DNA of 63,651 nucleotides, counting the filler, from Psammoneis japonica (lineage: Eukaryota), in assembly GCA_008632985.1 (NCBI GenBank). It is 4 parts of 4 records of this genome, joined end to end, with 100 filler letters (N's around TTAATTAATTAA, not from the genome) between each part and the next. Parts side by side here need not be neighbours in the genome. Positions count along the whole stretch, not along the records: positions 1 to 17,003 come from QPGO01000480.1; positions 17,104 to 33,808 come from QPGO01000482.1; positions 33,909 to 50,294 come from QPGO01000483.1; positions 50,395 to 63,651 come from QPGO01000503.1. One strand, 5' to 3'. Made by a program: the position numbers and the translations under genes. Every line of letters begins with the position of its first letter. Position 1 is the stretch's first letter. Below are positions 1 to 63,651 of the stretch, piece by piece. A model generated the notes under the pieces. That model searched no databases. It saw nothing but the letters and a program-made list of their open reading frames with translations, and was not told where the DNA came from.

Positions 1-1125
1 GAGGAAACACACGACAACAACGACAATGATGATGACGACAAAGATGGAGATCACACCCCTGACAAAGACGGAGATGGCTCACCCCCTCAAGATGAAGAAC
101 AAAATCATTCAGATGAGGGGGGAGAGGGGGGCAACAGCCAGCCACCAGATGACAAAGTGACTTCTGACAGAGATGGAATGGCAGAGGAGAACGACCAGCA
201 ACAGGGGGGGCAAGGAAATGACAAAGCAGATGAAGAGGAACCGTCCGCTGCAAACCCTGAGCAACAGGTGGAAGAGGACAACCAAAACATGGATGTGGCT
301 TGGCAGAGTGATGCAGATTCGAATGATGAGCCCCTTCCAAGCGGGAGTGACAGCGACAGCAGTTGCTCCCTCCTGAATCAAAGCCAGCAAGTGACGGGCT
401 CCAGTCCCAGGTGGGACTTTTTGTGACATTTGCCGCGCAGAATTCTGCGCGCAAGCTCTGCAGTTTGCACTCTGGTTGATGGATGTGTTTGTCTTTGACA
501 CAAAATGAATGGCTGAGTTTGCAGCACATGTGTCTCTCTTCGCACTTGAAGTTTTGGACAACACGCCTGCCCCACGCCATTCTCAAGACACTCGAGAATG
601 GCGCAGAAGAAAAAAATGTCAAAAGTTGCTGAGTGGATTGCCTGCTGTTTGCACTGTGAAATGATGCGATTCAAAAAACTGTCGATGTCACAGTTCAGCA
701 GCACGAGGTCCCACCTTGACCCTGGAATGCATCAAGTGCCGCGTTCCGCTGCAAGGAAAAAATGGTGGAGAATGGATGTTGTCTCCTCATCCTCTGAATC
801 ATCCTCTGAATCGGAGATTGGCGCATCAGATGATGACGACCCTTCAAGTGCTGTGGCTGCTGCCAAAGTTTCAGCCAAGATGAAAACCCTGTCAAAAGTG
901 TCTGAACCACAAAACCAGAATGTGAGGAAAAGAGTTGTTCAAGCAACTCCGGATCGTGAGACAAAAATGGATGCAAGGAAACGCAGGGCGGTGGCGCAGG
1001 CCAAAAAGGTGGAAAAAAAGGAACAGGCAAGGAGGAAGAGAATTGAGGCAGACAAGAAAAGGGGGGGAAGGCGGCGGCAAGAGCAAAGGCAATGGAGGCG
1101 GCAAGAAAGGAAAAGGAAAAAATGA
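1..1125 (+). pseudogene. Acidic/charged low-complexity coding-like region split by a MITE, function unknown
   Basis: D/E/Q-rich frame (...SCSLLNQSQQV) before 393 resumes as QVPRSAARKK...SSSSESSSE after 733 across an AAGT duplication; no recognisable domain. Confidence 0.3.
393..733 (+). mobile_element. MITE family A copy 1 (~25-bp imperfect TIRs, 4-bp TSD)
   Basis: Left end GACGGGCTCCAGTCCCAGGTGGGAC, right end GTCCCACCTTGACCCTGGAATGCATC; AAGT at 389-392 and 734-737; homologous to 31859-32247 and 40999-41324. Confidence 0.85.
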
Positions 1126-3521
1126 AGAACGCCAGCAAGCCAAAGAAGGACATGCCGCCGACAGGAAGAGTGAGGGCAGAACAACCCCCACCCATCCCAA
1201 CGAATTTGGCAAAGAAAAAAAGACGTGCAACTGGCAGCGGAACAAAAAACAACAAAAATGAAGTTCAGGCAGTTGGGCACATGCATCGACAACAAAAATG
1301 TGTACGGGGAGCATCGCAGTCTCAAAAATGGCTGCATTGCTGTGAATCCCACAACACTCATTGTCCACTTTTTGTTTTCAGGTTTGTGGCAATTTTGGCA
1401 TTCAGCCACTTGTTTTGGGTGTTGCTTTCAGTCACGCTGCCAGTCACAACATGTGAAAATGATGCTTGACTGATTCGATGTGTGCAACGACATGTCCTGA
1501 GTTCGACTGTGGATGAGAAACAGATGCGGTTGCGCGCCCATTTGGCATGGTCTGTCCATTGACAGGAGCAAAATTGCATCGATCGCTTTGGCAAATGCAT
1601 GTCCTGAGGTCGACTGTGGGTGAGAAACAGATGTGGGTGCGCATCCATTTGGCATGGTCTGTCCTTCAACCGTGGCCACTTGGCATCGATCAGGTGGGGT
1701 CTGTCATTCAACCNGTGCCACCTCATGGCCCAAACCCAAACCCTCCCATCCCAAATGCACCACATGCAATTTTTTGTTTTGCTCCCTTGGCCATTTTGCA
1801 CCTTTGAGATTTTGTGCCCTCAGCCATGTTGCGCAATTCTTGACTTTGTGCCCTTGACCTTTTTGTGCCCTTGGCTGTTTTGTGCCCTTTCCTTTTTTTG
1901 TGCCCTTGAGCATTTTTCCCCATCTCGTGGTTTTGTGCCCTTGGCCATTTTGCGCCCTTTGTGACTTTGTGCCCTTGGCCATTTTGTGCCTTTTTTGGTT
2001 TTGGGCCCTCAGCCGCATTTGGTGCCCCTCATGATTTTGTGCCTTCAGCAATTTTTGGCATTGTGGTTTTGTGCCCTTTCCCACCTTGGGCCCTTTCTGA
2101 TTTTTTGCCCTTGGCAGCTTTGCATCAAGTGCCGCGTTCCGCTGCAAGGAAAAAATGGTGGAGAATGGATGTTGTCTCCTCATCCTCTGAATCATCCTCT
2201 GAGTCGGAGATTGGCGCATCAGATGATGACGACCCTTCAAGTGCTGTGGCTGCTGCCAAAGTTTCAGCCAAGATGAAAACCCTGTCAAAAGTGTCTGAAC
2301 CACAAAACCAGAATGTGAGGAAAAGAGTTGTTCAAGCAACTCCGGATCGTGAGACAAAAATGGATGCAAGGAAACGCAGGGCGGTGGCGCAGGCCGAAAA
2401 GGTGGAAAAAAAGGAACAGGCAAGGAGGAAGAGAATTGAGGCAGACAAGAAAAGGGGGGGAAGGCGGCGGCAAGAGCAAAGGCAATGGAGGCGGCAAGAA
2501 AGGAAAAGGAAAAAATGAAGAACGCCAGCAAGCCAAAGAAGGACATGCCACCGACAGGAAGAGTGAGGGCAGAACAACCCCCACCCATCCCAACGAATTT
2601 GGCAAAGAAAAAAAGACGTGCAACTGCAGCGGAACAAAAAACAACAAAAATGAAGTTCAGGCAGTTGGGCACATGCATCGACAACAAAAATGTGTGCGGG
2701 GAGCATCGCAGTCTCAAAATGGCTGCATTGCTGTGAATCCCACAACACTCATTGTCCACTTTTTGTTTTCAGGTTTGTGGCAATTTTGGCATTCAGCCAC
2801 TTGTTTTGGGTGTTGCTTTCAGTCACGCTGCCAGTCACAACATGTGAAAATGATGCTTGACTGATTCGATGTGTGCAACGACATGTCCTGAGTTCGACTG
2901 TGGATGAGAAACAGATGCGGTTGCGCGCCCATTTGGCATGGTCTGTCCATTGACAGGAGCAAAATTGCATCGATCGCTTTGGCAAATGCACGTCCTGAGG
3001 TCGACTGTGGGTGAGAAACAGATGTGGGTGCGCATCCATTTGGCATGGTCTGTCCTTCAACCGTGGCCACTTGGCATCGATCAGGTGGGGTCTGTCATTC
3101 AACCGGAAGCGTTTCGTGCCACCTCATGGCCCAAACCCAAACCCTCCCATCCCAAATGCACCACATGCAATTTTTTGTTTTGCTCCCTTGGCCATTTTGC
3201 ACCTTTGAGATTTTGTGCCCTCAGCCATGTTGCGCAATTCTTGACTTTGTGCCCTTGACCTTTTTGTGCCCTTGGCTGTTTTGTGCCCTTTCCTTTTTTT
3301 GTGCCCTTGAGCATTTTTCCCCATCTCGTGGTTTTGTGCCCTTGGCCATTTTGCGCCCTTTGTGACTTTGTGCCCTTGGCCATTTTGTGCCTTTTTTGGT
3401 TTTGGGCCCTCAGCCGCATTTGGTGCCCCTCATGATTTTGTGCCTTCAGCAATTTTTGGCATTGTGGTTTTGTGCCCTTTCCCACCTTGGGCCCTTTCTG
3501 ATTTTTTGCCCTTGGCAGCTT
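729..3521. repeat. Near-identical ~1.4-kb tandem duplication (729-2121 / 2122-3521)
   Basis: GCATCAAGTGCCGCGTTCC... restarts at ~2122; only a few SNPs and indels; single N at 1714. Confidence 0.9.
1775..2121. repeat. Degenerate TTTTGTGCCCTT-core minisatellite, copy 1
   Basis: GTGCCC/GCGCCC cores preceded by T-runs recur roughly every 20 bp. Confidence 0.8.
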
Positions 3522-3657
3522 TGTGCCCTCAGCCGCCATTTTGCACCCTCAGTCATTTTGTGACCTCAGCAATTTCATGCCCCTGCCTGGTTTGTGCTCT
3601 TTGTGATTTGGCGCCCTCAACAGACATTTTTTGTCCTTTTTGATTTTGTGCCCTTGC
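3176..3657. repeat. Degenerate TTTTGTGCCCTT-core minisatellite, copy 2
   Basis: Same array, ends at the Copia LTR edge; collinear with 13932-14398. Confidence 0.8.
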
Positions 3658-3884
3658 TGAAGACACGACAAAGCAGCTTGTGTTACAAAGAGCAAGAGCT
3701 CAAGGTTGCATCAGAGCAGCAGAAGTCATTGTCAAAGTTCTCTGTGGAGAAATTATGATTGCAAAACTGACGAGAGGTCTCAACGACCGAATTTGTGAGA
3801 AGAGAAGAGATTTGAATCTTGGTGACGCAAGCGACACACAGAAATGTCCGAAATGACGTTGACAGAATGACTTTGACATTTTGA
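3658..3884 (-). repeat. Putative 3' LTR of the Copia element
   Basis: Follows the polypurine tract and ends ...GTCTTCA on the minus strand at the minisatellite border; no second copy in the window to confirm. Confidence 0.5.
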
Positions 3885-4464
3885 CTCTCCCTCTCAAATG
3901 CAGAGCTGCCAGCCAGCCAGACTCTTCTGACCGGATTCAAATGGAGCTTGGGCTGACCCCTTTGCAAGCTGATCTGCAAGCTGAGAGTCAATTCCTGCAG
4001 GCTCAATGATGATCTCGAGTGCTTCAACTTTAGTGCGGAACCAATGACAGGGAGCGCCAATGTGTTTGGCACAAGGAGACATCTTCGCCATTTTCGCAAA
4101 CTTGAGACACACTTGGTTGTCCTTGCAGATGATGGAGGAAGGAATCGCGCCGTCTTTTCACATCAGAAAAGGCTTTGGATTTGGCAGCAGTGGGAGCAGA
4201 AGCATTCTTGCGCCCGAGTGCGTGACACTGAATTTCTTTCAAAATTTCTCGGATCGGAATCAGGTCGCGCATGCCAGCCGACAGTGCCAGACATTCTGCC
4301 TCCACAGCAGAGAGGGCAATCTGCATCTGCAGCTTGGAGACCCACAGAACAGGACAGTCGCAATGCAAAATGACACATCCTGTACGAGACTTGACACTCA
4401 CAGGGTCTTGGGAGTTTTCATGACCGCAGAGTCCAGCAAAATTGGCATCCACAAAACAATCAAC

Positions 4465-7400
4465 TCATTTGTTGTCGCTGGGGCGTGGATGGAGGCCCTT
4501 GTCCTTGGCACCTTGAAGATGACGAAGAATGCGCTTCACTGCAATGGCATGAGAGTGTTCAGGAGCACAGGAGAAGCGAGCGGCTTGATGGGTGGTGCGC
4601 GTGATGTCGGGACGGGAGTTTGCCGACAAGTGCACGAGCATCCCGACAACAGATCGGCAATCCCATGGTTTGGCAAAATCGGCTCCCTCTGAATCAGCAT
4701 GGCACGGAGAAGCAGTGCAAGGCATGGGAGAAGGACGACAATCTTCCATGCCAGCAGCTTTGAGGACCTTGTCGGTCAGACCTGGTTGAGTCAGTGGGAA
4801 CTCCTTGGGTCCGGTCTTGCGAATCTTGACACCTGGGAAGTTGCCAACTTCTCCTTCATTACGAAGCTCGAAAATGTGACGTTGTTCTTCCTTTTGAATT
4901 CCTGGAGCGGCAATCTCGCATTCCAGAAGGTCTCTGTCAGCACCAGCGAGGATGGCATCGTCGACGTGTGCGGCACAAATCATGCCATCCTTGAAGAACA
5001 GACATGGATCTGCAGCTGACTGAATCCACCCTCGTTCAAGTGATCCTTCGCGGAGCTTTTCGTGGAAGCATTTCGGGGCTTGTTTCAACCCATGGAGCGT
5101 CTTGAGCAGCTTGAGAACCATGTTCGCACCTGAAGAGTGACCAAAGCACTTGGGAGGTTCGACACAAACGTCTTCAGCAATGTCAGCTTGTGCAAACGCA
5201 TTTGTGCAGTCAACTTGACGAGCTTTCCACCCTTCTTGCAATGCAGCACTCAACAGCAAACGAGCAGTCGACCACTGGACCACTGGAGCGCAAGTCTCGA
5301 AGTGGTTGACTCCCTCTTGCTGCAAATCGCCACGACAACAAAATCGAGCCTTGAATTTCAGCGGAGCACCGTCGGGCAAGCGTTTCAACTTAAATGCCCA
5401 TGTTGATTTCAACACATTCATGGATGAATCGCGCTTGACAAATTTCCAAGTTTTACGATGAACAAGCGCGGCCACTTCGGTCTTCATGGCCTCGACACAT
5501 TGCTCGGCGAATTCGCCCGTGAGAGCTTCTCGCATGTTCGGCGCATCGTCATTCTTCTTGGCCTTTGTAGCGCAGACACGAGGGTCTTGAATGTCCAATT
5601 GTCCACTGTCACAGCAGGTCTGGATCTGAGCAAGACAGGTGAGCTGGGAATGGTGTCCTCCAGCATCCAATGGCTCGACTGAGGCCAAACAGACTTCGTT
5701 GGCAAAACGAGTTTTAGCTTGCTTGCCTTTGTTTGATCTTTGTGAGTGACGCACATTCTGCTCAGTCGTGGATGGGACTGGAACATCAGGAGCCGGGACT
5801 GGGATGTCCGATGACTCCGGGCCAGATTGAGGTGGCGGACGTACGAGAGGCGGTGCATGACCAACTTCAGAATCGCTCGTTGATGGATTGGGGTTTTGTG
5901 GTGGCTGCGATGGCGGTTCCTGTGGTGGCGCCAATGGCAAGTCGTCTGTGTTTGATGGTGTGGACACATCAGGACGTGCAGATGGTGGCGGTTCGATGAC
6001 TGGAGCGACAGGCTTCGAAGACTTTGTAGCAGCAGGCTGTTGTTGACGTGCATTCCTGACAAGATGCTCGCGTTCTTCATGTCGCCATTTCTGCTCGAGT
6101 TCTGCAGGAGCAAGCCAATCGTCTTGGAGGAACAATTGTTTGTTGCTTGAATCCAGTGGCATCTGGATGACACTCTCCAAACAGAGCTCTTCCCAGTGAT
6201 CAGGTGGCTCGCTCTCCCTCTCAATTGATGCGACCGTGGCAAAGAGATCGTCGAATGCCACATGATGCTGAGGAGCAATGGACCCGGCACTCAAGTTCAG
6301 GACCAGTGGAACCTCGCCAGCGTGAACCAAGCTGAGGCCGAGAAAAACACCACGCCGTGATCGTGGTTGCCAACGCGGCAATTTCTGTCCTTGCTGCAAC
6401 TTGGGATCCAAGACGTAGACAGGACACCCCCAAGCATGTAAATTGAGCAAACAGTGGCGTGGGATGGTGGATCCGGTGAAAATGTCGGCAGGACAAAGTC
6501 CATTTGATCCCGGAGTGTTGTTGTAAATGTGGGCGGCACAGTTGACCGCCATGGGCCACAAGGAGCTGTCAATGCCACCACGCCAATGGATGGACACGTG
6601 GAGGATCATGGCTTGCGCCACATTGGACACAGAACGAATGGACCGCTCCGCAACGCCATTCTGGTGATGGGCATTTGTTCCACAATGGTGGATGCGTTGC
6701 TGAGATTTGCGGACATGGGCAACAAACTTGTTGGCCTTGAAAGCACCATTGTCGGCAAGGTGCTCCTGCACGATGATGCCGTGACCCAGAGCCATCTGCT
6801 CACAACCTTGTTTTGCCCGCATCGTCTCAACTGCAGAGAAACCAACTTGATGCTCAACGTGTGTGAACCCAGAGGCATGATCGACGAAAATGCAGCCGCC
6901 AACACACTGCTGGGAGGGGGGTTTGCCACAGGAATCACAGGTGCAACCCTCAGCGAGGATGGCATCGTCGACGTGTGCGGCACAAATCATGCCATCCTTG
7001 AAGAACAGACATGGATCTGCAGCTGACTGAATCCACCCTCGTTCAAGTGATCCTTCGCGGAGCTTTTCGTGGAAGCATTTCGGGGCTTGTTTCAACCCAT
7101 GGAGCGTCTTGAGCAGCTTGAGAACCATGTTCGCACCTGAAGAGTGACCAAAGCACTTGGGAGGTTCGACACAAACGTCTTCAGCAATGTCAGCTTGTGC
7201 AAACGCATTTGTGCAGTCAACTTGACGAGCTTTCCACCCTTCTTGCAATGCAGCACTCAACAGCAAACGAGCAGTCGACCACTGGACCACTGGAGCGCAA
7301 GTCTCGAAGTGGTTGACTCCCTCTTGCTGCAAATCGCCACGACAACAAAATCGAGCCTTGAATTTCAGCGGAGCACCGTCGGGCAAGCGTTTCAACTTAA

Positions 7401-9640
7401 ATGCCCATGTTGATTTCAACACATTCATGGATGAATCGCGCTTGACAAATTTCCAAGTTTTACGATGAACAAGCGCGGCCACTTCGGTCTTCATGGCCTC
7501 GACACATTGCTCGGCGAATTCGCCCGTGAGAGCTTCTCGCATGTTTGGCGCATCGTCATTCTTCTTGGCCTTTGTAGCGCAGACACGAGGGTCTTGAATG
7601 TCCAATTGTCCACTGTCACAGCAGGTCTGGATCTGAGCAAGACAGGTGAGCTGGGAATGGTGTCCTCCAGCATCCAATGGCTCGACTGAGGCCAAACAGA
7701 CTTCGTTGGCAAAACGAGTTTTAGCTTGCTTGCCTTTGTTTGATCTTTGTGAGTGACGCACATTCTGCTCAGTCGTGGATGGGACTGGAACATCAGGAGC
7801 CGGGACTGGGATGTCCGATGACTCCGGGCCAGATTGAGGTGGCGGACGTACGAGAGGCGGTGCATGACCAACTTCAGAATCGCTCGTTGATGGATTGGGG
7901 TTTTGTGGTGGCTGCGATGGCGGTTCCTGTGGTGGCGCCAATGGCAAGTCGTCTGTGTTTGATGGTGTGGACACATCAGGACGTGCAGATGGTGGCGGTT
8001 CGATGACTGGAGCGACAGGCTTCGAAGACTTTGTAGCAGCAGGCTGTTGTTGACGTGCATTCCTGACAAGATGCTCGCGTTCTTCATGTCGCCATTTCTG
8101 CTCGAGTTCTGCAGGAGCAAGCCAATCGTCTTGGAGGAACAATTGTTTGTTGCTTGAATCCAGTGGCATCTGGATGACACTCTCCAAACAGAGCTCTTCC
8201 CAGTGATCAGGTGGCTCGCTCTCCCTCTCAATTGATGCGACCGTGGCAAAGAGATCGTCGAATGCCACATGATGCTGAGGAGCAATGGACCCGGCACTCA
8301 AGTTCAGGACCAGTGGAACCTCGCCAGCGTGAACCAAGCTGAGGCCGAGAAAAACACCACGCCGTGATCGTGGTTGCCAACGCGGCAATTTCTGTCCTTG
8401 CTGCAACTTGGGATCCAAGACGTAGACAGGACACCCCCAAGCATGTAAATTGAGCAAACAGTGGCGTGGGATGGTGGATCCGGTGAAAATGTCGGCAGGA
8501 CAAAGTCCATTTGATCCCGGAGTGTTGTTGTAAATGTGGGCGGCACAGTTGACCGCCATGGGCCACAAGGAGCTGTCAATGCCACCACGCCAATGGATGG
8601 ACACGTGGAGGATCATGGCTTGCGCCACATTGGACACAGAACGAATGGACCGCTCCGCAACGCCATTCTGGTGATGGGCATTTGTTCCACAATGGTGGAT
8701 GCGTTGCTGAGATTTGCGGACATGGGCAACAAACTTGTTGGCCTTGAAAGCACCATTGTCGGCAAGGTGCTCCTGCACGATGATGCCGTGACCCAGAGCC
8801 ATCTGCTCACAACCTTGTTTTGCCCGCATCGTCTCAACTGCAGAGAAACCAACTTGATGCTCAACGTGTGTGAACCCAGAGGCATGATCGACGAAAATGC
8901 AGCCGCCAACACACTGCTGGGAGGGGGGTTTGCCACAGGAATCACAGGTGCGACCCTTCAGATGCGACTCGAAGTGATCAATGCTCATGGACTGACCTGG
9001 ATGGAGATGACCAGCCTTGAGTGCACCATCGCGTTCGGGGACAGCAGGACGGCGGTGAGCCTTGGCATGCTCGCAGGCATCACATTTGGGGATGTCACAC
9101 TTGGAAGCAGACGCGAACTTGAGAGCGGTGAAAGGAGGCCGGCGGAGAAGAGCTTGGATGCGTGGAAAATTGAGATGCCCAAACCGAGCATGTGTGTCCA
9201 CGAGCAGCTTCTGCCCAGAGGACAGATTTAGATTGTCAGGGTCAGCAATGGTGCTCAAATTGACCTGAGGAGCAAACACAGTGCCGCGAGACGTGTGACC
9301 AACCGGCAAGTTTGAGCGCTCATCGTGTGGAACTTGGATCTCGGGTGTGCCGTAAAAACAAATCTTGAAGATCTCACTGTCACCCCAAAAATGGCCTCGA
9401 ACACCTGCAGGATGAAAGAGACGTTGAGGGGACAGAAGGTGCACCTTGGAACGAGGGACATGACAGCAGCAAGTCTGGACATTGACGTTGCTGCCGTCGG
9501 CAGCCTGGAAGCACCAAGAGACAGTGCCAACGCCCTCAGCGGGAAGGCCGCCAGCCATCCCACCAAGCTTGAGAGGCTCAGACAGCAATTCAATCTCGCC
9601 ATCAAAGTCCTCCTCATCCGGAGAGATGGTGAGAAAGCAC
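4465..9640 (-). pseudogene. Copia pol (integrase-RT) with in-frame 2007-bp internal duplication and mutated catalytic motifs
   Basis: ORF 4465..9858; IN-RT block occurs twice; I count only 6 Tyr in 1797 aa; HVDD instead of YVDD. Confidence 0.85.
4944..8957. repeat. Tandem 2007-bp duplication (4944-6950 / 6951-8957)
   Basis: CAGCGAGGATGGCATCGTCG restarts at 6951; ORF track repeats with a 2007 offset (5137/7144, 5484/7491). Confidence 0.95.
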
Positions 9641-12610
9641 CAGTGTTGAAGACGACCTCCAGTGACAACTGCCCGATGGACATGAGAATGGCAGGGTCCC
9701 CAGCCAGGCGAGACAGTTGGGTGGCTCCAGTGAGAGCCTGAACAGCAGCTGCGGCAGGTTGTCCAATAGAAGCAGGGGACGCACCAGCAGCTTGAGCAGC
9801 CAGTGCTGCGACAGAAGGTTGGAACTCGGTGCAGTCGACCACATGGTGGGCTCGACACAACTCGGAGATCCCAAAGATGTCAGGACTGGAGAAGCCAGAC
9901 TCGCGAAAGGCAGCAGCATCAAAGAAGGACTCTTGAAAGACAGGTGGGTCCTCACAGGCATCAAAGCAGCAATCGAGCTCACAGGCCTTGATCAACTCGT
10001 GAAGCTTGAAAGGCAAGGTCGTCATGTCATGCGTTGCTCCCTCTGGCACCAAGACCTCACGCTGGAACTGCTTGATCTTCAGATGATGATGCTGCAGCAG
10101 GGTGCCAGGGGTCAAGACGACATGTTCGTCAAGAGCTTGAACAACCTCGTGGGTCTGAGAGCAGAGACGCTGCAAGGGAATGCCAGGATGGGGTGGGGCG
10201 CAGCCGAGACAGACGGAGAGCCAAAGCGCAATCGCACAGGAGATCACGCCCCAATGACGCAGATGACTGAAAAGAGCAGGCTTGCGCTTGAGACGGCGAT
10301 GGCGACACGAGGGCGGCGGCGGATCACCACCAGCACCCACCAGCCGTGGGATGCCTTCCCAAAGAAGAGCAGAGAACCAAAAGACTGGGATCTTGAGGAG
10401 GGGCCAGAGCCAGCAAGAAGTGGGCTGAGGTTCCACGTCAAGGACATTCGGAGCAGGCTCAGAGATCGCATCGTAGAACTCGTCATCAAGTGCAGGAGAC
10501 TCAACAGGAGGCGGTGGATCATCCAAGATGGAAGGCTCCGGTGGGGACATCGAAGCAGGAAAGAGGATGACCGAATCATCCCAATCCAAATTGTCGCAAG
10601 CATCACAGCAATTGCTGAAATCGTCAGCATCTTCTGGGCCAACCGTCTCAACCAAAATTGCACGCTGCTCCCTCTCAGCGGCAGGACTGGGAAGGACGGA
10701 GACTCGTGTGACGGGAGCAGTGTTGCCGGATGCATCCTTGACAGGACAGCAACAGAACCCGGTCCAGACTGGTTCCTCCTCTGAAACGGGGGGAGCATCA
10801 TCGTCGGACGACGGATCGGGCTTGGTGGACGTAGGATCGGCGGTGGTCTGAGCGGGTGGCCCAGCCGGCACGCCGGAATCGGGATCGGCCACGGAAGCAA
10901 GGTTGGCATCCGGCTGTTCCTTCTTGGGTGGCTTGTTGGTGTGGGCGGCATCCTTGTGACCAGCATGGAGGCCCTTGATGCCAGTGTGGCGGCACGTGCA
11001 CTTGGTGCAAAAGTGAGCAGTCGACCCACACTTGTTGACGACTGGCTGGTTGAGATCAGCCGGACGAGTGCAGCGATGGGGCTTGTTTGCCAACAGCTCC
11101 TTGAACTTTGCTTGTTTGGCCACAGGTGCATTCGCTGGAGCAACAGTGCTGGGAGGAGACGTGGAAGGAGGGGGGTGGAGCACCTGCTGGCGGTTGACCC
11201 TTGCGTTGTTGGCGGGCAAGCTTCTTCAGGCGCTGACGTTCCTCATGCTTGGGACACTTTTTGTCATTGGCCCAGGTGGTCTGGAGCACCACAAGCGTTG
11301 CAAGCTCCCTTGCGCTTGGTGTGGTTGCCCTGAGGGAGTTTGGCAGAGAGACCTGGCCAGCCCTTGTCGGCAACGAAGTTACGATGCCTCGTTTGAAGGA
11401 AGGTGATGTGCGCAGTCGGACCAAGAGTTCCGCAGTCCTTGTCCTTGGCAAGTGGCGCTGGGTCCGTCAAACGATGCTTGCGTTCCATGGCCGTCACCTT
11501 GTCCAACTGGGTGAAGATTGCTTGATTGAATGCTTTGCCAGAGGTCTTGGAGCACTTCCGAAGGAGATCGGACCCGAGAGAGATGGGGAGCGCGCGTCCT
11601 GTTTGCAGGATCTTGGTGAGGCGGAGAGCTTCGGTGGCAAACTCGGTGACATCCTCGCCAGCACAGGAGTCAAGCATCAAAGCCTTGAAGTCTTCAGCAG
11701 CTTGAGCGACATCATGCATGGCGGAGGCATTGCAAGTCTCGAGAGCCATCACAAAAATGATTTGCCCAGGGTGGCATCGGAAGAGGTTGCGATGACCGAA
11801 TTGAGTTTCAATCTTCTCACAGAATTGGTGAGTGACACGAGACTCGACGACAAGACGTGAAAGCTTGACATCATCGTGCTCATGTTTGTCGTGTGCCGAA
11901 TCGTCTGTCGCCTTGTTGGCGTGTTCGTCATGCTCCGCAATGAACCTCGTCGACGGCGAAGCTGTGGAGGTGAGTGAAGAGGTCAACGACCTTCTTGTCC
12001 AACTTCGTGATGAAAAAATTTTCCAATCCATGCTCATTCACTGACGTGCAGACTGCTTGAACGAAGTGTTCCTTGTTGAGCTCATTCGTCTTGCCGTTGG
12101 GAATCTCTGGGTTCCCGTCAAACTTGACGATGTCGGTTCCATCTCAGGCGTCTCGGAGATTGCGCTCTGTGTGAGGAAGAATCTTCTTGTCCCGAGACTG
12201 GTTGGCAGAGCGACAGGTGCGCTTGAGCTTGAGATGGCACTCATCATTCAGCGGTGATCCACCCATGTGGCGACCATGTTCCGGATGGATTCCGCCACAG
12301 ATCGGAGGTGGACGAGGTTGCTGAACATTGGAACGCAACGACTGTTGGTTGGAGCGTGACTGTTGAGCAGCAGCACCGGCAGACTGGTTCTGTTGAGCGG
12401 CGGCACCAGTGGACTGATTCTGTTGAGCGGCAGGACCAGTGGACTGGTTTTGTTGTGCCGTGGGAGGCGGCGGAGGCTGACCAGCAGGAGTCTTGGGCGG
12501 AGGAGGATTGTTCGTCATGGCAGAGACAACTTTTTGTGCAGCTGCAGCACCAAATGCACGCAGTCAACTCAACAACGGATCAATGGAACGAACTTTGAGT
12601 TGCAGAGCTT

Positions 12611-13560
12611 TTGGCAGACCAGCGCATCATGGTGACTCCAAAGGCAAAGATTGCTTCTTTTGGCTGTGGGGGCAGTTTGCAACCTGGGAACATGTGGCTT
12701 GTTTGCACGAAAGTGCGCGAGATGCCTGGAGCACTTCACGGCAGGGAACTCCAAGAACGGAGGTGCGGGAGGGAGTGCACCCAGGAAACACAAGAGGGAG
12801 GATTTTTGCAGGAAGATTGTGGCAGAGCGTGACAGGAAAGTGGAGGAGGGGGGCAGTGGGTTGGGGGATGAGGAAAGCCACGTGGTGGGTTGCGCTGAGA
12901 CACATGAGCTGGAGCCAAAACCTGTTTGGCGGACAATGTGTGAAAAGCGGCAGTCACGCCAGTTGCAAATGACGTTGCAGACACAGTCCAAATTGAGCGA
13001 CTGCACCCCACGGCGCCAGCTGGAGAGCAGCTGGGGAAGGGCACAACACAAGCGGCACCTTGGGAAACCAGTCAACCGATCTGTTGTCAGCCAGTTGTTG
13101 AATGTGTTTGAGTGGGTCCGCCGGAGTTTTTGGCCCGTTCGCTTTCTACGTGGCCTGGAACAACCCAAATCTGTGTGGGTTCAGTGTGCTTTGCCCTGCA
13201 GAGCAGTTTTTGGGAGTGTTCTCTGGCTCGTGGCTCAAAATGACACGCAAAATGGAGCGAACAATGGCGTTTTGCCAAGTTGAAAAATGCGGTCATCTCT
13301 GAGGTCGGAACCTGGATGCTCTCAATGGAGCTCGGCACTGTCACGTCATCTTCTGCGAGACAAGCTCGAGAACATCCAGGCTCACATGGGCAGATCATGG
13401 CGAAAATTCTTGCTGAAGGTTTGCACTGACAACGTCGCTTCTGTTGCATCGCAGCCGACCTCATGCGCTGCCATTCGTGCTGTGTGTTTTGTTGAGGCTT
13501 CACATGTTTGCAGCCGTTCAATTTGCGCGCATTTTCTCTTTCTACGTTGCTCTTTTTGTT
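12611..13560. repeat. Unclassified dispersed repeat family B copy 1
   Basis: Homologous to 14465-15310 and 15570-16095 (AAAGTGCGCGAGATG...CAACCGATCTGTTGTCAG). Confidence 0.8.
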
Positions 13561-13716
13561 TGCCCTGCGGGGCAATTTTTTTGGAGTGTTTTCTGGCTCT
13601 GCGGCTTGAAACAACATGCAAAACAGCACGGACAGCGGCGTTTCGCCAAATTGAAAAATGCGGTCGTCTCTGAGATCGGAGTCTGGACACTCTCAACGGA
13701 GTTTGGTGCATCACAT

Positions 13717-13812
13717 CATTTTCGCATTTTCGCATTTTCGCATTTTTGCATTTTCGCATTTTCGCATTTTCGCATTTTCGCACTTTCGCATTTTCGCATT
13801 TTCGCATTTTCG
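13717..13812. repeat. 8-bp tandem repeat (CGCATTTT)n, about 12 units
   Basis: Directly visible. Confidence 0.95.
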
Positions 13813-13931
13813 CTGTCTTCAAATCAAGAACAATCTCGCCACATGTTGCAGGGGGGCACTGAAGGGACACAGCCCACTGGCAGGGCGCTGATCAAACAAG
13901 ATTTGCGGCGCAAGTGTTTGGCGCTGGGGGG

Positions 13932-14398
13932 CACCTTTGAGGCTTTGTGCCCTCAGCCATGTTGCGCAATTCTTGACTTTGTGCCCTTGACCTTTTTGTG
14001 CCCTTGGCTGTTTTGCGCCCTTTCCTTTTTTTGTGCCCTTGAGCACTTTGCCCCATCTCATGGTTTTGTGCCCTTGGCCATTTTGCGCCCTTTGTGACTT
14101 TGTGCCCTTGGCCACTTTGTGCCTTTTTTGGCTTCAGGCCCTCAGCCGCATTTGGTGCCCCTCCTGATTTTGTGCCTTCAGCAATTTTTGGCGATTGTGG
14201 TTTTGTGCCCTTTGCCACCTTGGGCCCTTTCTGATTTTTTGCCCTTGGCAGCTTTGTGCCCTCAGCCACCATTTTGCGCCCTCAGCCATTTTGTGACCTC
14301 AGCAACTTTGTGCCCCTGCCTGGTTTGTGCTCTTTGTGATTTGGCGCCCTCAACAGACATTTTTTGTCCTTTTTGATTTTGTGCCCTTGGCCATTTTG
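13932..14398. repeat. TTTTGTGCCCTT-core minisatellite, copy 3
   Basis: Collinear with ~3200-3657. Confidence 0.85.
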
Positions 14399-14464
14399 CT
14401 GGTCATGACAGAGCTGCAGAACAACAAGAACCTGCCCGATGAAGAGCGCGGGGCAAAGGAGAGA

Positions 14465-15310
14465 AAGTGCGCGAGATGCCTGGAGCACTTCATGGCAGGG
14501 AACTCCAAGAACGGAGATGCGGAAGGGAGCGCACCCAGGAAATGCAAGAGGGAGGATTTTTGCAGGAAAACTGTGGCAGAGTGTGACAGGAAAGCGGGGG
14601 AGGGGGGCAGTGGGTTGGGGGATGAGGAAAGCCACGTGGGGGGGTGGACCCAGACACATGAGCTGGAGCCAACACCTGTTTGGCAGAGAATGTGTGAAAA
14701 GTGGCAGTCACGTTTGTTGCAAATGACGTTGCAGGCACAATCCAAATTGAGCGACTGCACTCCACGGTGCCAGCCGGAGAGCGGCCGGGGAAGGGCACAA
14801 CACAAGTGGCGCTTTGGGAAGCCAGTCAACCGATCTGTTGTCAGTCAGTTGTCGAATGTGTTTGAGTGGGCGCGCCGGAGTTTTTGGCCCGCTTGCTTTC
14901 TACGTGGCCTGGTGCAACCCAAATCTGTGTGGGTTCAGCACGCTTTGCCCTGCAGAACAGTTTTTGGGAGTGTTCTCTGGCTCGCGGCTCAAAATGACAC
15001 GCAAAACGGCGTGGACAATGGCGTTTTGCCAAGTTGAAAAATGCGATTGTCTCTGAGGTCGGAACCTGGATGCTCTCAACAGAGTTTGGTTCGTTGTTTC
15101 ATCTTGTGCGAGATGAGCTCGAGAGCGCCCAGGCTCACATGGGCAGATTGTGGCAAAAATTCTTGCTGAAGGTTCGCATTGACAATGTCGCTTCTGTTGC
15201 TTCACGACCAGCTTCATTCGCTGCCATTCGTGCTGTGTGTTTTGTCGAGGCTTCGCGTGTTTGCAGCCATTCAATTTGCGCGCAATTTCTCTTTCTGTGC
15301 TGTTCTTTTG
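14465..15310. repeat. Repeat family B copy 2
   Basis: Aligns by eye with ~12710-13560, mostly transition differences. Confidence 0.8.
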
Positions 15311-15569
15311 TTCTGTGGGGTCTCTGTTGTCATGAGGCACCCCAGAGACACTTTTTCTTGTCTAGAATGTCATCTCTAAAGTGCGGTGGCCACGGCAATT
15401 CAGCGACGAAGCCAAGTCACAGACACAGCATCAGGAAGAGTTCAAGACAAACACGGCAACTTGGAGCCATGACGTCTTGAGCTGGGTGAGCTCTCAAGAG
15501 CTCAGACACATCATCGCACAGTTTTGACAACATTTCTCCCCCACTGTCCATGGCGATGCTGAGTTTGAT

Positions 15570-16095
15570 TTGGCAGACCAGCGCATCATGGTGACTCCAA
15601 AGGCAAAGATTGCTTCTTTTGGCTGTGGGGCAGTTTGCAACCTGGGAACATGTGGCTTGTTTGCACAAAAGTGCGCGAGATGTCTGGAGCACTTCACGGC
15701 AGGGAACTCCAAGAACAGAGGTGCGGGAGGGAGTGCACCCAGGAAACACAAGAGGGAGGATTTTTGCAAGAAGATTGTGGCAGAGCGTGACAGGAAAGTG
15801 GAGGAGGGGGGCAATGGCTTGGGGGATGAGGAAAGCCACGTGGCGGGTTGTGCTGAGACACATGAGCTGGGGCCAAAACCTGTTTGGCGGACAACGTGTG
15901 AAAAGCGGCAGCCACGTTTGTTGCAAATGACGTTGCAGACACAATCTAAATTGAGCGACTGCATTCCACGGCGCCAGCTGGAGAGCAGCTGGGGAAGGGC
16001 ACAACACAAGCGGCGCTTTGGGAAACCAGTCAACCGATCTGTTGTCAGTCAGTTGTCGAATGTGTTTGAGTGGGTCCGCCGGAGTTTTTGGCCCG
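15570..16095. repeat. Repeat family B copy 3 (truncated)
   Basis: TTGGCAGACCAGCGCATCATGGTGACTCC start shared with 12611. Confidence 0.8.
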
Positions 16096-17003
16096 CTCAC
16101 TTTCCACCTTGGTTTGGTTTTGCCCTTTTGGGGATTCCCCAAAATGGCAAAGGCAAGGGGGAATTGTCTTGCCCTTTTGGGGAATTCCTGTGAAATGAGG
16201 GCAATTTGGCAGGAAGGAACGACCAAAAGGGCTCAGGGGAGGGGAACAAAAAACGAATGGAGTGCGGTGATGTGCGGCAATTGTGGGCAGGCGGGTGTGC
16301 TTTCATCCTCGTGGCGACTGGCGCACGGAAAAAACGATGCACGACCATGACGGGTGCATCGACAAATCGGCACAAAGCGCCCCCTTGTGGCAGAGCAAGG
16401 GAAGAATGAACTTCGCCATTAAATCACACATGTTGACACTGCTCACATGTGGCTCTGTTTTTGCCTTGGCCTTTGCTCTGGAGCCGTTGTGGTTTGCATT
16501 TGTGACCACGCGACACAAGAAGGAAAAAATGATGCACTGCATTCTGTGCATGAGACAGGTCAAAGGGAAGAACGAACATTGTCGATCAACCCGCCACATT
16601 TTCGCTGACCTTGTGAGGCTCTGCTCTTGCCTCAGCCTTTGCTCCAGATGCCTCATGGTTTGCATTTGTGGCTGCACGACAACGGAGTGATTCCAAACGA
16701 TCCGCTTCATTCTGCACGTGAGATGTGTCAGTTGAAACAAAAACCATGACCATTCAATCCGCCGCATTTTTGTCAGCCATGTGCAGCTCCACTTTTGCCT
16801 TGAACTTTGCCACAAATGCCGCATGGCTCACATTTGTGACTGCAGGAAAGAAAAATGAGTGCAACGATCAGCGCACTGGTTTTCTGCTCAACATCATCTG
16901 CCACACTTCTGCTCATTTTTGTTTTACACTGTCGATCGCAATCTCGCTCACTGGATTGGCTGGCGTCATTTTTGTTTGACAAGAGCCGTCGTGGATGGGG
17001 CGC

Positions 17004-17103
17004 NNNNNNNNNNNNNNNNNNNNNNNNNNNNNNNNNNNNNNNNNNNNTTAATTAATTAANNNNNNNNNNNNNNNNNNNNNNNNNNNNNNNNNNNNNNNNN
17101 NNN
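17004..17103. other. Artificial contig spacer
   Basis: N44-TTAATTAATTAA-N44; stops in all six frames. Confidence 0.98.
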
Positions 17104-19250
17104 TGCACAGAATATGTGCAACGGACGTACCTTTCATAAATACTTGGCGGGAAGTCATTACACCCTAATTAACTTATCGATTTGCAAATTCGGGTGTGGA
17201 GGTTATCTCCGTTGTGACTTTTGCTGGATACAGTGACATTGCAGGTGCTGTGGGGTTGCTCAGCACAGTTTGGCAGTTAGCACTCAGTCCTCTGCAACAA
17301 CAACACTGGGGACATGCTCACACAGACCCCGTGGACACCTTTTTTTTGTGATGTGGCAAGACGAGGACCGATTCACTGTCAGTCTCCACACACTGCTGGT
17401 GGAGAGGCACTGCACCAGCGGGTGAGAAAAAAACTCAAATCTGGTTTTTCAAGTGCTGCAGCAGCGCTTTTGCCCAGCAACACTGGCACAGGCTGACCCA
17501 CACATCTGGTGCACCCTGCTGGGGGTGCAGCAGAAGTGCACATGATTGGTCACTTGGTGTGCCATTTTACAGTGGCGCACACTGGAGGCAACTGGCTGAG
17601 GCAAAAAATTGCACAGAAAAGAAATTGTTGCTTTCTTTTGGAGAGAGTGCAGAGCACCCAAACTGCCACAGCAAAGAACAGTTGTGTTGAGAAGAGGACA
17701 CAAAGCCAGTGCAAGCTGTGAAAAAAATGCCTTGCATCTAAAAGTGAGTGTCTTGTCTTCAAAACAAAGACTGGCTGGGTTTCACATTTGCACGTGCCGG
17801 AACAAAAATGAGCCATTTGCCACTCAGAGGCAGGCCAGCAGGGAGAAGATGGGGTGTTCAAGACTTGCAGGTGTGAAGCAGGGAGCCTTGATGACACAAT
17901 GAGAAGGACATTGGAGAAAAGAACATCATTCTCATGTGGGGTTGACGCCGAGTCTTGTGTGGAAATGCCGATCCATGCAGCAAATGGACGGCCCCATCAA
18001 GTGATGCCAATGGTTTGTCCAAACAAACACTTGCAAGCACTGCAGCAGGGGCAGAACTTTCACCACATGAGGGGAGGGGCTTGAGCAGTCGGCAGGAGAA
18101 AAAAAATCATTGTGGGCTGCATCTCACCATGTCATGATTCCTGCCCAAAGTGCGAGCTCTCAAGAAATGAAGTGAGATGCCGTCACACTGCCTGACGGTT
18201 GCAGGTGAGCCTCTTTATAATCTCACTTGCTCAGTGGGCACTTTAATCTCTTGTTCATTGAATCACCTGGCACATCGCCCATGTGGACATGTCACCACAC
18301 ACGACATGGGCTGATGGGTTGTGTGGATGGAAGATGATGGCATCAAAGATGTTGTGATCATCAGTGGGCATTTCTGAAGCATGCAGAAGTTGTGCTGAGA
18401 TCCTGTGCAGAAAATTCACCGAATCTTGCCGAATCTGCAAAAAAAAAGCTGAGTGAGACAACAAACATGATGCGAGCCATGAGGTGTCTGTGCCAATCAT
18501 TTTCCACTGAAAATTGTCATGCATCATGCTCAAACAAAGGTGTGCCAATGACACAAGTAGCCAAAAGGGTGTTGGGGGACCCCCAGCAAAACACCATCTG
18601 AAAGAGGGGCAACATCAGTGCAAAAGCACGTGCAGAAACACACGCACCACGGGCTGCCAGTGGGTGGCTGCTGACATCGGGAAGTCTGCACCAGCAGGTG
18701 ACTCCAGGGGCAGCACAGCAGCCAGGAGGTCTGCTTTTCTCTCCATTGGGGCCCTCTCTAGGAAACTGACAGAGCAGCAGAGATCACAGCTGGCCCAATC
18801 ACCAAATGGGAGACATTCACTGGGTCATCACATGGATTCAGACGGAATCTTGGTTTTCACTTCACAGCTGACTCTGCGCACCTTAACTCACAATGGGACA
18901 TGGCTCGTCCAAAATATGCTATCGCTCATTCAGAACAATTATACAAATTGTGGGACGACTCCTCATGTCATTGTCATTCCGCTGATACGGTCCGTCGTTC
19001 CGATGCGCTGCTGTCCGCCCGACCTGACCTTCTCAGGTAGTCCGCCGCCCTAATTTTTCGGAAGACTGATGCGACATTGTAATTGTGAGCGGCTGAGACT
19101 CAGACCACAGACTAGGGGAACCGAACAAAAGCCACCTATAAAGGAGGAGAAAATGAAACTTTTCATGAAAAATGATATCAGAAAATGGGAAGACTTATCG
19201 GTCTATGGTAAGCATTCTTTGTGTATGTTAGCGTCCATCTAGTTTACTTC

Positions 19251-20084
19251 CTAGTGTCCAGTCCACAGTTTTCCGGCTTCCGTTTCTCCCGACTTGAGCT
19301 TCTTCCATGCCTCGTGGGTTTCCTCGATTACCTTTTTGGCCTCGGCGGCGTCAAGGAACTTCTCGTCGAATCCGAAGCCATTGAGCGGTTTGTCATCGGG
19401 CGTCTTGTACCAGCGGAACCATTCACGGATTCCAGCCAAGACAGACTCAGGGACATCATCAATGTCATTGTACTCCTCTGCCAAAGGGTCGTCCTTAGAG
19501 ATAGCAACAACCTTCCAGTCCAATTCTCCGTCATCAATCATTGCCAAGACGCCAAGAGGCTTAACTTCAGTGACTGAGCCCATGTCAAGCGTCTTGCTTC
19601 CAATCTCCACAACATCGATCGGATCATCGTCGCCAAATACTTTGAGTTCTGGGTGTTCCTCATTAGGATCCTCCCAGGTCTGTGGCAAGCAGCCATAGTT
19701 CCAGAAAATTGGTCCGTGATAGTCACGGAGATTGCCTTTCTTAATATCCTGAGCGATCGGGTTGCTTTCCTCCTTCGTGGCAACTTCCATCTTTGCTTTG
19801 CTCATTTTAGGAATTTCTACAACCATATTGAACGAATCGCCACTTCCCTTGAGAGGGATGTCATGCCAGGGCGAAATTGGGCCCTTTTCTCCCTTGAAGT
19901 TCAGGCGAAAGGATTCTGTAGCAACCTCACCGCTGACCTCGGTTTGTACCGAAAAGAGAGCTGCAGCAGCAAACGTCCTCTGTTGAGCCCTGTAAACAGC
20001 AGGCGTCACACTGCGAGAGATCAAGCCCGACGCAGACGATGCGCTCAGAGCAAGAAACGAGAAAGCACCTGGAGCGAACTTCAT
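19251..20084 (-). CDS. PPA: Soluble inorganic pyrophosphatase (family I), probably plastid-targeted
   Basis: SPWHDIPL, VVEIPK, WNYGCLPQTWEDP, GDDDPIDVVEIG, DDGELDWKV, WFRWYK motifs; signal-peptide-like MKFAPGAFSFLALSASSASG start at 20084. Confidence 0.93.
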   Translation of the reverse strand: MKFAPGAFSFLALSASSASGLISRSVTPAVYRAQQRTFAAAALFSVQTEVSGEVATESFRLNFKGEKGPISPWHDIPLKGSGDSFNMVVEIPKMSKAKMEVATKEESNPIAQDIKKGNLRDYHGPIFWNYGCLPQTWEDPNEEHPELKVFGDDDPIDVVEIGSKTLDMGSVTEVKPLGVLAMIDDGELDWKVVAISKDDPLAEEYNDIDDVPESVLAGIREWFRWYKTPDDKPLNGFGFDEKFLDAAEAKKVIEETHEAWKKLKSGETEAGKLWTGH

Positions 20085-20317
20085 GGTCAATCGAATGTTG
20101 TCACGAGCAGATGTGTGACGAGTGACGATTTGAAAAAATGGCGGGTGATGCCGCGGCCACACGAGTTTCTGCGTAGAAAGAGTACTGAGTTCTACATCCA
20201 CTACTGCTCCATCCGTCCATCAACGTAAAACACGTCACAACATCATGTTGCGGTTGACGCACGTACGCGCGCCGGAAGGATGATCGATCGCGAACATCGG
20301 CCAGACGAGATGTGGGG

Positions 20318-20325
20318 TGACGTCA
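20318..20325. promoter_or_regulatory. TGACGTCA (bZIP/CRE-type palindrome) in a divergent promoter
   Basis: Exact motif between the head-to-head PPase and DUF1995-like genes; function is inferred only. Confidence 0.3.
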
Positions 20326-20497
20326 TCGGCGGGACAACGCATCACAAGTAGTTTGCTCGTCAGCGCGGGCACAGGCAACATGCAACATGAAAACAGGACC
20401 AATGTGAGCAACAAGCAACTACTGTACGACGAAAGCGTTCCTGTTCTGTCTCGTCATTATTTTGGTACCTCTTGCCATTCAATACATCTAATTGAGA

Positions 20498-21608
20498 ATG
20501 ACGCCGCGACAACTTTTTCTTTTGTTTGCGGCATTCAGATGCGCTTTGTCTTTTTCCACGCTCTCACCTTCAGCGCCCAGAAGTATCAGCAGCAGCCGCG
20601 TGAAGAAGAATGAGCTCGTCATGAATTCTCAACAAAAAAGTTCACCCGAAACAGCTGAAGTTGACAAAACTGAGTCCCTTTTGATTCCTCTTTCGTTTGA
20701 TGAAATGATAAGAGAGGCAGCAAGTGCCATGGAAGATGCTTACGAGGCTGGAGTAACCCGTCAAATTGTTCGTGTTCTCTTACCGAGAGACCCCGACAAT
20801 GGTCAACTTGGACGCTTCTTTGAAAGCGATGTGGAAATCGATACGCGGCAACTTGTTTTGGCCCCGCCTGATGAGACGTGGCAGGGTGGCATCATGCAGC
20901 TCTATAGGGCCGCCGCGCCAACGGGCCAAGAGCTTCTCAGGTGAGCTTGAATTTTCTGTCTTTGCGTCTTCGACTGAGTGTTTGTACCTAAACCTCATAT
21001 CATTTTTCTCTACGCATCATTCATCGTTGCACAGAAAATACTCGAAAGATCTTGGTGGCCTGCCTCCTCGAATGGTCGAAGACCGTTCTGTGGATGAATC
21101 AGGTGTCGACGGGGTTGGGCTGTGGATGACCCAGAATGCCTCGCCCGCAGATGATGTTAGCTGCTTTGTTCAACCAACGCAGGAAACTGTTGACGCCATT
21201 GAGAGCATTTCAAATTCAGCTGGAAAGAGACTAGTCATGATGCTTAATCCACAGTGGCGTATCATTGATGACGCCTTGGACTCGGCATCGCGAGAAGATA
21301 GTCCGTTTGGAAAGTTCGCATCGTTCCTCGGCGGGAAAGGGAATTCTCTCAAACGACTTGATGACATGGGGTTTGCCAGTGTGTACACTCTGGAAGGTTA
21401 TGTGTGTAAGGGAGGCAATATAAGGCTTGTCAAGAGATTCGACTCTGATTGGGTTGTGTTTGCGGAAAATGACGCACAAACCGACTATGTGCGTCTGGGG
21501 AGCTCAAAGTCTCGTCCGATGTACCAAGATGTTGACAAAATGATGGACGAAAAGGGCATCAGTCTCAAGTACGCTCGCGATATTGGCCTTGCTCCGAAGT
21601 TGGAATAA
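20498..21608 (+). CDS. DUF1995-like plastid protein; exons 20498-20940 and 21035-21608
   Basis: Signal peptide with ALS-F motif; GT..AG intron restores the frame (R-KYSKDL); DETWQGGIMQLYR, DESGVDG and LNPQW motifs. Confidence 0.75.
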
Positions 21609-21873
21609 GCACCGACTTCACTTTCTGGATAGTATTGAAACAATTACATAGACAAGACGGTTTTTGAATTTGTGTGCTCTATTTTATACATGCGATCTGA
21701 ATAACTGCGGCGAAAACACATCCTTGTTCAAGGAACGCCAGACTTAGACAGGGAAAAGTTAGCCACGACTTTGCCCCTGGTACAAACGTTGGTGATGGAA
21801 AAACATAGAAGGCTCCCAACGTCCAGTAGCTGTACGATAGATTGAAACAGACATCATATCTATCGATACACAA

Positions 21874-23986
21874 TCACAAATCAACAGTATCCTCTGCGAG
21901 ATATTCTCGCATAGCTCCGTTCGGCAACCGCGGTGGCGGATTTGGTGGACCAGTTAAAACAAAAGTTGGATCAGATTTCCGCTGAGAACGACATATCTCG
22001 CAAACGGACGAGTTGCAGGTGTGCACGTCACGGGAACCATATGAGTCACTCAGTCCATCTCCATAACCATTCGCTGCTTCTCCTTGTCGGTGGCCCGTCC
22101 AGACAGATGCGATAGAATCTTCCTCGCCCAATACTTGTGCCTGGGGAGTAGTTGCCTCGGTCTCACTGTCACCTGCAATTTCCTTTGCAAGACTATCGTC
22201 ATCCAATGAGATGTGAGAGGTCTCTTCAGAGGCGCCTTTTCTCCTCTTCACAAACAAGAGGATAAGGACCACAAGAGCAACGGCTCCGCAGGAAATGAGC
22301 ACAATACCGAGCGCTCCTAAGCCGCCGTCATTTTTGTCATCTCCCTGTACCTCTTGCACCCCTGCAGCTCCCCCACCACCATCGTCAATAGCAATGTCAA
22401 CCCCGTCAACATCCAACAGACCAGGGACTTGCAACTGATTCCGTTCATTAGCCGTTTTGATCGCCCCTTCCACAATCGAGGGAAAATCGTCCGTCTCTGT
22501 GCCCGTGTAATACAGAGCTGTATCAGTCTCCGTGGCAATGCATTTGGCATCCGAGTCGGACTTGGCTGGCACGCACGAGCCTGTACGTACAAAAAATGTA
22601 GACGAAGCATTAGAAGAGTGTACATAAAGAGTGAGTCAGATTTTATCGTCGGACATAGCAATTCCCCGTACCTTGCGCTTCCTTCTCTGGAGTGGCAAAT
22701 ACAGTGTTCCAAATGGTTGTTTTGTCCTGCAACCTTCGCATGCTGGGGGTATCACATTCAGATATCAGCGGAGCTACATATTTCTGAAGCGCTTCTCGTA
22801 GCTCATCCACTACCGCATCAAAGCTAGCCCCATTCATAATGGTGAGATCCAAACCGACTTTCAACCTAAAAGTATCGCCTTCCCTTGAAGCCGTTCCAGC
22901 TTCAATCGCGGCGCAATCTACTGCGCGGCCCGATGTGACGGGCGCTGAAGGAGACGCACCGTCGTTTCCTGGCGTGCCGTCTCCCGGCTTTGGTGAAGCT
23001 CCCCCTCCATCTCCAGGGGAGGTTGAGGGGGGACCCCCACTAGGATTGCTGCCATCCTGCGGCGAAGACGAAGGACCACCACTAGGATTGCTGCCACCTT
23101 CCGGTGAAGATGAAGGACCACCACCAGCTCCTGGGGAGGGCGAAGGACCACCACTAGGATTGCTGCCGACTCCGGGCGAAGACGAAGGACCCCCACTAGG
23201 ATTGCTGCCGACTCCAGGCGAAGACGAAGGACCGCCACTAGGATTGCTGCCGACTCCTGGCGAGGTCGAAGGACCCCCACTGGGACTAGGATTGGTGCCG
23301 ACTCCAGGCGAAGATGGAGGACCCCCACTAGGATTGCTGCCGACTCCAGAGGAGGGCGAAGGACCACCACTGGAACTACTGTCCTCTCCCGGGGAAGGTG
23401 AGAGACCACCACTTGGAGTGTTGCCGTCACCCGGTGTGGGAGATGGAGCAACTTGGTCGGCTGGAGGTCCAGGTGGTGACGGAACGATCGGATTGACTGG
23501 TGCCGGTGCCCACGTATTCCCCTTTCCTTTTGATTTCTTGCCTTTGGTTTTACATTCCTTCGATTTTCTGAAAGACCGAGCAAACAAGCCGTGAGTGACC
23601 GTCGGAAAGGAGCAAGGAGCAACAGAGAAAGAACTACAGAATCTGTTTCAAATTCAGACTTACTTGCTATGTCCTTTGCCCTTTCCTGGATGTTTAGAGT
23701 CTTTGCTATCGCAGTCACTGCTTTTTTCCGTTCCTTTTCCTACCCCTTCCCCATCAGACGCGGTTCTAGCATCAAAAACATTTTGAACCTCCTCGTATCG
23801 AGTGTGGGGGCTGTCCTCAAGGGCTCTATTTTCCAGGGAAGAACGTATTCTCCCTCTGACTAGGCTGCCTTTTTCTGACTTAACTGCGATCGATGGTGAA
23901 GCAAGCATCATCAACAGTAACAGGCATTTTCGAACCCTGCCTTTGGAGGAAATTTGCCGATGCTGTTCCATCGTGAATATCAACAT
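21874..23986 (-). CDS. Single-pass cell-surface protein with G/P/S repeats; exons 23986-23664, 23567-22672, 22580-21874
   Basis: Two in-frame GT..AG introns; N-terminal hydrophobic stretch; RRLQ motif; TM segment followed by KRRK; cytosolic DVHTCNSSVCEIC and EDTVDL end, as I recall from diatom membrane proteins. Confidence 0.85.
23030..23385. repeat. Coding ~42-bp tandem repeat (GGPSSSPGVGSNPS units)
   Basis: CCACTAGGATTGCTGCC recurs at ~42-bp intervals. Confidence 0.9.
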
Positions 23987-24679
23987 GATATGACTGGTCC
24001 TGCCCTAGTCAGAAGTAACAATCGTCTGGTTGAAAGAACAAGCAAGCGTCAACGATAGAAACTATCGAGATATCAGTTCTTATAACAAGAAGAAGGGTGC
24101 AATGGTCGTGTCAATTGCATGCAATGGCAATGCAATGAAGTCCGATTTTGGTCGTCCTTTGTGAACACGACCAGTGAGTCGGTGATTGAATGAAGCCTTC
24201 AGCATCGAATGCTATATTTTCCGTTAATCGCCAAATTCTTCTCTAACAATGTACTTTTTTTCTAATTTGAAATATGTCATACGTGTACATACATAATTAA
24301 CGTTGAAAGGTATCTTTAAAACGCACATCGTGAATAAATTTTATTTATGAATAACATTTATAATTGAAAAGTACTATCAGATCTTTCTTCCGTTGAAAAT
24401 TTTGGAATTCCAAATGAGCAGTTAAATCGATCGGAATCGCCTTTCCATTTCCCCACACAGTTCTGCAACACGCCAAAAGCATGAGCTAGCCCTAGAGAGA
24501 GGGCCCTGGTTCTTGGAAAGATCCTCTGATGGCGGATTGCAGTTGTCTCAATTTATGGTCACGCATTTTTAAAGAATTAGAGCTAGCAACAGCGATGAGT
24601 CGCTGAATCATCACTTTCAACTTCTTCATTCTCGAAAGTAACATGCCTTATGTACCTACAATGAAACATCTACATGCAG

Positions 24680-25399
24680 TTAAGGTCCATTTTCCTCTTC
24701 GTCCAGCTCTTCAATCATTGGCGTTGATGTTTCTTCAATTTTTTCTTTTTGTCGTCGTTGCTTCTCCGCTCGGTCGGCTCTCCTTTGTCGTCGTTTCTCC
24801 AACTCTTTTTTCCCTCCATCCACATCCCACAACAGAGCACCGTCATTATCCATCTCTTCTTTACTTTCGTTCTTCAAGAGACGCCCAAACTCTTCTACAA
24901 ACAGAATGGTCTGGTCACGATCGATCTCGTCAGGAAACACCAAGTCCAAATCCTTGTAAGCCCACAAAAGCGCTCTTCTCCCCATGAAACGACTCGGTTT
25001 TTGATTCGATGCAACCAATCCATTCCACAGCTGGGAGACTATTCTTCGTTCCAAAGACTCGTCGTCTTGTTGGTCGAGTGCAAACGTGTACCGATTTATG
25101 GCTTTGAGCAAGACCCGGCAGCTCATGAGGGCGTGTTGAGAATTCATGACACACTTGACGTCACCATCAAAGGAGTTTTGTGCAAGAGATCGAGCAGATA
25201 TCAAACTGAGATATGACTTGACGGCAGAATCTATCGTTGGACGTTCCTTGGCAAGCGACTGCGACATGGCTTCCTCCGGACTTAAGGAGAACGACGACGT
25301 TGCCGCTGATGATATTGCTGACGTTGCTGCCAACTTTGACACAGCTTCTGTAGCTCTCTTCTGGAAGTCCGACATGTTGTCAGGTACACCGGTATCCAT
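24680..25399 (-). CDS. Hypothetical protein, 239 aa
   Basis: Clean ORF with normal composition including Tyr; head-to-head with ATP synthase alpha. Confidence 0.75.
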   Translation of the reverse strand: MDTGVPDNMSDFQKRATEAVSKLAATSAISSAATSSFSLSPEEAMSQSLAKERPTIDSAVKSYLSLISARSLAQNSFDGDVKCVMNSQHALMSCRVLLKAINRYTFALDQQDDESLERRIVSQLWNGLVASNQKPSRFMGRRALLWAYKDLDLVFPDEIDRDQTILFVEEFGRLLKNESKEEMDNDGALLWDVDGGKKELEKRRQRRADRAEKQRRQKEKIEETSTPMIEELDEEENGP

Positions 25400-25747
25400 T
25401 TTTTGTTCTGTCGATCCTTCTACAAGTTCAAAATGGTATCATAGAAGCAGAAGTACATGTAATAGCGTTCATCGCCACTGTCCACTCTGTTCGGTTGTTT
25501 TCTGCCATCTTCGATGTCCGTCCTTTTCCCGTTTATTTTCTCCCTCCATTGCAGTTGCAACGTCATCATGCGTTTTGCGCGCGTCACGCGCACATCGAGA
25601 GGCCCGGCCGCCGTCGTCCACGGGTCTCGTACTCAAATTGCATAAGATTTTACTGAGAGCGCTCTCGCGTAGGTTCTACGTGCCAATCATACGACGAGCG
25701 GTTTGTCAGTGGCGAGCGGCACATACCGATAAAAACACCGCATCATC

Positions 25748-27817
25748 ATGGCGTTGCGAACCGCCATTTCCAGCGTCGCAAGGCGAGTGGCTCTTGCCAC
25801 GGCTACTCAGGTATGTTTTAGGATCGTTGTTATTACAGATTGGCATTAGTTTGAACGGGATATTCGTAACGGTTGTGGTTTGACGACGGTCACGAGTGTC
25901 GGATCGGCGGTGTTCGGAATCCGTAACGTTCGTATCTTGTGCCGCGCGGACGGCTGCGGTGCGACTTGCCCTTTGTTTGCCTCGAGAGTCACTGCTCCTG
26001 TCTACAATGCATTTGCAGGCACACAACATAGTCTCCCGTTTTCATAAAGCTTGTCGGATAACGTGTTGCGGCTTGACGCGTCATGGTGACCGTTGCTTAT
26101 CCTCAAATCCTTCAAGATATATCGGTATTTTGTGGAATTCCGAATTCCCTGCCGATCGTTGTGCAGATCTCTGAAAAATTGCAGAGGAAAATGCTTCATT
26201 TTTCAGCTGATTATCTTACCCCGTTTCTTTCCTTTCTTAACACTACTTTAGGCCGCTCGTCGGGGAGCCATTGCCACTTCCACTCGTGGTATGGCAAGCC
26301 AAACGCTCGAGCTTTCAACTTATCTCGAGAGCAAGATCAGTGCTGCTGGCGCCGAAGACTCTGCAGCCAAGTATGCCGAAACCGGAGCCGTCATTTCCGT
26401 GGGAGATGGTATCGCTCGTGTGTATGGACTCTCGAATGTTCAGGCCGGAGAGATGGTTGTGTTTTCCTGCGGTCTCCGCGGTATGGCTCTCAACTTGGAA
26501 GAAGACAACGTGGGTGTTGTGATTTTCGGTGACGATCGTGATATTCTAGAGGGCGACACTGTCAAACGAACCGGTGCTATCGTCGACGTGCCTGTAGGAG
26601 AAGAACTTCTTGGTCGCGTTGTTGATGGTATTGGACAACCCATCGATGGAGGAGCATCGCTTGACAACTGCAAGCGTTCTCGTGCCGAAGTTAAGGCTCC
26701 CGGTATCATTCCCAGAGAATCCGTGTCAGAGCCCATGCTTACCGGACTCAAGGCTGTCGACGCTCTTATCCCCATTGGACGTGGACAGCGTGAGCTTATC
26801 ATTGGTGATCGTCAGACTGGTAAGACTGCTATTGCCATTGATACCATTATCAACCAGAAGACCAAGGACGATCCTCTTGCATGCATTTATGTTGGTGTTG
26901 GGCAGAAGAGGTCGACCATTGCGCAGCTTGTGGGACAGCTCGACGAGAAGGAGGCCATGGGCAACTGCATCATTGTCGCAGCCACAGCCTCTGACTCTGC
27001 TCCTCTGCAGTTCCTTGCCCCTTACACCGGTGCAGCTATGGGTGAATACTTCCGTGACAACGGCAAGCACGCCGTGATCTTTTACGATGATCTCTCAAAG
27101 CAAGCTGTCGCCTACCGTCAGATGTCTTTGCTTCTTCGTCGTCCTCCTGGTCGTGAGGCCTACCCTGGTGATGTGTTTTACCTTCACTCCCGTCTTTTGG
27201 AACGTGCCGCCAAGATGCACCGCAACACTGGAGGTGGATCCTTGACTGCGCTTCCAGTCATTGAGACCCAAGCTGGTGATGTGTCTGCCTACATTCCCAC
27301 CAATGTGATTTCCATTACCGATGGACAGATCTTTTTGGAGTCCGAGCTTTTCTACCAAGGTCAGCGTCCTGCTATTTCTGTCGGTTTGTCGGTGTCTCGT
27401 GTCGGATCTGCCGCCCAGTACAAGGCTACCAAGTCTGTTGCCGGTACGATGAAGCTCGAGCTTGCCCAGTACCGTGAGGTTGCAGCATTTGCCAAGTTCG
27501 GATCCGACCTTGATCCTGCCACCCAGCAGCAGCTCAACCGTGGTGTCCGTCTTTACGAACTTCTCAAGCAAGGACAGTACATGCCCTACGAACCCGAAGA
27601 AGTTGTGGCTTCCCTCTTCATCGGTGTCAAGGGATACTGTGATCGCATTGACGTTGAGCACGTGCAAGCCTTTGAGTCTGCCTTTTTGGAGCATGTCAAG
27701 GGTGCCCACAGCAAGGTCCTTAAGGAGATTGTTGATGCAGGATACGTCTTGACGGAATCGGCAGAGAAGGAGCTTCATGAGATCGCTGAGACCTTTACCA
27801 GCGGTTACTCTCCCTAA
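25748..27817 (+). CDS. ATP1: Mitochondrial F1 ATP synthase subunit alpha, nucleus-encoded; exons 25748-25810 and 26252-27817
   Basis: [10 protein letters not shown], Walker [30 protein letters not shown]; presequence [34 protein letters not shown] joined by a phase-0 GT..AG intron. Confidence 0.95.
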
Positions 27818-27987
27818 GTACACACTTTTGTAGATAATGTCGGCTCCAATCATTAGAAAGCTTTGATCAAATTGTGGTTGCTGAGTTACATTAAAGTTAG
27901 CTTTGTACATCGAGTGAAATCAGGCTCACTTTCCCACAGCGTGCTTATTGCAAACGCAACAGTTTACGTGAGTCCGAAGTCAAGATT

Positions 27988-28430
27988 TTAAAAGGTAAGA
28001 GTAGACAGCGGCTGGCAACGTCTTGCAGACCTGGAATACTGAAGGACCAGCTTCGTTCGTTGCCAATATACATCACCAACGACAGAGTGAAGGGACTCTT
28101 TGACCTTGTTTGCCAACGGCGCATAAGCGGTGTCACCCATTTGATTTCTTCGGACACACTCTTTAACAACCTAAATGTAGAGCAACGCGGTGCATGAGTT
28201 AGTTCCTTGGTTTGATTTCGCAGCTAGCCCGTCCGACACTGACAAAGAGGACAATGGCTTACCTTTTTAGCAACTTCGCGTAGGTACGGATCGTTACGTG
28301 CTAGATCATCAAACAGAATTTTGATAAAGATTACTAGCTCACGTCTTTCTGACCTACTCGAGACTTTGTTACAGTGTCTGTGTATCTGGTCCCGCTTTTT
28401 CTCTTCGACTCTGAAACAGTGTGCTGTCAT
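27988..28430 (-). CDS. Small diatom-type hypothetical protein (~116 aa); exons 28430-28263 and 28170-27988
   Basis: Phase-0 GTAAG..TAG intron joins ...VIFIKILF...REVAKK to VVKECVRRNQMGD...VGDVYWQR; resembles a diatom-specific family (from memory). Confidence 0.7.
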
Positions 28431-28908
28431 TGTGCTGAAAATATATTGTGGATGTTGTCTTCCTCGTCGTCTTCTATTCGTGAAAGTTTGGAGATTTTGA
28501 TTTTGGCAGATGGAATTGTGATGTTGTGAGTGCACTCCATACATTTTACGTGGGAAGCCACGACCCCGAGTCACACTTCTCGTTTTGGCGCTCTCACCTC
28601 TCACTGTTCGGATTGACCGTACCGGTACGACGTAGCGCGCTGGTACTGATTCTTCGTAGCCCGTCAGATTGACGCACGGCCGGTTCGGTTTCGCGGATCG
28701 CGCGGAACTCGACCGAACGCAGAAGATGACGTCAGTTGACACGATTATGAGAAGCCCAACACAATTAGGACCGTACCGTACTGTAGCAGAAGGCTTCTAG
28801 CTAGCTAAACAACTTCTCAAAATGGGCAATCTTTTTGAATACCCCAACAATAGGAAGAGAGTAAACCCAGGTCCAATGAGGTCATCGAGCTTTTGAGCAC
28901 GCTAAGGT

Positions 28909-28932
28909 AGAGAGAGAGAGAGAGAGAGAGAG
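28909..28932. repeat. (AG)n microsatellite
   Basis: Directly visible. Confidence 0.9.
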
Positions 28933-29092
28933 TTCCACTGTTGCATCTTGGATGCGATACCTAATCGATCCTTTTCTGCGAAATTGAAAAGCGGCGTTTT
29001 CGAATGATCAGCTAGCTACCTGCATCTTTGCTTTTAAAATTAAACAGTCATTTCATCTAGTGAGAGAACAAACGTTTCGAAAGAATGAGGTC

Positions 29093-30477
29093 TCAGTTTT
29101 TTCCGTCTTTGGCATCAGAATCGCTATCATCCTTGATTCCCACTGTTTCGAGATTCTTCTTTAAATCCGCTTTTTTCTCACGAAGCATCCACGTTGCCAG
29201 CTTGAGACGCTCTACGAGGTCATCTGTATCTAAAGCTTGAATCCTGTATGTTGCGTCTTCTTCCGGTAATAACTCTGTACAGAACGCGCTCCAAGAAACA
29301 GCCGTCAACTCCTGAGGCGTGCGCTCACTGTCGTTCTGTTCGGCGATACAATAGCCTATTGATCACATTAAAGCAGTATAATAAAAATGAATTTATCAGA
29401 TACAAAACAATGCTGGAAATCTTTAGCAAGCTTACTCACCCTGGGTATCAGTTGTCATTGCTACCTCGTAAGCCCGATGAAAACGAGCTCGGCGATCAAT
29501 ATCATCATTCTCAATGTCGTCGTCGTCGTCGTCGTCATGATAGAACTTATCCTCCTGTGAAAAAGATACGCGTCCTTCAGTTAGAAAACGAGTCGGGTCT
29601 CGTCTACACAGAACCATGAGGTACCCCAACACAATACTCACGAGCTTTGCAAGTTTGATTCGTCGCTTTATTTCTTGCGCTTTCTCATCATCCGAGTCCT
29701 TGGTAGCTTGTGCTAGTTGATGCTCCATACTTGAAAGCACCAACATGTAATTTTCAATATTGCTGGCGGCAAGGTTGGGTAGATCGAGGTTTGGTGGGAT
29801 TTTGTCCACAATTTCTGTGCAGACCGCCTTAATATATGGCTCCTGTTGTGTGACTTCCATCAGAGAGGCTCGACCAACTACACGAATAGTGACAAAAATA
29901 CCGAAATCTTCCACTCGATTGTATGCTTCCACCTCACATAATGGAACAGTCTGAATAACACCCGAGTCTGCCAGTAACCCCATTGCTACCACACCTTCAT
30001 GATTGTCCATGGTATCTTTGAATAACGAAATGAATCTACCAGTATGCCAGAACGCAATTGATATTCCAGAACAAAGAAGAAAAAAGAGATAGCCACATCT
30101 GCTGTCAGTACCTATCCTTCAGATTCATCTAATTCTGCACAAACAAAGGGCTCTCGTACAACCACTCCTACTCACCTTTCTTCGTATAATCTCAACTGCT
30201 TCGTTTCTCCCTGCAAAAGAACTTCGTGCCAAGGAAACGGGAGAATGCAAACTTCCTTTGGTGGCGCACTTTCTTCAACGCCCAAACGTCGGTCCTCTCC
30301 AGTGCCTGGAAAATCAAACACCAAATCTCTCCATTCTGGAATTCCATTCAGTTTCGTATTCTTACGACTGCTCGTGAGAACGACGCCCCGTCTGCCGCTC
30401 ACGACAAACGCCGCACAAAAACACCGGAAAGAAACCAACACCCCGAAACATGAAAACAGTATTCTCCGCTTTATCAT
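29093..30477 (-). CDS. LON peptidase N-terminal (substrate-binding) domain protein, plastid-targeted, multi-exon
   Basis: Signal peptide with CAA-F; ILPFPWHEVLLQGETKQLRLYEER/FISLF across intron 30175-30036; VTIRVVGR; ALDTDDLVERL. Confidence 0.8.
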
Positions 30478-31085
30478 TTTCTAAGTTAACGGATTATTCA
30501 AGAAACAAGTTGTTGCAACACGCAGATGATTGTAGCTGCAAAAAGATTCATTCCAACAAATTCTGACAATTTCCTTTCTTCGGCATCATCAATCAGAACA
30601 AACATCGCACATGCCGTACGGTCCACGCCACCTTTGCTCGTTCTTCGCTTCGTGGCGCAGAACGCAGAACGCAGAATCATCATCGGACGACAGCCAGAGC
30701 GTTTGGAGGTTCCCACAAGCAACGTCGCAACGTGACAAGATGCGCCACTCTCTCGAACGAACGAACGATCAAACTCTCTCTCTCTCTCGCTCCCTCTCTC
30801 TAACTCTCCAGGCCCTGCCGGCAGCTGCCACAGTGCAACTCGTTCAATCATGGGACATTGCTCACATGACCAACACTCACACACCCTTGTGCGAATTCCG
30901 TGCAAAAGAAAATTCTTCCTGTCTGCACACGCTGGTGCCTGGCGTGGAGGAGGGGGGTGCGTCCGTGCAACCACAGTTGTTGAATGACCCCAGTGACTGT
31001 TGTGTGTTCCTGACATCTCAGTGATGTCTTTTTTGTTGTTCTCAGAATCTGACATTTCAGAGGGGGGAGCACGGAGCACAAAACT

Positions 31086-33808
31086 TGACAGGATTTGAAC
31101 AAGATTTTGGTTTGTCACACATGGTCATGTGTGCTCTTAGTTCTGCGTGCGTCGCGCGATGTAGTTTGCTTTCGAGCCACAGAGCTCACAAGAACAATGA
31201 CAGCAGTGCCGACATCATGACACCAGTCTTTCGGCTCCTGTGACGGTTTCTGCACGGAGACTCATCTGCCATTTGGACAGCAGCAAGGAGTTGTTGTTTG
31301 CTTCCACCCAGTCATCTTCATTTTCTGTCAGGTTGACAATCTTGCTCTTTGTTGTCCATTGAGTGTTCATCATCGTCATCAAGAAATTTTGACGACATGC
31401 ACTGTTGGCGGTGGAAGCATGTGTCTGCCTTCTTCACTGCGCTGGTTGCTGGATTGAATCCACACGTTTGGATTTGTCCGACACCTCCCATCGTTGGATG
31501 CATTCATTCAACGGACATTTGTTTGGCCAGGAATTCCTGAATTCTCAGACATCCAAGATTCCGGATTCCTTGCAGTGGATCCTGCCAATGCATCCGCATG
31601 CGTTCACGTGCACACGACACAAATCCCTGACTCTGGCTCTGCTCTGCACATGCCAAGTCTACCGCCTCGCATCTGCGCCGGATTGCTGGTCTTCTGCAGT
31701 CCCACAAGGTCCACGAGGACAACTGTGAGAGGAAGCAATTCATGATCACAGCCTGCATTAGGGCAAGGGTGCATTTCCCACGCTTGTTCGTCCCTCCACA
31801 GCGCCAAATTTGGCCGGCCTGATCGGGTCATCCAACCGACATAAAATGAGAACGGTTCAATGGGTTCCAGTCCTGGGTGGGACTTTTTGTGACATTTGCC
31901 CCGTAGAATTCTACGTGCGAGCTCTGCAGTTCGTACTCTGGTTGATGGACACATTTATCTTCGACATAAAAAAAACGGCCAAGTTTGCAGCACATCCATC
32001 CATGTCGGCACTAGAAGTTTTGGACAACACGCCTGCCCTGCGCCATTCTTAAGACACTCGAGAATGGCGCAGAAGAAAAAAACATTAAAAGTTGGTCAAT
32101 GGATGGCCTGACAATTGCACCATAAAATCACACAAAATTTCGCCAAAATCACGTAGAAATGTGCGTGCGCGACATACAACGCGATTCAAAAAACTGTCGA
32201 TGTCACAGTTCAGCAGTGCGAGGTCCCACCTAGACCTGGAACGCGTCGTTCGGAGGTCTTGTCCACCTCTGGTTGGCTTGTCAGCAGGGGTTTTTAACCT
32301 GTTGCTCCACTCTCAAGCAACCCAAAGCATCGCCAGCTGTGGGCTCGGATGTGCCGGCACAACTCTGCGGACTGGGTGGGAAGCTTGGCACTTGACTGCG
32401 AACGGGACATCACAGCCCGGCGGCTTCTGACTCTTAAGACAGTCCAAGACATCAAGCCAAGATTCAAGTCAAGTTTCAAGTTGTTTCAAGCTCACCCTCC
32501 GACTCCAGCCAGTTCCGACATCCACCCAGTTGCAACATGGTTCTCACCAGGCAACAACAAATCAATGGCCTCGAGCACATTCTAGGCACTGTTCTGAATC
32601 AAGCCACAGACAGTCCATTGTGCTCCGCTCTCAACATTGATGGAGCCGATTTGCATCAGGACCTTTTCACTTTTACTCCAATGCAATTGGATTCCCTTGT
32701 GTTCAATGACAGAACCAATCAAATGCCTTTGCCATGTGGTTGTTGGCAATGACCCTCAATTGTTCACACAAGAGGAGTTCACCAACTGTCGTCTCAGTCC
32801 TGAGCATGCAGCGTCCCTCTCCATGGGTGCAGCACCATCTGCTCCCACTCCTGGCTTGTTGCCACCCAAACCATGTGATCCCGTGCATGACTTTAAACGA
32901 GGCATCAAACGTGACCCACTTGCCTTCGCGCTTCTCAAGTCCGACAAACGGTGGCACACGTGGCACACCTCCATCATTGCACAGGCCCACTCCCAAGACG
33001 TCACACGCATTCTTGACCCGACGCACAAGCCCTCTGCAGCTGAGGACAAGGCCCTGTTTGCTGAACAACAGAAGCACATGTTCACCACATTCGAACGGAT
33101 CTTGCAGAATGACAAAGGCAAGGCTCTTGTTCGTCAACATGTCGGCTCCTCTGATGCTCAAGCGGTGTGTCGTGACCTTTCCAAGTGTGCCCTTGCTTCT
33201 GCTTGCACATCCCTGGAGTCCTCGACCCTTCTCACGCACCTCGCCACTGCTCGCCTCGGTGATGGCACCTGGAAAGGTTCCACTCATGCCTTCATGCTCC
33301 ACTGGCAGGACCAGCTCTGCAAGCATGAAGCTCTTGTCCCGGGTGCGGACCATTTTTCTGCTGGCCAGAAATGTGTCATGCTTGAGAATGCCGCACATCC
33401 TGTCAAGGAACTCTGTTCGGTGAAGAATCAGGCCGATCAGTTCCGCATGCAGAATGGAAAGAGACTCTCTTACGAAGAGTGCTGTGGACTCCTGCTTTCT
33501 GCTGCAGCACAGCACGACAGCACGTTTGCCCCCAAGACGGCTCCTTGCGCTCCGCGCCGTGCCATCTACGAACATGACCTGGTCCCTGACGACCCTGATG
33601 ACGATGTGTTCTTTGACATCGACAGTGATGTTGATGTCATGCAAGCTCATGCTGTGCAAACTCGTGGCAATTCCCTCACCAGGGAACAATGGCGTTGCAT
33701 TCCGCCGACCACCAGCACATTTGGGACACCTCACCCCAGTCCACTGAGGCCATCATTCTTGGCTCGCGCACCACCCACACAGGCAACTGCCATGACTTGC
33801 TGGCAGTC
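31086..33808 (+). mobile_element. 5' part of a Copia element (LTR, leader, gag), cut by contig end; same family as 44800-50294
   Basis: LTR start TGACAGGATTTGAACAAG identical to 50168; gag DFKRGIKRDP...ARLGDGTWKGS closely matches 45030-45950. Confidence 0.88.
31859..32247 (+). mobile_element. MITE family A copy 2, nested in the Copia leader, retains many TpA
   Basis: Both TIRs present; TSD GTTC at 31855-31858 and 32248-32251. Confidence 0.88.
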
Positions 33809-33908
33809 NNNNNNNNNNNNNNNNNNNNNNNNNNNNNNNNNNNNNNNNNNNNTTAATTAATTAANNNNNNNNNNNNNNNNNNNNNNNNNNNNNNNNNNNN
33901 NNNNNNNN
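33809..33908. other. Artificial contig spacer
   Basis: N44-TTAATTAATTAA-N44. Confidence 0.98.
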
Positions 33909-36900
33909 GATTTAGGATGCAAAGGGGACACCATCATGGCTGATCTTATGCCTGACGGTGAAAATGATGCATCGGTCTTGAACAATGCCACTGCTTGACT
34001 TGTTCAATTCTTACAAAGACAATCACCAGTGTCAGTGTCAACTTCATTGGCCAAAACAGAGTTGGAGGGTAAATTCAAGAAGTGAAAGGAATCTGCCTCA
34101 ACTTCATTACATTCAGGATTGCATTTGGGCCACTGGAAAGCAATGCATGCTCCACATTCTCACTCCTCAGCCACAGATTCTGTTGGGAATCCTGCGCAAG
34201 ACCAAGTCCAATTGAACAAGGTGCAACAGTGTCTGATTGCCATCAGGTTGAACTTGTTGAAAATTGCGCCCTCAAATGGGGATGTTCCTGCGATTGCTGG
34301 AAGGACATTGTGAATGTTGTGATTTTCAAAGAGCCCAGTGACAACAAGATCCATCACCTTTGGGTCATTCACATCTATGAGGCAGACTTTCAACTGATGT
34401 CCAGCATCAAGTGGCGTCTGTTAGCTCAGAATGTGGAACACCGTCGGTGCTGCAATCACGGCACGTGCAGCACAAGCCCTTTCCCAAATGCCAACACTCC
34501 AGTCTATCTTGAAGAACTCATGCTCAAGATCAGTTGGGTGTCTCGAAAATCAGCGATGCACAGCAATGGCAACAATGCCTCGTGTCATGAATGTGACATG
34601 CATGTGTTGACCGCCATGCAGAGTTGGAGCAATGTCATGCCCGCTGAAGTTACAAAAGTGGCTAACGCCACATTGCATGAAGCTGGACATTGGCTCAATG
34701 TTGTCCTTGGCTTGTCCTCAACTTCCCATTCCCACTCTGAGGCTTTCCCACGTGCGGCGCTGGTCAGAGCAGTGGCAACTCCCCTTTTTATTGGAGTCAG
34801 TTGTGCACAACAGCCTGTTTTGCTTGTTTGACCAACAGGCACACGGAGCATGTTTTGAGACTCCTGACCAATCAATGTCTCCACACATGTTTCAAAGAGG
34901 ATGTGTTTATGACACATCAATGCAAGTCAATGATTTTTGCACTTCTCCTCAACCTTCTGCCTTCAATTTGTCCTTGCACATGTAGGAGGACAACCAACTC
35001 TGGTGCGACCTGTTAGATTCTGCGGGACACGAACTTGAGCTTCCCAAGTGTTCATTTCATGCCATTGAATGACTGTTTGCAGATGACAGCGAACCACATC
35101 TATGACCTCACAACAAAGACACATGCAGTGAGGTGTCCTCCATGGATTGACAGTTGACACGGGACAGTCCCCAGCTTTCAGCCTGCTTGGCTCACAAGAC
35201 GCTCGGCTGTCATAAATCACCCGCTGGAACACAGAAGACACAATTTGTCAAACTGAAGACAAAGAGTGATGATCTTTTGGTCTTTCTCCAGTTGTGCCTG
35301 CTGGATCGAGATGATGCCTGGACATGCCATTTTGCCTGCTGTTTGGCCTCTGTGACCCACATCCTTCCCAGTGCTCACTTTTCTCCAAAAGAACTTCACG
35401 ACATCCAAAGGAAAGCCATGTGGGTGATGTTTGCAAAGTGTGGTTACAACAACAACACTGAGTGCGATGCGTCATGTGGCCCTTGCTCTTTGGGTGGAGG
35501 TGGCTTCCGATCTCTAGACATTGAACAAGGAACTTCACAAGTCTTGCAATTTTTGCACCAATGGAGAGGGTCAGGTCAACCTCGGATTTTGTCTCACATC
35601 ACCATGGCCTGGGTTCAGTTTCAACTTGGTGCCGGTGTCAGCTTCTTGAGGGACGTCCATGCAAAGCTTCCTCATTTGGAGTCAAAATTGTTTGTGTCGC
35701 TACGCTCCTTTTTGGCTTGGGTAAATGGATGCATTGAGGTGGATGATGCCAGAGTTCTGCCATTACAATGCAAAGGGGACTACTTTGTTGTGGACCACAC
35801 ACTCAAGTCCGGGATGTTTTCAGACAGGGAAGTCCGGCTGATCAATCATTGTTGACTGTTCCTTCAAGTCCTCACCGTGTCTGATGTCACCCCACCGGAT
35901 GGCAGGTTTCTGGACGCTGCTAAAGTGAAAGGAGATCCTTCTTTGTTGAGCAGCATGTCTGTGTTGAACCCAGTTGAACAACCCCCCCGTCTGCTTGTGC
36001 ATGAACTCAATGGCACAAGGTTTGTTCCTTGTGGTGTGAAGAAGGTATTTTGGAGCGTAAATCGTCCCTGGGCAACTGGCTGACATGTCTGCAGACAAAA
36101 TGAGAATGACTTTCACAGCATGCTATGAGCCCTTTGAAGAACATTTGTGCATTCGGTCCTCCAAGCAATTTGAAGTGTTTCCAGTGACTGACAACATTGC
36201 TGACACTGTCGGATCTCTCTAAACTGTGCCAGACATTTCCCCGTTAGCGGCACCCATCGTGGTGGACACCACTGACAATGGACGATGGCATGTCATAAAT
36301 TGTGGAACAGCTGTGTCTGTCCCTGGGGCTGTGCTGATTCCCAATGACTTCATGGAAATGTTGGCATCTCTTTCTCCTTGGGAGGCAGCTTCATTTGACA
36401 GTCTTACCTTGCATGTTTCTGTTTTTGAACTGGCAGACATCATGCGAACTAACAAGGCCATGGCAGGGAGTGATGGTTTGGTGTTAGATTTTGATGCGTC
36501 ATTTGGATGGACTTTGACCATCAATGGGAACCCCTTGGCTGATTGTGCGGGTCCAGTGTTTGGTTTTTGGCCTTCTTCTTATGGAGCAGAAGCATGTGGA
36601 TTGTTGTCCATTCTCTGCTTTCCTCTTCCAGTTGTGGAATGTGCTGGGACGGGTTTTCTCTTGGGGACTGATTTGCATTGTGACAATTCCTCTCTCTGGT
36701 TTGCAACGTCTCTTCATTTCACAAGCCGCCTCCATTGGATGTGCATGGACTCAATGGCACAAAGCTTGTTCTTTGTTTTGTTTGGAAGGAACTCTGGAAC
36801 TGCAATCTTCACTGGGGAGCTGACTGGTTTCTGCAAACAGGATGAGAATGACTTTCACAGCATGTTGTAAGCCGTCTAAAGAATTTTTGTACATTTGGTC

Positions 36901-38670
36901 CTCGGAGAAATCTGAGGTGTTTCCTGTGCATGATGGCACAGCCGAAACCGTTGGATCCCTTGAAACTGCATCTGACATTTCCCCATTGGCAAATTGTGGG
37001 ACAGCTGTTTCTGTTGACTGTGCCAATCTCCAATGACTTCGTGGTGATGCTTGAATCTGTGCCCCCTTGGGAGACAACTTTGTTTGACAATCTTGCACCT
37101 TGCACGTGTCTGTTTTTGAACTGGCAGACATTTTGCAAACCAACAGGGCTGTGGCAGGGAGCTACAGTTCAGTGATAAATTTCGATGCATCATTTGGATG
37201 GACTTTGTCCATTGACGGTGCTCCCTTGGTTGATTGTGTGGGTCCAGTGTTTGGTTTCTGGCCTTCTTCTTGTGGAGCCAAAGCTTGTGGACTCCCCGAT
37301 TTCTGCTCCAAGTTGTGGAATGCACCAGGACGGGGTTCCCCTTGGGGATTGTGTTGTGCTGCGACAACTCATCTCTGGTCTGCAATGTCTCTTCTTTTCA
37401 AATGCCACCTCCAACAGCAGATGAAGATGCTTCCCTGGATTGCTGCATTGATCATGCTCATTGACATCACATTGTGAATGAGGTGTCTCTAGACTGGGAT
37501 GTTCTGCATGAAATCTTCCACTCCTTCCAACAGCTTTCAGAATTCTCTGTCAATGATTCAGGAGGTGCTCAAGTGGAGGTGACATGGGTTAAGAGTCACC
37601 AGGATGATTCTGTCCCACACAAGAATCTTCCTCTGCCAGCACAATTGAATGTTCATGCAGATCACCTGGCAGGACGGCACCATGGAACACACTCAGAGGC
37701 AATGTGGCCAGCACCACAATTTCCACACTGTGCTGCTAATCTCATTGTCAATGACTTGTTAATTGTGACTAAGTTCAAACCAGCATTGTGCTGCTCCAGC
37801 ACTCTGAGTGCACATGATGGAGAAGCACGGATGGTCTGATGAAATGTTCAATTCCATGGATTGGCAGGTCCATGCAAAGTTGATGTCCAGAAAAATTTTG
37901 CCGGCGGGTCAGCACTGTGAAGTTGGTTCAAGACCTCTTGCCTGCAAATAAAATTGTCCACAGACACAACCCCACTCAATCGGACTGTTGCATCCATTGC
38001 CAGCATCCCATGGAAGACAGGGACCATGTTCTGCAATGTCCCTACAATGAACAATGGCACAGGACATTTCTTCAAGGCCCACACAAGAAGTGTGACAACA
38101 TTTCCACTTCTCCTTCATTGAGAGACATGTTGCTGTTGTGTTTGGAATCATGGTTTTGCAAAGAAATTGTTCACTCAGATGATGTGCACCACAGTGTCTG
38201 ATCAGTCTTTCAGGTTCTCAGTGGAGTGGAACATTGCTCAACAAACATGCTCATTGACCAGCAGATCTCCAGTGCAGGCGGGCAACAGTTGAAGACTGGA
38301 CTGAGCAGCTGCTGCAGGTTCTTATGTTTGGCCCCAATGGTGGGAACTGTGGGACTTGCACAATGATGCAGTGCACAGACACAATTCAGAAACTGGGAAG
38401 TCATCCCAGCATTGAGACACCAAAGCAGAAGTCAATGCCATGTGCTCCAGAGTGAACGACCATTTGGCAAAAGACAAGGCGCATCTGTTTGACTCAGTTG
38501 ATGAACATCTGGCCCATTCAACACACAGATTGAGAAATTGGTTGATGACAGTTCACCCCATGTTCAAGTCCAGCATCCGGGAAGCAAAACGTCTTGCTGC
38601 AAGAGGCACTCGTGCCATTGCCAGTTACTTCAGCTTGGCTCCACCGCCAGGTGGTGCCAATGTTGGCTAA
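33909..38670 (+). mobile_element. Degenerate non-LTR retrotransposon (RT, RNase H, C-terminal CCHC; Ambal-like)
   Basis: Fragments KEPSDNKIHHLWVIHIYEADF, HKTLG, GPCSLGGGGF..EQG, SDG..ASFGW, SSYGAEACGLLS, HCDN, WVKSHQD..LNVHADHLA, CIHC..EDRDHVLQC; many frameshifts. Confidence 0.8.
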
Positions 38671-38789
38671 TTGTCACATGCCCCTGCCACACCATTGGTG
38701 TGCTGGGGGTGTTTTGGGCTAGCTTGATGCCGGAGTTGCAGGGTGGAAGTGCAGCAGCACCTTGAACATGGATTTTGGGTTTTGTTTTG

Positions 38790-39142
38790 TGACATCAAGT
38801 GTTTTTTGGATTGTGTCGTATGTTGTGCACATAGATGGCTGTGTGTGACATTCTACGAAATTGTTTCACACTCCCCATTTTACAAAGCCAAAGGCTTTCT
38901 ATTTTCAACATTCATGAGAATGAAAATACAATGGGCATGTTCTGCAATGTCTGTGGAATGTACCCAGGCAAACTGTTGATGATGCACTTCAAGTGTGAAG
39001 GAGGAGATGTGTTTGTAAAATTGCCTCTTTCTGTTGGTGATCATTTCTATTTTCATTGCTTGACAAATTTACTGTGAAGCTCGCACGTAGATTTCTATGG
39101 GCCCAATGTCACGTGGAGTCCCACCTGGGACTGGAACCCATC
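38790..39142 (-). mobile_element. MITE family A (subfamily 2) copy, one end eroded
   Basis: Ends GTCCCACCTGGGACTGGAACCCATC; internal sequence matches 61281-61677. Confidence 0.75.
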
Positions 39143-40998
39143 ACCCCATGGCACCCGTTGTTTTTTGCACATCCAACCCGCTCTATGGTCATTCTCCATC
39201 CTCTCGGTTTTGCAACATTTGCATTTGAACCCAACAAGCTCCCACCTGTGAAAGACATTTGCAACTGTAAGAGAACTGTGTGCCATTCTTGTTCTTAATG
39301 GAAATGACATTGCAAGTCACACGTGTGGCACACACTTGCCTCTTCGATGTCTTTGTCTTCCTCCACCTGCTTGGTTTCCTGTTCTGCACATCTTAAAGCA
39401 AGAAACCTTGCAGCATCAGTCTTGATTGTTTTGCTCATCTCTGGCATCCTGTCCATTCATTGTCTGTTTCATTCTGGCTGTGATGGTTCGGGGGTTCCTG
39501 TTGTTGGTGCCGTTCATGTGGGAAGGAGGACCGAGTGTGCCCCCAGTTGCACTCCAGTTGTTCATGCTTCGTGTCCAATGTTCAGTCGAAAAGCAGATTT
39601 GTGTGTTGGTTGCAGCTCCATCTGATGTGTCCTCTGCAGCTTTCAAAGTTTTCATGGTTGCTGTTTGCAGGTGCTGGAAATGTCCATCGCCGAAGTTCTT
39701 AATTTTCAATTTAAACAATGATGACATGTTGTAAATTTGTTCAATGTGGCCATTTTGAACAATGCAGACATGCAGCCTTTTAAAAAAGTTCACTTTAAAC
39801 CAACGTTTTCCTTTGTTGCTGAAGATCCCTCTCGCAACGTCTGATTTCCTTGTGACATGGACGCCTTTTTTGTGTGGCACGTCACAAATGTAACGTCAGA
39901 TTTTAGGCACAATGCACCACTTGCAGTCTAGCAGCTGCCATCGACGGTGCCACCGTGGCCCCAACCTGCACCTGACATTGTTAGAGCAGCTTCTACTCAC
40001 TCTGTGGTAGAGTTTACGTCTTTTGCAGCTGCCGCTGCCGCAGCCCCTCCCCGTGCCTTAATGTGGGTTGACAGTGCATTGCCGCAGCCCCTGACTCTGT
40101 GATTTGTAACGTGCTCTACAGCAGAGCTCATTTTCCATGATTTTTGAATTTGCCATTTTATTGTTTTTTGCAAGCACATCCATCACTGTTGGTTGTTACA
40201 TCCTCCACAGAGTTTCAGGGTTGCCACAACCAGCAAAACACCAACAATCCATGTGCACTGGCTTTCGGGGGCAGCCGAAGCCTTTTGACAGAGATTTCAG
40301 GTCTACAACATTGAACAGCACACCCCCTTCCTTGGAGGCACCACTCTCAGTCTTGCCGGGGAGCAAACCCATGGCTCTCTGAGGCTGTTTTGATGTTCAG
40401 AGGGGGGGGGGGACAGCCACAGGCATCCCAGGCCACGTGAACAACTTTGCAGAAAGACATTGCCTGGGCACAGCTGCAGCCGGCAACCCAGGCAGTTACT
40501 CAAAATTTTTAGTGTGAATTTGAGTCAACCTGTGGCACCATTTGACTGTCATCTGTTTGCTGCACAAATTGGCATTTCTGCACAAGATCTGGCATTGTCT
40601 CTGCATGTGAAAAAAGTTTCTTCTGATGTCTAACTCATTGTGTCATCAAGGCCTTCCATTTTACACCTGACAGTTCTGAGGAAGAACACTTCTCTTGCTC
40701 ACTGACATGTCAAGTTTGCTGCTCTGAGTGATGAACTCTCTGCTTTTTTCCAGTCCCAAAAGTGGGAAACAAGTCTGTCATTGTTGAAGGCAAGTCTTTT
40801 CCTTTCAAGCAATGCTGTTGTTCCAGATGTTGTGCTGTTCTTGAGCCATTTTTTGCGTGTGACTGTCCTCTGCCATTGCACAGTGGATGCCATGCATCCA
40901 ATGACAAAAAAAGCAATGAACCTTTTCATGTGTTGTCTCATTTCAACCAGATGTCTCTGGCAGGTGTTGATGCATGGTGGCACCATGTCCAACCAACT

Positions 40999-41324
40999 GG
41001 TGGGACTTTTTTGTGACATTTGCCCCGCAGAATTCTACGTGCAAGCTCTGTGGTTTGTAATCTGGTTAATGCATGTGTTTGTCTTTGACATAAAATGAAC
41101 CCACCTGCCCTGCACCATTCTTAAGACATTTAAGAATGGCAAAGAAGAAAAAAATTAAAAGTTGTTGAATGGCCGGATGGCCCAACAATTGTGCCATAAA
41201 TGATGGAAAACATCACCAAAATCCCGTAGAAATGCACATGCGCGACATGCGATGCAATTCAAAAAACCATTGATGTCACAGTTCAGCACTGCCAGGTCCC
41301 CCCTGGCTAGACCTGGAACATGTC
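40999..41324 (+). mobile_element. MITE family A copy, left TIR partial
   Basis: GGTGGGACTTTTTTGTGACATTTGCC...CTAGACCTGGAACATGTC. Confidence 0.8.
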
Positions 41325-41329
41325 AACTG

Positions 41330-43360
41330 CGCTTGCTTCTGTGGGATCCCCAGGTTGCACTGGAAGTGTTGGTTGGCTGGTGCCTGTGTTGCTTGGCACA
41401 GGTGCAACTGCACTTTAAACCAGGTTTGGTCTTTTTGTGGGATCCTGCAGAAATTGTGGGAAGAACAAGCCACACCAAATTCACCAAAGCAGCCAAAATG
41501 CTTTATGATCATTGGGATCTTTGGCAGCCTTGTGCTCTTCTGTTTTGCTTTTTGTGGGCTGCCACTCAGTTCACCACTTGACTGTGCCACAATGTGGTGC
41601 AGTGCAAAAATGCAAGATTGCTGCCAACTTTTGCTTCAGCCACATTGAGGCAAATGGAGGGCTCTTTAAGTTGAAACTCCTTTTGATTGATTTGATTTGT
41701 GGCAGCCTTGGGTTGTCATGCTGAGCTTCTGTGGTCTGGTGTTGAGCATTCTGTCAACTGCACCAACTTGTGGCTTCCTCCAAAAATCAGGCAAAACTTT
41801 GCCAAGCTTGCCAAATGAGTTGTTTTGAGGCAAAAGAAGGCACCTCCAAGTCAAAATTCTTTTGATTGTTGGGATCTTTGACAGACTGGGTTCTTGTGTT
41901 GACCTTTTGTGAGTTGCTGTGGAGTGCCCCAGTTGACTGTGCCACATTGTGGGTTGTGATGCAGTGCAAAAATGCAAAATCTCACTTCTGGTTTTTGCCA
42001 CAGCAGCATTGTCATGAGGCAAATGAAGGACCCAAAAAAGTCACAACACCTTGTGATGATTTTGATTTGGGGCAGCCTTGGGTCATTGTGTTGAGCTGCT
42101 GTGAGCCAGTGTTCTTCAGTGTTTTGTCAACTGCGCCAACTTGCACTTTCCTGCAAGATCACTTAAATCCCTGCCAAATCCCAGAAAGTTCACCAAAGGA
42201 GTTTTTCAGGCAACATGAGGCCTCCAAGTCAAAATGCCCATCAGCTGTTGGAATCTCTGGCTGCCTTGGATTTATGTGTTGGCTTTCTGCAGGCTGCCAT
42301 TGAGTGCGCCGCTTGGTTGTGCTCCACATCTTGTGGCACAGTGCAAAAACAAGGGGTGTGCAGTTGTTGAGACAAATTGAGAGCTCCAAGTAAAAACACC
42401 TTTTGATCATTTTGATTTGCAGCAGCTTGCAGCTTGCCATAGAAATCACTTGAAATCTTGCAAAATCTCACCACCAAACTTGCACCAAAGGAGTGGCTGG
42501 GGCAACACAATGCCTCCTTGTTCCAAATCAAAATGTCTTTTGATTGTTGGGATTTTTGTGTTTGTCTTGGATTCTCATGTCACTCAACCTCCTGTGGGCT
42601 GCCACTGAGTGTTCCACTTTCCAAGTGCTCCAGTTGACTTTGCCCCATTGGGGCACAGTGCAAAAGCCCAGGATCATTTTGCCAACTTTTGCCACATTTG
42701 TCAAGGCAAATAGAGGGCTCCAAGTCAAAAACAACTTTTGCTGGTTTTGATTTGTGGCAGCCTTGGGCATTTGTGTTGAGTTTCTGTGGCATGGTGTTAA
42801 GTGCTCCATTGGTTGCACCAGCTTTTGTTTTTCTGCAGAAATCCTGTGATCAATCCCCACCCACCAAATTTGCCAAAGGAGCTGTTGGGGCAAAACAAGG
42901 CATCAAAGTCAAAATGCCTGGGCAGCCTTGGGTTCTTGCATTAACTTTCTGCAGGCCATGGTTGAGTGTGCTGCTTGACTGTGCTGCAATGTTGCACAGT
43001 GTGAAAAAAGCAGAGTCTCGCCACAGATTTCTGATGCAGTCATGGATGCAAATGCAGAGAACTCCAAGTCAAAATGCCTTTTGATGATTTTGGTTGGTGG
43101 TGGCCATGGGTTGTTCTGTTAAGCTTCAGCAGGCTGGTGTCAAGTGTTCTGTTGATTGCGCTCTAGCTTTTTCTTCCTTCCTGCAAAAATCCTGCAGAAA
43201 AATTCTGCTAAATCCCACCTCTGTCCCGACAATTCACCAAAGGAGTTCCAAGGCAAAACAAGGACTCCAAGTCAAAATGCTATTTGAATGTTGGGGTCTT
43301 GGGCAGCATTGGGTTTTTGCTCATCACCAAGTTTGTTGCTGTGGTCATTTTTTCTAAAGC
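41330..43360. repeat. Old degenerate tandem repeat, period ~165-190 bp
   Basis: Recurring TCCAAGTCAAAAT (~41846, 42222, 42522, 42719, 43063, 43267) and GGCAGCCTTG (~41523, 41701, 42071, 42756, 42922). Confidence 0.65.
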
Positions 43361-43399
43361 AAACCCAGGAAGGCAGCTGATTTCAAATTGACTGTCCCA

Positions 43400-44240
43400 G
43401 CTTCATGTCAAGCAAGAATCTCTCAACTGCAACAGGGTCAGCAACAAACCCCACAGAACCATTGATCTGGCAATCCTTTGACAGTCAGTGACAACAGCTC
43501 AAGCTGGCACCAATGCTCCATTGCTTCAGATGATGCCTGTGCACAACAAAGTTCACTCAACTTGTGGAGTCAACAATGGCAGGTTGAAAATGGGGGACAA
43601 CTGCTCTGTGCATCACACAGTGCCACAATTCCAAGGCTCTGGATGTGACAGAGAGGTCTCCTCCCCAACATCAACTTGCTTCTGCAATTACCTCCAAGTT
43701 CAACAGTCAACTGGAGGAAGCTTCAAGTGGTCCTGTTGATGATTTGGGTGAGGACCATTTTGTTGAGATTGTGAAAAATCTGGTGGAAGCTCATGGCTGA
43801 GAGATGCCCCATCAGTTTAAGCAGAAATCAGGCAAGGTGGTGTGCATTTGCAATCCTCTCCAAGAGTTTTCTGTTGCCAACCAGCTGCTTTGCAAAGTGT
43901 TGCTATGACCAACACTTGCCGATGTGTCTGACAATCTTGGTGCCACCATGCCAAAGCCTGCAAGTTCTTAATCTGAGCCATTCCAAGCTGCACACACCCA
44001 TTCTGGTTCACATGCTGTCCAGCTCTGCTGGCCATTTCCAAAACATTGTTGTCCCTTTCCACAACTGCAACACTCTCAAAGGCAGCAAGGCCCTCATGAA
44101 ACACCAATCGGGCCTTTGCAATGTTGTCAGCACTGCCACAAGCTTGCAGAACCATGTTTGCATCTGGTGCCATGGTCAAGGCTGCCAACACCACCACTCC
44201 TGCTGCTGCCATGTTTCCACATGAATTCAAGCAAAGCAAA
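43400..44240 (-). mobile_element. Relic of another Copia gag N-terminus
   Basis: VQLGMAQIKNLQALAWW resembles diatom Copia gag N-terminal motifs (from memory). Confidence 0.45.
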
Positions 44241-44699
44241 GAACCAACGTCCTCCCTTCATGTTGTCACATTCTTTCCAGGCACAGGAGACCTGTCACCA
44301 TCAGCCAACTGACACAAGGGGGGGGGCCAATCCCAGCACCATTTCATCCACCAAGTTGTTGAGCACTCTCACTTGGGCATGTGCTCATGCTGTGACTGTT
44401 TCACACCTGTTGCAACAGGGATGCTTTGTCAAGTGCAAGTGTGCACTGTTCAGGCTGTCTCATGCCATGTTTGATGATGCCACAAAATGTCAAGAGATTT
44501 TCATGTGACACACATGCATGCAACCTGGTGCTGTTTCTGCAGCCAGCAGCCTGCATGGGTCAGCACAAGCAGTGATCAAATGTCAAATTGCTGCACAACA
44601 ATGCAAATCACATCATTCCCATTCATGCCATCTTGACAGCTCTGACAAAGCAATTGAGTGGTGATGCAGTTGGCAAGACATTGCACCAGCACTGATGAC

Positions 44700-44797
44700 A
44701 GAACATGTAGAAATGTGCGTGCAGAACACACGACAGATGACAAAAATAATTGTCACAGTGCAGTGGTGCGAGGTCCCACCTAGAGCTGGAACGCGTC
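44700..44797 (+). mobile_element. MITE family A right end abutting a truncated Copia gag
   Basis: GTCACAGTGCAGTGGTGCGAGGTCCCACCTAGAGCTGGAACGCGTC. Confidence 0.7.
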
Positions 44798-44799
44798 TA

Positions 44800-47700
44800 A
44801 CAATGGCACCAATCAAATGCCCTTGCCACGTGGTTACAAAGCACAGATGGCTGCGCTGATTAGCCTGTACATGGCAAAAGTGTGCGGCAGCGCTGATGTC
44901 AGCAACAACCCTCAATTGTTCACACACGAGGAGTTCACCGACTGTTGTCTTAGTCCTGAGTGTGTAGCATCCCTCTCCATGGGCACAGCACCATCTGCTC
45001 CCACTCCTGGCTCGTTGCCACCCAAACCACGTGACCCCGTGTGTGACTTTAAATGAGGCATCAAATGTGAACCACTTGCCTTCGCACTTCTTAAGTCCGA
45101 CAAACAGTCGCACATGTGGCACACCTCCATCGTCGCACAGGCCCGCTCCCAGGACGTCAACGGCATTCTTGATCCGAAGTACAAGCCCTCCACAGCTGAG
45201 GACAAGGCCCTGTTCGACGAACAACAGAAGTGCATGTTCGCTGTGTTCGAACGCATCTTGCAGAATGACAAAGGCAAGGCACTTGTTCGTGAACATGTCG
45301 GCTCCTCTGATGCTCAAGCAGTGTGTCGTGACCTCTCCAAGTGTGCCCTTGCTTTTGCTCATGCATCCCTGGAGTCCTCAACCCTTCTCACGTACCTCAC
45401 CACTGCTCGCCTTGGTGATGGCACCTGGAAAGGATCCACTCATGCCTTCATGCTTCACTGGCAGGACCAGCTTTGTAAGCACGAAGCTCTTGTCCCAGGT
45501 GCGGACCATTTCTCTGCTGGCCAGAAACATGTCATGCTTGAGAACGCTGTTCACCCCATCAAAGAACTTTGTTCAGCAAAGAATCAGGCCGATCAGTTCC
45601 GCACGCAGAATGGCAAGGGCCTTTCTTATGAGCAGTGCTGTGGACTCGTGCTTTCCGCAGCGGCACAGCACGACAACACGTTCGCCCCCAAGACGGCTCC
45701 TCGTGCTCTGCGCCATGCCATCTACGATCATGACCTGGTCCCTGACGACCCTGATGATGATGTGTTCTTTGACATTGACAGTGATGTTGACATCATCCAA
45801 GCTTATGCTGCGCAAACTCACGGGCACTCCCTCACCAGGGAACAATGGCGTGGCATTCCGCCGGACCATCAGTGCATTTGGGACACCTTGCCCCAGTCCA
45901 CCAAGGCCATCATTCTTGGCTCGCACACCGCTCACACCGGCAACTGCCATGACTTGACGGTGGTCAACCTGCACGACCTCCACATTGGCAGCGATGGTGA
46001 TGTCAACTTGTCCGCCCACACTCACGATCTTGCATCAGCCTCCGCACAATCCATTGCTGCCGCCGATGCAGCCGATGCTAACCCCATTCTGGCTCATCTC
46101 ACCAGGCGCAAGCCTTTGCCACCGGGCGACTTACAATGTCTCCTGGCACCTGAGCGGCCCCCTCCTGCCTGTTCTGGAGAGAAACCCCCCGGATCTACAC
46201 CTTCCGTCTTCTCTGACGCAAAGCCCAACGATGCTGACATCAAGATCAATGGTCATAAATGCCATCGTGTCAACAACCACAATGTTGTCTGCTCTGCCTC
46301 GACCCACAAATTGACTCGCAAAGGTGCCCTCGTGGATCGTGGTGCAAACGGTGGTGTCGCCCGTGATGATGTTCATGTCATTGCTCGCACTGGTCACCAG
46401 GTTGACGTCCAAGGTGTTGACGATCACCAACTGGTCAACATTCCCATTGTCACTGCCAGTGGTGTCATCCACACACAACGCGGCCCCGTCATTGCCATTC
46501 TTCACCAGTGCGCCTACACTGGAAAGGGCAAGACCATGCATTCTTGCAGTCAACTGGAGTGGTGCAAACACGACATCAACAATCGGTCCATCAAGGTCCC
46601 CAATGGTCTGCAGCGCATCACCACCATTGATGGATGCGTCATCCCCATTGACATCAAAGGCAGCCTTCCGTACATCGCCATGCGCCCATGCACTGATGCC
46701 GAATGGGACACCTTCCCACACATTGTCCTCACTGGTGATGACACTTGGGACCCATCTGTCCTCGACCACCAGTTCACTGACAATGAGACATGGTGTGATG
46801 CCGTGTCTGACCTCCAGGCTGACCCAACTGCCAACCTCTTTGACGAGTTCGGCAATTATCGCCACCGTCATGTCATCAACAATGCCATGCTTGTGGACTC
46901 GATGACCACCTGCTCCCGACATCCGATTTCTTCTACGAATGCCATGAGCATGAGATCAATCCAAAGGATCCTGACTTTGAGTCTCTGCGCCCTCATTTTG
47001 GCTTTCTTCCAAAGGACACTGTCCGCCGCACTTTTAATTGCACACAATGCGCTCTCATGCCCACCCGGCTCTCAACATCCACCGACGCAATGAACCCATT
47101 GCCACCAACATGGTGCACTCTGACACCCCCGCTGTTGACTCCGGCTGCACCAGCACCCAGCTCTTCGTTGGCATCAAATCCCTTGTCATGGACATGCACG
47201 GCACCAAGACCGACAAGGAATTCTCGTCAACACGCTTGAGGACAACATTCGCAATCGCGGTGCCCCGTCCAAGCTCATCAGCGACGGTGCTCAAGTTGAG
47301 ATCAGCAACAAAGTTCTTGGCATCCTTTGTGCCCTCTTCATCTCTAGTTGGCAAAGCAAACCTCACCAACAGCATCAGAATTTTGCTGAACATCGCCATC
47401 AAACTGTGAAGACCATGGCCAACCATCATGGATCGCTTTGGGTCTCCAGCTTGCACCTGGCTGCTCGCCCTGATGTACGTGTGCTTTGTGCTCAACCACA
47501 CGGCATCTGCCAAGCTCCACTGGCACACCCCCACCGAAGTGCTGTCCGGCTCTACTCCCAACATCAGCCAGCTCCTCCATTTCCAATGGTGGGAACCAGT
47601 GTGCTTTCACCTGGATGATTCCGACTGGCCATCCAAATCCCGTGAACTAGGCAGTTGCTTTGTTGGCATTGCCGAACACGTGGGCCACCAAATGACATTC

Positions 47701-50294
47701 AAGATTCTTTCTGATGACACTCAGAAGATTCTCTGTTGTTCCAACTTGCGTTCCGCCCGTGATCCATCTGCACCAAACCTGCGTCTTGATCCTCCTGATA
47801 AAAAATCTGCTGAACCCACAATTAAATCCCGCCATGACTCCGTGGATTTGCCGGATTCACCAGATGGGGAGGTGATCAGGATGCCCAAAATGCTGGTCTT
47901 TGACCCAGAAGACATCATCGGACGCACCTTCCTCTTGAAGCCACAAGAGGATGGACAATGCCACAGAGCCTGCATCTTCAAAGCCGTTGAGGACCACGAC
48001 TGGAAAATCGGAGACAATCCTGAACCAGTCAAGTTCATTTGCTCCATCAACAATGACGAATACGAGGAAGTCCTAGCCTGCAATGACATCATGCACCACA
48101 TCGAGCAAAAAGATGAGGACACTACCCTCTGGAAGTTCCGATGCATCGTGTCACATGAAGGACCATTGCAACCCCATGATCCCTCTTGGAAAGGCTCAAG
48201 CTACAACATCATGCTTGAATGGGAGAATGGGGAGGTCACATCCGAACCCCTTGCCATCATTGCCAAGGATGATCCCGTCACCTGCACCATCTGCGCACGT
48301 GAGCATGGCCTCCTTGAAACCGAAGGATGGAGGCGTTTCGCAAGATAGCCCTGTGTCAGAAGAAGCTCTTCTGCATGGCCAACCAAGCCAAGTTACGCTC
48401 CTTTCGCACTGCGCCACGATGCAAGTGCGGATGTGAAGTGCCACGGGACTACAAGCATGCCTTGACTCTCGATGAGTGCAATGGCAACCGCAAGTGGGGA
48501 GATGCAACGGACCTCGAGATGACTCAGCTTGATGAGTACAAGGTCTTCCATGACTGCGGACATTACAAGGATTCCAGCGCCCCATTGGGACACAAGAAGA
48601 TCCGGGTGCATCTTGTCTGCAACGTCAAACACAACGGATGGCACAAAGCAAGGCTTGTTGCCAATGGACACCTCACGGACGTGCCTGTTGACAGTGTCTA
48701 CTCCGGAGTAGTGTCTCTTCGTGGCCTGCAAATGATGATCTTCCTAGCCAAACTCAACAAACTAGAGACTTGGGCCGCCGACATTGGGAACACCTATCTC
48801 GAAGCTACGACTAAGGAGAAACTACTGTACATCGTAGCAGGCCCCGAATTTGGCAAGCTAGAAGGACACATCCTTGTCATCCACAAGGCCTTGTGCGGAC
48901 TCTGCAGCTCTGGCCTCAGATGGCATGAACGCTTTGCTGATTGCCTGCGTGCTGAAGGCTTCTTCCCATGCAAAGCCCAACCCGACATTGGGCTGCGCAG
49001 GAATGGTGACCACTGCGAATGCGTGGCAGTGTATGTGGACGACCTGGCCTTTGCCATGAAGGACCCCCAGGCTTTCACAGACACCCTCATGGAGAAATGC
49101 AAGTTCAAGCTCAAAGGCACTGGACCATTGGAGTTCCATCTTGGTTGCGATTTCACATGTGATCCAGATGGCACCCTGTGCCTTGCTCCCCGCAAGTACA
49201 TTGAGCGCATGGTTGACAACTACGCACACCTCTTTGGGGAGAAGCCATGCACTGATGTGCTTTCACCCCTTGACAAGGGCGACCACCCTGAGCTTGACAC
49301 TTCCTAATTGCTCGAACCTGATGGCATCCACCAATTTCAATCCTTAATTGGTTCCCTTCAATGGGCCACATCCCTTGGTCGCATTGACATTACTACGGCT
49401 GTCATGTCTCTGTCTAGCTTCCGTGCAGTGCCCCGCCAGGGCCACCTAGACCGTGCCAAAGGTGTCTGCGGGTTCCTTTCCAAGATGCGTCATGGTGCCC
49501 TCCGAGTGTGCACCGAGGAGCCCGACCATTCAGACCTTCCTAAGCCCGTGTATGACTGAGCCCATTCTGTGTACGGGGAGGTAGAAGAGCTGCTCCCGCA
49601 AGATGCGCCTGAGCCACTTGGCAAGTTCGTCACCACAACGCACTACGTTGATGCGAACTTGTTCCATTGCATGCTCACTGGACACTCTGTCACCGGCATT
49701 CTCCATTTTCTAAACAAGTTTCCGGCTGATTGGTTTTCTAAGAAACAAGCCACAGTCGAGACTGCAAAGTATGGATCCGAGTTTGTCACCGCAAGGACGT
49801 GCGTTGAGCAGATCATTGAGCTGCGCATCACTTTGCATTACCTTGGCATCCCCATCCGTGAAACATGTTACATGTTCGGGGACAACAAGTCGGTTGTGGA
49901 CAGTGCCACCATCCCACACTCCAAGTTACACAAGCGACACACCGCCCTCTCATTCCATCGTGTACGTGAGGCGATCGCCTCCAGTTTTCTTGAGTTTCAT
50001 TTCATCGAAGGGTCCCGCAATCCGGCTGACATCCTCAGCAAGCATTGGGGTTGCTCCCAAGTCTGGAACCTCCTTCGTCCTCTAATGTTTTGGAACTTTG
50101 ATCCCGAGGCTTTCAACCAATCTGACTTTGAATCTATCGCTGTTGACCCCTCAAGCAAACTGGGGAGTGACAGGATTTGAACAAGATTTTAGTTTATCAC
50201 ACACAATTATGTGTGCTCTTAGTTCTGCGCGCATCGCGCGATGTAGTTTGCTTTCGAGCCACACGGCTCACAAGAACAACAACAGTAGTGCCAA
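44800..50294 (+). mobile_element. Ty1/Copia element (gag-PR-IN-RT-RH, PPT, start of 3' LTR at 50168), disrupted, partly TpA-mutated
   Basis: LVDRGANGG protease; KARLVANG, ADIGNTYL, ALCGL, YVDD RT; YVDAN, YGSEF, MFGDN, NPADILSK RNase H; GGGGAG then TGACAGG. Confidence 0.93.
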
Positions 50295-50394
50295 NNNNNN
50301 NNNNNNNNNNNNNNNNNNNNNNNNNNNNNNNNNNNNNNTTAATTAATTAANNNNNNNNNNNNNNNNNNNNNNNNNNNNNNNNNNNNNNNNNNNN
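50295..50394. other. Artificial contig spacer
   Basis: N44-TTAATTAATTAA-N44. Confidence 0.98.
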
Positions 50395-51399
50395 TTTGTG
50401 TGTTGGCTCTTGCACACAATCATGCACGCACAAATGGTTTCTCTGTGACAAGCACAGTGGCAGAGAGTTTTGATTTTTTGGCTTGCAACAATTTGATTGA
50501 GCAGATCTCTGCTGAGATTTTTTCATGTTGTTGCTCTCATGCAGCTCTTCGGCCATTGTCCATTTGCTTTGCCCCCCACCCTCAGATGAGAGAAAAGCTT
50601 TCTGCTGGCCTGGCACCAGCTTTGACAGCATCAAGAGCTGTGCCCTGCAAAAGATGGTGTGAGCGCTTGACTGCGCTGTGAACAAAAGAGTGGTGACATG
50701 CTGCGCTGGCACTTGCAGCCCCTTGAAGCACAAAAAGCTGCTGGCCTGGTGATGGCAAGCCAGCTTGGACAGTGTCAAGAGCTGCTGCAACACTTGACTG
50801 CAAGTTGTGAACAGAAGAATGATGCTGCACTGGTGCTGCCAATCCCACCAGCCAACTGCCACCTGTCACAATGCATGCCTTGGGTTTTGCAGCTCTCGCC
50901 CGACTTTGTCGGTGGGATGACCAGTGGTCTTTAAATGTTCCAGAACATTTGTGGGAGGAAATGTTCAAACAAATCTGAACATTTTTCTGATGACAAGTCA
51001 TTGAAGATGCTTTGGCTGCAGCACAGATGACCACCATTCACATGCGCCGAAGTGTTTTGTTGCCGGATCGAGATTGCCGCGATGATGAGATCAACAGCCG
51101 GCACTTGTGACACGAACACTCCAACCTTTTGCATCTGCAAAGGATGTTTAACATGCAGAGAAACAAACGCAACATGACCCCTTGCACTTCGTTTGCAAAT
51201 GTCAAGAAGAGAGGCAGAGAGATTTTTTGGTTGTCAGAGAAAGAGACGAAAGAGAGATTGGAACATGATGGATTTGCTCGCAATTGACTGTGGACTGCAA
51301 CAGACATTGAACAAAAAAACCACAACAAAACAAGTGCAGGAAAGCATCACAGTGAAAGAAATGAGCAACACCAATGGCCCAAACAGTCGTTCAGGTGAG

Positions 51400-51761
51400 C
51401 AGTGTTTCCCGAATGTGCATTTTGGTTGGACCAAAGTTGTTGACAAATGTGATGCTCGAGACCAAAATGATTTTGTTTCCCGAAAACGTCATTTTGGTCA
51501 GGGGAATTTGGCGTGCTTTCGGCGGGAATCTTCCGGTGGAAAGCGCGCATGTCGACACACCGTGCAAATTTCGTAGGAGCTGCGTCAGCATTGTTTGTGT
51601 GGAAATGTGCATGAAAATGAATTTGGTCGAGATTTCGCAAATGTCAGTTTGGTCGACCAAATTGATTTGGTCGGTCTGGCAATTTGTTGGTCGACAAAAG
51701 TGTTTTGGTTCGACCAAAATGCCAATTTGGTCTGACCAAAATGCACATTCGGGAAACACCA
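51400..51761. mobile_element. MITE family C, ~35-bp TIRs, hAT-like termini, internal GACCAAA motifs
   Basis: CAGTGTTTCCCGAATGTGCATTTTGGTTGGACCAAA ... TTTGGTCTGACCAAAATGCACATTCGGGAAACACCA; no TSD recognised. Confidence 0.75.
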
Positions 51762-52153
51762 GTCTGCCCACACTCGACACTGAAAAGACAAAGTGCGTGC
51801 AGTCTCACCCTCAAAATTGTCACCTTTTCCTTGCTCCTTCTTCTTTTTGAAGCCTCTTGCTGCACGCCAAACAAGTGTCATTCGTTGCATCACGCTCACA
51901 ACAGCAAAATGCGAGAGCTTTCATCATCATGTTCTTCAAGTGACACTGGATGCCACAGCTCAAGCAGGCACCACCAGAGCTCTCCCCCCAGTGTTTTGCC
52001 AAGCAGCTCTTCTTGCAAAGCAATGTCTGTTCAGGAGTCCACTGGCAAACTGAAGCAAGAATTCTTGCAGCTAAGTCCTTTGCCACAAAAAGGCAAAATG
52101 AGTCAAGAACCAACTTGATTCTCTTTGCCAATGAGGATGATGCGCCACTTTCC

Positions 52154-54013
52154 ATGATGGAAGATGGTGTTGCCGCCAAAAACCATGCCTCCGAGCCAAC
52201 CAGTGGGGCTCCAATTGCAATGACGCCGGGTGCCGAGGCTTCCAACAATGACGCAGCTGACATGTCTGCATCACATGCTGACTCGGACGTCGTGGGACCC
52301 TTGCATTCTCGGGGGAAGCCCATTTTTTCTTCGCGTGCATGTTGGGCACTGGCCGCTTTACCACTCTTGGGCTTTCTAGCGGGAATTGTTGTGGGCTTGC
52401 TTGCCAGGAGCGACCCTTCACCCAAAACCCTGGTGCCCACTCCCACTGCAATGCCGACTTTGATGCCAACTTTAATGGAACGAGGTGAAATGGTGAAACG
52501 ATTCGTGACCTGGGTGGGTGATGCAGTGGAAGAGCCCGGTGCACCCGAACACAAGGCGGCGGTTTGGATTTCACATAAAGATCCCATGGGGCTTGATGTA
52601 GACTCCAAGAATTTGATGCAACGGTTCTTGTTGGCGCTCTTTTACTTCTTCACCACACAGATTTCGGATTGGCGCAACTGTGGCTCTCCATCCAAGAATG
52701 AAGATGAGAGTTGCATCTTTGACATCTTGGGTTTTGCCTTTGATCCGGATGAAGGATCGGATTTGGAATTTTACACCGGGTTTCCCGCAATTCGATGGCT
52801 TTCGGCCCGATCAGAATGTGAATGGATTGGTGTTACATGTGATTCTGTCAACACAATTCAGGCCATTGATATGTGTAAGTAAACAAACCAAGAGTATGCG
52901 GATGATTTGCGCATTTGTCATGTGCTCACCGAGATATCGTCATTGCACAACTAAAACACTGTGTACAGGGGGAAACAATGTCACGGGACCCCTTCCGTCC
53001 ATGCTTTCCAAATTTCCATTTCTCCAATCCATTTCCATGGCACACAATCAGTTCACAGGAACAATCCCCGAAGAGTGTGCCAGCATGCTTCACCTTGCCA
53101 ATTTAGACATCCATGACAACATGCTGACAGGAACAATTTCTCCCAAGTTCTACAAGGCCAACAAACTTTGAAATTTCAATGTCGGTGCCAATGATTTGGA
53201 TGGACCACTCATGGGAGTGGATGGAACAAAGATTGACAATTTGGATGAATTGAAAGGATTTCACATTTACGACAATGACATTGCAGGAATCTTCCCAAGT
53301 GAAATTGGCAATCTCAAGTCTTTGTTGGTTTTGCGCATTGGCAACAATCGATTTGACGAGCAGCCCATTCCAACGGAAATGGGAAAGCTCACAGGCCTCC
53401 AAGAAATGTGGATGAATGGAAACAAATTCAACAGCACCATTCCAGTTGAATTGAGCAATGTGAAGAAGCTGAGTGAGCAACACAATGCTGTGTTGTGTGC
53501 ATTGGAGTGATTGTGGTTGCAATTGGAGGGTGCGCATCTAATTAAAAATTCTGTTCCCTGTGTTTCATGTTTACAGCCGATTTGCACATCGACAACAATC
53601 GTCTTGCTGGTCAAATCCCAGAGTCGCCACATGAGTTGACGGATTTGGCATTGTTGTTTTTGGAAAAGAACCAACTCACGGGACCTCTCAGTCCCTCTGT
53701 GGGCAAGCTGAATGATTTGGAACAAATTCGTCTACGCGAAAACAAATTGTCCGGTTCCATCCCGTCCGAATTGGGAAGCTTGTTTAGATTGGAATTGGCC
53801 TTTTTGCATCGCCACACGTTTGAGGGACCCGTTCCACCCGAGGTGTGTGCCAATGTTGCGTGTGGACGACACTCATTGGAGTGTTTAAATGCCGATTGTG
53901 GTGGACCGACCCCACCCAATCCCTGCGAGTGTTGCACCGCGTGTTGTGAACCCTTTGGCGTTGTTCCCAGTGTCTGTCTTCGAACCAAGCATTTAGATTC
54001 CGGGCATGCTTGA
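52154..54013 (+). pseudogene. Membrane-anchored leucine-rich-repeat protein of an expanded diatom family, apparently pseudogenised
   Basis: TM segment, PT stretch, QRFLLALFYF, WLSARSECEWIGVTC cap, LxGxIP LRRs, ADC..CECCTAC end; introns near 52875-52968 and 53472-53577; in-frame TGA at 53169. Confidence 0.8.
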
Positions 54014-55749
54014 ACAAAGAACACACTGTTGGGAAAGTAAAAGAAATGAAAGACTCTAGCAGAAATGAAAGACTCTGGCATGCATGTGCAAAACGCAATT
54101 AAGAACATGACTTTGTGAAAAATGTTGCAGTCAAGTTTTTGTTTTGTCATTGCAATGCTGTGAACAGCAGTGCATGATGAGGTTTTGTCATTGCAACACT
54201 GTGAAAAGCAGTGTGTGACAAGCATTGATGCCCAACTCGCAAGCTCTGCCCACCAGAGCCTGTTGAGCTTGGTCACACAAGAGAGAGAAACAAAAGGAGT
54301 TCCGAGAGCCATTTGTGCTCAATGTTTCATCATCCTGCTCAGAAGGCATTTGAGACACTTCAGATGCTGTGCACAGGGGAAAGAAGATGTTCAAAGCTGT
54401 GTCCACAGAAATGCTCAAACTTTAGATGTCCAAACATCATCCATTTGCATGTTGATCTTGTTGCACACATGTGTTCACCATCAAGAGCTTCTCTGCCATG
54501 GTGAGCACAGTGGTGCTGAGTGTCTTGTTTGGCTCATGATGATCTGCATGACTCTGTTTCCCTGATTTAGAGACACTGTTCTCAGCTCACTTTGCCTTTC
54601 TGCCACCAACCTGATGTTTTGCATGGCATCAAGGGTCACACCTTCTGCCAAAAAACCACATGAACGTCAGACTGCAAGTCACGCACGAACAACAGCACAG
54701 GTGCTTGCAGCCCCACCTGTGTCATTTGAAGCATCTCTGGCTCTTTGGCTCTTGCTTGGCCCACTTTTGCTCCTGCTTGAGCCTGTGGAGAAAGCTGACA
54801 GCATTTCCTTTGCACAGCATGCATGCCAGTTGTAGTTGACAAGTGCTCGAATCTGTCAAAAATGAGCTTTTTGGCTCTGCTGGCCAGAGCAACAGCATTT
54901 TCAAAGTGTGTGCACCCATCAATTTTTCAAGATGATGTGTGTGCCCGCACACAGCAGCCTCTGGTTGAGAGACCTCCACAGCAGGCTTTTGCTCAGCTGC
55001 GCTTTGTTGCAACTTGAAAATGTGTTGGCAAGAGTCTCAAAATGCCTGCAGCCCAAATTCTCACAAACTCTCCATTGCACATGAGCTCGTTTGGCTTTCT
55101 CCCATGATGTGAGCTCACTCACCCAACTCAGCTCCACCTCTCATGTCTGACTTCAGCAAAGCCACCCTCTCGACAACCAAAAAAAGTCAAGGCACCCAAC
55201 AAGGAGACTTGGGGTGTGTTGCACATGTGTGTGGTGTGCACAAATGGCATGTTTTGCCGGGAGCTGAGTGTGGCCTGTCTCCTGGGTGGTGTTTCCTTCC
55301 AGAAAGATGGCCCCCGATGTGTGTGACTGCATGTTTAAAAAATGACATCTTTGGTCTGCATGCTGGTGTGTGACAGTGGTGCAAAATTGTGTGCATGCTC
55401 CTCCGCCGTGTTGAAAAAATGGAAACCACGGAGAAAACACGATGGAAAGGGACAATCTGTTAACACGTGATGATCTTCCACCAAAAGAATCTGCCTTGTC
55501 AGTCATTTAGAGCCCAATTGCCAGCAATTTGCACGGCAATTTGGGGAGCGATTCACCGCACTTCACCGTGGTGAAACAGGGGTTGTCCAAAATTTTCAAT
55601 TTGACATCCCTGCTCCAGCAAAAGATTTGAGTTGCATGACCTTTGCACATGACGAGCAACAGTTGTGTGATGAACTGCTGGCATTGCTCAAATTGCAGCA
55701 GATTGCACGTGTGTCTTGTCAAATGACACAAAGTGATGATTGACACACT

Positions 55750-56200
55750 GTTTTGTCATTCTGCATCGTTTCCAGCCCCATGAGCAACCACCACCCCCTT
55801 GCCTTGACGACCAAGTGCACCCAAAAAAGCCAAGTTTGGCCTCTCCTTGTGCCGCCAAGGATGCAAATTGCAATGGGTCAAACATGCATCTTGTCATGAC
55901 AATCCAAAGCAATGTTGGATGCTGTCAAATCATTCTGTGCCATTTCCAGCCCCACAAGCATCCGGCAACTGCCGACCGAGAACCAAGAACAAAAAAAATG
56001 TGTTCCAGCCTCTTGCTGCACCGCCAAGACTGCATGTTGCAATGGCTCAAGCACGTGTCTCATCATGACAGCCAAAAGCAACATTGGAAGCCCTTTCGCA
56101 GTTCACTGCATCGTTTCCAGCCCCACAAGCAACCGGCAAAACCGCCATGTGATCTGGGTGCCAAAGAAACATGAAACCTTTAGAAGATGCCATCAAAACA
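55750..56200. repeat. ~173-bp tandem repeat, about 2.5 units
   Basis: TTTCCAGCCCCA at ~55769, 55943 and 56114 with matching downstream sequence. Confidence 0.7.
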
Positions 56201-57619
56201 ACTGCACCACCAAACTCAGCCACTTGAACTGCCTTTTGCCATCATCATTGGTGCCAAAATGAGGTCCCACGGACAGCGATTGATGACCAGAGTCAAGTTT
56301 TGGAGAAAACAACAACCACCCTGCCCACAAAATGCAAAAGAAACTCAAAAGCTTTTGAAGATGCCAACAAAAACAAGACACCATCACACTTGCCACATTC
56401 AAGTTGCCTACGCAAATGCTCTTGCCCCTGCAACATTGTCCCAGAACAGTGTGTTCATGAATGGAGCCATGCCGCCATGGTGTTTTTCTCGGATGAATGA
56501 GCTTCATTCGCACGGGAGTCCAGCCACATTTTTGAGGTAAAAAAAACTCATTGAGCACAAGGCAGGCAGCAGCAGAAGCAGGGGGAGAAAAAAAGGCTTG
56601 CTTTTGTGAGGATGGCATGAGCATGGTCAAGAAGCCACACACAGAGAAGCAATGAGCCAACTTTGTGCAGTCTTGCAGCTTTTGTGCCAGGTGGCGGTTC
56701 AAGAGCGCATGCCATGATCATGATGCACGGCCGCTGCTGCTGCAAGGCACCAAGAGCAGCAGTGGTGCTGGCCAGCTTCCAGCTGCAAGAGCTTGGCCTC
56801 TTGCATTGTGAACTTAGAGCACTTTGTGGCAGAGTTGAAAATCAAAATGCTTTGATCAATGTGCGCAACATGGTGGCAGGAAGGAAGTGGGCAAGACAAG
56901 CTGAGACAGCAGGGTGCAAGCAACAGCTGACAATGGCAATTCTTCATGCTTAGAATGCCTTCATTTCACATTTTCTGTGTTCACTGTCCTGGTTGCTTGC
57001 GTTGGACTGGCGACATTTGTGCCACAAGATCGTCATTCCCTGTGAGCTTCACAATGGCGGTTTAAAGCTGTGTTTGACTAACTTGATTAAAGTGACAAAG
57101 GGGCAATGTGTGATGACTGTAAAAATTGCCCTGTTGAGCAAGTGCAGCAACAAATTCGCCTTTGTGTGCAGCACAACCTTGAAATGTCCTGTTCTTCATG
57201 TGCGTTGTTAAAATTTATGTGCGTTTGCCCCACACTGTTCAACAAACCGGCACTCTGCAGAGATGCGAAAAATGCATTGGACCTGCTTGCTGAATGTTGA
57301 CTGACTCTTGCATTCCTGCTTGTTGTGTCCGCACCACAATTGGATGCATTGATCATGAACAAATTTGCAACACTGCAGAATTTGACAAATGCCTCTCGCA
57401 CATCATGAGTCGAATCATGTGTCTTGTGATCATTGCATGCTTTCCAAAAGAGTCGCAAGAACGTGAAGCTCTTGAGCACTGGGACAGCGGTCATTGTTGC
57501 TGTCCTTGCACCGTGGAGTGGAAATGCTCAAGATCTGGCATGTGCATTGTTTGGCCACTTTTGCCATGCATCTTGCATGATGTCTTGTTTCTGATGTCGT
57601 GCGTCAACTTACGAAGTCT

Positions 57620-60600
57620 TTCCATTCTCATGGCGCAGGGCGCATGTTGTGACCCTGTGACCACTGTCACTCCCACAAACTGTTTTGATGCCATTGGAGG
57701 CGCACGCACATTCGCACTTGGGGATTTCCAGGGTCCAGGCACTGAGTGCATCAACGGCGAGTGCCCCACTGGTGCTTGTTGCTTGTCGGGCGGTGGTTGT
57801 GCAGTTGAATGCCCTGCATTTTGTGCTTTGAATGGAGGTGATTACAAGGGTGACGGTGTTTCATGTTCTGCATGTCTTTTGACACCTGCACCGACTCCAT
57901 CTCCTGCCCCGAATCCTGCGCCAAGTCCGACACCTGGGCCTGCTCCTTCTCCTGCCCCAAGTCCCACACCTGCGCCGACACCTGCACCCACTCCTTCTCC
58001 CACCCCAAGTCCGACACCTTCGCCAACACCGTCACCTGCTCCTTCTCCTGCGCCAATGCAGGGAGCTTGTTGTTTGTTTTATGACACTTGTGCAGTGGAA
58101 TGTCCCACGGATTGTGCTGCATCTGGAGGTGTCCACCAGGGCGATGGTGCTGAATGCATTGAAGGCGAGTGCCCCACTGGTGCTTGTTGCCTGTTTGGCT
58201 GCTGTGCAATTGAACGTCCCAGGGATTGTGCTGAGAACGGAGGTCTTTACGAGGGCAATGACATTCCATGTGCGGAACTTAGATGTCCTTCTCAAGAATC
58301 TGCATGCTGCACCGTAAAGGACAGATGCTTGGACCAACTTGCAAGAGACGAGTGCATGGAACTTCTGAATCGGGGCGTGTGTGTGGCAGATGTCAGTTGT
58401 GAAGAAGCTCCAATGTGCCAAGAATTAGGTGCTTGTTGCGCTGAAGATGGGCCATGTCTAGACACTTTTACGGCGGAAGCTTGTGGTGGTGTTTGGTTCA
58501 GTGGACAAATTTGCAAAACCGATGAAATGGCTTGCCCTGCCGCCTGCACCTTCACCAACGCCGAGTCCAACTCCTTCGCCAACACTGTCACCTGCACCAG
58601 CGCCAACCCCCAGCCCTGCACCTTTCCGACACCGAGTCCAACACCAGCACCGACGCCCTCGCCCACTCCAGCACCTGCACCCGCGCCGACACCGTTGCCC
58701 ACTCCAGCACCGACACCGTCGCCTGCTCCTGCGCCAACTCCCAGCCCCACACCTGTTCCGACACCAAGTCCAACACCGGCACCGATGCCGTCGCCCACCA
58801 GAGCACCGACACCCTCTCCAACGCCATCACCCCTGCAGCACCGACACCGTCGCCTGCTCCGGTGACAACTCCAGCCCCACGCTGAGTCCAACTCCCAGCC
58901 CCACACCCATTCCGACGCTGAGTCCAACACCCCATCTAACACCGTCCCCCACACTTGCACCGACACCGTCGCCCACTGCAGCGCCAACACTGTCACCTGC
59001 TCCGGTGCCAACTACAAGCCCTGCGCCTGCTCCGACGCCAAGTCCAACACCATCACCGACGCCGTCACCTGCGCGTGCGCCATCTGCTGCTCCTGCAAGT
59101 GTCGATTCATGTCAACTTGTTGTTGTTTCATGGTTTTCAAATGACAAGCAAAAGTTCTAAATTCTGTTTGTGTCAATTTCACCATCTTGCAGTTGGGAGC
59201 TTGCTGCAACTTGGAAGTTTGCTCAATCCTCTCTGAGGATGAATGTCTGCGGGGGCCACCACCTGATCACACCCGCAACTGGCTTTTCAAGTGGAATGGA
59301 AAGGGCCAGGTTCGACTTGCAAAAACTCCTGCAAAGGCGCTTGCTGCCTGGAACCAGGATCCAACAAGGCTTGCTTCAAGGGAACTGAAATTGAATGCTG
59401 CGCAAATGGTGGCAGTTTCGCAGACCTGGGTGACATGCGAGGATGCAGATTGCCCGACGTTGCCTCCAACGACTTCTCCCACCAAGAGCCCCACCATGGC
59501 TCCAACTGTCCAGACTCCAACCGCAACTCCTGCGACCCCGGCTCCTGCCAAAGCTCCTACACTACCACCAACGCAAGTTGATCAAAGCCCTGGTGCAGGC
59601 TGCACCTTGTTTGATGGTTGCAAGTTCCTTTCTCAGGAGATGTGTGCTTTGGGGTGGTGGCATTTATAAAACCAAACCAAAAGTGCAAGGACACTGAATG
59701 CCCCATTAAGGGAGCTTGCTGCTTGGAGGATGGATGCAAGCAAACCTTCAAAAAGGAGTGTGCGAACCAAGGAGGAAAGTTCAAGGGATTTGGTGTGCCA
59801 TGTGAACTTGGTTTGTGCCCGACCAAACCGCCAACACCAGCTCCAACCACCACCAAGCCACCATGAGACCCACGTCACTCCTCCCTTGACTGGAGCGTGC
59901 TGTGATGTCGAGAAGGATGAATGTGAGCAAACCGGGAACTTGACTGTGACACGGGTGCATTCTTGGGGCTTGGAGTCAAGTGCAAGCCGGGCATTTGTCC
60001 AACAAGGACTTCTCCTGGAGCGTGTTGCCTCAATTCTGGAGAGCACCGTTTCTGGTCTCAAAAGACATGTGCCCAAACGGATCATTCTTTTTGGGTCCTG
60101 GTGCTTCCTGCAAAAACGTTGTGTGCCCAGTCAAGACTCCAAGCCCAACCCTTGCTCCAGCAAAGAAACCGATTGGTGCTTGTTGCTTCGAAGTGGACTT
60201 TGTCACAACCTCAGGCCTTCCGTTTGCAGGAAGAAGTGCGGCAAGTTCATCACTGTTGGCACCATGTGCAAGAAAGACAACACCTGTCCCATTTGGATGG
60301 CAGCAAGCCTGGTGCATGTTGCATGGTTGACAAAAGGCAATGCAAAACTCTCGAGGAGAAGGCTTGCGAGAAGCGGGAGGGAAGTTTTGCCGGTGAAGGT
60401 GTCAAGTGCAGCAAGAAGTCGTGCCCCGCGGCACATGGATCCTGCTGTTTGCCGGACGGCTCGTGCATTGTGACCAGGAAGAAACAATGTGAGAAGAAGC
60501 GTGGACACTTCAACGGATTTGGCACCACGTGCAAGAAGCACACTTGTCCTGTGGAGCGCCCCGGGGCTTGTTGCTGGAGGAATGGCAAGTGCAAGGTTCT

Positions 60601-60800
60601 AAAGAAATCACAGTGTTGGAAACGGGGAGGCAAATTCAGGGGAGGTGAAAAGTGCGGGAAAAAGACGTGCCCCAGAAAGGCGCAAGAAGTGGTTTCAGAC
60701 AATGCAGCGAATCGGTCCATTGGTTGTTTTAACAGAATGTCTGTTCATGGTGTTGCACCCTTTTCACTTTGTTTTGCAAAGCATCAGGCAGTGTGATGAC
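57620..60800 (+). pseudogene. Extracellular-type Cys-rich GACC-repeat protein with PT/PS/PA linkers and Lys-rich C-terminal repeats, frameshifted
   Basis: Many GACC...C...C..GG.(Y/F).G.G..C modules spread over several frames; PTPAPTPSP arrays at ~57880-58055 and 58540-59090. Confidence 0.75.
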
Positions 60801-61280
60801 ACAAGATGGGAACAGGAACACCGAATTTTAATGAAATGTTGCTGCACGGTTAACCCGGTCCTTGAATGAATCATCAGACGGCACGAAAGGTGTAACAACA
60901 TTGGAGCCGCTGTCCTTTGAGGCTCCAATTTTGCTTTGTCATTCATTTCAGCACATTCTAAATTCTCTGCTTCCGGCAAGGGGTTGGACCATTGACCTCC
61001 CATGGATCTGCTAGAGCAGATGCAAACAGAGCCATTTGTCATTGAAACACCATTGTGCCTGGCACACCACATCCAAGATTGTGAGTGAATGAAGAGTGCA
61101 CCATTGGGAAAGTTGAAGGGAATGAAAGACAGCAGCATGCATGTGGCAAATGCAGTCAAGAACAAGACTTTGTCAATGATGTTGCAGTCTGCCCAACACA
61201 CAAGCTCTGTTCTGGAGGCTGTGAAGCTCAGTAACATGAAAAAGAGAAATGAAAGCTCCAAGAGCCATGAAGCTTTTGCA

Positions 61281-61677
61281 GATGTGTTCCAGCTCTAGGT
61301 GGGACCTCGCACTGCTGCACTGTGACATCAACAGTTTTTTGGATCGCGTCGCATGTCACGCACGCACATTTCCACATGCTGTTTTCTACGAAATTGTTTC
61401 ATGCTCCCTGTTTTGCAAAGCCAAAGGCTTTCTATTTTCAACATTTGTGAGAATGAAAATGCACTGGGTGTGTTCTTTAATGTCTGAAGAACACACCCGG
61501 GCAAACTGTTGATGATGTGCTGCAAGCACGAAGGAGGAGATGCGTTCGTAAAATTGCCTCTTTTTCTGTTGGCGATCATTTGCATTTTCATTGCAGCACA
61601 AACTTGCTGCGGAGCTCGCACGCAGAATTCTGCGGGCCCAATGTCACACGGAGTCCCACCTGAGACTGGAACCCATC
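61281..61677 (-). mobile_element. MITE family A (subfamily 2) complete copy
   Basis: GATGTGTTCCAGCTCTAGGTGGGAC ... GTCCCACCTGAGACTGGAACCCATC; TSD TGCA on both sides. Confidence 0.88.
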
Positions 61678-63651
61678 TGCAGCCGCAGCTTGTGATCTCC
61701 ATTTTGTCATTCTGTTGTGAAGGCATTTGACACATGTCAGGTGCCGTGCACTGAGGAAAGAAGAAACTCTCAGCACCAGATCCACACGGATGTTTGGACT
61801 TTCCAGCTGCGCACATGTTGATCTTGTTTTGTGCATGTGCGCACCATTGAATGCTTCTCTGTGGTGAGCGCAGCAGCGCCAAGTGGTTTCTTGCTTGGTT
61901 TTCTTCATGATGACATGTGCGCCACCCTGTTTCCCAAAATCATCAAGAGACGCTGTTCTTGGCTCACTTTGCCCTTCTGCCACAAGCCCGACTTTCTGCA
62001 CAGTGTCAAGAAACACGTTTTCCCCACAAGACCACATGAGCGCTTGACTGCACCACAAACAAGAGCGACATCACAAAGACGCTGGAAGTCCTGCCCATGC
62101 TGCTGAAACATCCCTGCCTGGCTTGTTTTCCTCCTCATGGGAAAGCAAGGGCACCCAGCAAAAGGAGAGACTTGGGCACTGCACACATGCATGTTTGTTG
62201 GAAACAGTGCGTTTCTCTCCAGGACTTGAGTGTGACCACCATCTCCTCACAGAACCAAGATGGCTCCCAGCAAAGAGTGCGAGGGTCAGCTGAGCGGCGG
62301 CCTTGCACTTTTTTGAAATGGGCGGCAGCTTCTTGTCAGTGCTGTCCACTGCCTTGCTCCAGGGTGCAAAGGGCTTGTTCCAGATCCAGGTGCTCCGCGC
62401 GGGTTCGATTCCCATCATTTGGAAATTTGTGCATTTGGCGCAGTTGACTTTTTCCAAATCCATTTTTTGCCAAATCGAAGGGCAAGTGTGCACTTTGCAT
62501 GCATTTTCGGGTGCACACTCACCTTTCGATTTTCGAAACGATCAAAATTGAAGGAGTCAATTGCGCCAAACTGCACAGAAAATCGGCCTCTCTTGTGATG
62601 AAAAGCAGATCACCTGGAGCTGGAACAGGCCAAAGACCCACATTGCTTTGTCCCCTCCTCAACCTGTTCTGCCCCAATGCCTGCCACCTGTTGAAGGCAA
62701 AGAGTTCCAACAGTTGCAGGAAGAATGGAAAGGGCAGTCGTGATGCGAGATGGCGGGTGTCACTTTGAGTCGTGATTCCATTTCAAAATCACTCGCACAT
62801 TGTGTTGCATTTTATCTGCTTCTTCCAAAATCTACAGTGCCTGGCTGAATGACGGCTGTGAACCCACTGTGCGATGATGACTGTGGAAAATGTGCTTGGT
62901 TGGCAGACATTCTTCACAATGTCTGTGACAAAACGTTTGACAGCCACAGCACAGCACAGTGTCATTCTTTTAAAAAAACTCACTTGGGACAGAGTTCAAT
63001 GAATGTTTTACATTGTTCACTGGCCATCTTCAACCAAACCCGAACTCTCATCCGCGAACCTCATTGTGTGATGTTCTTCCATGTGTGCAATCACCAATCA
63101 CCAACAACCAACAATGTTGTGGTTGTGGGTGCGTGTGGCAACAAAATGAACATGAGTGCAATGAAAAGAAAGTTCTCTTGGCTCTGTCGAGCCATCCATT
63201 CTTCTTCCTTGCTGGTGGCATCGATGCTTTTGGGGACCATTTTGGTTGCTCAGATGCTTGCAACAATGGTTTCATCGAAAGGCACTGAAGAGGACAAGCA
63301 CGATGATGCTTTGCCAAACAGTGGCACACGGAACATTCCTCAAGAGGCTTCTGATGTGAAAACGAGCCTTTCTCACTTGAGACCAAGGACTGCTTGGCAG
63401 CGGCTGTTGCTTCACCAGGCCACTTGTGCCTGCACATCTTGTCTTGTGGATTTGCTGGACACGTGCTGTGGAGATGCTGCTGCTCTACTTGGAACCGAAA
63501 AGATCATTTTCAACAAACTCAAGAACTCGTTAACTGTCATGCTCATCCAAGGAAATGCCATTGGCTCACTCAACCAGCTCAGGGAAGCAGAAAAGTGGAT
63601 TGAACAGCAGAGTGCAAAACAGAAACGATTCAACAACATTGGGAGGATTGC

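Follow-up and report, generated by a model that had tools for sequence, protein, structure and literature searches.

TA depletion of repeat DNA is genuine in the window, the whole stretch of 63,651 nucleotides analysed here from the diatom Psammoneis japonica. It is best explained, and probably correctly, by a single joint reading: DNA-level A:T->G:C hypermutation at 5'-TA-3' that would work by adenine deamination and serve genome defence. The window is made of four contigs joined by three 100-base spacers, so it is not one locus, and a genuine junction between genes and TA-poor DNA is visible only within contig 2 (positions 17104-33808). The evidence consists of a footprint and comes from one assembly of one sample. 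The features on which the argument draws are collected in Table 1.

Table 1. Features of the window, in order of position (o/e, observed/expected ratio)
Feature	Position	Strand	Remarks
Contig 1, continuous TA-poor block	1..17003		TA o/e 0.04, CG o/e 0.67; holds Copia, MITE copy, minisatellites, unannotated repeats
MITE copy c1	396..733	plus	0 TA, 14 CG
Copia-type polyprotein ORF, hypermutated	4465..9858	minus	1797 codons; Pfam, homolog alignment
Artificial contig spacers	17004-17103, 33809-33908, 50295-50394		44 N + TTAATTAATTAA + 44 N
TA-poor repeat block, both edges sharp	17279..18883		7 TA, o/e 0.07
TA-normal gene block	18884..30533		TA o/e 0.57, CG o/e 0.99
Inorganic pyrophosphatase gene	19251-20201	minus	in gene block
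DUF1995 protein gene	20766-21608	plus	in gene block
Mitochondrial ATP synthase alpha subunit gene	26291-27817	plus	in gene block
Spliced gene	29019-30541		in gene block
TA-poor block, begins right after gene block	30534..31841		6 TA, o/e 0.08
MITE copy c2	31864..32242	plus	20-nt terminal inverted repeats; 12 TA, TA-normal
TA-poor repeats, across spacer 33809-33908	32296..38625		TA o/e 0.14, CG o/e 0.38
MITE copy c3	40999..41319	plus	10 TA, 8 CG
TA-poor repeats	41228..48698		TA o/e 0.13, CG o/e 0.41; includes diverged tandem repeats, ~41.5-43.3 kb
RT fragment, second distinct Copia, partly affected	48318..49304	plus	mostly in TA-normal segment, o/e 0.47
Contig 4, mostly TA-poor	50395..63651		o/e 0.05-0.10 except 52576-52964
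LRR-matching ORFs in contig 4	52617-53168, 53546-54010		Pfam

Over the whole window the o/e is 0.207 for TA (811 observed, 3926 expected) and 0.615 for CG. TG (1.536) and CA (1.514) are in excess, as the earlier note on this DNA had claimed, and AA (1.217) and TT (1.251), which it described as untouched, are well represented. Two-state segmentation places 74.6% of the window in the TA-poor class (o/e 0.04-0.14), with bases 1-17048 at 0.04; the 17003 bases of contig 1 hold 38 TA against 952 expected from composition. The note's two counts by eye proved exact: 19201-19260 contains 7 TA and bases 1-1302 contain none, the first being found at 1303. Base composition predicts about 72 in those 1302 bases, and the TA level of the gene block would give about 42 (P ~2.5e-22 for zero, given gene-block TA frequency). 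The TA+CG deficit is matched by a TG+CA surplus. Expressed as percent of dinucleotides in each region relative to the gene block, the balance is TA -3.53, CG -1.14 and TG+CA +4.75 in 1-17000, TA+CG -6.07 and TG+CA +7.19 in 31001-48000, and TA+CG -5.74 and TG+CA +6.69 in 50001-63651.

TA loss ends within tens of bases of element or block edges and the adjoining genes are spared, so TA is not equally low in genes and repeats. The TA-poor block that precedes the gene block is moderately repeated (summed k-mer depth 250-560, versus ~54 in unique DNA), and in the one that follows it a stretch at 30663-31115 has the k-mer depth of unique DNA. The TA-normal segment 31842-32295 coincides with MITE c2 and has TA-poor DNA around it. 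Bins containing c2 reach summed depths of 37,000-74,000 (again versus ~54), a sign of very high family copy number, yet this segment, at o/e 0.44, is the least depleted though its element is the highest-copy one of the window. Because the highest-copy element retains TA, a RIP-like copy-number trigger is unsupported, and the repeat-targeted trigger of the earlier note goes unsupported on this point and on the unique depth of TA-poor 30663-31115. Its list of affected classes stands in part. Copia, a MITE-type TIR element and minisatellite arrays, these free of TA, are indeed affected; no LINE-type domain was found by Pfam in 18 ORFs plus 127 of the 143 ORFs of at least 130 aa (4 of the other 16 had already been scanned under slightly different coordinates, and the remaining 12 are overlapping frames of Copia and the gene block). 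The proposed host-type, intron-containing targets come down to the two LRR-matching ORFs of contig 4 and were not confirmed.

Comparison of repeat copies shows that the changes are derived and ran from TA to TG or CA. Four MITE copies contain 0, 12, 10 and 5 TA. The TA-free copy, c1, carries TG or CA at 6 of the 7 sites where c2 and c3 have TA in common, compared with transitions at 12 of 203 sites elsewhere (p=1.1e-6), on an unrooted tree in which the fourth copy has the TG of c1 at 1 of the 7. In three alignment columns TA, TG and CA are each present, in different copies.

The Copia ORF of contig 1 points the same way. It includes an in-frame tandem duplication of 2007 bases (4944-6950 / 6951-8957, 99.9% identical), and its Tyr content is 0.33%, compared with 1.69-4.56% in 146 of the 150 listed homologs. 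Among 32 near-full-length homologs, chosen by hand from those 150, Tyr occupies eight columns in 60% or more of the sequences, and here our element has Tyr once, His five times and Cys twice; at other conserved columns it keeps the residue in 199 of 253 cases (Fisher p=1.9e-4). One of the seven changed columns lies in its RT motif, which reads HVDD in place of YVDD, a destroyed catalytic motif that bears out the earlier claim of repeat inactivation. Further changes consistent with TA loss affect Leu (two to Pro, CCA; one to Ser, TCA), Val (one to Ala, GCA), Thr (five to Ala) and Ile (four to Val). TA o/e is 0.36-0.91 in 80 related metagenome Copia loci, none of which falls below 0.36; the scarcity of TA in the element of the window is not native to its lineage. 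With the Tyr columns and the three-state MITE columns, this agrees with the earlier view of a derived loss. Two proteins from elsewhere also lack Tyr at 12 such columns, P0186 from a metagenome assembly (Cys 7, His 4) and P0235 from an NCBI record (His 4, Cys 5); their His/Cys choices are unlike those of the Copia in the window. The second Copia retains YVDD and 9 Tyr in its 329-aa RT fragment, with LCGL at the usual LYGL position.

Both strands are affected about equally, and because the process is strand-symmetric and a DNA (TIR) transposon is also converted, it acts on DNA, in line with what the earlier note had proposed. The efficiency on each strand varies with the base 3' of the A, in the order TAT>TAC>TAG>TAA. 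An additive per-strand model, in which the 11.6-kb gene block serves as baseline and regions of unequal depletion are pooled, gives hazards of 1.93 for TAT, 1.09 for TAC, 0.73 for TAG and 0.25 for TAA. This model outperforms one common rate (chi2 181, df 3) and has a goodness-of-fit chi2 of 20.6 (df 12); the asymmetry of the products, taken as TG gain less CA gain, follows it (r=0.65); absolute product counts are poorly predicted (r=0.09). At 9 Tyr codons the choice between His and Cys agrees with it loosely (Cys 4 observed, 6.1 expected). TA loss is uncoupled from CpG decay among windows (Spearman -0.28 for TA versus CG o/e in 44 windows) and among MITE copies, c3 combining strong CpG decay with slight TA loss; CG o/e in TA-poor segments ranges from 0.15 to 0.78. 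Since TA conversion is near-complete wherever it has occurred and other substitutions and CpG decay are modest, the process is fast and locus-specific and not background drift. In the mechanism that we favour, an ADAT/TadA-like deaminase would turn adenine into hypoxanthine in DNA; a hit on the top-strand A would give TG and one on the bottom-strand A would give CA. LTR retrotransposon, TIR transposon and anonymous repeats are all hit.

TpA-only A:T->G:C hypermutation has a precedent in Bigelowiella natans (Mettrop et al. 2026, bioRxiv 10.64898/2026.01.13.699255). According to the main text of that preprint, two integrated viral regions of mutation-accumulation lines had 231 mutations, of which 230 were A->G or T->C, each of the 230 at TpA (~6e-7 per site per generation), and an ADAT2 homologue is named as a candidate (bioRxiv 10.64898/2026.01.13.699255). 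As described there, the likeness extends to TpA->TpG/CpA changes only and on both strands, restriction to non-host DNA with the remaining genome normal, genomic clusters depleted in TpA and enriched in CpA+TpG, and an apparently episodic action, only some of the lines being affected; reverse-transcriptase and DDE domains are enriched among the TpA-depleted coding sequences of B. natans. The diatom process is probably of the same kind, and may have silenced or foreign DNA as its target, episodic action and a role in genome defence. The two cases differ in host (a diatom, thus a stramenopile, versus a chlorarachniophyte, a rhizarian), in targets (Copia, TIR element and anonymous repeats versus giant-virus and virophage insertions), in depth of depletion (o/e 0.04-0.14 versus the Rho of 0.45 given for the B. 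natans NCLDV region) and in kind of evidence, a footprint here and de novo mutations measured there. The main text of the preprint gives no trinucleotide context, although its supplements may hold one.

Other known processes resemble the diatom one in part. RIP in ascomycete fungi shares DNA-level, dinucleotide-biased transitions that riddle transposons, sharp limits at element edges and a function in genome defence, but by the account in PMC2621366 it turns CpA into TpA and thus creates the dinucleotide that is destroyed here. It is also triggered by duplication, whereas here the highest-copy element is least affected. Deamination of 5-methylcytosine likewise has TG and CA as its products and is at work in these repeats too, but it consumes CG and not TA, and the two losses are uncoupled. 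Polynucleotide adenosine deaminases such as TadA/ADAT2-3 and ADAR, together with ADAR or APOBEC3 editing of retroelements, share the A->G outcome. The TadA/ADAT target is A34, 3' of the conserved U33, and ADARs prefer a 5' U and a 3' G; these enzymes normally work on RNA or single strands, but both strands of resident chromosomal DNA are changed here, with T the first 3' preference, unlike the G of ADARs.

The chemistry could lie on the other strand. If a TET/JBP enzyme modified TpA thymine within marked chromatin (to 5-hydroxymethyluracil or a base-J-like product) and mispairing or misrepair then turned it into C, the TA->CA/TG footprint would be identical, and the series TAT>TAC>TAG>TAA can be read as a 5' series ATA>GTA>CTA>TTA for the opposite-strand T. 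Hydroxymethyluracil in dinoflagellate DNA reportedly prefers TpA and TpC. We nevertheless regard thymine modification as unlikely, given that the sole experimental report of the signature proposes adenine deamination, as a suggestion in its main text (bioRxiv 10.64898/2026.01.13.699255).

Duplicates that are almost identical (99.9% over 2007 bases, 98.7% over 1405 and 95.9% over 459) share the same TG/CA choices, so much of the conversion is older than the duplications, and some could have come with source copies that had mutated beforehand and not have been made in place. In 7 of 9 repeat pairs discordant TG/CA sites exceed a CpG-decay model; the other two show no excess (0 versus 0.4 expected; 11 versus 32 expected). 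Shared choices fit change before insertion, and TA-loss edges coincide with element edges; both would follow if ADAR-like or APOBEC-like editing of RNA or cDNA transposition intermediates were fixed on integration, chromosomal DNA never being attacked. This is very improbable: full conversion extends to a TIR (DNA) transposon copy, to minisatellite arrays and to anonymous DNA over at least 17 kb, and such editing should be one-sided, whereas the Copia ORF has both His and Cys and, by hand count from the alignment table, ~11 A->G and ~9 T->C on its sense strand. The B. natans targets, moreover, are described as resident, single-copy integrated viral DNA (bioRxiv 10.64898/2026.01.13.699255).

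Slow, undirected loss over long periods in non-coding DNA, whether by ordinary context-dependent mutation, by biased gene conversion or because selection disfavours TA (as a way to escape transposases or nucleases that target it), has just as little to commend it. Most genomes have slightly too little TA, and the gene block itself is at o/e 0.57, but TA is gone entirely where other transitions reach ~6% and CpG decay is modest, its depletion does not follow CpG decay, the edges are abrupt, changed catalytic residues mean no selection for function, and none of the 80 related elements elsewhere approaches such depletion.

A technical artefact, in which base-calling, polishing or assembly goes wrong at a modified base and hides TA in the real DNA, is scarcely credible even though the sole run with the sequence (X1) is one sample from one study, probably that of the assembly and maybe its source, with library type unrecorded: a different assembler applied to this public run gave TA-poor 17255-17910 and 18010-18823 with 0 differences (656 and 814 bases; k-mer depth of matching contigs 29-37), the TA-poor sequence thus being kept in an independent read assembly, genes of the same contig are normal in TA, one site reads TA, TG or CA in different copies of a family, other public assemblies also contain Tyr-less Copia proteins of the same His/Cys pattern, and Illumina data gave the same signature in B. 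natans, as its preprint reports (bioRxiv 10.64898/2026.01.13.699255).

The novelty claimed by the earlier note gives way to the B. natans precedent, as set out in the preprint's main text, and holds for diatoms, in which our literature search found no report of TpA-erasing hypermutation; the diatom case is new and its TA far more depleted. For the elements that suffer it, TpA hypermutation means Tyr codons turned into His or Cys, an RT active site changed and Ile, Leu, Val and Thr codons altered too. RIP makes stop codons and the diatom process erases them; because TAA and TAG are lost, dead elements carry very long open frames.

TA is scarce in the window as a whole (811 observed against 3926 expected; observed/expected ratio, o/e, 0.207); CG is also low (0.615), TG (1.536) and CA (1.514) are in excess, and neither AA (1.217) nor TT (1.251) is depleted. 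Two-state segmentation assigned 74.6% of the window to a TA-poor state with an o/e of 0.04-0.14, and placed the block of genes at 18884-30533, our baseline for comparison, in a normal state with TA at 0.57 and CG at 0.99. The first TA is encountered at base 1303, and bases 1-17003 contain 38 where composition would give 952 and the level of the gene block 552; in that block 7 occur in 19201-19260 alone. An earlier note had described this pattern by eye, with repeats almost free of TA (none in 1-1302), a gene island of ordinary TA content, surplus TG and CA, and intact AA and TT; counting confirmed it in each respect. The lost TA and CG reappear as TG and CA: compared with the gene block, and as a percentage of dinucleotides, bases 1-17000 have changed by -3.53 for TA, -1.14 for CG and +4.75 for TG+CA, and the other two repeat regions by -6.07 and -5.74 for TA+CG and by +7.19 and +6.69 for TG+CA.

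The window is divided by three spacers and is therefore four draft-assembly contigs put end to end, making any neighbourhood across a spacer artificial; the two complete contigs, of 16,705 and 16,386 bases, follow one another in descending order of size. Genes and repeats genuinely adjoin one another only in contig 2. There the density of TA is normal over 17104-17278, drops to 7 occurrences in 17279-18883, is normal again from 18884 and is poor from 30534, and the edges are defined to within about 50 bases. TA loss is limited to selfish or foreign sequence, with host genes spared: the gene block has an o/e of 0.57 and the repeat blocks beside it in the same contig have values of 0.07-0.08. 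Islands of normal TA content within the TA-poor DNA match copies of a MITE family (segment 31842-32295 for the element at 31864-32242), and these copies look like later insertions that are still unconverted.

Features of the window, with positions counted along its full length
Feature	Position	Strand	Details
Contigs	1-17003; 17104-33808; 33909-50294; 50395-63651		
Spacers	17004-17103; 33809-33908; 50295-50394		100 bases, 44 N + 12-mer TTAATTAATTAA + 44 N; three identical
MITE copies 1 to 3	396-733; 31864-32242; 40999-41319		
MITE, fourth copy	~61.3-61.7 kb	reverse	
Tandem duplication	728-2122 / 2121-3523		1.4 kb (1405 bases), 98.7% identical
TA-free minisatellite arrays	1784-2115; 3185-3529; 13993-14398		17- and 34-base units
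Direct repeat flanking Copia	3199-3656 / 13931-14389		459-base pair, 95.9%; 34-base minisatellite units
Copia ORF	4465-9858	minus	1797 codons; RVT_2 E=2e-59
In-frame tandem duplication in Copia ORF	4944-6950 / 6951-8957		2007 bases, integrase-to-RT segment; 99.9% identical
Mitochondrial ATP synthase alpha subunit	26291-27817		95% identity to representative of 90%-identity cluster
Unannotated gene	29019-30541	minus	run X2 contig joins 29019-29354, 29641-30035, 30176-30541
LRR-matching ORFs	52617-53168; 53546-54010	plus	LRR_1, E=8e-7 and 2e-7; in or at edge of TA-poor DNA

The direction of the change is recorded in protein sequence. The Copia ORF has only 0.33% Tyr, together with 5.1% His and 4.3% Cys, and Tyr makes up 1.69-4.56% of 146 of its 150 best database homologues. 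We aligned the 828 non-duplicated Copia residues with 32 homologues hand-picked from those 150 for near-full coverage and normal Tyr content, leaving out partial matches and the Tyr-poor best match, P0123. At the eight columns where at least 60% of the homologues have Tyr, the window element has Tyr once, His five times and Cys twice, encoded by CAC/CAT and TGC, while 199 of 253 other conserved columns are kept (p=1.9e-4 against the Tyr columns). The catalytic motif of the reverse transcriptase (RT) reads HVDD for YVDD, LHGLKQ replaces LYGLKQ, and further substitutions are of the kinds that TA loss predicts: Leu to Pro (CCA, 2), Leu to Ser (TCA, 1), Val to Ala (GCA, 1), Thr to Ala (5) and Ile to Val (4). 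By hand count the sense strand has about 11 A-to-G and about 9 T-to-C changes, showing that both strands were hit. The possibility, raised in the earlier note, that the element lineage is natively free of TA is answered by 80 related metagenome Copia loci, recovered in an alignment-based scan, whose TA o/e is 0.36-0.91 and never lower; the window Copia is at 0.05-0.09, and its TA-free state is therefore not native to the lineage. None of these 80 loci is a TA-poor environmental DNA copy, environmental examples being proteins only, and a single-protein search found no near relatives of the window Copia in metagenomes.

The MITE family points in the same direction. Its members are elements of about 380 bases with 20-nt terminal inverted repeats (31864-31883 and 32223-32242 in copy 2), and copies 1 to 4 contain 0, 12, 10 and 5 TA and 14, 24, 8 and 17 CG, respectively. 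Three aligned columns have TA, TG and CA all represented among the copies, a situation that would be hard to obtain except by independent conversion of an ancestral TA. Copies 2 and 3 have TA in common at seven sites, and at six of these copy 1 reads TG or CA, in what is an unrooted comparison; at a further 203 sites on which copies 2 and 3 are in agreement, copy 1 shows 12 transitions and 4 transversions (p=1.1e-6 against the TA sites). The fourth copy has the TG of copy 1 at one of the seven. Mass balance, Tyr columns, MITE sites and intact AA and TT all indicate A:T-to-G:C transitions restricted to TpA and giving TpG or CpA. The replacement of Tyr by His or Cys, the HVDD motif, the MITE sites and the involvement of both strands support the earlier proposal that a TpA-specific A:T-to-G:C mutator works on DNA and inactivates repeats.

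Survival of TA relative to the gene block is not random, being highest in TTAA and lowest in ATAT. Counts of the 16 NTAN words fit a model in which the strands are hit independently and the rate is set by the base 3' of the A, with cumulative hazards of 0.25 for TAA, 0.73 for TAG, 1.09 for TAC and 1.93 for TAT (chi2 181, df 3, p=6e-39 against a single rate; goodness of fit chi2 20.6, df 12). The excess of TG gain over CA gain in each context tracks this model (r=0.65, p=0.006, the 16 contexts not being fully independent), and the absolute gains of NTGN and NCAN words are poorly predicted by it (r=0.09). For the choice between His and Cys at nine Tyr codons it predicts 6.1 Cys, and 4 are present. 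The ranking of contexts is firmer than the hazard values because the baseline consists of only 11.6 kb of genes. This series could just as well reflect the 5' neighbour of the opposite-strand thymine, and it does not choose between an adenine and a thymine chemistry. An enrichment of surviving TA beside CG, suspected from bases 1-17000, did not hold up once the whole of the TA-poor DNA was taken together (14.4%, compared with 11.4% for the gene block).

CpG decay runs alongside the loss of TA, with CG o/e values of 0.15-0.78 in TA-poor segments. As the cause of that loss, decay of 5-methylcytosine (5mC) is rejected: it takes CG, in proportion to methylation and age, and cannot remove TA, and the losses of TA and CG are uncoupled. 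Across 44 one-kb TA-poor windows the two ratios have no positive relation (Spearman -0.28, p=0.065); MITE copy 1 has lost every TA and kept 14 CG, and copy 3 has kept 10 TA with its CG reduced to 8. Since the losses are uncoupled, TA loss is not a clock-like decay proceeding beside that of CpG; it strikes particular loci and proceeds rapidly there. Discordances between TG and CA exceed the prediction of a CpG-decay model in seven of the nine repeat pairs analysed (10 where 0.9 were predicted in one pair and 17 where 8.8 were predicted in another) and fall below it in two (0 against 0.4 and 11 against 32). Such discordances are frequent in the more diverged pairs, totalling 98 over 14 pairs. 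Near-identical duplicates have their TG/CA choices in common, from which it follows that conversion preceded these duplications. The 1405-base tandem duplication has 5 differences, and the halves of the 2007-base Copia duplication differ twice, both times in CpG fashion; the latter duplication is later than TA conversion and reflects either genuine unequal recombination or an error of assembly. The 459-base pair, with two discordant TG/CA sites, is the only direct repeat flanking Copia; it was rejected as an LTR pair for dating, being built of minisatellite units and of unproven LTR status.

A trigger by duplication, as in fungal RIP, was part of the earlier proposal and is not supported by copy number. 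Summed k-mer depth in the public sequencing run X1, a measure that counts near-identical copies only, is about 54 for genes, 250-560 at 17.1-18.8 kb and 8,000-82,000 at 31.0-33.8 kb. The copy number of the MITE-like family and its neighbours at 31029-33808 therefore runs to hundreds or more. The family of greatest depth (bins of 37,000-74,000 against about 54) includes the MITE at 31864-32242, which keeps 12 TA, an o/e of 0.44, whereas TA-poor DNA at 30663-31115 has a unique k-mer depth of 51.5. RIP is triggered by duplication and hits all sizeable repeats, but here the highest-copy MITE is the least affected; RIP converts C:G to T:A, mostly at CpA, so raising TpA and creating stop codons, but here TA and stop codons are removed. 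Opposite direction, removal of stops and sparing of the highest-copy element together rule RIP out. RIP is further characterised by its premeiotic timing and by its dependence on homologues of the cytosine methyltransferases RID/Dim-2. To our knowledge, the known genome-defence mutators (RIP, APOBEC-type enzymes and 5mC decay) all drive C:G to T:A. Editing of retroelements at the RNA or cDNA level, by ADAR-like or APOBEC3-like activity, would be expected to touch retroelements only and to favour one strand; it is rejected because a DNA transposon with terminal inverted repeats and anonymous DNA are converted too, and because both strands of the Copia are hit. The inclusion of LINE elements among the targets, also in the earlier note, found no Pfam support among the ORFs of the window that were scanned.

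An artefact of assembly or polishing is excluded by X1 contigs from a different pipeline, which are just as poor in TA and show 0 differences from the window over 17255-17910 and 18010-18823, although X1 is not an independent sample, runs X1, X2 and X3 deriving from a single sample of a single study and being possibly the source of the assembly. In X1, 91% of sampled words of 17104-27100 were present, and its contigs differ from the window in the genes at a few, allele-like, positions per kb. Read contigs depart from the gene block at 7 of 2769 bases (20447-23215) and 11 of 2710 (26225-28898), consistent with two alleles that have diverged by about 0.3-0.4%. Among the 40 places listed of some 460 that differ between reads and window, 10 lie in the repeat part, including 31275, where the window has TG but most copies have TA, and 31760, where the situation is reversed; these are too few to use. 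A lone N is found at position 1714. The X2 contig that joins three segments of the unannotated gene shows that X2 resembles an RNA run, and it defines introns at 29355-29640 and 30036-30175; X2 cover of TA-poor DNA is almost nil, and zero cover was not counted as evidence. The ATP synthase alpha subunit has 88% identity to a Tetraparma protein, and the members of its cluster include proteins of Phaeodactylum, Chaetoceros, Helicotheca and Thalassiosira. The DNA is of diatom origin, in line with the earlier note.

DNA that is free of TA lacks TAA and TAG, leaving TGA as the only stop, and dead elements consequently give very long ORFs. The 64 kb of the window have 143 stop-to-stop ORFs of at least 130 amino acids, many of them overlapping in several frames, and the Copia frame is open for 1797 codons although the element is catalytically dead. 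An open frame in TA-free DNA is no evidence of function, and dead elements of this kind supply databases with Tyr-less pseudo-proteins. The two LRR-matching ORFs may come from a family of host genes that the process has reached, or else from a mobile element. Among the 150 best Copia homologues, four have less than 1% Tyr: P0186 (0.05%), P0235 (0.76%), P0123 (0.84%) and P0271 (0.56%). Over a set of 12 Tyr columns, the metagenome-assembly protein P0186 reads Cys 7 times, His 4 times and Tyr never, and P0235, taken from an NCBI record, reads His 4 times, Cys 5 times and Tyr never; their His/Cys choices are unlike those of the window at the same columns. With His or Cys standing where Tyr is conserved, these two proteins reveal the same footprint in other public assemblies and give independent support that the pattern is real.

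Full-text literature searches returned no report of TpA hypermutation in a diatom, and just one relevant work; the lack of earlier descriptions put forward in the earlier note is narrowed to diatoms. The one experimental account of a targeted A:T-to-G:C mutator is a preprint of 2026 on the rhizarian alga Bigelowiella natans (Mettrop et al. 2026, bioRxiv 10.64898/2026.01.13.699255). According to its available text, two integrated viral regions in mutation-accumulation lines mutated at about 6e-7 per site per generation, some 1000x background; 230 of 231 changes were A to G or T to C, all of those on TpA; TpA-depleted coding sequences were enriched in reverse-transcriptase and DDE domains; and an ADAT2 homologue was put forward as candidate enzyme (10.64898/2026.01.13.699255). 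Neither diatoms nor stramenopiles figure in that text, and its main part is silent on trinucleotide context (10.64898/2026.01.13.699255). By analogy, the process in P. japonica appears to be of the same kind in a second lineage, but it is far more saturated and acts on ordinary transposons.

A more far-reaching reading, which we offer tentatively as possible rather than probable, is that a dedicated genome defence edits DNA adenine at 5'-TA-3' with a preference for a 3' pyrimidine in at least two SAR lineages, the diatoms and the chlorarachniophytes; it would mirror RIP in direction, be episodic and addressed to loci without a copy-number trigger, and have reached saturation in the diatom, leaving TA-free transposon graveyards with TGA as sole stop. 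If this is true, no natural A-to-G editor of double-strand DNA would have been known to serve genome defence before it, it would be of interest for the base-editing field, and the Tyr-less Copia proteins of public databases would point to additional hosts. The diatom footprint provides new handles in the 3'-neighbour preference, the independence from CpG decay, the element-sharp edges and the sparing of a young MITE of very high copy number. Diatoms are genetically tractable, so a candidate enzyme could be sought there. The saturated footprint brings another major lineage, and ordinary transposons as targets, within the range of the system, making it plausible that the system is ancient or widespread.

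Follow-up and report, generated by a model that had tools for sequence, protein, structure and literature searches.

TA dinucleotides decay to CA and TG in copies of a non-coding MITE within repeat tracts of the Psammoneis japonica assembly

RIP, as it operates in Neurospora and other ascomycetes, converts C to T at CpA in repeated DNA and creates TpA, and it is usually called where TpA/ApT exceeds 0.89 and (CpA+TpG)/(ApC+GpT) falls below 1.03. Selfish or viral nucleic acids are also hypermutated by deaminases: ADAR, which prefers a 5' U, hyper-edits double-stranded RNA, and APOBEC3 acts on retroviral cDNA. Both reach the genome only via an RNA or reverse-transcription stage and mark one strand. 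CpG decay through 5-methylcytosine deamination is the usual mark of cytosine methylation. A further system is the giant-virus and virophage hypermutation of the chlorarachniophyte Bigelowiella natans. In the preprint describing it, mutation-accumulation lines yielded 231 mutations across two regions of integrated viral DNA, of which 230 were A>G or T>C, all 230 on TpA, and an ADAT2-like deaminase was proposed as the agent (Mettrop et al., 10.64898/2026.01.13.699255).

The window analysed here is the whole stretch of 63,651 nucleotides (filler included) from the Psammoneis japonica assembly GCA_008632985.1, and its signature matches the one described in that preprint. In both cases only A>G and T>C changes occur, only at TpA and on either strand; they are limited to foreign DNA, here repeat DNA, with the remaining genome normal and host genes spared; TpA-poor, CpA+TpG-rich clusters lie along the genome; and TpA-poor coding sequences are enriched in reverse transcriptase and DDE domains (10.64898/2026.01.13.699255). 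The host here is probably a diatom, the targets are transposons, among them a non-autonomous DNA element, rather than integrated viral DNA, and the events are deduced from copies, whereas those in B. natans were seen directly in mutation-accumulation lines. Depletion is far deeper here, with a TA O/E of 0.0-0.1 across tens of kilobases against a Rho of 0.45 reported for the B. natans viral region, and CpG decay accompanies the TA loss, unlike in the B. natans comparison. MITEs and diatoms receive no mention in the text of the preprint (10.64898/2026.01.13.699255), and the literature search found no report of this signature for either.

The features of the window are collected in Table 1. TA O/E is 0.0-0.3 throughout the repeat part, except for a value of 0.51 in the block at 17001 (18% N), and CG O/E in the repeat tracts ranges from 0.0 to 0.7. 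These tracts contain 372 TAs in 51.6 kb, compared with 431 TAs in the gene island of 11.5 kb, which is spared by the TA-erasing process and whose ATP synthase alpha subunit has 3.8% Tyr. Per kilobase, the repeat tracts show a TA+CG deficit of 53.7 and a CA+TG excess of 61.3. The process is like RIP in that dinucleotide-tied transitions are confined to repeats, transposons are ruined and genes are untouched, but it is opposite in chemistry and result, with TpA destroyed and CpA/TpG accumulating. RIP was rejected on its usual thresholds, as the repeat part has a TpA/ApT ratio of 0.13 and a (CpA+TpG)/(ApC+GpT) ratio of 1.73. Measured against island density, leftover TAs are scarcest in the context ATAT (0.02) and best preserved in TTAA (0.58). 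The 3' neighbour of leftover TAs is not ADAR-like; because the site is self-complementary, surviving TAs cannot separate the -2 from the +1 neighbours of the target A.

Table 1. Positions of the mobile elements, their TSDs and the gene island in the window
Feature	Position	Strand	Description
TSD of copy A	389-392 and 734-737		AAGT
MITE copy A	393..733	+	341 nt; 0 TA, CG O/E 0.63; fully mutated
Copia-type retrotransposon reading frame	4465..9879	-	1804 open codons; internal 2007-nt tandem duplication
Gene island	19001..30500	.	11.5 kb; TA O/E 0.34-0.81, CG about 1
Gene island content			Inorganic pyrophosphatase, DUF1995 protein, mitochondrial ATP synthase alpha subunit
TSD of copy B	31855-31858 and 32248-32251		GTTC
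MITE copy B	31859..32247	+	389 nt; 12 TA (O/E 0.44), CG O/E 1.04; partly mutated
MITE copy C	38788..39142	-	355 nt; second subfamily; one end absent; 12 TA (O/E 0.40), CG O/E 0.33
MITE copy E	40999..41330	+	332 nt; 10 TA (O/E 0.38), CG O/E 0.44; 5' end absent or diverged
MITE fragment F	44704..44797	+	3' 94 nt only; 3 TA
TSD of copy D	61277-61280 and 61678-61681		TGCA
MITE copy D	61281..61677	-	397 nt; second subfamily; 5 TA (O/E 0.19)

The element that records these changes is a genuine, non-coding MITE, and the comparison takes in the six copies found in this one window of 64 kb. It is small (341-397 nt) and multi-copy, with TIRs, a common end sequence visible in the alignment of the copies and 4-bp direct repeats bounding all three complete copies. 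The TIR of copy B measures 20 nt and is 85% complementary, and the longest stop-free run in that copy is 72 codons. For copy D a repeat tool reports inverted arms of 29 nt at 83%, a length that counts the palindromic TSD within the arms. The same kind of search detected no inverted ends in copy A, because its ends have been eroded through TA and CG changes. Five contigs of public run X1 connect position 31854 directly to 32248, omitting the 393 positions between them, and four letters match both sides; these contigs are paralogous empty sites for copy B. Taken together, the inverted ends, the duplicated 4-bp targets and the empty sites at paralogous loci imply that the element transposes as DNA. 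The element limits given in a first-pass annotation are exact to the base for copies A, B and D; copy C begins at 38788 instead of 38790. At 80% likeness, 2812 contigs of one public run match the MITE, and runs X2 and X3, which contain next to nothing of the window, yield 1 and 3 matching contigs.

A metagenome scan with the right-end pattern of the MITE gave 0 matches, and five metagenome loci (TA O/E 0.37-0.76) retrieved with the left-end pattern were rejected as chance matches, leaving no relatives found by this search. When the five-copy profile was applied to those loci, only the 27-nt pattern itself was matched in two of them and nothing in the other three.

The dinucleotides TA, CA, CG and TG form a square whose sides are single transitions, and 36 of 42 transitions between copies A and B, and 43 of 50 between C and D, fall inside it. 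Over 340 aligned positions, A and B show 55 differences: seven single TA/CA or TA/TG differences with TA in B every time, nine single CG differences, 10 dinucleotides with CA against TG (20 letters), six other transitions and 13 transversions. Pair C and D, aligned over 355 positions, behaves in the same manner, as had been claimed at first pass, and its 66 differences comprise 10 TA singles (TA in C for nine and in D for one), 13 CG singles, 10 CA-against-TG dinucleotides, seven other transitions and 16 transversions. The hexamers quoted earlier as examples all recur in the sequence and align pairwise, both the six for A and B (GTAGAA/GCAGAA, TCTACG/TCTGCG, GTACTC/GCACTC, TTTATC/TTTGTC, ACATAA/ACACAA, CTTAAG/CTCAAG) and the two for C and D (TTTACA/TTTGCA, CGTAGA/CGCAGA). 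Nine of the 12 TAs of copy B can be aligned to copy A, where none is kept (seven read CA or TG and two TT), and the remaining three lie in a stretch deleted from A. The two TAs opposite TT represent a transversion.

Independent transitions would place CA opposite TG by chance about 1.1 times between A and B and about 1.5 times between C and D (Poisson P 2e-7 and 3e-6). For C and D, independent loss as judged from retained counts predicts about three such sites against the 10 seen, so that either mutability varies greatly from site to site or the alignment contributes some. CpG decay, like TA loss, turns a self-complementary dinucleotide into TG or CA on either strand of silenced repeats; it yields the same CA-against-TG pattern between copies and runs in the same tracts here, accounting for 9 to 13 differences in each copy pair. 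It cannot remove TA, and of the 10 CA-against-TG sites in each pair it explains only about one or two, as estimated from retained counts.

This pattern also supplies a test of direction that works without an outgroup, since CA stands against TG and TA never stands against CG. In the two independent pairs, the CA/TG corners of the square are occupied 20 times (about 2.5 expected) and the TA/CG corners 0 times (binomial 1.9e-6); among the 38 variable columns of the five-copy alignment, CA and TG occur together in 22 and TA and CG in none. Decay from TA (and CG) produces such a distribution, which could not arise if CA or TG had given rise to TA. Moreover, in a contig census of a public run that lists 40 of 102 variable places, at least eight sites with CA or TG in copy B have TA in other genomic copies, at 8-72% of contig depth, a measure that is not equivalent to copy number. 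The data thus support the direction TA to CA/TG. The first-pass annotation had argued for an ancestral TA lost to CA or TG, and in this the CA-against-TG pattern, the TAs of other copies and the Copia outgroup test described below all agree. Its example was the left-end site, which does read CCCAGG in copy A and CCTGGG in copy B. The accompanying statement that partner TIRs keep CTAGG stands for four of the five copies that have this end (B, D, E and F, as the reverse complement) and fails for copy A, which reads CTTGA.

The opposite, RIP-like course, in which CA/TG became TA by C to T change at CpA, so that copies B, C and E would carry the mutations and A would lie near the ancestor, is contradicted and extremely improbable. 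Pairwise differences by themselves give no direction, plain parsimony on the five copies is indifferent for single columns, and the TA of copy B at 32012-13 (CTAGA) suits such a course, the TA at 32013 being in the minority against CG. That particular TA is probably not ancestral, since CTCGA accounts for 93% of the matched contig depth. The reverse course cannot, however, put CA against TG at one dinucleotide at the frequency seen, it needs a 341-nt ancestor with zero TA, and it would raise TA, opposite to the ratios of the repeat tracts; the Copia element also has conserved Tyr codons that are now His or Cys, not vice versa. Copy B does not represent the state before mutation and seems itself stripped of many TAs. 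With B as the reference, the contig census counts 43 GC-to-AT against 42 AT-to-GC changes, a balance that fits B being itself mutated and alone polarises nothing.

The Copia-type retrotransposon offers an independent control on polarity. Its reading frame encodes 0.3% Tyr, 5.1% His and 4.3% Cys. In a query-anchored phmmer alignment, considering columns with Tyr in at least half of 140 relatives, the 10 conserved-Tyr columns contain H in five, C in four and Y in one, and the YxDD position reads HVDD. Conserved Trp and conserved His are each kept at 10 of 11 positions. This outgroup test polarises the change as TAY to CAY/TGY. The internal 2-kb tandem copies of the element are 99.85% alike and have identical CA/TG calls. 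Other repeats within 1-17 kb are tandem copies of 2.0 kb and 1.4 kb, together with three dispersed pairs. The repeat pairs of this region were set aside as evidence on the direction of TA change, being almost TA-free already and differing mostly in CG-related ways.

Selection on the elements to avoid TA, whether as a nuclease target, as a TA-specific insertion target or for the sake of RNA stability, is contradicted by the same data and scarcely credible. Most genomes contain less TA than expected, and expressed RNA is reported to be under selection against UpA (PMC3829696). The MITE is non-coding, however, and the loss of nine of 10 conserved tyrosines from the Copia frame, including that of the polymerase YxDD motif, represents damage, not adaptation. 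Depletion also proceeds to zero across kilobases, with borders that coincide with those of the tracts and not with those of genes.

With the MITE copies, a mutator that acts on DNA in a specific context can be told apart from RNA editing and selection, since the element has no RNA or reverse-transcription stage and no codons, and this goes beyond what retrotransposon data alone provide. Both strands are marked. At sites where the sister copy has kept TA, copy A has five CA and two TG and copy D has four CA and five TG, or nine CA and seven TG in the two copies together, and the His and Cys replacements of the Copia frame number five and four. ADAR editing and RNA editing coupled to retrotransposition are rejected on these grounds: the element moves as DNA and is marked on both strands, unlike the products of ADAR and APOBEC3. 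The argument made at first pass, that a non-coding DNA transposon excludes both retrotransposition-linked RNA editing and codon selection, is borne out by the TIRs, TSDs, empty sites and both-strand marks.

Systematic miscalls at modified motifs are known in long-read assemblies, and the signature could in principle be an assembly error in which a modified base at TpA in silenced DNA was read as TG or CA by the long-read base-caller, the true DNA being TA. The fraction of sampled window words present in one public run is 0.46, which leaves some room for such an error, yet the explanation is highly unlikely. If A were modified on both strands, calls should resolve to CG as often as to TA, and TA against CG is seen in 0 of 20 cases. 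The Copia tandem copies share their CA/TG calls, TA is retained in MITE copies within depleted tracts, public-run contigs include members of the family with TA as well as members with CA/TG, and 371 of the 2812 matching contigs show a likeness to the window of 99% or more. In addition, the same signature in another alga consists of true de novo mutations established by Illumina sequencing (10.64898/2026.01.13.699255).

A real, TA-specific and repeat-restricted DNA mutation process leading from TA to CA/TG is accordingly very probable. The MITEs (about 340-400 nt, 4-bp TSD, non-coding) have landed in repeat-rich tracts of a probably diatom genome, where a DNA-level process converts 5'-TA-3' to TG or CA: the A of TA, on either strand, undergoes an A:T to G:C transition. 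Acting site by site and copy by copy, it turns one ancestral TA to CA here and to TG there and runs to saturation, with no TA remaining in copy A and its flanks (TA O/E 0.00 within 500 nt), while leaving the adjoining gene island alone. CpG decay is active in the same tracts. The data show the mutational spectrum, its direction, its effect on an element that moves purely as DNA, the involvement of both strands and the confinement to certain regions.

The chance that the agent is a DNA adenine deaminase appears about even. Such an enzyme, with a 5'-T requirement, would convert A to inosine, which is read as G, and it may be drawn to silenced repeat chromatin and act there to defend the genome, in the way proposed for B. 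natans. Wobble adenosine deaminases target the A after U33 in tRNA and are a ready source of a 5'-T requirement. It is unlikely, though by no means negligibly so, that TA to CA/TG change is real and caused by a different agent, for example a modified thymine at TpA, akin to 5-hydroxymethyluracil or base J, that mispairs with G, or biased repair or polymerase activity in heterochromatin. TA is self-complementary, so that T>C on one strand equals A>G on the other in all the data, and TET/JBP-type enzymes are widespread in protists; 5-hydroxymethyluracil opposite A is not known to be strongly mutagenic. Process and deaminase mechanism taken jointly are slightly favoured as the best explanation.

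More tentatively, diatoms may share with Bigelowiella a standing defence in which a DNA adenine deaminase that needs a T on the 5' side continually rewrites TA at silenced repeat chromatin, newly landed DNA transposons included. If so, the elements would lose TA, their tyrosine codons and their TAA/TAG stops, and their terminal repeats would cease to match; if this defence were also shared by descent, it would represent an ancient SAR counterpart that mirrors fungal RIP with opposite chemistry. An enzyme of this kind, as a natural chromatin-active DNA adenine deaminase, would be of interest to base-editing research. The signature also carries a warning for annotation. Loss of TA takes away every tyrosine codon and two of the three stops, so that long false reading frames arise, and transposon ends escape repeat finders. 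In this window, 56 reading frames reach 200 codons or more.

Copies B, C, E and F have a milder TA deficit than their own flanks; their insertion therefore probably postdates most of the damage there, and they may now be eroding in place. Young MITE copies could thus serve as an internal clock, appearing as TA-richer spots within TA-free tracts. The flanks of copy E have a TA O/E of 0.08 and 0.09 and a CG O/E of 0.04 and 0.00. In favour of action in place, TA O/E over the six copies tracks that of the 500-nt flanks (Spearman 0.89, n=6, P 0.019), and the correlation is weaker at 1000 nt (0.71, P 0.11).

The window is eukaryotic DNA of about 50% G+C in which TA dinucleotides are reduced to 0.21 of their expected frequency, with CA and TG raised to about 1.5 times theirs. 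The depletion is regional. Within a gene-bearing island, TA observed/expected (O/E) ratios are 0.34-0.81 with CG near 1; outside it, nearly all 500-nt blocks have a TA O/E of 0.00-0.3, frequently with low CG as well, the exception being the block at 17001 (0.51), which is 18% N. Compared with the island, the repeat part, which contains a Copia-type retrotransposon among others, holds 53.7 fewer TA+CG and 61.3 more CA+TG per kb, a balance that fits conversion. For the island's pyrophosphatase, the closest protein-atlas cluster is commonest in Bacillariophyta (score 0.95), which is a lead towards a diatom.

Six copies of one small transposon (MITE copies A-F) were detected in the window by BLAST and a profile search. 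The copies have the ends GAYGGGTTCCAG..GGTGGGAC in common, in inverted orientation, and 4-bp direct repeats (AAGT, GTTC and TGCA) flank all three complete copies. One subfamily comprises copies A, B and E, which share about 84% of their letters; C and D, 81% alike, make up a second. In a census, the contigs of one public run were placed on 31700-32400 at 80% likeness; 2812 matched, so the family is abundant. Five contigs run from 31854 straight into 32248, with four letters fitting either side. The DNA flanking B is thus a repeat with insertion-free copies elsewhere, and the 389-nt extent assigned to B is correct. The first-pass annotation had taken the element for a non-coding DNA-transposon derivative, and the inverted ends, 4-bp repeats, empty sites and a longest stop-free run in B of 72 codons bear this out: the element is a MITE.

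Features of the window, with TA content for the MITE copies
Feature	Position	Strand	TA count	TA O/E	Remarks
MITE copy A	393-733		0	0.00	
MITE copy B	31859-32247		12	0.44	
MITE copy C	38788-39142	reverse	12	0.40	lacks one end
MITE copy D	61281-61677	reverse	5	0.19	
MITE copy E	40999-41330		10	0.38	
MITE copy F	44704-44797		3	0.56	3' part only
Spared island	19001-30500				genes without introns: inorganic pyrophosphatase, DUF1995 protein, mitochondrial ATP synthase alpha subunit
Copia frame	4465-9879	minus			open over 1804 codons
Copia tandem duplication	4944-8961				2007-nt unit; integrase-to-polymerase part
Tandem repeat	728-3523				1.4-kb unit
Most worn tract	40501-44500				
N runs	17004-17103, 33809-33908, 50295-50394				each a pair of 44 N with 12 letters between

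All letter pairs quoted in the first-pass annotation as TA in one copy and CA or TG in another are present in the sequence. Copies A and B show 55 differences over 340 aligned positions: 7 single changes at TA, with TA in B every time, 9 at CG, 10 CA-versus-TG dinucleotides, 6 other transitions and 13 transversions. Copies C and D show 66 over 355, comprising 10 single changes at TA (TA in C at 9, in D at 1), 13 at CG, 10 CA-versus-TG dinucleotides, 7 other transitions and 16 transversions. The direction of change can be read from the square formed by TA, CA, CG and TG, each side of which is a single transition. If TA and CG decay to CA or TG, copies may differ as CA versus TG but never as TA versus CG; with CA or TG as the source, the reverse is predicted. 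The two independent pairs together contain 20 CA-versus-TG sites and 0 TA-versus-CG sites (binomial 1.9e-6), against about 1.1 (A-B) and 1.5 (C-D) CA-versus-TG sites expected under independent transitions. Of the 38 columns in a five-copy alignment that vary between states of the square, 22 combine CA with TG and none combines TA with CG. The weight is placed on the two pairs because the alignment between subfamilies is weak in the centre. A gain of TA resembling repeat-induced point mutation (RIP) is contradicted by these counts and by RIP indices of 0.13 (TpA/ApT) and 1.73 ((CpA+TpG)/(ApC+GpT)). As estimated from retained CG, CpG decay covers roughly 1-2 of the 10 CA-versus-TG sites per pair; most of the remainder therefore derive from TA, and the A-B counts imply that roughly two thirds of the ancestral TAs are gone from B too. 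Double losses in C-D exceed the number predicted from retained TA counts, so either sites vary in mutability or the alignment adds some.

The contig census covers 40 of 102 variable places, with depth not equal to copy number. TA is present in other copies at no fewer than eight of the positions that are CA or TG in B (31944, 31950, 31952, 31997, 32009, 32163, 32196 and 32214; 8%-72% of depth). Two of these lie within a CACA of B that reads TGTG in A. The TTTATC of B is TTTGTC in 62% of contig depth. With B as reference, 43 changes run towards AT and 42 towards GC, a balance that gives no direction by itself. The TA of B at 32012 (CTAGA) is probably not an ancestral one, since CTCGA makes up 93% of the depth there. 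The DNA around B (31700-31858 and 32248-32400) is itself a high-copy repeat; at least seven sites there are CA or TG in the window copy and CG in 62-97% of contig depth, which is ordinary CpG decay with its direction visible.

The Copia frame, a retrotransposon reading frame with 0.3% Tyr, 5.1% His and 4.3% Cys, provides an outgroup test. A search with 828 of its residues against 1.84 billion representative proteins gave an alignment of the query and 140 of the 150 best matches, each with at least 2% Tyr; the other 10 fell below this value, four of them under 1.2%. At the 10 columns with Tyr in at least half of the 140 relatives, the frame has His at 5, Cys at 4 and Tyr at 1, and the His and Cys codons are CAY or TGY every time. 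TAY has thus become CAY or TGY with the strands about equal, which also contradicts RIP-like gain. At equivalent columns for other residues, the frame retains the conserved residue in 10 of 11 cases for Trp, 10 of 11 for His and 12 of 18 for Phe. The corner test, the census and the tyrosine test agree on the loss of ancestral TA to CA or TG that was originally proposed. The disappearance of catalytic as well as conserved tyrosines, with the polymerase motif reading HVDD, contradicts selection in place of mutation, as does the non-coding nature of the MITE; codon selection had already been argued against on the latter ground. The window also contains 56 false frames of at least 200 codons, as the TA change creates no stop and deletes TAA and TAG.

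Base-calling error at modified TA is unlikely because TA stands against CG in 0 cases, the two 2-kb tandem copies agree in their calls (99.85% identity), MITE copies retain TA within depleted tracts, and the public run's contigs contain TA and CA/TG forms alike. The 2007-nt Copia units have this 99.85% identity over 2011 BLAST columns; an alignment of 2010 positions has 2 differences, both at CG. All CA/TG calls are common to both units, so the duplication postdates TA loss or is an assembly effect. The 1.4-kb tandem repeat, which begins inside the final bases of MITE copy A, has units 98.7% alike by BLAST with gaps counted and 99.6% by global alignment; they lack TA save at one site, TAC in one unit and TGC in the other. 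Among the 150 best Copia matches, P0064 and P0113 (sources: ENA assembly, NCBI contig) carry His or Cys in place of conserved Tyr, P0064 at 9 of 10 columns and P0113 at 8 of 9, with no Tyr anywhere in P0064; the same tyrosine erasure thus extends to publicly available sequences of other Copia families.

Copies B, C, E and F are TA-richer spots (O/E 0.4-0.56) relative to their flanks (0.00-0.33, and at most 0.13 in 8 of 10), and TA is 0 in both copy A and its flanks. Copy TA O/E tracks flank TA O/E when the flanks are taken as 500 nt (Spearman 0.89, P 0.019, n=6), more weakly at 1000 nt (0.71, P 0.11). These six points suggest that the copies may have inserted late, into tracts already worn, and would then have been worn where they stand, at a pace that depends on the locality.

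The change at TA is a specific A:T to G:C change at the DNA level on either strand, which affects the repeat tracts but spares the gene island, and the MITE is the cleanest argument for DNA itself as the substrate. The best candidate agent would be a DNA-directed adenine deaminase that requires a 5'-T, as proposed for Bigelowiella natans. Wobble adenosine deaminases target the A after U33 of tRNA. Modification of thymine remains a rival to adenine deamination, since TA is self-complementary and a T-side change would look identical. A recognition motif wider than TA is hinted at by TA survival relative to island density, lowest in ATAT (0.02), ATAC and GTAT (0.04) and highest in TTAA (0.58) and CTAA (0.47), a comparison confounded by the different origins of the compartments.

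In full-text literature searches, the signature was matched by one preprint alone, on Bigelowiella natans: of 231 mutations newly arisen there in two integrated viral regions, 230 are A>G or T>C, each of these 230 at TpA, and an adenine deaminase on DNA is put forward (10.64898/2026.01.13.699255). The TpA signature described there is identical to that of the window, which differs in lineage, in its transposon targets and in a far deeper depletion; the main text of the preprint contains the words diatom, stramenopile and MITE 0 times (10.64898/2026.01.13.699255).

In the window's most worn tract, CG is nearly gone (O/E 0.00-0.12 in most 500-nt blocks) and TA O/E is 0.00-0.13 by block; the block at 41001, with MITE copy E, stands above the rest (CG 0.31, TA 0.30). 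The pairs of 44 N are spaced about 16.5-16.8 kb apart, with one further lone N at 1714, and their even spacing looks like masking or scaffolding, not biology.

Follow-up and report, generated by a model that had tools for sequence, protein, structure and literature searches.

Tyrosine replacement in a Copia element of the diatom Psammoneis japonica as a probable trace of TpA-directed hypermutation of repeat DNA

In mutation-accumulation lines of the chlorarachniophyte alga Bigelowiella natans, 230 of 231 mutations were A>G or T>C changes, all of them at TpA and in integrated viral DNA, as described in the available portion of a recent preprint (Mettrop et al., 2026 preprint, bioRxiv 10.64898/2026.01.13.699255). 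The same portion reports that reverse transcriptase and DDE domains are over-represented among the low-TpA genes of B. natans, and puts forward an ADAT2-like deaminase as the authors' hypothesis. Transposon-specific TpA loss has so far been reported only in this one alga, which is unrelated to diatoms, and no diatom report of TpA-erasing hypermutation was found in the literature; the accessible text on diatom Ty1/Copia elements (CoDi lineages, Maumus et al. 2009, PMC2806351) makes no mention of dinucleotide, TpA, point mutation, degenerate or tyrosine. Adenines preceded by T or U are also targeted by A-to-I editing, both in animal ADAR hyper-editing and in the ADAT2/3-dependent mRNA editing of filamentous ascomycetes described in the accessible part of PMC11156358.

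Here we analysed a window of 63,651 nucleotides from the diatom Psammoneis japonica (GCA_008632985.1), in which four contigs (A to D) are joined by filler. We consider it probable that the replacement of Tyr by Cys or His in a Copia pol of contig A is the protein-level trace of a DNA-level TpA>TpG/CpA hypermutation of diatom transposon and repeat DNA, with host genes spared. As in B. natans, the change affects TpA only, yields TpG and CpA, and is limited to foreign-derived DNA beside normal host DNA; the long-term trace is likewise a loss of TpA with a gain of CpA+TpG, and low-TpA genes are rich in reverse transcriptase (RT). In contrast to that rhizarian, the host is a stramenopile, and the targets are Copia retrotransposons and other repeats instead of a giant virus or virophage. 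The depletion reaches an observed/expected ratio (o/e) of 0.04 over 17 kb, against a Rho of 0.45 given for the B. natans viral region in the portion of the preprint cited above, and it is read here from its end state, whereas in B. natans mutation was watched in the accumulation lines. The element itself resembles diatom CoDi elements (PMC2806351) in its host and in its RVT_2-type RT downstream of integrase but, unlike them, is dead. Its features are as follows.

4468..9858, minus strand: open frame of the Copia pol with 1797 codons, covering protease/pre-integrase, integrase and RT (RVT_2, PF07727, 2.2e-59)
4957-4968 and, second copy, 6964-6975, minus strand: HVDD (CAC GTC GAC GAT) replacing the RT active-site YVDD (column 663, Tyr in 86% of relatives)
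4944..8961, minus strand: in-frame tandem duplication with a 2007-bp unit, both copies, 99.85% identical, from the integrase zinc-finger region to just past HVDD
4465..4467, minus strand: in-frame TGA splitting pol between RT and RNase H (tblastn: 8 relatives align through it in one frame)
4033..4464, minus strand: RNase H portion of pol, sharing the frame of RT (weak RVT_3 match, 0.0067)
3903..4136, minus strand: C-terminal stretch of pol after a change of frame (tblastn frames)
9258..11225, minus strand: long 656-codon frame, open, lying upstream of pol and not in its frame; possible gag
13931..14389, minus strand: upstream LTR-like direct repeat, A/G-rich with ~24-nt sub-repeats, 95.9% identical to 3199-3656
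3199..3656, minus strand: downstream LTR-like direct repeat of the 459-bp pair, its outer part inside a 1393-bp tandem duplication

When the in-frame TGA is included, the pol frame spans 4465-9858 (minus), and its translation contains all ten motifs quoted in the first-pass annotation, among them LHGLKQAP (5074-5097 and 7081-7104, minus strand). Domains follow the Copia order, with gag_pre-integrs (residues 223-266, Pfam 1e-4) and SH3_retrovirus (469-534, 2e-13) preceding RVT_2; the Pfam rve profile gave no match in this pol, nor in its normal relatives P0002 and P0003. A recount returned the same 6 Tyr in 1797 codons, next to 78 Cys and 91 His. These 6 represent 4 distinct positions once the tandem duplication, not noticed earlier, is discounted, and because of this duplication the non-redundant protein amounts to 1128 aa.

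Protein relatives of pol number 61,622 at E<=0.001, and among the 150 best matches 146 have a normal Tyr content, so that the His and Cys residues are not a habit of the relatives. In a phmmer alignment with these 146, 12 columns with Tyr in at least 60% were covered (10 in the INT-RT unit, 2 in RNase H, 0 in the N-terminus). The window pol keeps 1 Tyr in these columns and has 6 Cys (TGT/TGC) and 5 His (CAT/CAC), which bears out both the systematic replacement claimed in the annotation and its argument that the ancestral dinucleotide was TA, not CG; the remaining conserved columns are retained at 259 of 305 positions (85%). Enrichment at TA-type codons, also foreseen there, was clear within the INT-RT unit, where 9/10 Tyr columns are altered versus 34/216 other conserved columns (Fisher p = 1.3e-6). 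Four normal relatives given the same treatment had Cys/His in 1/40 Tyr cells.

Altogether, 43 of 226 conserved columns have changed: 15 by a single TA>TG/CA step, 5 by a CpG-type step, 3 by other transitions, and 20 by transversions or multi-step changes, which are expected because the relatives are only about 40% identical. TA-type steps therefore make up 15 of the 23 changes explicable by one transition. The rule extends to other oddities, as had been proposed, since L>P (CCA, in a 96% Leu column), L>S (TCA) and V>A (GCA) obey it, as do T>A, K>E and S>G where the preceding codon ends in T; the ETMRAK site, for which ATA>ATG was suggested, falls outside all columns conserved at >=50%. The pol frame holds 6 TAN codons, 5 NTA codons and 11 TA across codon boundaries, the last against 101 expected. 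Chance is no explanation for the loss of Tyr, as TA in contig A is far below expectation.

The element was said to be inactivated by missense and not by stops. This leaves out an in-frame TGA, a frameshift, the 2007-bp duplication and a D>N change in RNase H. The last affects the DAD motif (D conserved in 91%) and is a catalytic change of non-TA type, while both conserved Tyr columns of RNase H (2/2) are now Cys (TGT). The frameshift lies between 4137 and 4161, and 5 contigs of a sequencing run (X1) lack one base at 4155. The two copies of the duplication (4944-6953 and 6951-8961) are separated by two substitutions, both CpG-type, and share all 9 residual TA; the duplication may be either real or an assembly artefact, a choice that the short contigs do not decide. 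In the 9258..11225 frame, a Pfam search gave no match, and its assignment to gag is weak because long frames occur by chance in TA-free DNA. The LTR-like repeats showed no clear TG..CA ends, PBS or target-site duplication, and the 1393-bp tandem duplication (728-2122 and 2121-3523) is 98.7% identical between its copies.

The annotation treated the loss of Tyr as a trait of pol alone. This did not hold: TpA loss is block-wide, in coding and non-coding repeat DNA, and spans all four contigs, as seen from the blocks and genes listed here.

1..17003, no strand: contig A, repeat DNA nearly without TpA, with the Copia element and flanking repeats (TA o/e 0.04)
17280..18900, no strand: discrete TA-poor block in contig B with normal DNA on either side (8 TA versus ~96 expected in 17304-18903)
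19000..30200, no strand: host-gene block of normal composition (TA o/e 0.57, CG 0.98)
19254-20201, minus strand: inorganic pyrophosphatase, in the host-gene block
26291-27817, plus strand: mitochondrial ATP synthase alpha, with 20 TAY codons, 94-95% identical to named diatom proteins
30600..33808, no strand: TA-poor repeats at the right-hand end of contig B (TA o/e 0.16); within them, 32746-33799 matches 44902-45956 of contig C at 88% identity
33909..50294, no strand: contig C, repeat DNA poor in TA and very poor in CpG, which carries a second Copia from a different family (TA o/e 0.19, CG 0.39)
48318..49304, plus strand: RT of the second Copia (RVT_2 1.5e-21)
50395..63651, no strand: contig D, TA-poor repeat DNA (TA o/e 0.10)
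52617-54010, plus strand: LRR-type frames of uncertain status (LRR_1, LRR_14 and LRR_8 matches)

Contig A contains 38 TA, versus ~936 expected from base composition and 545 from the host-gene baseline. Its o/e values are 0.04 for TA, 1.47 for TG, 1.54 for CA and 0.67 for CG, the two products are about equally abundant (TG 1682, CA 1499), and TAA+TAG amount to 2.6 per kb versus 32.8 per kb in the host block. Non-coding DNA is as TA-poor as coding DNA over the 17 kb. Beyond contig A, three repeat blocks stand at TA o/e 0.10-0.20, so that repeat blocks in these 63.7 kb of genome range over 0.04-0.20 versus 0.57 in the host-gene block. Boundaries between TA-poor blocks and host genes are sharp (<=200 bp), the 200-bp bins adjoining the 17304-18903 block holding 11 and 8 TA. 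The second Copia RT, with 20-21 TA per kb versus about 55 expected, is partly mutated: its YVDD is intact and LYGL has become LCGL. CpG is depleted in the TA-poor blocks too (o/e 0.07-0.8). Measured from the host baseline, the combined losses of TA and CG match the gain in TG+CA in all five blocks to within about a quarter; for contig A, 507+355 = 862 were lost versus 800 gained.

What the window itself displays is a signature that is symmetric between strands, bounded by blocks and indifferent to codon phase. The loss of TA in all codon phases, in non-coding DNA and on both strands points to a DNA-level A:T>G:C process at TpA. On either strand of the palindromic TA, such a transition would yield TG or CA, and it would have run nearly to completion in contig A, with ordinary CpG decay acting independently on the same blocks. 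Destroying TA does away with the Tyr codons and with ATA, TTA, CTA and GTA. The stops TAA and TAG go as well and no stop can arise, so that elements would die mainly by missense while their DNA fills with long spurious open frames. Regarding the chemistry, we infer deamination of adenine by an enzyme of the ADAT2/TadA type. Such enzymes naturally act on A34 of tRNA, which invariably has U33 in front of it, and this would account for the requirement of a T before the A. By analogy with B. natans, in which this is demonstrated, the process would act as a genome defence on integrated double-stranded DNA, and its timing relative to integration is presumed. Speaking against this, every classifiable element of the TA-poor DNA is a retroelement, LRR-type frames of uncertain status aside.

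Related processes differ in direction or substrate. Fungal RIP similarly riddles repeats and transposons with dinucleotide-specific transitions, spares neighbouring genes and skews dinucleotides, but it runs in reverse, turning CpA/TpG into TpA, raising TA and creating stops. RIP was rejected because it expects TpA excess and CpA/TpG loss, whereas contig A has TA at 0.04 and TG/CA at 1.47-1.54. Like APOBEC3 hypermutation of retroelement cDNA, the pattern has the look of context-specific, deaminase-style killing, mainly by missense; APOBEC, however, makes C>U on minus-strand cDNA (sense G>A), with a strand asymmetry and new stops (TGG>TAG) as results, and no such feature is seen here. A-to-I editing shares the preceding U/T and the A>G read-out, yet it acts on RNA and leaves the genome unchanged, while here the DNA is altered, both strands equally. 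Its fixation by reverse transcription was also rejected: it predicts sense A>G only, and 5/11 changed Tyr codons have become CAY, a sense-strand T>C change. Sense-RNA editing alone is excluded because TG and CA products are about equal.

Comparison of 11 diverged repeat-copy pairs shows TA to be the least conserved dinucleotide: 35% are kept, with CA (21) and TG (13) as partners, versus 55% for CG and 71-87% for other dinucleotides. The commonest single differences between copies are CG/TG and CG/CA. The 62 CA/TG double mismatches are weak evidence for independent TA mutation because double CpG decay yields part of them, an estimated 9 or so of 17 in the best pair. Along the copy alignments, neither TG nor CA occurred in runs.

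Editing coupled to retrotransposition offers another route, in which a deaminase would produce TG by editing UpA in the genomic RNA and CA by editing TpA in the single-stranded minus cDNA, new copies arriving TA-poor and the chromosome itself staying unmutated. The LTR-like repeats agree with each other at 85 sites and disagree at 2, blocks have the sharp edges expected of insertions, Cys/His choices vary among copies and families, and all classified elements are Copia. If these repeats, whose status is no more than LTR-like, are true LTRs, then most change predated insertion, or a dead copy was mobilised, or a segmental duplication took place. We nevertheless regard this route as unlikely: TG:CA symmetry demands equal rates on two substrates, the loss of 96% of composition-expected TA in one passage would be extreme, unclassified repeats and LRR-type frames are TA-poor too, and the accessible part of the B. 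natans study has the signature arising in place, in integrated DNA. Targeting could also be the same and the chemistry different, if at TpA a JBP/TET-type enzyme oxidised T to 5-hydroxymethyl- or 5-formyl-uracil, which would pair wrongly with G and so give T>C. Because TpA is self-complementary, T>C on one strand is indistinguishable in sequence from A>G on the other. Other protists hydroxylate thymine at TpA-type contexts. For diatoms, nothing found here speaks for an enzyme or base of this kind, and the B. natans authors favour, without proof, an ADAT2-like deaminase; we judge thymine oxidation improbable.

Deamination of DNA at TpA has also to be set against two explanations that need no mutator. 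Misreading of modified TpA in repeats, with the consensus taking TG or CA at random, would yield strand symmetry, near-completeness and block limits, and the read platform of run X1 is not on record. Short contigs of that run, the only one containing the sequence and possibly the source sample, show 0 differences from the window at depths of 36-62, however; the tandem copies (99.85% and 98.7%) and LTR-like repeats share their TG/CA choices, unlike random picks, and unrelated public assemblies show the same pattern, which makes an artefact very improbable. We give still less credence to CpG decay combined with codon bias or selection against TA. The blocks concerned are short of CpG as well, and CG/TG and CG/CA lead the single differences between copies, but in contig A CG loss covers 355 of the 800 TG+CA gained, less than half, and cannot produce the change in the Tyr columns because CGY encodes Arg, not Tyr. 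Selection, for its part, would neither swap catalytic or conserved Tyr for Cys/His nor act equally across codon phases and non-coding DNA.

More tentatively, chlorarachniophytes may have in common with diatoms, and perhaps with the SAR supergroup at large, a genome defence that mirrors RIP, in which an ADAT2/TadA-derived DNA adenine deaminase, guided to transposon and viral DNA, would strip out TpA until saturation. In that case, missense kills the elements, two of the three stop codons are erased and the GC content of repeats rises.

The TA-loss signature is present, independently, in other Copia families as well. Two strongly Tyr-poor relatives, P0065 and P0113, have Cys/His at 9/10 and 8/9 Tyr columns; they are only about 35% identical and differ in their Cys/His choices at the same columns. 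Among related metagenome loci, 4/80 have a TA o/e of 0.04-0.18, and L028/L036 carry CVDD.

Contig A (1-17003) contained 38 TA dinucleotides vs about 936 predicted by base composition, with observed/expected (o/e) ratios of 0.04 for TA, 1.47 for TG, 1.54 for CA and 0.67 for CG. TA was also scarce at 17104-18999 (o/e 0.20) and 30401-33808 (0.16) in contig B, throughout contig C (33909-50294; 0.19) and throughout contig D (50395-63651; 0.10). By contrast, the intronless host genes of contig B, at 19000-30400, displayed o/e ratios of 0.57 for TA and 0.98 for CG, and 20 TAY codons were retained in the ATP synthase gene of this block. The spacers and this host gene are as follows:

17004-17103, 33809-33908 and 50295-50394: inter-contig spacers, N44-TTAATTAATTAA-N44, a six-frame stop linker; adjoining contigs are not necessarily neighbours in the genome.
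26291-27814, plus strand: host gene for ATP synthase alpha, 94% identical to that of Phaeodactylum tricornutum and 95% to that of Chaetoceros tenuissimus, an exact match to neither.

The edges of the depleted DNA in contig B are sharp: in 200-bp bins, TA drops from 11 to 0-3 near 17.3 kb and recovers to 8-12 near 18.9 kb, and a further edge lies at about 30.2-30.6 kb. TA depletion thus belongs to the region, not to a gene. Repeat families are common to the window's contigs, which therefore derive from a single genome, and the ATP synthase alpha identities mark the host as a diatom. Another host-block gene, at 22646-23647 on the minus strand, carries a long Pro/Ser/Gly-rich tandem repeat of SNPSGGPSSSPGVG units with ordinary TA content, and a lone N lies inside contig A at 1714.

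Relative to the host baseline, the TA and CG lost matched the TG and CA gained within about a quarter in all five blocks (862 vs 800, 119 vs 133, 137 vs 173, 982 vs 1145 and 786 vs 890), and in contig A the loss of CG accounts for only 355 of the 800 TG and CA gained. The depths of the two losses diverged, with 0-1 TA and 28-34 CG per kb at 1-3 kb but 7-9 and 3-4, respectively, at 42-44 kb, indicating that the two decay processes are uncoupled. Across 40001-44000, CG fell to 3-12 per kb vs 51-57 expected with just moderate loss of TA, the reverse of contig A. On both strands TAA and TAG dropped together from 32.8 to 2.6 per kb while TGA stayed at the same level; TGA is thus practically the sole stop, and 23 open frames of at least 100 aa, on both strands, therefore overlap within 7.5 kb of contig A (e.g. 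3000-10500).

This contig holds a Copia element, with the following features:

4465-9858, minus strand: Copia pol frame of 1797 residues, whose domains, RVT_2 (2.2e-59), SH3_retrovirus and gag_pre-integrs, are arranged as in Copia elements.
4944-6953 and 6951-8961, minus strand: in-frame tandem duplication of 2007 bp, 99.85% identical, reaching from the zinc-finger region of the integrase to shortly beyond HVDD.
728-3523: interval holding a second tandem duplication, 1393 bp, 98.7% identical, which spans the outer portion of the downstream LTR-like repeat.
3199-3656 and 13931-14389: LTR-like direct repeats of 459 bp flanking the element, 95.9% identical, made of A/G-rich arrays of short sub-repeats, with no recognisable LTR ends.

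The first-pass annotation had described a Copia pol in which Tyr was systematically replaced by Cys or His, and all the motifs that it quoted were found in the translation. Its count of 6 Tyr in 1797 aa is exact (with 78 Cys and 91 His), but it overlooked the duplication inside the frame, so that the real protein has 1128 aa and four distinct Tyr. Both tandem duplications are known from the assembly and may be either real or artefacts of it, the contigs of X1, a public sequencing run that holds the window sequence, being too short (~190 bp) to confirm or reject the 2007-bp one. TA was depleted in all three codon phases of pol: the frame has 6 TAN and 5 NTA codons, and T|A straddles a codon boundary 11 times vs 101 expected.

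The non-duplicated integrase-RT unit (INT-RT; window:4468-6954:-, 829 aa) was searched against 1.84 billion representatives, yielding 61,622 matches at E<=0.001, the best full-length ones being ~35-42% identical. Tyr content was ordinary (about 2-4%) in 146 of the 150 best matches and poor in 4. We aligned the unit with phmmer to the 146 ordinary relatives and defined a Tyr column as one with Tyr in at least 60% of them. Of the ten INT-RT Tyr columns, one still has Tyr, four carry Cys (TGT/TGC) and five carry His (CAT/CAC). No conserved column of D, E, H, N, Q or C was changed, and 24 of 26 G columns were intact. RNase H added two Tyr columns, both TGT, and the N-terminus of pol added none. 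Once pooled, Cys or His occupied 11 of 12 conserved Tyr columns vs changes in 46 of 305 other conserved columns (Fisher p = 1.3e-6 for the INT-RT unit alone), and only 1 of 40 Tyr cells in four ordinary relatives held Cys or His, in agreement with the proposed systematic replacement. The ancestral state at these codons was TA, not CG, as had been argued, since CGY would encode Arg. Among the 43 changed columns out of 226 conserved ones, 15 corresponded to a single TA>TG or TA>CA step, 5 to CpG-type changes, 3 to other transitions, 8 to transversions and 12 to multi-step changes. Among the one-step TA changes are L>P at CCA, L>S at TCA, V>A at GCA and, where the preceding codon ends in T, T>A, K>E and S>G; these changes outside the Tyr columns obey the same rule.

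The pol copy is damaged mainly, but not exclusively, by missense, contrary to the earlier view of inactivation by missense and not by stops. An in-frame TGA at 4465-4467 ends the frame, and eight relatives align straight across it into RNase H; a frameshift within 4137-4161 displaces the final 78 codons to another frame, the base at 4155 being missing in five X1 contigs; and in the DAD motif of RNase H, N stands in place of the first D.

The same loss marks two public proteins of other Copia families, P0065 (a single Tyr in 2061 aa) and P0113 (0.76% Tyr), which are ~35% identical to pol. At the ten Tyr columns they read CHHFCHCCCC and -CCHHCHCFC, respectively, vs CHYCCHHCHH in the window pol. 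Different Cys/His choices at the same columns, together with the ordinary Tyr of most best matches, indicate that the outcomes are independent, and not residues inherited from an active lineage. A first metagenome scan with a single protein gave 16 pattern matches and no relatives among them; a second scan, with the alignment A2, recovered 80 related loci. Four of them (L028, L036, L032 and L026) had TA o/e ratios of 0.04-0.18 and CG ratios of 0.1-0.2, vs TA ratios of 0.34-0.91 in the rest. L028 and L036 are 96.6% identical, with a common TG/CA pattern and CVDD replacing YVDD. Only 24% of the TA sites of the less-mutated locus L041 were kept in L026 and L032, with TG and CA as partners, vs 46-87% for other non-CG dinucleotides. 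In another locus, L002, the RT reads CVCCVDD, with Cys for the YVDD Tyr, and yet TA o/e is ordinary across the locus (0.61).

Repeat copies were also compared. Across 11 diverged pairs, TA was the least conserved dinucleotide (35% kept; partners CA 21, TG 13), followed by CG (55% kept; partners TG 88, CA 64), the remaining fourteen being kept at 71-87%. The commonest adjacent double difference was CA/TG (62, vs 7 for the runner-up). We do not rely on it to show that TA mutated independently in the copies once they had duplicated, because double CpG decay yields the same mismatch and, as estimated from CG/CG, CG/TG and CG/CA in the best pair, could explain about half of the cases. No one-product runs or strand-coordinated clusters were seen along the repeat alignments. 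In both tandem duplications, all TG/CA choices were identical between copies, and all nine residual TA were common to both. The eight substitutions between copies comprised five CpG-type changes, one TA/TG (1304 vs 2696) and two others. TA loss is therefore older than both duplications, and CpG decay continued afterwards.

On the sense strand, T>C accounts for half of the changes, which reverse transcription of edited sense RNA could not yield; the process must therefore act at the DNA level. Equal product yields, independence of codon phase and coding, and the block limits fit double-stranded repeat DNA as the probable target. The main rival is RNA and cDNA editing during retrotransposition, with which the LTR-like repeats agree, their TG/CA sites being concordant in 85 cases and discordant in 2; these repeats are low-complexity and their LTR status is unproven, and we take their concordance as a caveat, not as a clock. 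Product symmetry argues against such editing, as does a precedent in Bigelowiella natans. In that preprint (bioRxiv 10.64898/2026.01.13.699255), two integrated viral regions had acquired 231 mutations, 230 of them A>G or T>C and all of these at TpA; the mutations appeared in some lines only, at ~1000x the background rate; RT and DDE domains were enriched in TpA-poor genes, and the authors proposed an ADAT2-like adenine deaminase. A B. natans-type mechanism thus appears most likely for the diatom repeats, which share the TpA specificity but differ in their distantly related lineage, retrotransposon targets and near-saturated end state. Because TA is palindromic, the sequence does not tell adenine deamination from thymine oxidation.

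The pattern is unlikely to be an artefact of modified bases, because short X1 contigs match exactly, the TG/CA choices are common to duplicated copies and other assemblies show the identical pattern. X1 was the one run listed as holding the window sequence, alongside two runs of the same sample, and 40 of its 560 variant places were covered; no RNA runs were listed among the holders.

Full-text searching, with subscription journals and bioRxiv supplements outside its scope, turned up no account of TpA loss in the transposons of diatoms and returned the B. natans preprint alone for the signature. The preprint makes no mention of diatoms or stramenopiles, and by term search "dinucleotide" and "TpA" are absent from the 2009 diatom Copia paper (PMC2806351). 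On the basis of the 63.7-kb window and a small number of public fragments, we propose a second, distantly related lineage for a very recently described signature. If confirmed genome-wide, TpA-specific hypermutation of mobile DNA, previously known from one 2026 preprint, would cease to be a chlorarachniophyte curiosity and become a candidate genome defence of widespread occurrence among eukaryotes, and genetically tractable diatoms would offer a system for enzyme discovery. The near-saturated state observed here shows the end point of the process, namely elements without Tyr, without TAA or TAG and with false long open frames in all six frames; from such sequence gene finders will predict spurious proteins, and the state affects gene prediction as well as transposon dating.

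A Pfam search of 133 more open frames of TA-poor DNA (29 + 104) recovered two further features, with sub-threshold matches to zf-RVT, Trypan_PARP and Kv2channel and no DNA-transposon domains among these frames:

44900-50200, plus strand: second Copia element, of another family, RT at 48318-49304, with half-way damage (YVDD intact, LYGL reading LCGL).
52617-54010, plus strand: LRR frames (LRR_1, LRR_14, LRR_8), with one stop and a frame change, and 10-16 TA per kb vs 63-74 expected.

TA is graded along the second Copia: the stretch at 45-48 kb has 7-8 per kb, and the RT stretch (48-50 kb) has 20-21. The LRR frames may represent either a target other than a transposon or part of a gene picked up by a repeat. 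Among the TA that survive in all TA-poor blocks, 5' A (ATA/TAT) accounts for 9% vs 27% in host DNA, ATAT occurs 2 vs 32 times and TTAA is 2.8-fold over-represented, an exploratory comparison suggesting that the process may favour A before T and/or T after A.

Follow-up and report, generated by a model that had tools for sequence, protein, structure and literature searches.

TpA has probably been lost separately, by A:T-to-G:C change after integration, from two copies of a Ty1/Copia family in the diatom Psammoneis japonica

What process removes the dinucleotide TpA from repeat DNA in Psammoneis japonica, and does it act on transposable elements before or after they integrate? The question is raised by two copies of one Ty1/Copia family, A and B, found in a window of 63,651 nucleotides, filler included (GCA_008632985.1). 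Because the window consists of four joined contigs (1-17003, 17104-33808, 33909-50294, and 50395-63651, with spacers composed of N, TTAATTAATTAA, and N), copies A and B lie on different contigs. The repeat parts of the window (51,522 bp) contain 353 TpA versus 3,147 expected, an observed-to-expected ratio (o/e) of 0.11, with CpA+TpG at an o/e of 1.4-2.0. TpA loss spares ordinary host genes: the 11,650 bp of unique genic DNA contain 437 TpA versus 774 expected (o/e 0.56). Besides copies A and B, the TpA-poor DNA includes a second Copia family, a MITE-like DNA element, and a single-copy flank of 0.55 kb. Loss across all of the repeat DNA, with a normal genic part beside it, favors a mutator that acts at the DNA level after integration.

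Copy A (31086-33808) comprises a 5' LTR, leader, and gag, whereas copy B (about 44792-50294) comprises gag-pol and the beginning of a 3' LTR (Table 1). The RVT_2 match and the YXDD motif in B place both copies in Ty1/Copia. Their ends show an LTR start common to A (31086) and B (50168), where the A start is the exact start of the match to 50168-50294, TGACAG...CTGTCA termini, and a purine tract, with one LTR per copy. Summed contig depth rises from 72 to 189,683 at the bin beginning at 31086 and is 10,797 in the bin past 31312. Copy B lacks a 5' LTR and leader at its upstream end, where a MITE-like fragment adjoins, and 32248-32697 of copy A has no counterpart in B. No Pfam match was obtained for the 45057-47093 frame, the 47410-48348 piece, or the 49560-50180 piece of copy B, or for an integrase in this copy. 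The 45057-47093 frame has 63 unnamed homologous proteins, one of which carries RVT_2. The reverse transcriptase of B keeps YVDD (49032-49043, TATGTGGACGAC) and reads KALCGL...RWH at 48885, positions at which Y is presumably usual. Copies A and B are probably dead, truncated members of one high-copy family. Diatom Ty1/Copia elements go by the name 'CoDi', and among the matches listed the best named hit is from Fragilaria crotonensis (54%). The elements resemble diatom Ty1/Copia in having an RVT_2 reverse transcriptase, in the order gag-pol, and in what look like short LTRs ending in TG...CA; unlike the listed public relatives, they are Tyr-poor. In the second family, hereafter the contig-1 element, gag_pre-integrs and SH3_retrovirus domains precede RVT_2, and the reverse transcriptase motif is HVDD rather than YVDD (4957-4968 and 6964-6975).

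Table 1. Features of the window, with TpA content where counted (positions from the first letter of the window)
Feature	Position	Strand	Remarks
Further MITE-like copies	392-734, 41007-41325		Copies of the element nested in copy A
Second Copia family, unrelated to A/B (contig-1 element)	4468-9879	-	Single 1,804-aa open frame; TpA o/e 0.08; RVT_2 E = 2.3e-59
Unique genic DNA, internal control	18884-30533	.	Pyrophosphatase, mitochondrial ATP synthase alpha, others; TpA o/e 0.56
Single-copy flank 5' of copy A	30534-31085	.	2 TpA vs 18.2 predicted from neighboring unique DNA; P = 2.3e-6
5' LTR of copy A	31086-31330	+	245 bp, TGACAG...CTGTCA; 2 TpA, o/e 0.13; 3' boundary inferred
Leader of copy A	31331-31854	+	3 TpA, o/e 0.10
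MITE-like element nested in copy A	31855-32247	+	About 393 bp, terminal inverted repeats; 12 TpA, o/e 0.44
Leader and beginning of gag region, copy A	32248-32740	+	Joint 32247->32704 seen in contigs
gag of copy A, portion common with B	32741-33808	+	Ends at contig end; 3 TpA vs 53 expected
Further MITE-like copies	38787-39143, 61267-61677	-	Copies of the element nested in copy A
3' fragment of MITE-like element	44704-44797	+	Directly 5' of copy B
gag of copy B, portion common with A	44897-45965	+	10 TpA vs 55 expected
678-aa open frame, copy B	45057-47093	+	gag, protease-like stretch (LVDRGANGG), and downstream pol; conserved Tyr mostly Cys
pol piece in another frame, copy B	47410-48348	+	Frame break before the piece
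Copia-type reverse transcriptase, copy B	48318-49307	+	RVT_2 E = 1.5e-21
C-terminal pol piece, copy B	49560-50180	+	RNase H by position only; TpA-richest part of the element
Purine-rich tract AAACTGGGGAG, inferred polypurine tract	50157-50167	+	Just 5' of the 3' LTR
3' LTR of copy B, first 127 bp	50168-50294	+	Ends at contig end; 6 TpA

The DNA common to A and B allows a direct comparison. The LTR segments (31086-31212 and 50168-50294) align without gaps over 127 bp with 13 transitions and one transversion, and the gag segments (32741-33808 and 44897-45965) align over 1,068 bp with one 1-bp indel and 131 differences, of which 106 are transitions and 25 transversions. In the LTR, TTTAGT and TTTATC of B correspond to TTTGGT and TTTGTC of A (TA in B, TG in A), and TTATG and AGTAGT correspond to TCATG and AGCAGT (TA in B, CA in A). 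In gag, KYKP (45177), TYL (45390), AYA (45801), and KCM (45228) of B stand opposite THKP (33021), THL (33234), AHA (33645), and KHM (33072) of A. Across the common 1,195 bp, 5 TpA remain in A (three in gag, two in the LTR) and 16 in B (10 and 6); 11 sites are found only in B and none only in A (sign test, p = 0.001), all 5 left in A being present in B as well. A sequence-only reading of this DNA had listed these LTR and gag differences and proposed that the two copies carry different doses of TpA loss; every listed difference appears in our alignments, and the counts bear out the difference in dose. It also noted that B keeps YVDD and more Tyr toward its 3' end; YVDD is present in B, and the claim that loss accumulates patchily is borne out by TA density along B, with 32 TpA in 44897-48500 (o/e 0.17) and 42 in 48501-50294 (o/e 0.41; p = 1.2e-4). 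TpA loss accounts for only part of the A/B differences: CpG standing against TpG or CpA, which is CpG decay, makes up 42 of the 131 in gag.

The direction of change in A and B was assigned from alignment columns with a consensus among 28 outgroup Copia proteins. Tyr-consensus columns have turned to Cys or His in 10 of 18 cases in B (C8 H2 Y6 F2), 8 of 12 in A (H5 C3 Y2 F2), and 16 of 22 in the contig-1 element (C9 H7 Y2 F2 Q1 R1), confirming for both copies the direction of loss that had been supposed. Relative to P0149, the nearest outgroup (63% identity across 227 aa), seven Tyr have become Cys and three are intact. Other residues behave differently: His (9/9), Trp (8/8), and Glu (8/8) consensus columns are unchanged in the A/B test, and consensus Trp, Pro, Gly, and His are almost always intact in outgroup comparisons. 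CpG decay is visible at Arg-consensus columns, of which 9 out of 17 now read His or Cys. The conversion of conserved Tyr codons to Cys or His means that TpA became TpG or CpA; the changes are A:T-to-G:C transitions specific to TpA. Changes of Val to Ala, Ile to Met or Val, Thr to Ala, and Leu to Pro or Ser in the contig-1 element fit the same TpA change. Tyr content is correspondingly low, at 0.2% in the contig-1 element versus a minimum of 1.39% and a mean of 2.86% in listed public relatives, none of which is a Tyr-poor protein (n = 120), and 1.2% in copy B versus 2.3-4.9% in 63 relatives.

Both strands are hit. Polarized events in pairwise repeat alignments (n = 44) comprise 24 CA and 20 TG, and Tyr losses in the contig-1 element divide by strand into nine Cys and seven His. 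These counts bear on editing before integration, in which an ADAR- or ADAT-like enzyme would act on UA in RNA or cDNA and the A-to-G change would be fixed by reverse transcription. Such RNA-level editing predicts a sense-strand lean, and Tyr losses in copy B do run toward Cys (sense-strand A to G; 9 versus 2 His, p = 0.065); ADARs also prefer a U 5' of the edited A, according to a 2026 preprint (bioRxiv 10.64898/2026.01.13.699255). However, antisense changes are equally common in the counts above, all seven private gag losses in A are sense-strand T to C, and the TIR-bearing MITE-like element and the single-copy flank are depleted too, which makes editing before integration highly improbable. 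APOBEC3 G-to-A and ADAR A-to-G editing are strand-asymmetric and reach only elements that pass through RNA or cDNA. Such editing resembles the process here in leaving clusters of transitions, with a dinucleotide preference, in copies of retrotransposons; here, by contrast, the two strands are both changed, and a TIR element and the flank are affected as well. On this evidence, the changes are neither strand-asymmetric overall nor restricted to retroelements.

The change also has a sequence context. Of 12 cases with T-A-C on a single strand, 11 show the change at the A of that strand (p = 0.006). Among surviving TpA, the +1 base is T in 9% (versus 27%) and A in 38% (versus 22%). Because TA is palindromic, attack on A is indistinguishable from attack on T. 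The same DNA-level process might strike the thymine of TpA, for example by converting it through hydroxylation into a base akin to 5-hydroxymethyluracil that pairs wrongly with G; T-A-C is G-T-A on the other strand, and the data suit both readings. In dinoflagellates, 5-hydroxymethyluracil reportedly prefers TpA and TpC. We nevertheless consider thymine attack quite unlikely, since the sole published proposal found for this signature is an adenine deaminase (bioRxiv 10.64898/2026.01.13.699255).

Were A and B mutated separately, or was the loss inherited? Adjacent double transitions in the gag overlap are CA versus TG in 19 of 22 cases. The KCM/KHM site is a genuine TAC (outgroups Y16 F7) changed on opposite strands in A and B, as the sequence-only reading had suspected. 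Five more A/B sites with CA versus TG have a TpA origin by outgroup, giving six in all, whereas three derive from CpG (for example, an Arg CGT that now reads Cys in one and His in the other copy). Because at least six TpA were lost in both copies through opposite-strand changes, much of the loss was independent. However, Tyr codons lost in both copies are concordant in outcome in five cases and discordant in one; together with the presence in B of every TpA left in A, this indicates that some of the loss may come from common ancestry or follow from sequence context. If most of the loss were inherited, A and B would have carried it from the start: depleted source copies would have multiplied through trans retrotransposition or through duplication, segmental or tandem, and only a minority of changes would follow insertion. 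The 5:1 concordance and the shared survivors fit that account, as do the contig-1 tandem units of 2,007 bp and 1,393 bp, which are 99-100% identical and nearly without TpA, and a possible LTR-like pair on contig 1 (3199-3656 and 13931-14389) with 0 TpA in both members and two CA-versus-TG sites. It is opposed by the six verified sites and the 11 losses private to A, and by codon phases 2-3, which give three discordant and no visible concordant outcomes between A and B. Moreover, the TAC preference can yield concordance without common descent, and a copy with HVDD would be an improbable active source. We therefore consider predominantly inherited loss unlikely. The earlier claim of independence per copy holds for the opposite-strand sites and the private losses, but perhaps not for the whole of the loss.

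That mutation follows insertion, also claimed from sequence, is supported indirectly by the hits on both strands, on the MITE-like element, and on the flank. The nested MITE-like element has terminal inverted repeats of 20 nt (31864-31883 and 32223-32242, 85%), and 31854-32248 is skipped in five other contigs of copy A's family. Its TA density exceeds that of its host (o/e 0.44 versus 0.09-0.13 in copy A; p = 2.9e-4). Because this nested, younger insertion is richer in TpA than its host, we count it as residence-time evidence for loss after insertion. TpA counts among the MITE-like copies range from 0 (392-734) to 12 (31855-32247). The flank at 30534-31085 has a depth of 54-72, compared with 54-59 for unique regions in the DNA run used for contig depth, and occurs in two allelic indel forms. 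It lost TpA yet kept CpG (o/e 0.97), so TpA loss and CpG decay are separable. The flank could itself be a very old repeat with no match left at 80% identity.

The run used for depth may be the window's own assembly source, and it is the sole DNA run containing this stretch; it therefore does not independently exclude a systematic base-calling or assembly error at a modified TpA motif in repeats. However, both states occur at variable sites among the 6,475 contigs of the run, and at 31109, where the window reads G, most depth carries A and a minority G. In addition, the changes are complete over tens of kilobases, affect both strands, and end at gene borders, and the preprint reports the same signature from Illumina data in Bigelowiella natans (bioRxiv 10.64898/2026.01.13.699255). 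We find such an artifact hardly credible.

These data allow us to propose that resident repeat DNA undergoes TpA-specific hypermutation after integration, with each copy probably hit separately. Once an element has integrated, a mutator would act on the chromosomal DNA, and an A:T-to-G:C transition starting on either strand would turn TpA into TpG or CpA. Its action would be domain-wide, covering LTR retrotransposons of different families, the MITE-like element, tandem repeats, and a few hundred base pairs of single-copy flank, and would halt at expressed genes. Every resident copy would shed TpA by itself, to a different degree, while CpG decay proceeds in parallel. Tyr codons (TAY) become Cys or His, TAA and TAG stops disappear, and the contig-1 element has lost its catalytic reverse transcriptase Tyr. 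Of this picture, the data themselves establish the direction of change, its TpA specificity, hits on the two strands, confinement to repeat domains, independent hits in A and B, and a bias toward the strand with TAC. Targeting may track silent chromatin rather than sequence homology. By analogy with the proposal for B. natans, the agent may be an ADAT2/TadA-like deaminase that acts on adenine in DNA.

How does this process compare with known systems? RIP in ascomycete fungi converts C:G to T:A, mostly CpA to TpA, thereby creating TpA, and requires duplicated sequence. The process here resembles RIP as a putative mutational defense with one transition class in one dinucleotide context on both strands, with reading frames killed and flanks hit. 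Unlike RIP, it runs from A:T to G:C and destroys TpA; it hits a single-copy flank, and near-identical 2-kb tandem units survive. Fungal RIP is ruled out by the opposite direction and the TpA o/e of 0.11. CpG decay of methylated transposons likewise yields TpG and CpA and is active in the same copies, but it cannot remove TpA.

Just one precedent for a TpA-erasing signature was found in the literature, a preprint on mutation-accumulation lines of B. natans, of which the accessible text is used here (Mettrop et al. 2026, bioRxiv 10.64898/2026.01.13.699255). There, 231 of 302 new substitutions fell in two integrated viral regions, all but one of the substitutions in these regions were A to G or T to C, and the GC-biased substitutions were, per the paper, all on TpA; reverse transcriptase and DDE domains were enriched in TpA-depleted coding sequences. 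The two cases agree in a change solely of TpA to TpG or CpA, in TpA depletion with CpA+TpG enrichment in clustered windows, and in uneven activity that hits foreign or selfish DNA and spares host genes. They differ in host (a diatom, hence a stramenopile, versus a chlorarachniophyte rhizarian) and in targets (Copia, MITE-like, and tandem repeats versus giant-virus and virophage inserts). Depletion is deeper here (o/e 0.00-0.2 over tens of kilobases versus a Rho of 0.45 in the B. natans NCLDV region), and our evidence is comparative only, whereas that in B. natans consists of mutations in real time. In the literature found, a mutational defense directed at adenine or TpA has been proposed once before, and the diatom would be the second alga.

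Occurrence of this signature in a diatom, in far more complete form and on ordinary transposons, carries the phenomenon into a major group of algae amenable to genetics. TA o/e and Tyr-less polyproteins offer a genomic read-out for surveys of other genomes, and T-A-C indicates a testable enzyme preference. Because TAA and TAG are gone from the repeats, long open frames arise in all six frames, and gene finders will annotate them as genes (in the window, 65 frames reach 180 aa or more, one of them 1,804 aa). Mutational defenses of the genome are known as RIP in fungi and, in another guise, as APOBEC and ADAR editing in animals. If true, a TpA mutator would be a RIP-like defense in diatoms, chemically opposite in direction. 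We give even chances to the broader view that diatoms possess a chromatin-domain-targeted, TAC-preferring mutator that acts on all transposon classes until no TpA is left; since a chlorarachniophyte bears the same signature, it could be an old defense common to the SAR supergroup.

Copy A (5′ LTR, leader and gag of a Ty1/Copia element) and copy B (gag-pol and partial 3′ LTR of the same family) had been described, in a sequence-only reading, as carrying different doses of TpA loss, that is, of change from TpA to TpG or CpA. A spacer falls between the two copies, which places them on different contigs. The four LTR differences and the four gag residue pairs noted in that reading were all found in place. 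The doses do differ: the shared 1,195 bp keeps 5 TpA in copy A and 16 in copy B, with 11 sites kept only in B and 0 only in A (sign test p = 0.001). Retention is also patchy along copy B: the observed/expected TpA ratio (TA o/e) rises from 0.17 over 44897-48500 to 0.41 over 48501-50294 (p = 1.2e-4), bearing out the proposal that mutation accumulated patchily. In the gag overlap, 19 of the 22 places with adjacent double transitions set CA against TG, which is not random adjacency. Reading the gag differences as TpA loss fails for 42 of the 131 between A and B, which are CpG against TpG or CpA and reflect ordinary methylated-CpG decay.

Positions of the contigs, element parts, MITE-like copies and polarised sites
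Feature	Position	Detail
Contigs of the window	1-17003; 17104-33808; 33909-50294; 50395-63651	joined by N + TTAATTAATTAA + N spacers
Copy A	31086-33808	LTR from 31086, leader, gag to end of contig 2
Copy B	~44792-50294	gag from ~44792, then pol, then 3′ LTR start at end of contig 3
Copy B reverse transcriptase	48318-49307	RVT_2 E = 1.5e-21; YVDD at 49032-49043
Copy B purine tract	50157-50167	directly before first 127 bp of 3′ LTR
Shared LTR part	31086-31212 vs 50168-50294	90% identity as written; 99.2% with transitions masked
Shared gag part	32741-33808 vs 44897-45965	88% identity as written; 97.6% with transitions masked
MITE-like element in copy A	31855-32247	~393 bp; TIR 20 nt
MITE-like copy	61277-61681	TIR 29 nt
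MITE-like copies besides that in copy A (n = 5)	392-734; 41007-41325; 38787-39143 (-); 61267-61677 (-); 44704-44797	
CA-vs-TG sites, TpA origin (n = 6)	33035, 33075, 33088, 33421, 33732, 33745	by outgroups
CA-vs-TG sites, CpG origin (n = 3)	33086, 33206, 33372	by outgroups

For the repeat edge and depth, contigs of DNA run X1, from which the assembly itself may have been made, were matched to 27000-33808. They place the edge of the repeat at precisely 31086: summed depth stays at 54-72 as far as 31085, reaches 189,683 in the bin that starts at 31086, and falls to 10,797 after 31312 and to 7,500-12,000 over gag. From the depth edge and the termini (TGACAG...CTGTCA), we infer that the LTR of copy A spans 31086-31330. 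X1 contigs matching this stretch at ≥80% identity number 6,475, and summed depth, which is not copy number, gives as a rough guide on the order of a hundred or more copies of the family. The variable places taken from the X1 matches were 40 of 586, and the 26 inside the element are the best supported rather than a fair sample. A Pfam search of copy B gave no match for gag, protease, integrase or RNase H, and a metagenome scan with its gag-pol frame returned 18 pattern matches, none of them a relative (0/18).

A key question is the direction of change. A RIP-like gain of TpA is the obvious alternative to the loss assumed earlier, and outgroup proteins were therefore used to polarise the differences. 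Protein searches with copy B and with the unrelated Copia family of contig 1 found no close copies, and the relatives are too distant to serve as anything but outgroups. The 678-aa frame of copy B recovered 63 relatives, the best full-length match having 46% identity, and all 63 have normal Tyr content (2.3-4.9%). The polarising alignment comprised the best 28 of the 63, scored at columns with ≥60% outgroup agreement. At 18 Tyr-consensus columns, copy B has Cys at 8, His at 2, Tyr at 6 and Phe at 2; at 12 such columns, copy A has His at 5, Cys at 3, Tyr at 2 and Phe at 2. Other consensus residues are kept (His 9/9, Trp 8/8, Glu 8/8, Pro 15/16). The same search gave P0149, a partial outgroup protein, as a partial match (64% over 32% of the query); in local alignment with copy B (63% identity over 227 aa), Tyr became Cys seven times and Leu once, and was kept three times. 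The Tyr columns and P0149 thus show that TpA was lost, TAY becoming TGY or CAY, in the direction first assumed. RIP is rejected as having the wrong direction, and avoidance of TA by selection because conserved and catalytic Tyr residues are replaced. CpG decay as the sole cause is rejected because it cannot remove TpA, although its signature is present: the 17 Arg-consensus columns of copy B read Arg at 6, His at 5, Cys at 4 and other residues at 2.

A site at which CA faces TG can arise from an ancestral TpA or from an ancestral CpG changed on opposite strands, and outgroups tell which. Ten of the 19 such sites are uninformative as to origin. Site 33075, the KCM/KHM pair of the sequence-only reading, has Tyr in 16 outgroups and Phe in 7, and at 33372 an Arg codon (CGT) became Cys in copy A and His in copy B. 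The six sites of TpA origin mean that at least six TpA were lost twice, independently and on opposite strands, in agreement with the claim that each copy mutated on its own. Part of the loss may nevertheless be shared by descent. Tyr codons lost in both copies have the same outcome five times and a different one once, and every TpA of copy A in the shared 1,195 bp is also TpA in copy B; the six sites of TpA origin argue against sharing, as do codon positions 2-3, at which the visible outcomes are limited to CA/CA and CA/TG, with 0 sites concordant and 3 discordant. Our reading is that the common loss is a mixture, much of it independent; some may descend from an ancestor that was already partly mutated, or be dictated by the surrounding sequence, in numbers too small for a fraction.

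The depletion extends across the repeat-like 51,522 bp of the window, which contain 353 TpA vs 3,147 predicted from base composition (o/e 0.11). Several 500-bp windows of contig 1 have no TpA, and CpA+TpG o/e in repeat DNA is 1.4-2.0. The genic 11,650 bp has a TpA o/e of 0.56. Per kb and strand, TAA and TAG fall from 8.2 in genes to 2.6 and 1.9 in repeats, with TGA at ~20-22 in both; this scarcity leaves 65 frames of ≥180 aa open, in all six frames. The contig-1 Copia element (RVT_2 E = 2.3e-59) has a single 1,804-aa open pol frame with a TA o/e of 0.08 and the catalytic motif HVDD. Its best named relative among the matches listed is from Fragilaria crotonensis (54%, also the best full-length identity). 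Against 30 relatives, its 22 Tyr-consensus columns read Cys 9, His 7, Tyr 2, Phe 2, Gln 1 and Arg 1, whereas Pro (35/35), Trp (11/11) and Gly (40/41) are kept. The rate of change at TpA steps has therefore been many times that at other sites, and the TpA loss in this element is hypermutation. Tyr-poor relatives were absent from the 120 public matches listed (minimum 1.39% Tyr vs 0.2% here).

Other repeats were noted along the window. In the contig-1 pol frame, a 2,007-bp unit lies head to tail (4944-6950 and 6951-8957, 99.9% identical), so that reverse transcriptase and HVDD occur twice in one ORF; either the tandem duplication is real and recent, or assembly produced it as an artefact. A ~1,393-bp tandem repeat at 728-3527 is 99-100% identical, with one N at 1714 and an internal period of ~67 bp, and is essentially TpA-free (0-1 per 500 bp). 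The tandem units of contig 1 (2 kb and 1.4 kb) are 99-100% identical yet TpA-free, which means that already depleted DNA was copied, or that the units were duplicated by assembly; this runs against action on integrated DNA. The candidate LTR-like pair 3199-3656 and 13931-14389 sits in tandem arrays and may not be the LTRs of one insertion. At 40500-44500, with ~350-bp tandem repeats, TpA o/e is ~0.1, CpG o/e 0.00-0.12 and CpA+TpG o/e up to 2.0; the repeat DNA here is likely the oldest that the window contains. The acidic, Pro-rich frame at 57294-59157 on contig 4, in TpA-depleted DNA, has a period of 12 nt and only a weak resemblance to Trypan_PARP, well short of the Pfam cut-off; it is probably satellite DNA mistaken for an ORF. 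Contig 2 begins with 11 TpA in 175 bp, followed by only 7 in the ~1.6 kb of 17279-18880 and normal density from 18884; 17104-18880 thus holds another boundary of TpA depletion.

Genes in the genic part of contig 2 specify an inorganic pyrophosphatase (Pfam E = 2e-46) and mitochondrial ATP synthase alpha, the latter in one unbroken 521-aa frame. ATP synthase alpha shares 92-94% identity with the representatives of 90%-identity clusters in which the named members are diatoms (Phaeodactylum, Chaetoceros, Nitzschia, Fistulifera, Ditylum and others) and 87% with the cluster containing Parmales (Triparma), which marks the host as a diatom. The frame at 22646-23647 (-), where TpA is normal, specifies a Pro/Gly/Ser-rich protein with a ~42-nt repeat (SNPSGGPSSSPGVG...) that may be secreted or wall-associated. 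Run X2 is labelled 'DNA?' yet is RNA-like: its contigs leave out GT..AG intervals of the gene adjoining copy A, and almost none fall on the element. A spliced X2 contig shows that this gene, 29019-30541 (-), is interrupted by three short introns of 84, 87 and 140 bp, each GT..AG when read on the minus strand; a Pfam search of its product gave no match.

Four observations favor action on integrated DNA: the involvement of both strands, of a MITE-like element, of a nested copy, and of flanking sequence. Tyr losses in the contig-1 element are about strand-equal (C9:H7), and in 44 pairwise events with TA retained in one of two repeat copies, its counterpart reads CA 24 times and TG 20 times. The private gag losses of copy A are all T to C on the sense strand (7/7), an outcome that editing of sense genomic RNA could not produce. 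Tyr losses in copy B lean toward the sense strand, 9:2 (p = 0.065), in keeping with RNA-level editing, but the near equality of strands elsewhere and the effect on a non-retroviral element and on the flank point the other way. MITE-like copies are ~393-405 bp long with 20-29-nt terminal inverted repeats, form two subfamilies differing in the middle part, and are very abundant, as their summed depth is 66,000-123,000 vs ~55 in unique DNA. They contain from 0 (392-734) to 12 TpA. The copy nested in copy A, absent from five other contigs of the family, has a TA o/e of 0.44 vs 0.09-0.13 in its host (p = 2.9e-4), as a later arrival with shorter exposure would look.

The 552-bp flank upstream of the copy A LTR (30534-31085) has single-copy depth, two allelic indel forms and a CpG o/e of 0.97, and contains 2 TpA vs 18.2 expected at the neighboring-gene rate (P = 2.3e-6), although it could be a very old repeat. 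The indel forms at 30545-30718 (deletions of 7 and 14 bases; insertions of ATC and C) each account for roughly half of the depth (33-38 of 71), which suggests a diploid, heterozygous host. The depleted zone ends at ~30534, close to the end of the next gene's spliced contig; DNA contigs also break there, so that end is not a mapped transcription start. Mutation after insertion is plausible but not proven.

With repeated contexts within a family removed, 41 events were left for a test of sequence context. Where only one strand reads T-A-C, the altered base was that strand's A 11 times out of 12 (p = 0.006, with four bases tested). The base following surviving TpA is T at 9% of sites in repeats vs 27% in genes and A at 38% vs 22% (chi-square p = 2e-22). 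This bias looks like an enzyme's site preference. TadA and ADAT2 naturally act on A34, which follows U33 in the anticodon loop of tRNAs, with UACG in tRNA-Arg. Attack on the T of G-T-A would fit equally, because TA is self-complementary and the same data accommodate either reading.

Mutation-accumulation lines of Bigelowiella natans provide a precedent. That study places 231 of 302 new substitutions in integrated giant-virus and virophage regions, all but one A to G or T to C, states that all of these GC-biased substitutions are on TpA, finds them in only some lines and TpA-poor coding sequences enriched in RT and DDE domains, and proposes an ADAT2-like protein as the agent (Mettrop et al., bioRxiv 2026). 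Compared with what is described there, the TpA signature here is the same, but it occurs in another supergroup branch and in ordinary transposons, with loss much nearer completion. Relative to fungal RIP, the chemistry is opposite and the logic alike: repeats are targeted on both strands, ORFs are killed, and the effect leaks into flanks. Full-text literature searches turned up this preprint as the one relevant work and nothing on TpA loss in the repeats of diatoms. TpA in the repeats became TpG or CpA on either strand, much of it copy by copy and at uneven dose, with loss of TAA/TAG triplets and Tyr codons. Repeat DNA in this diatom undergoes TpA-erasing hypermutation, with CpG decay alongside, and the case adds a member to a kind of process known so far from a single recent preprint.
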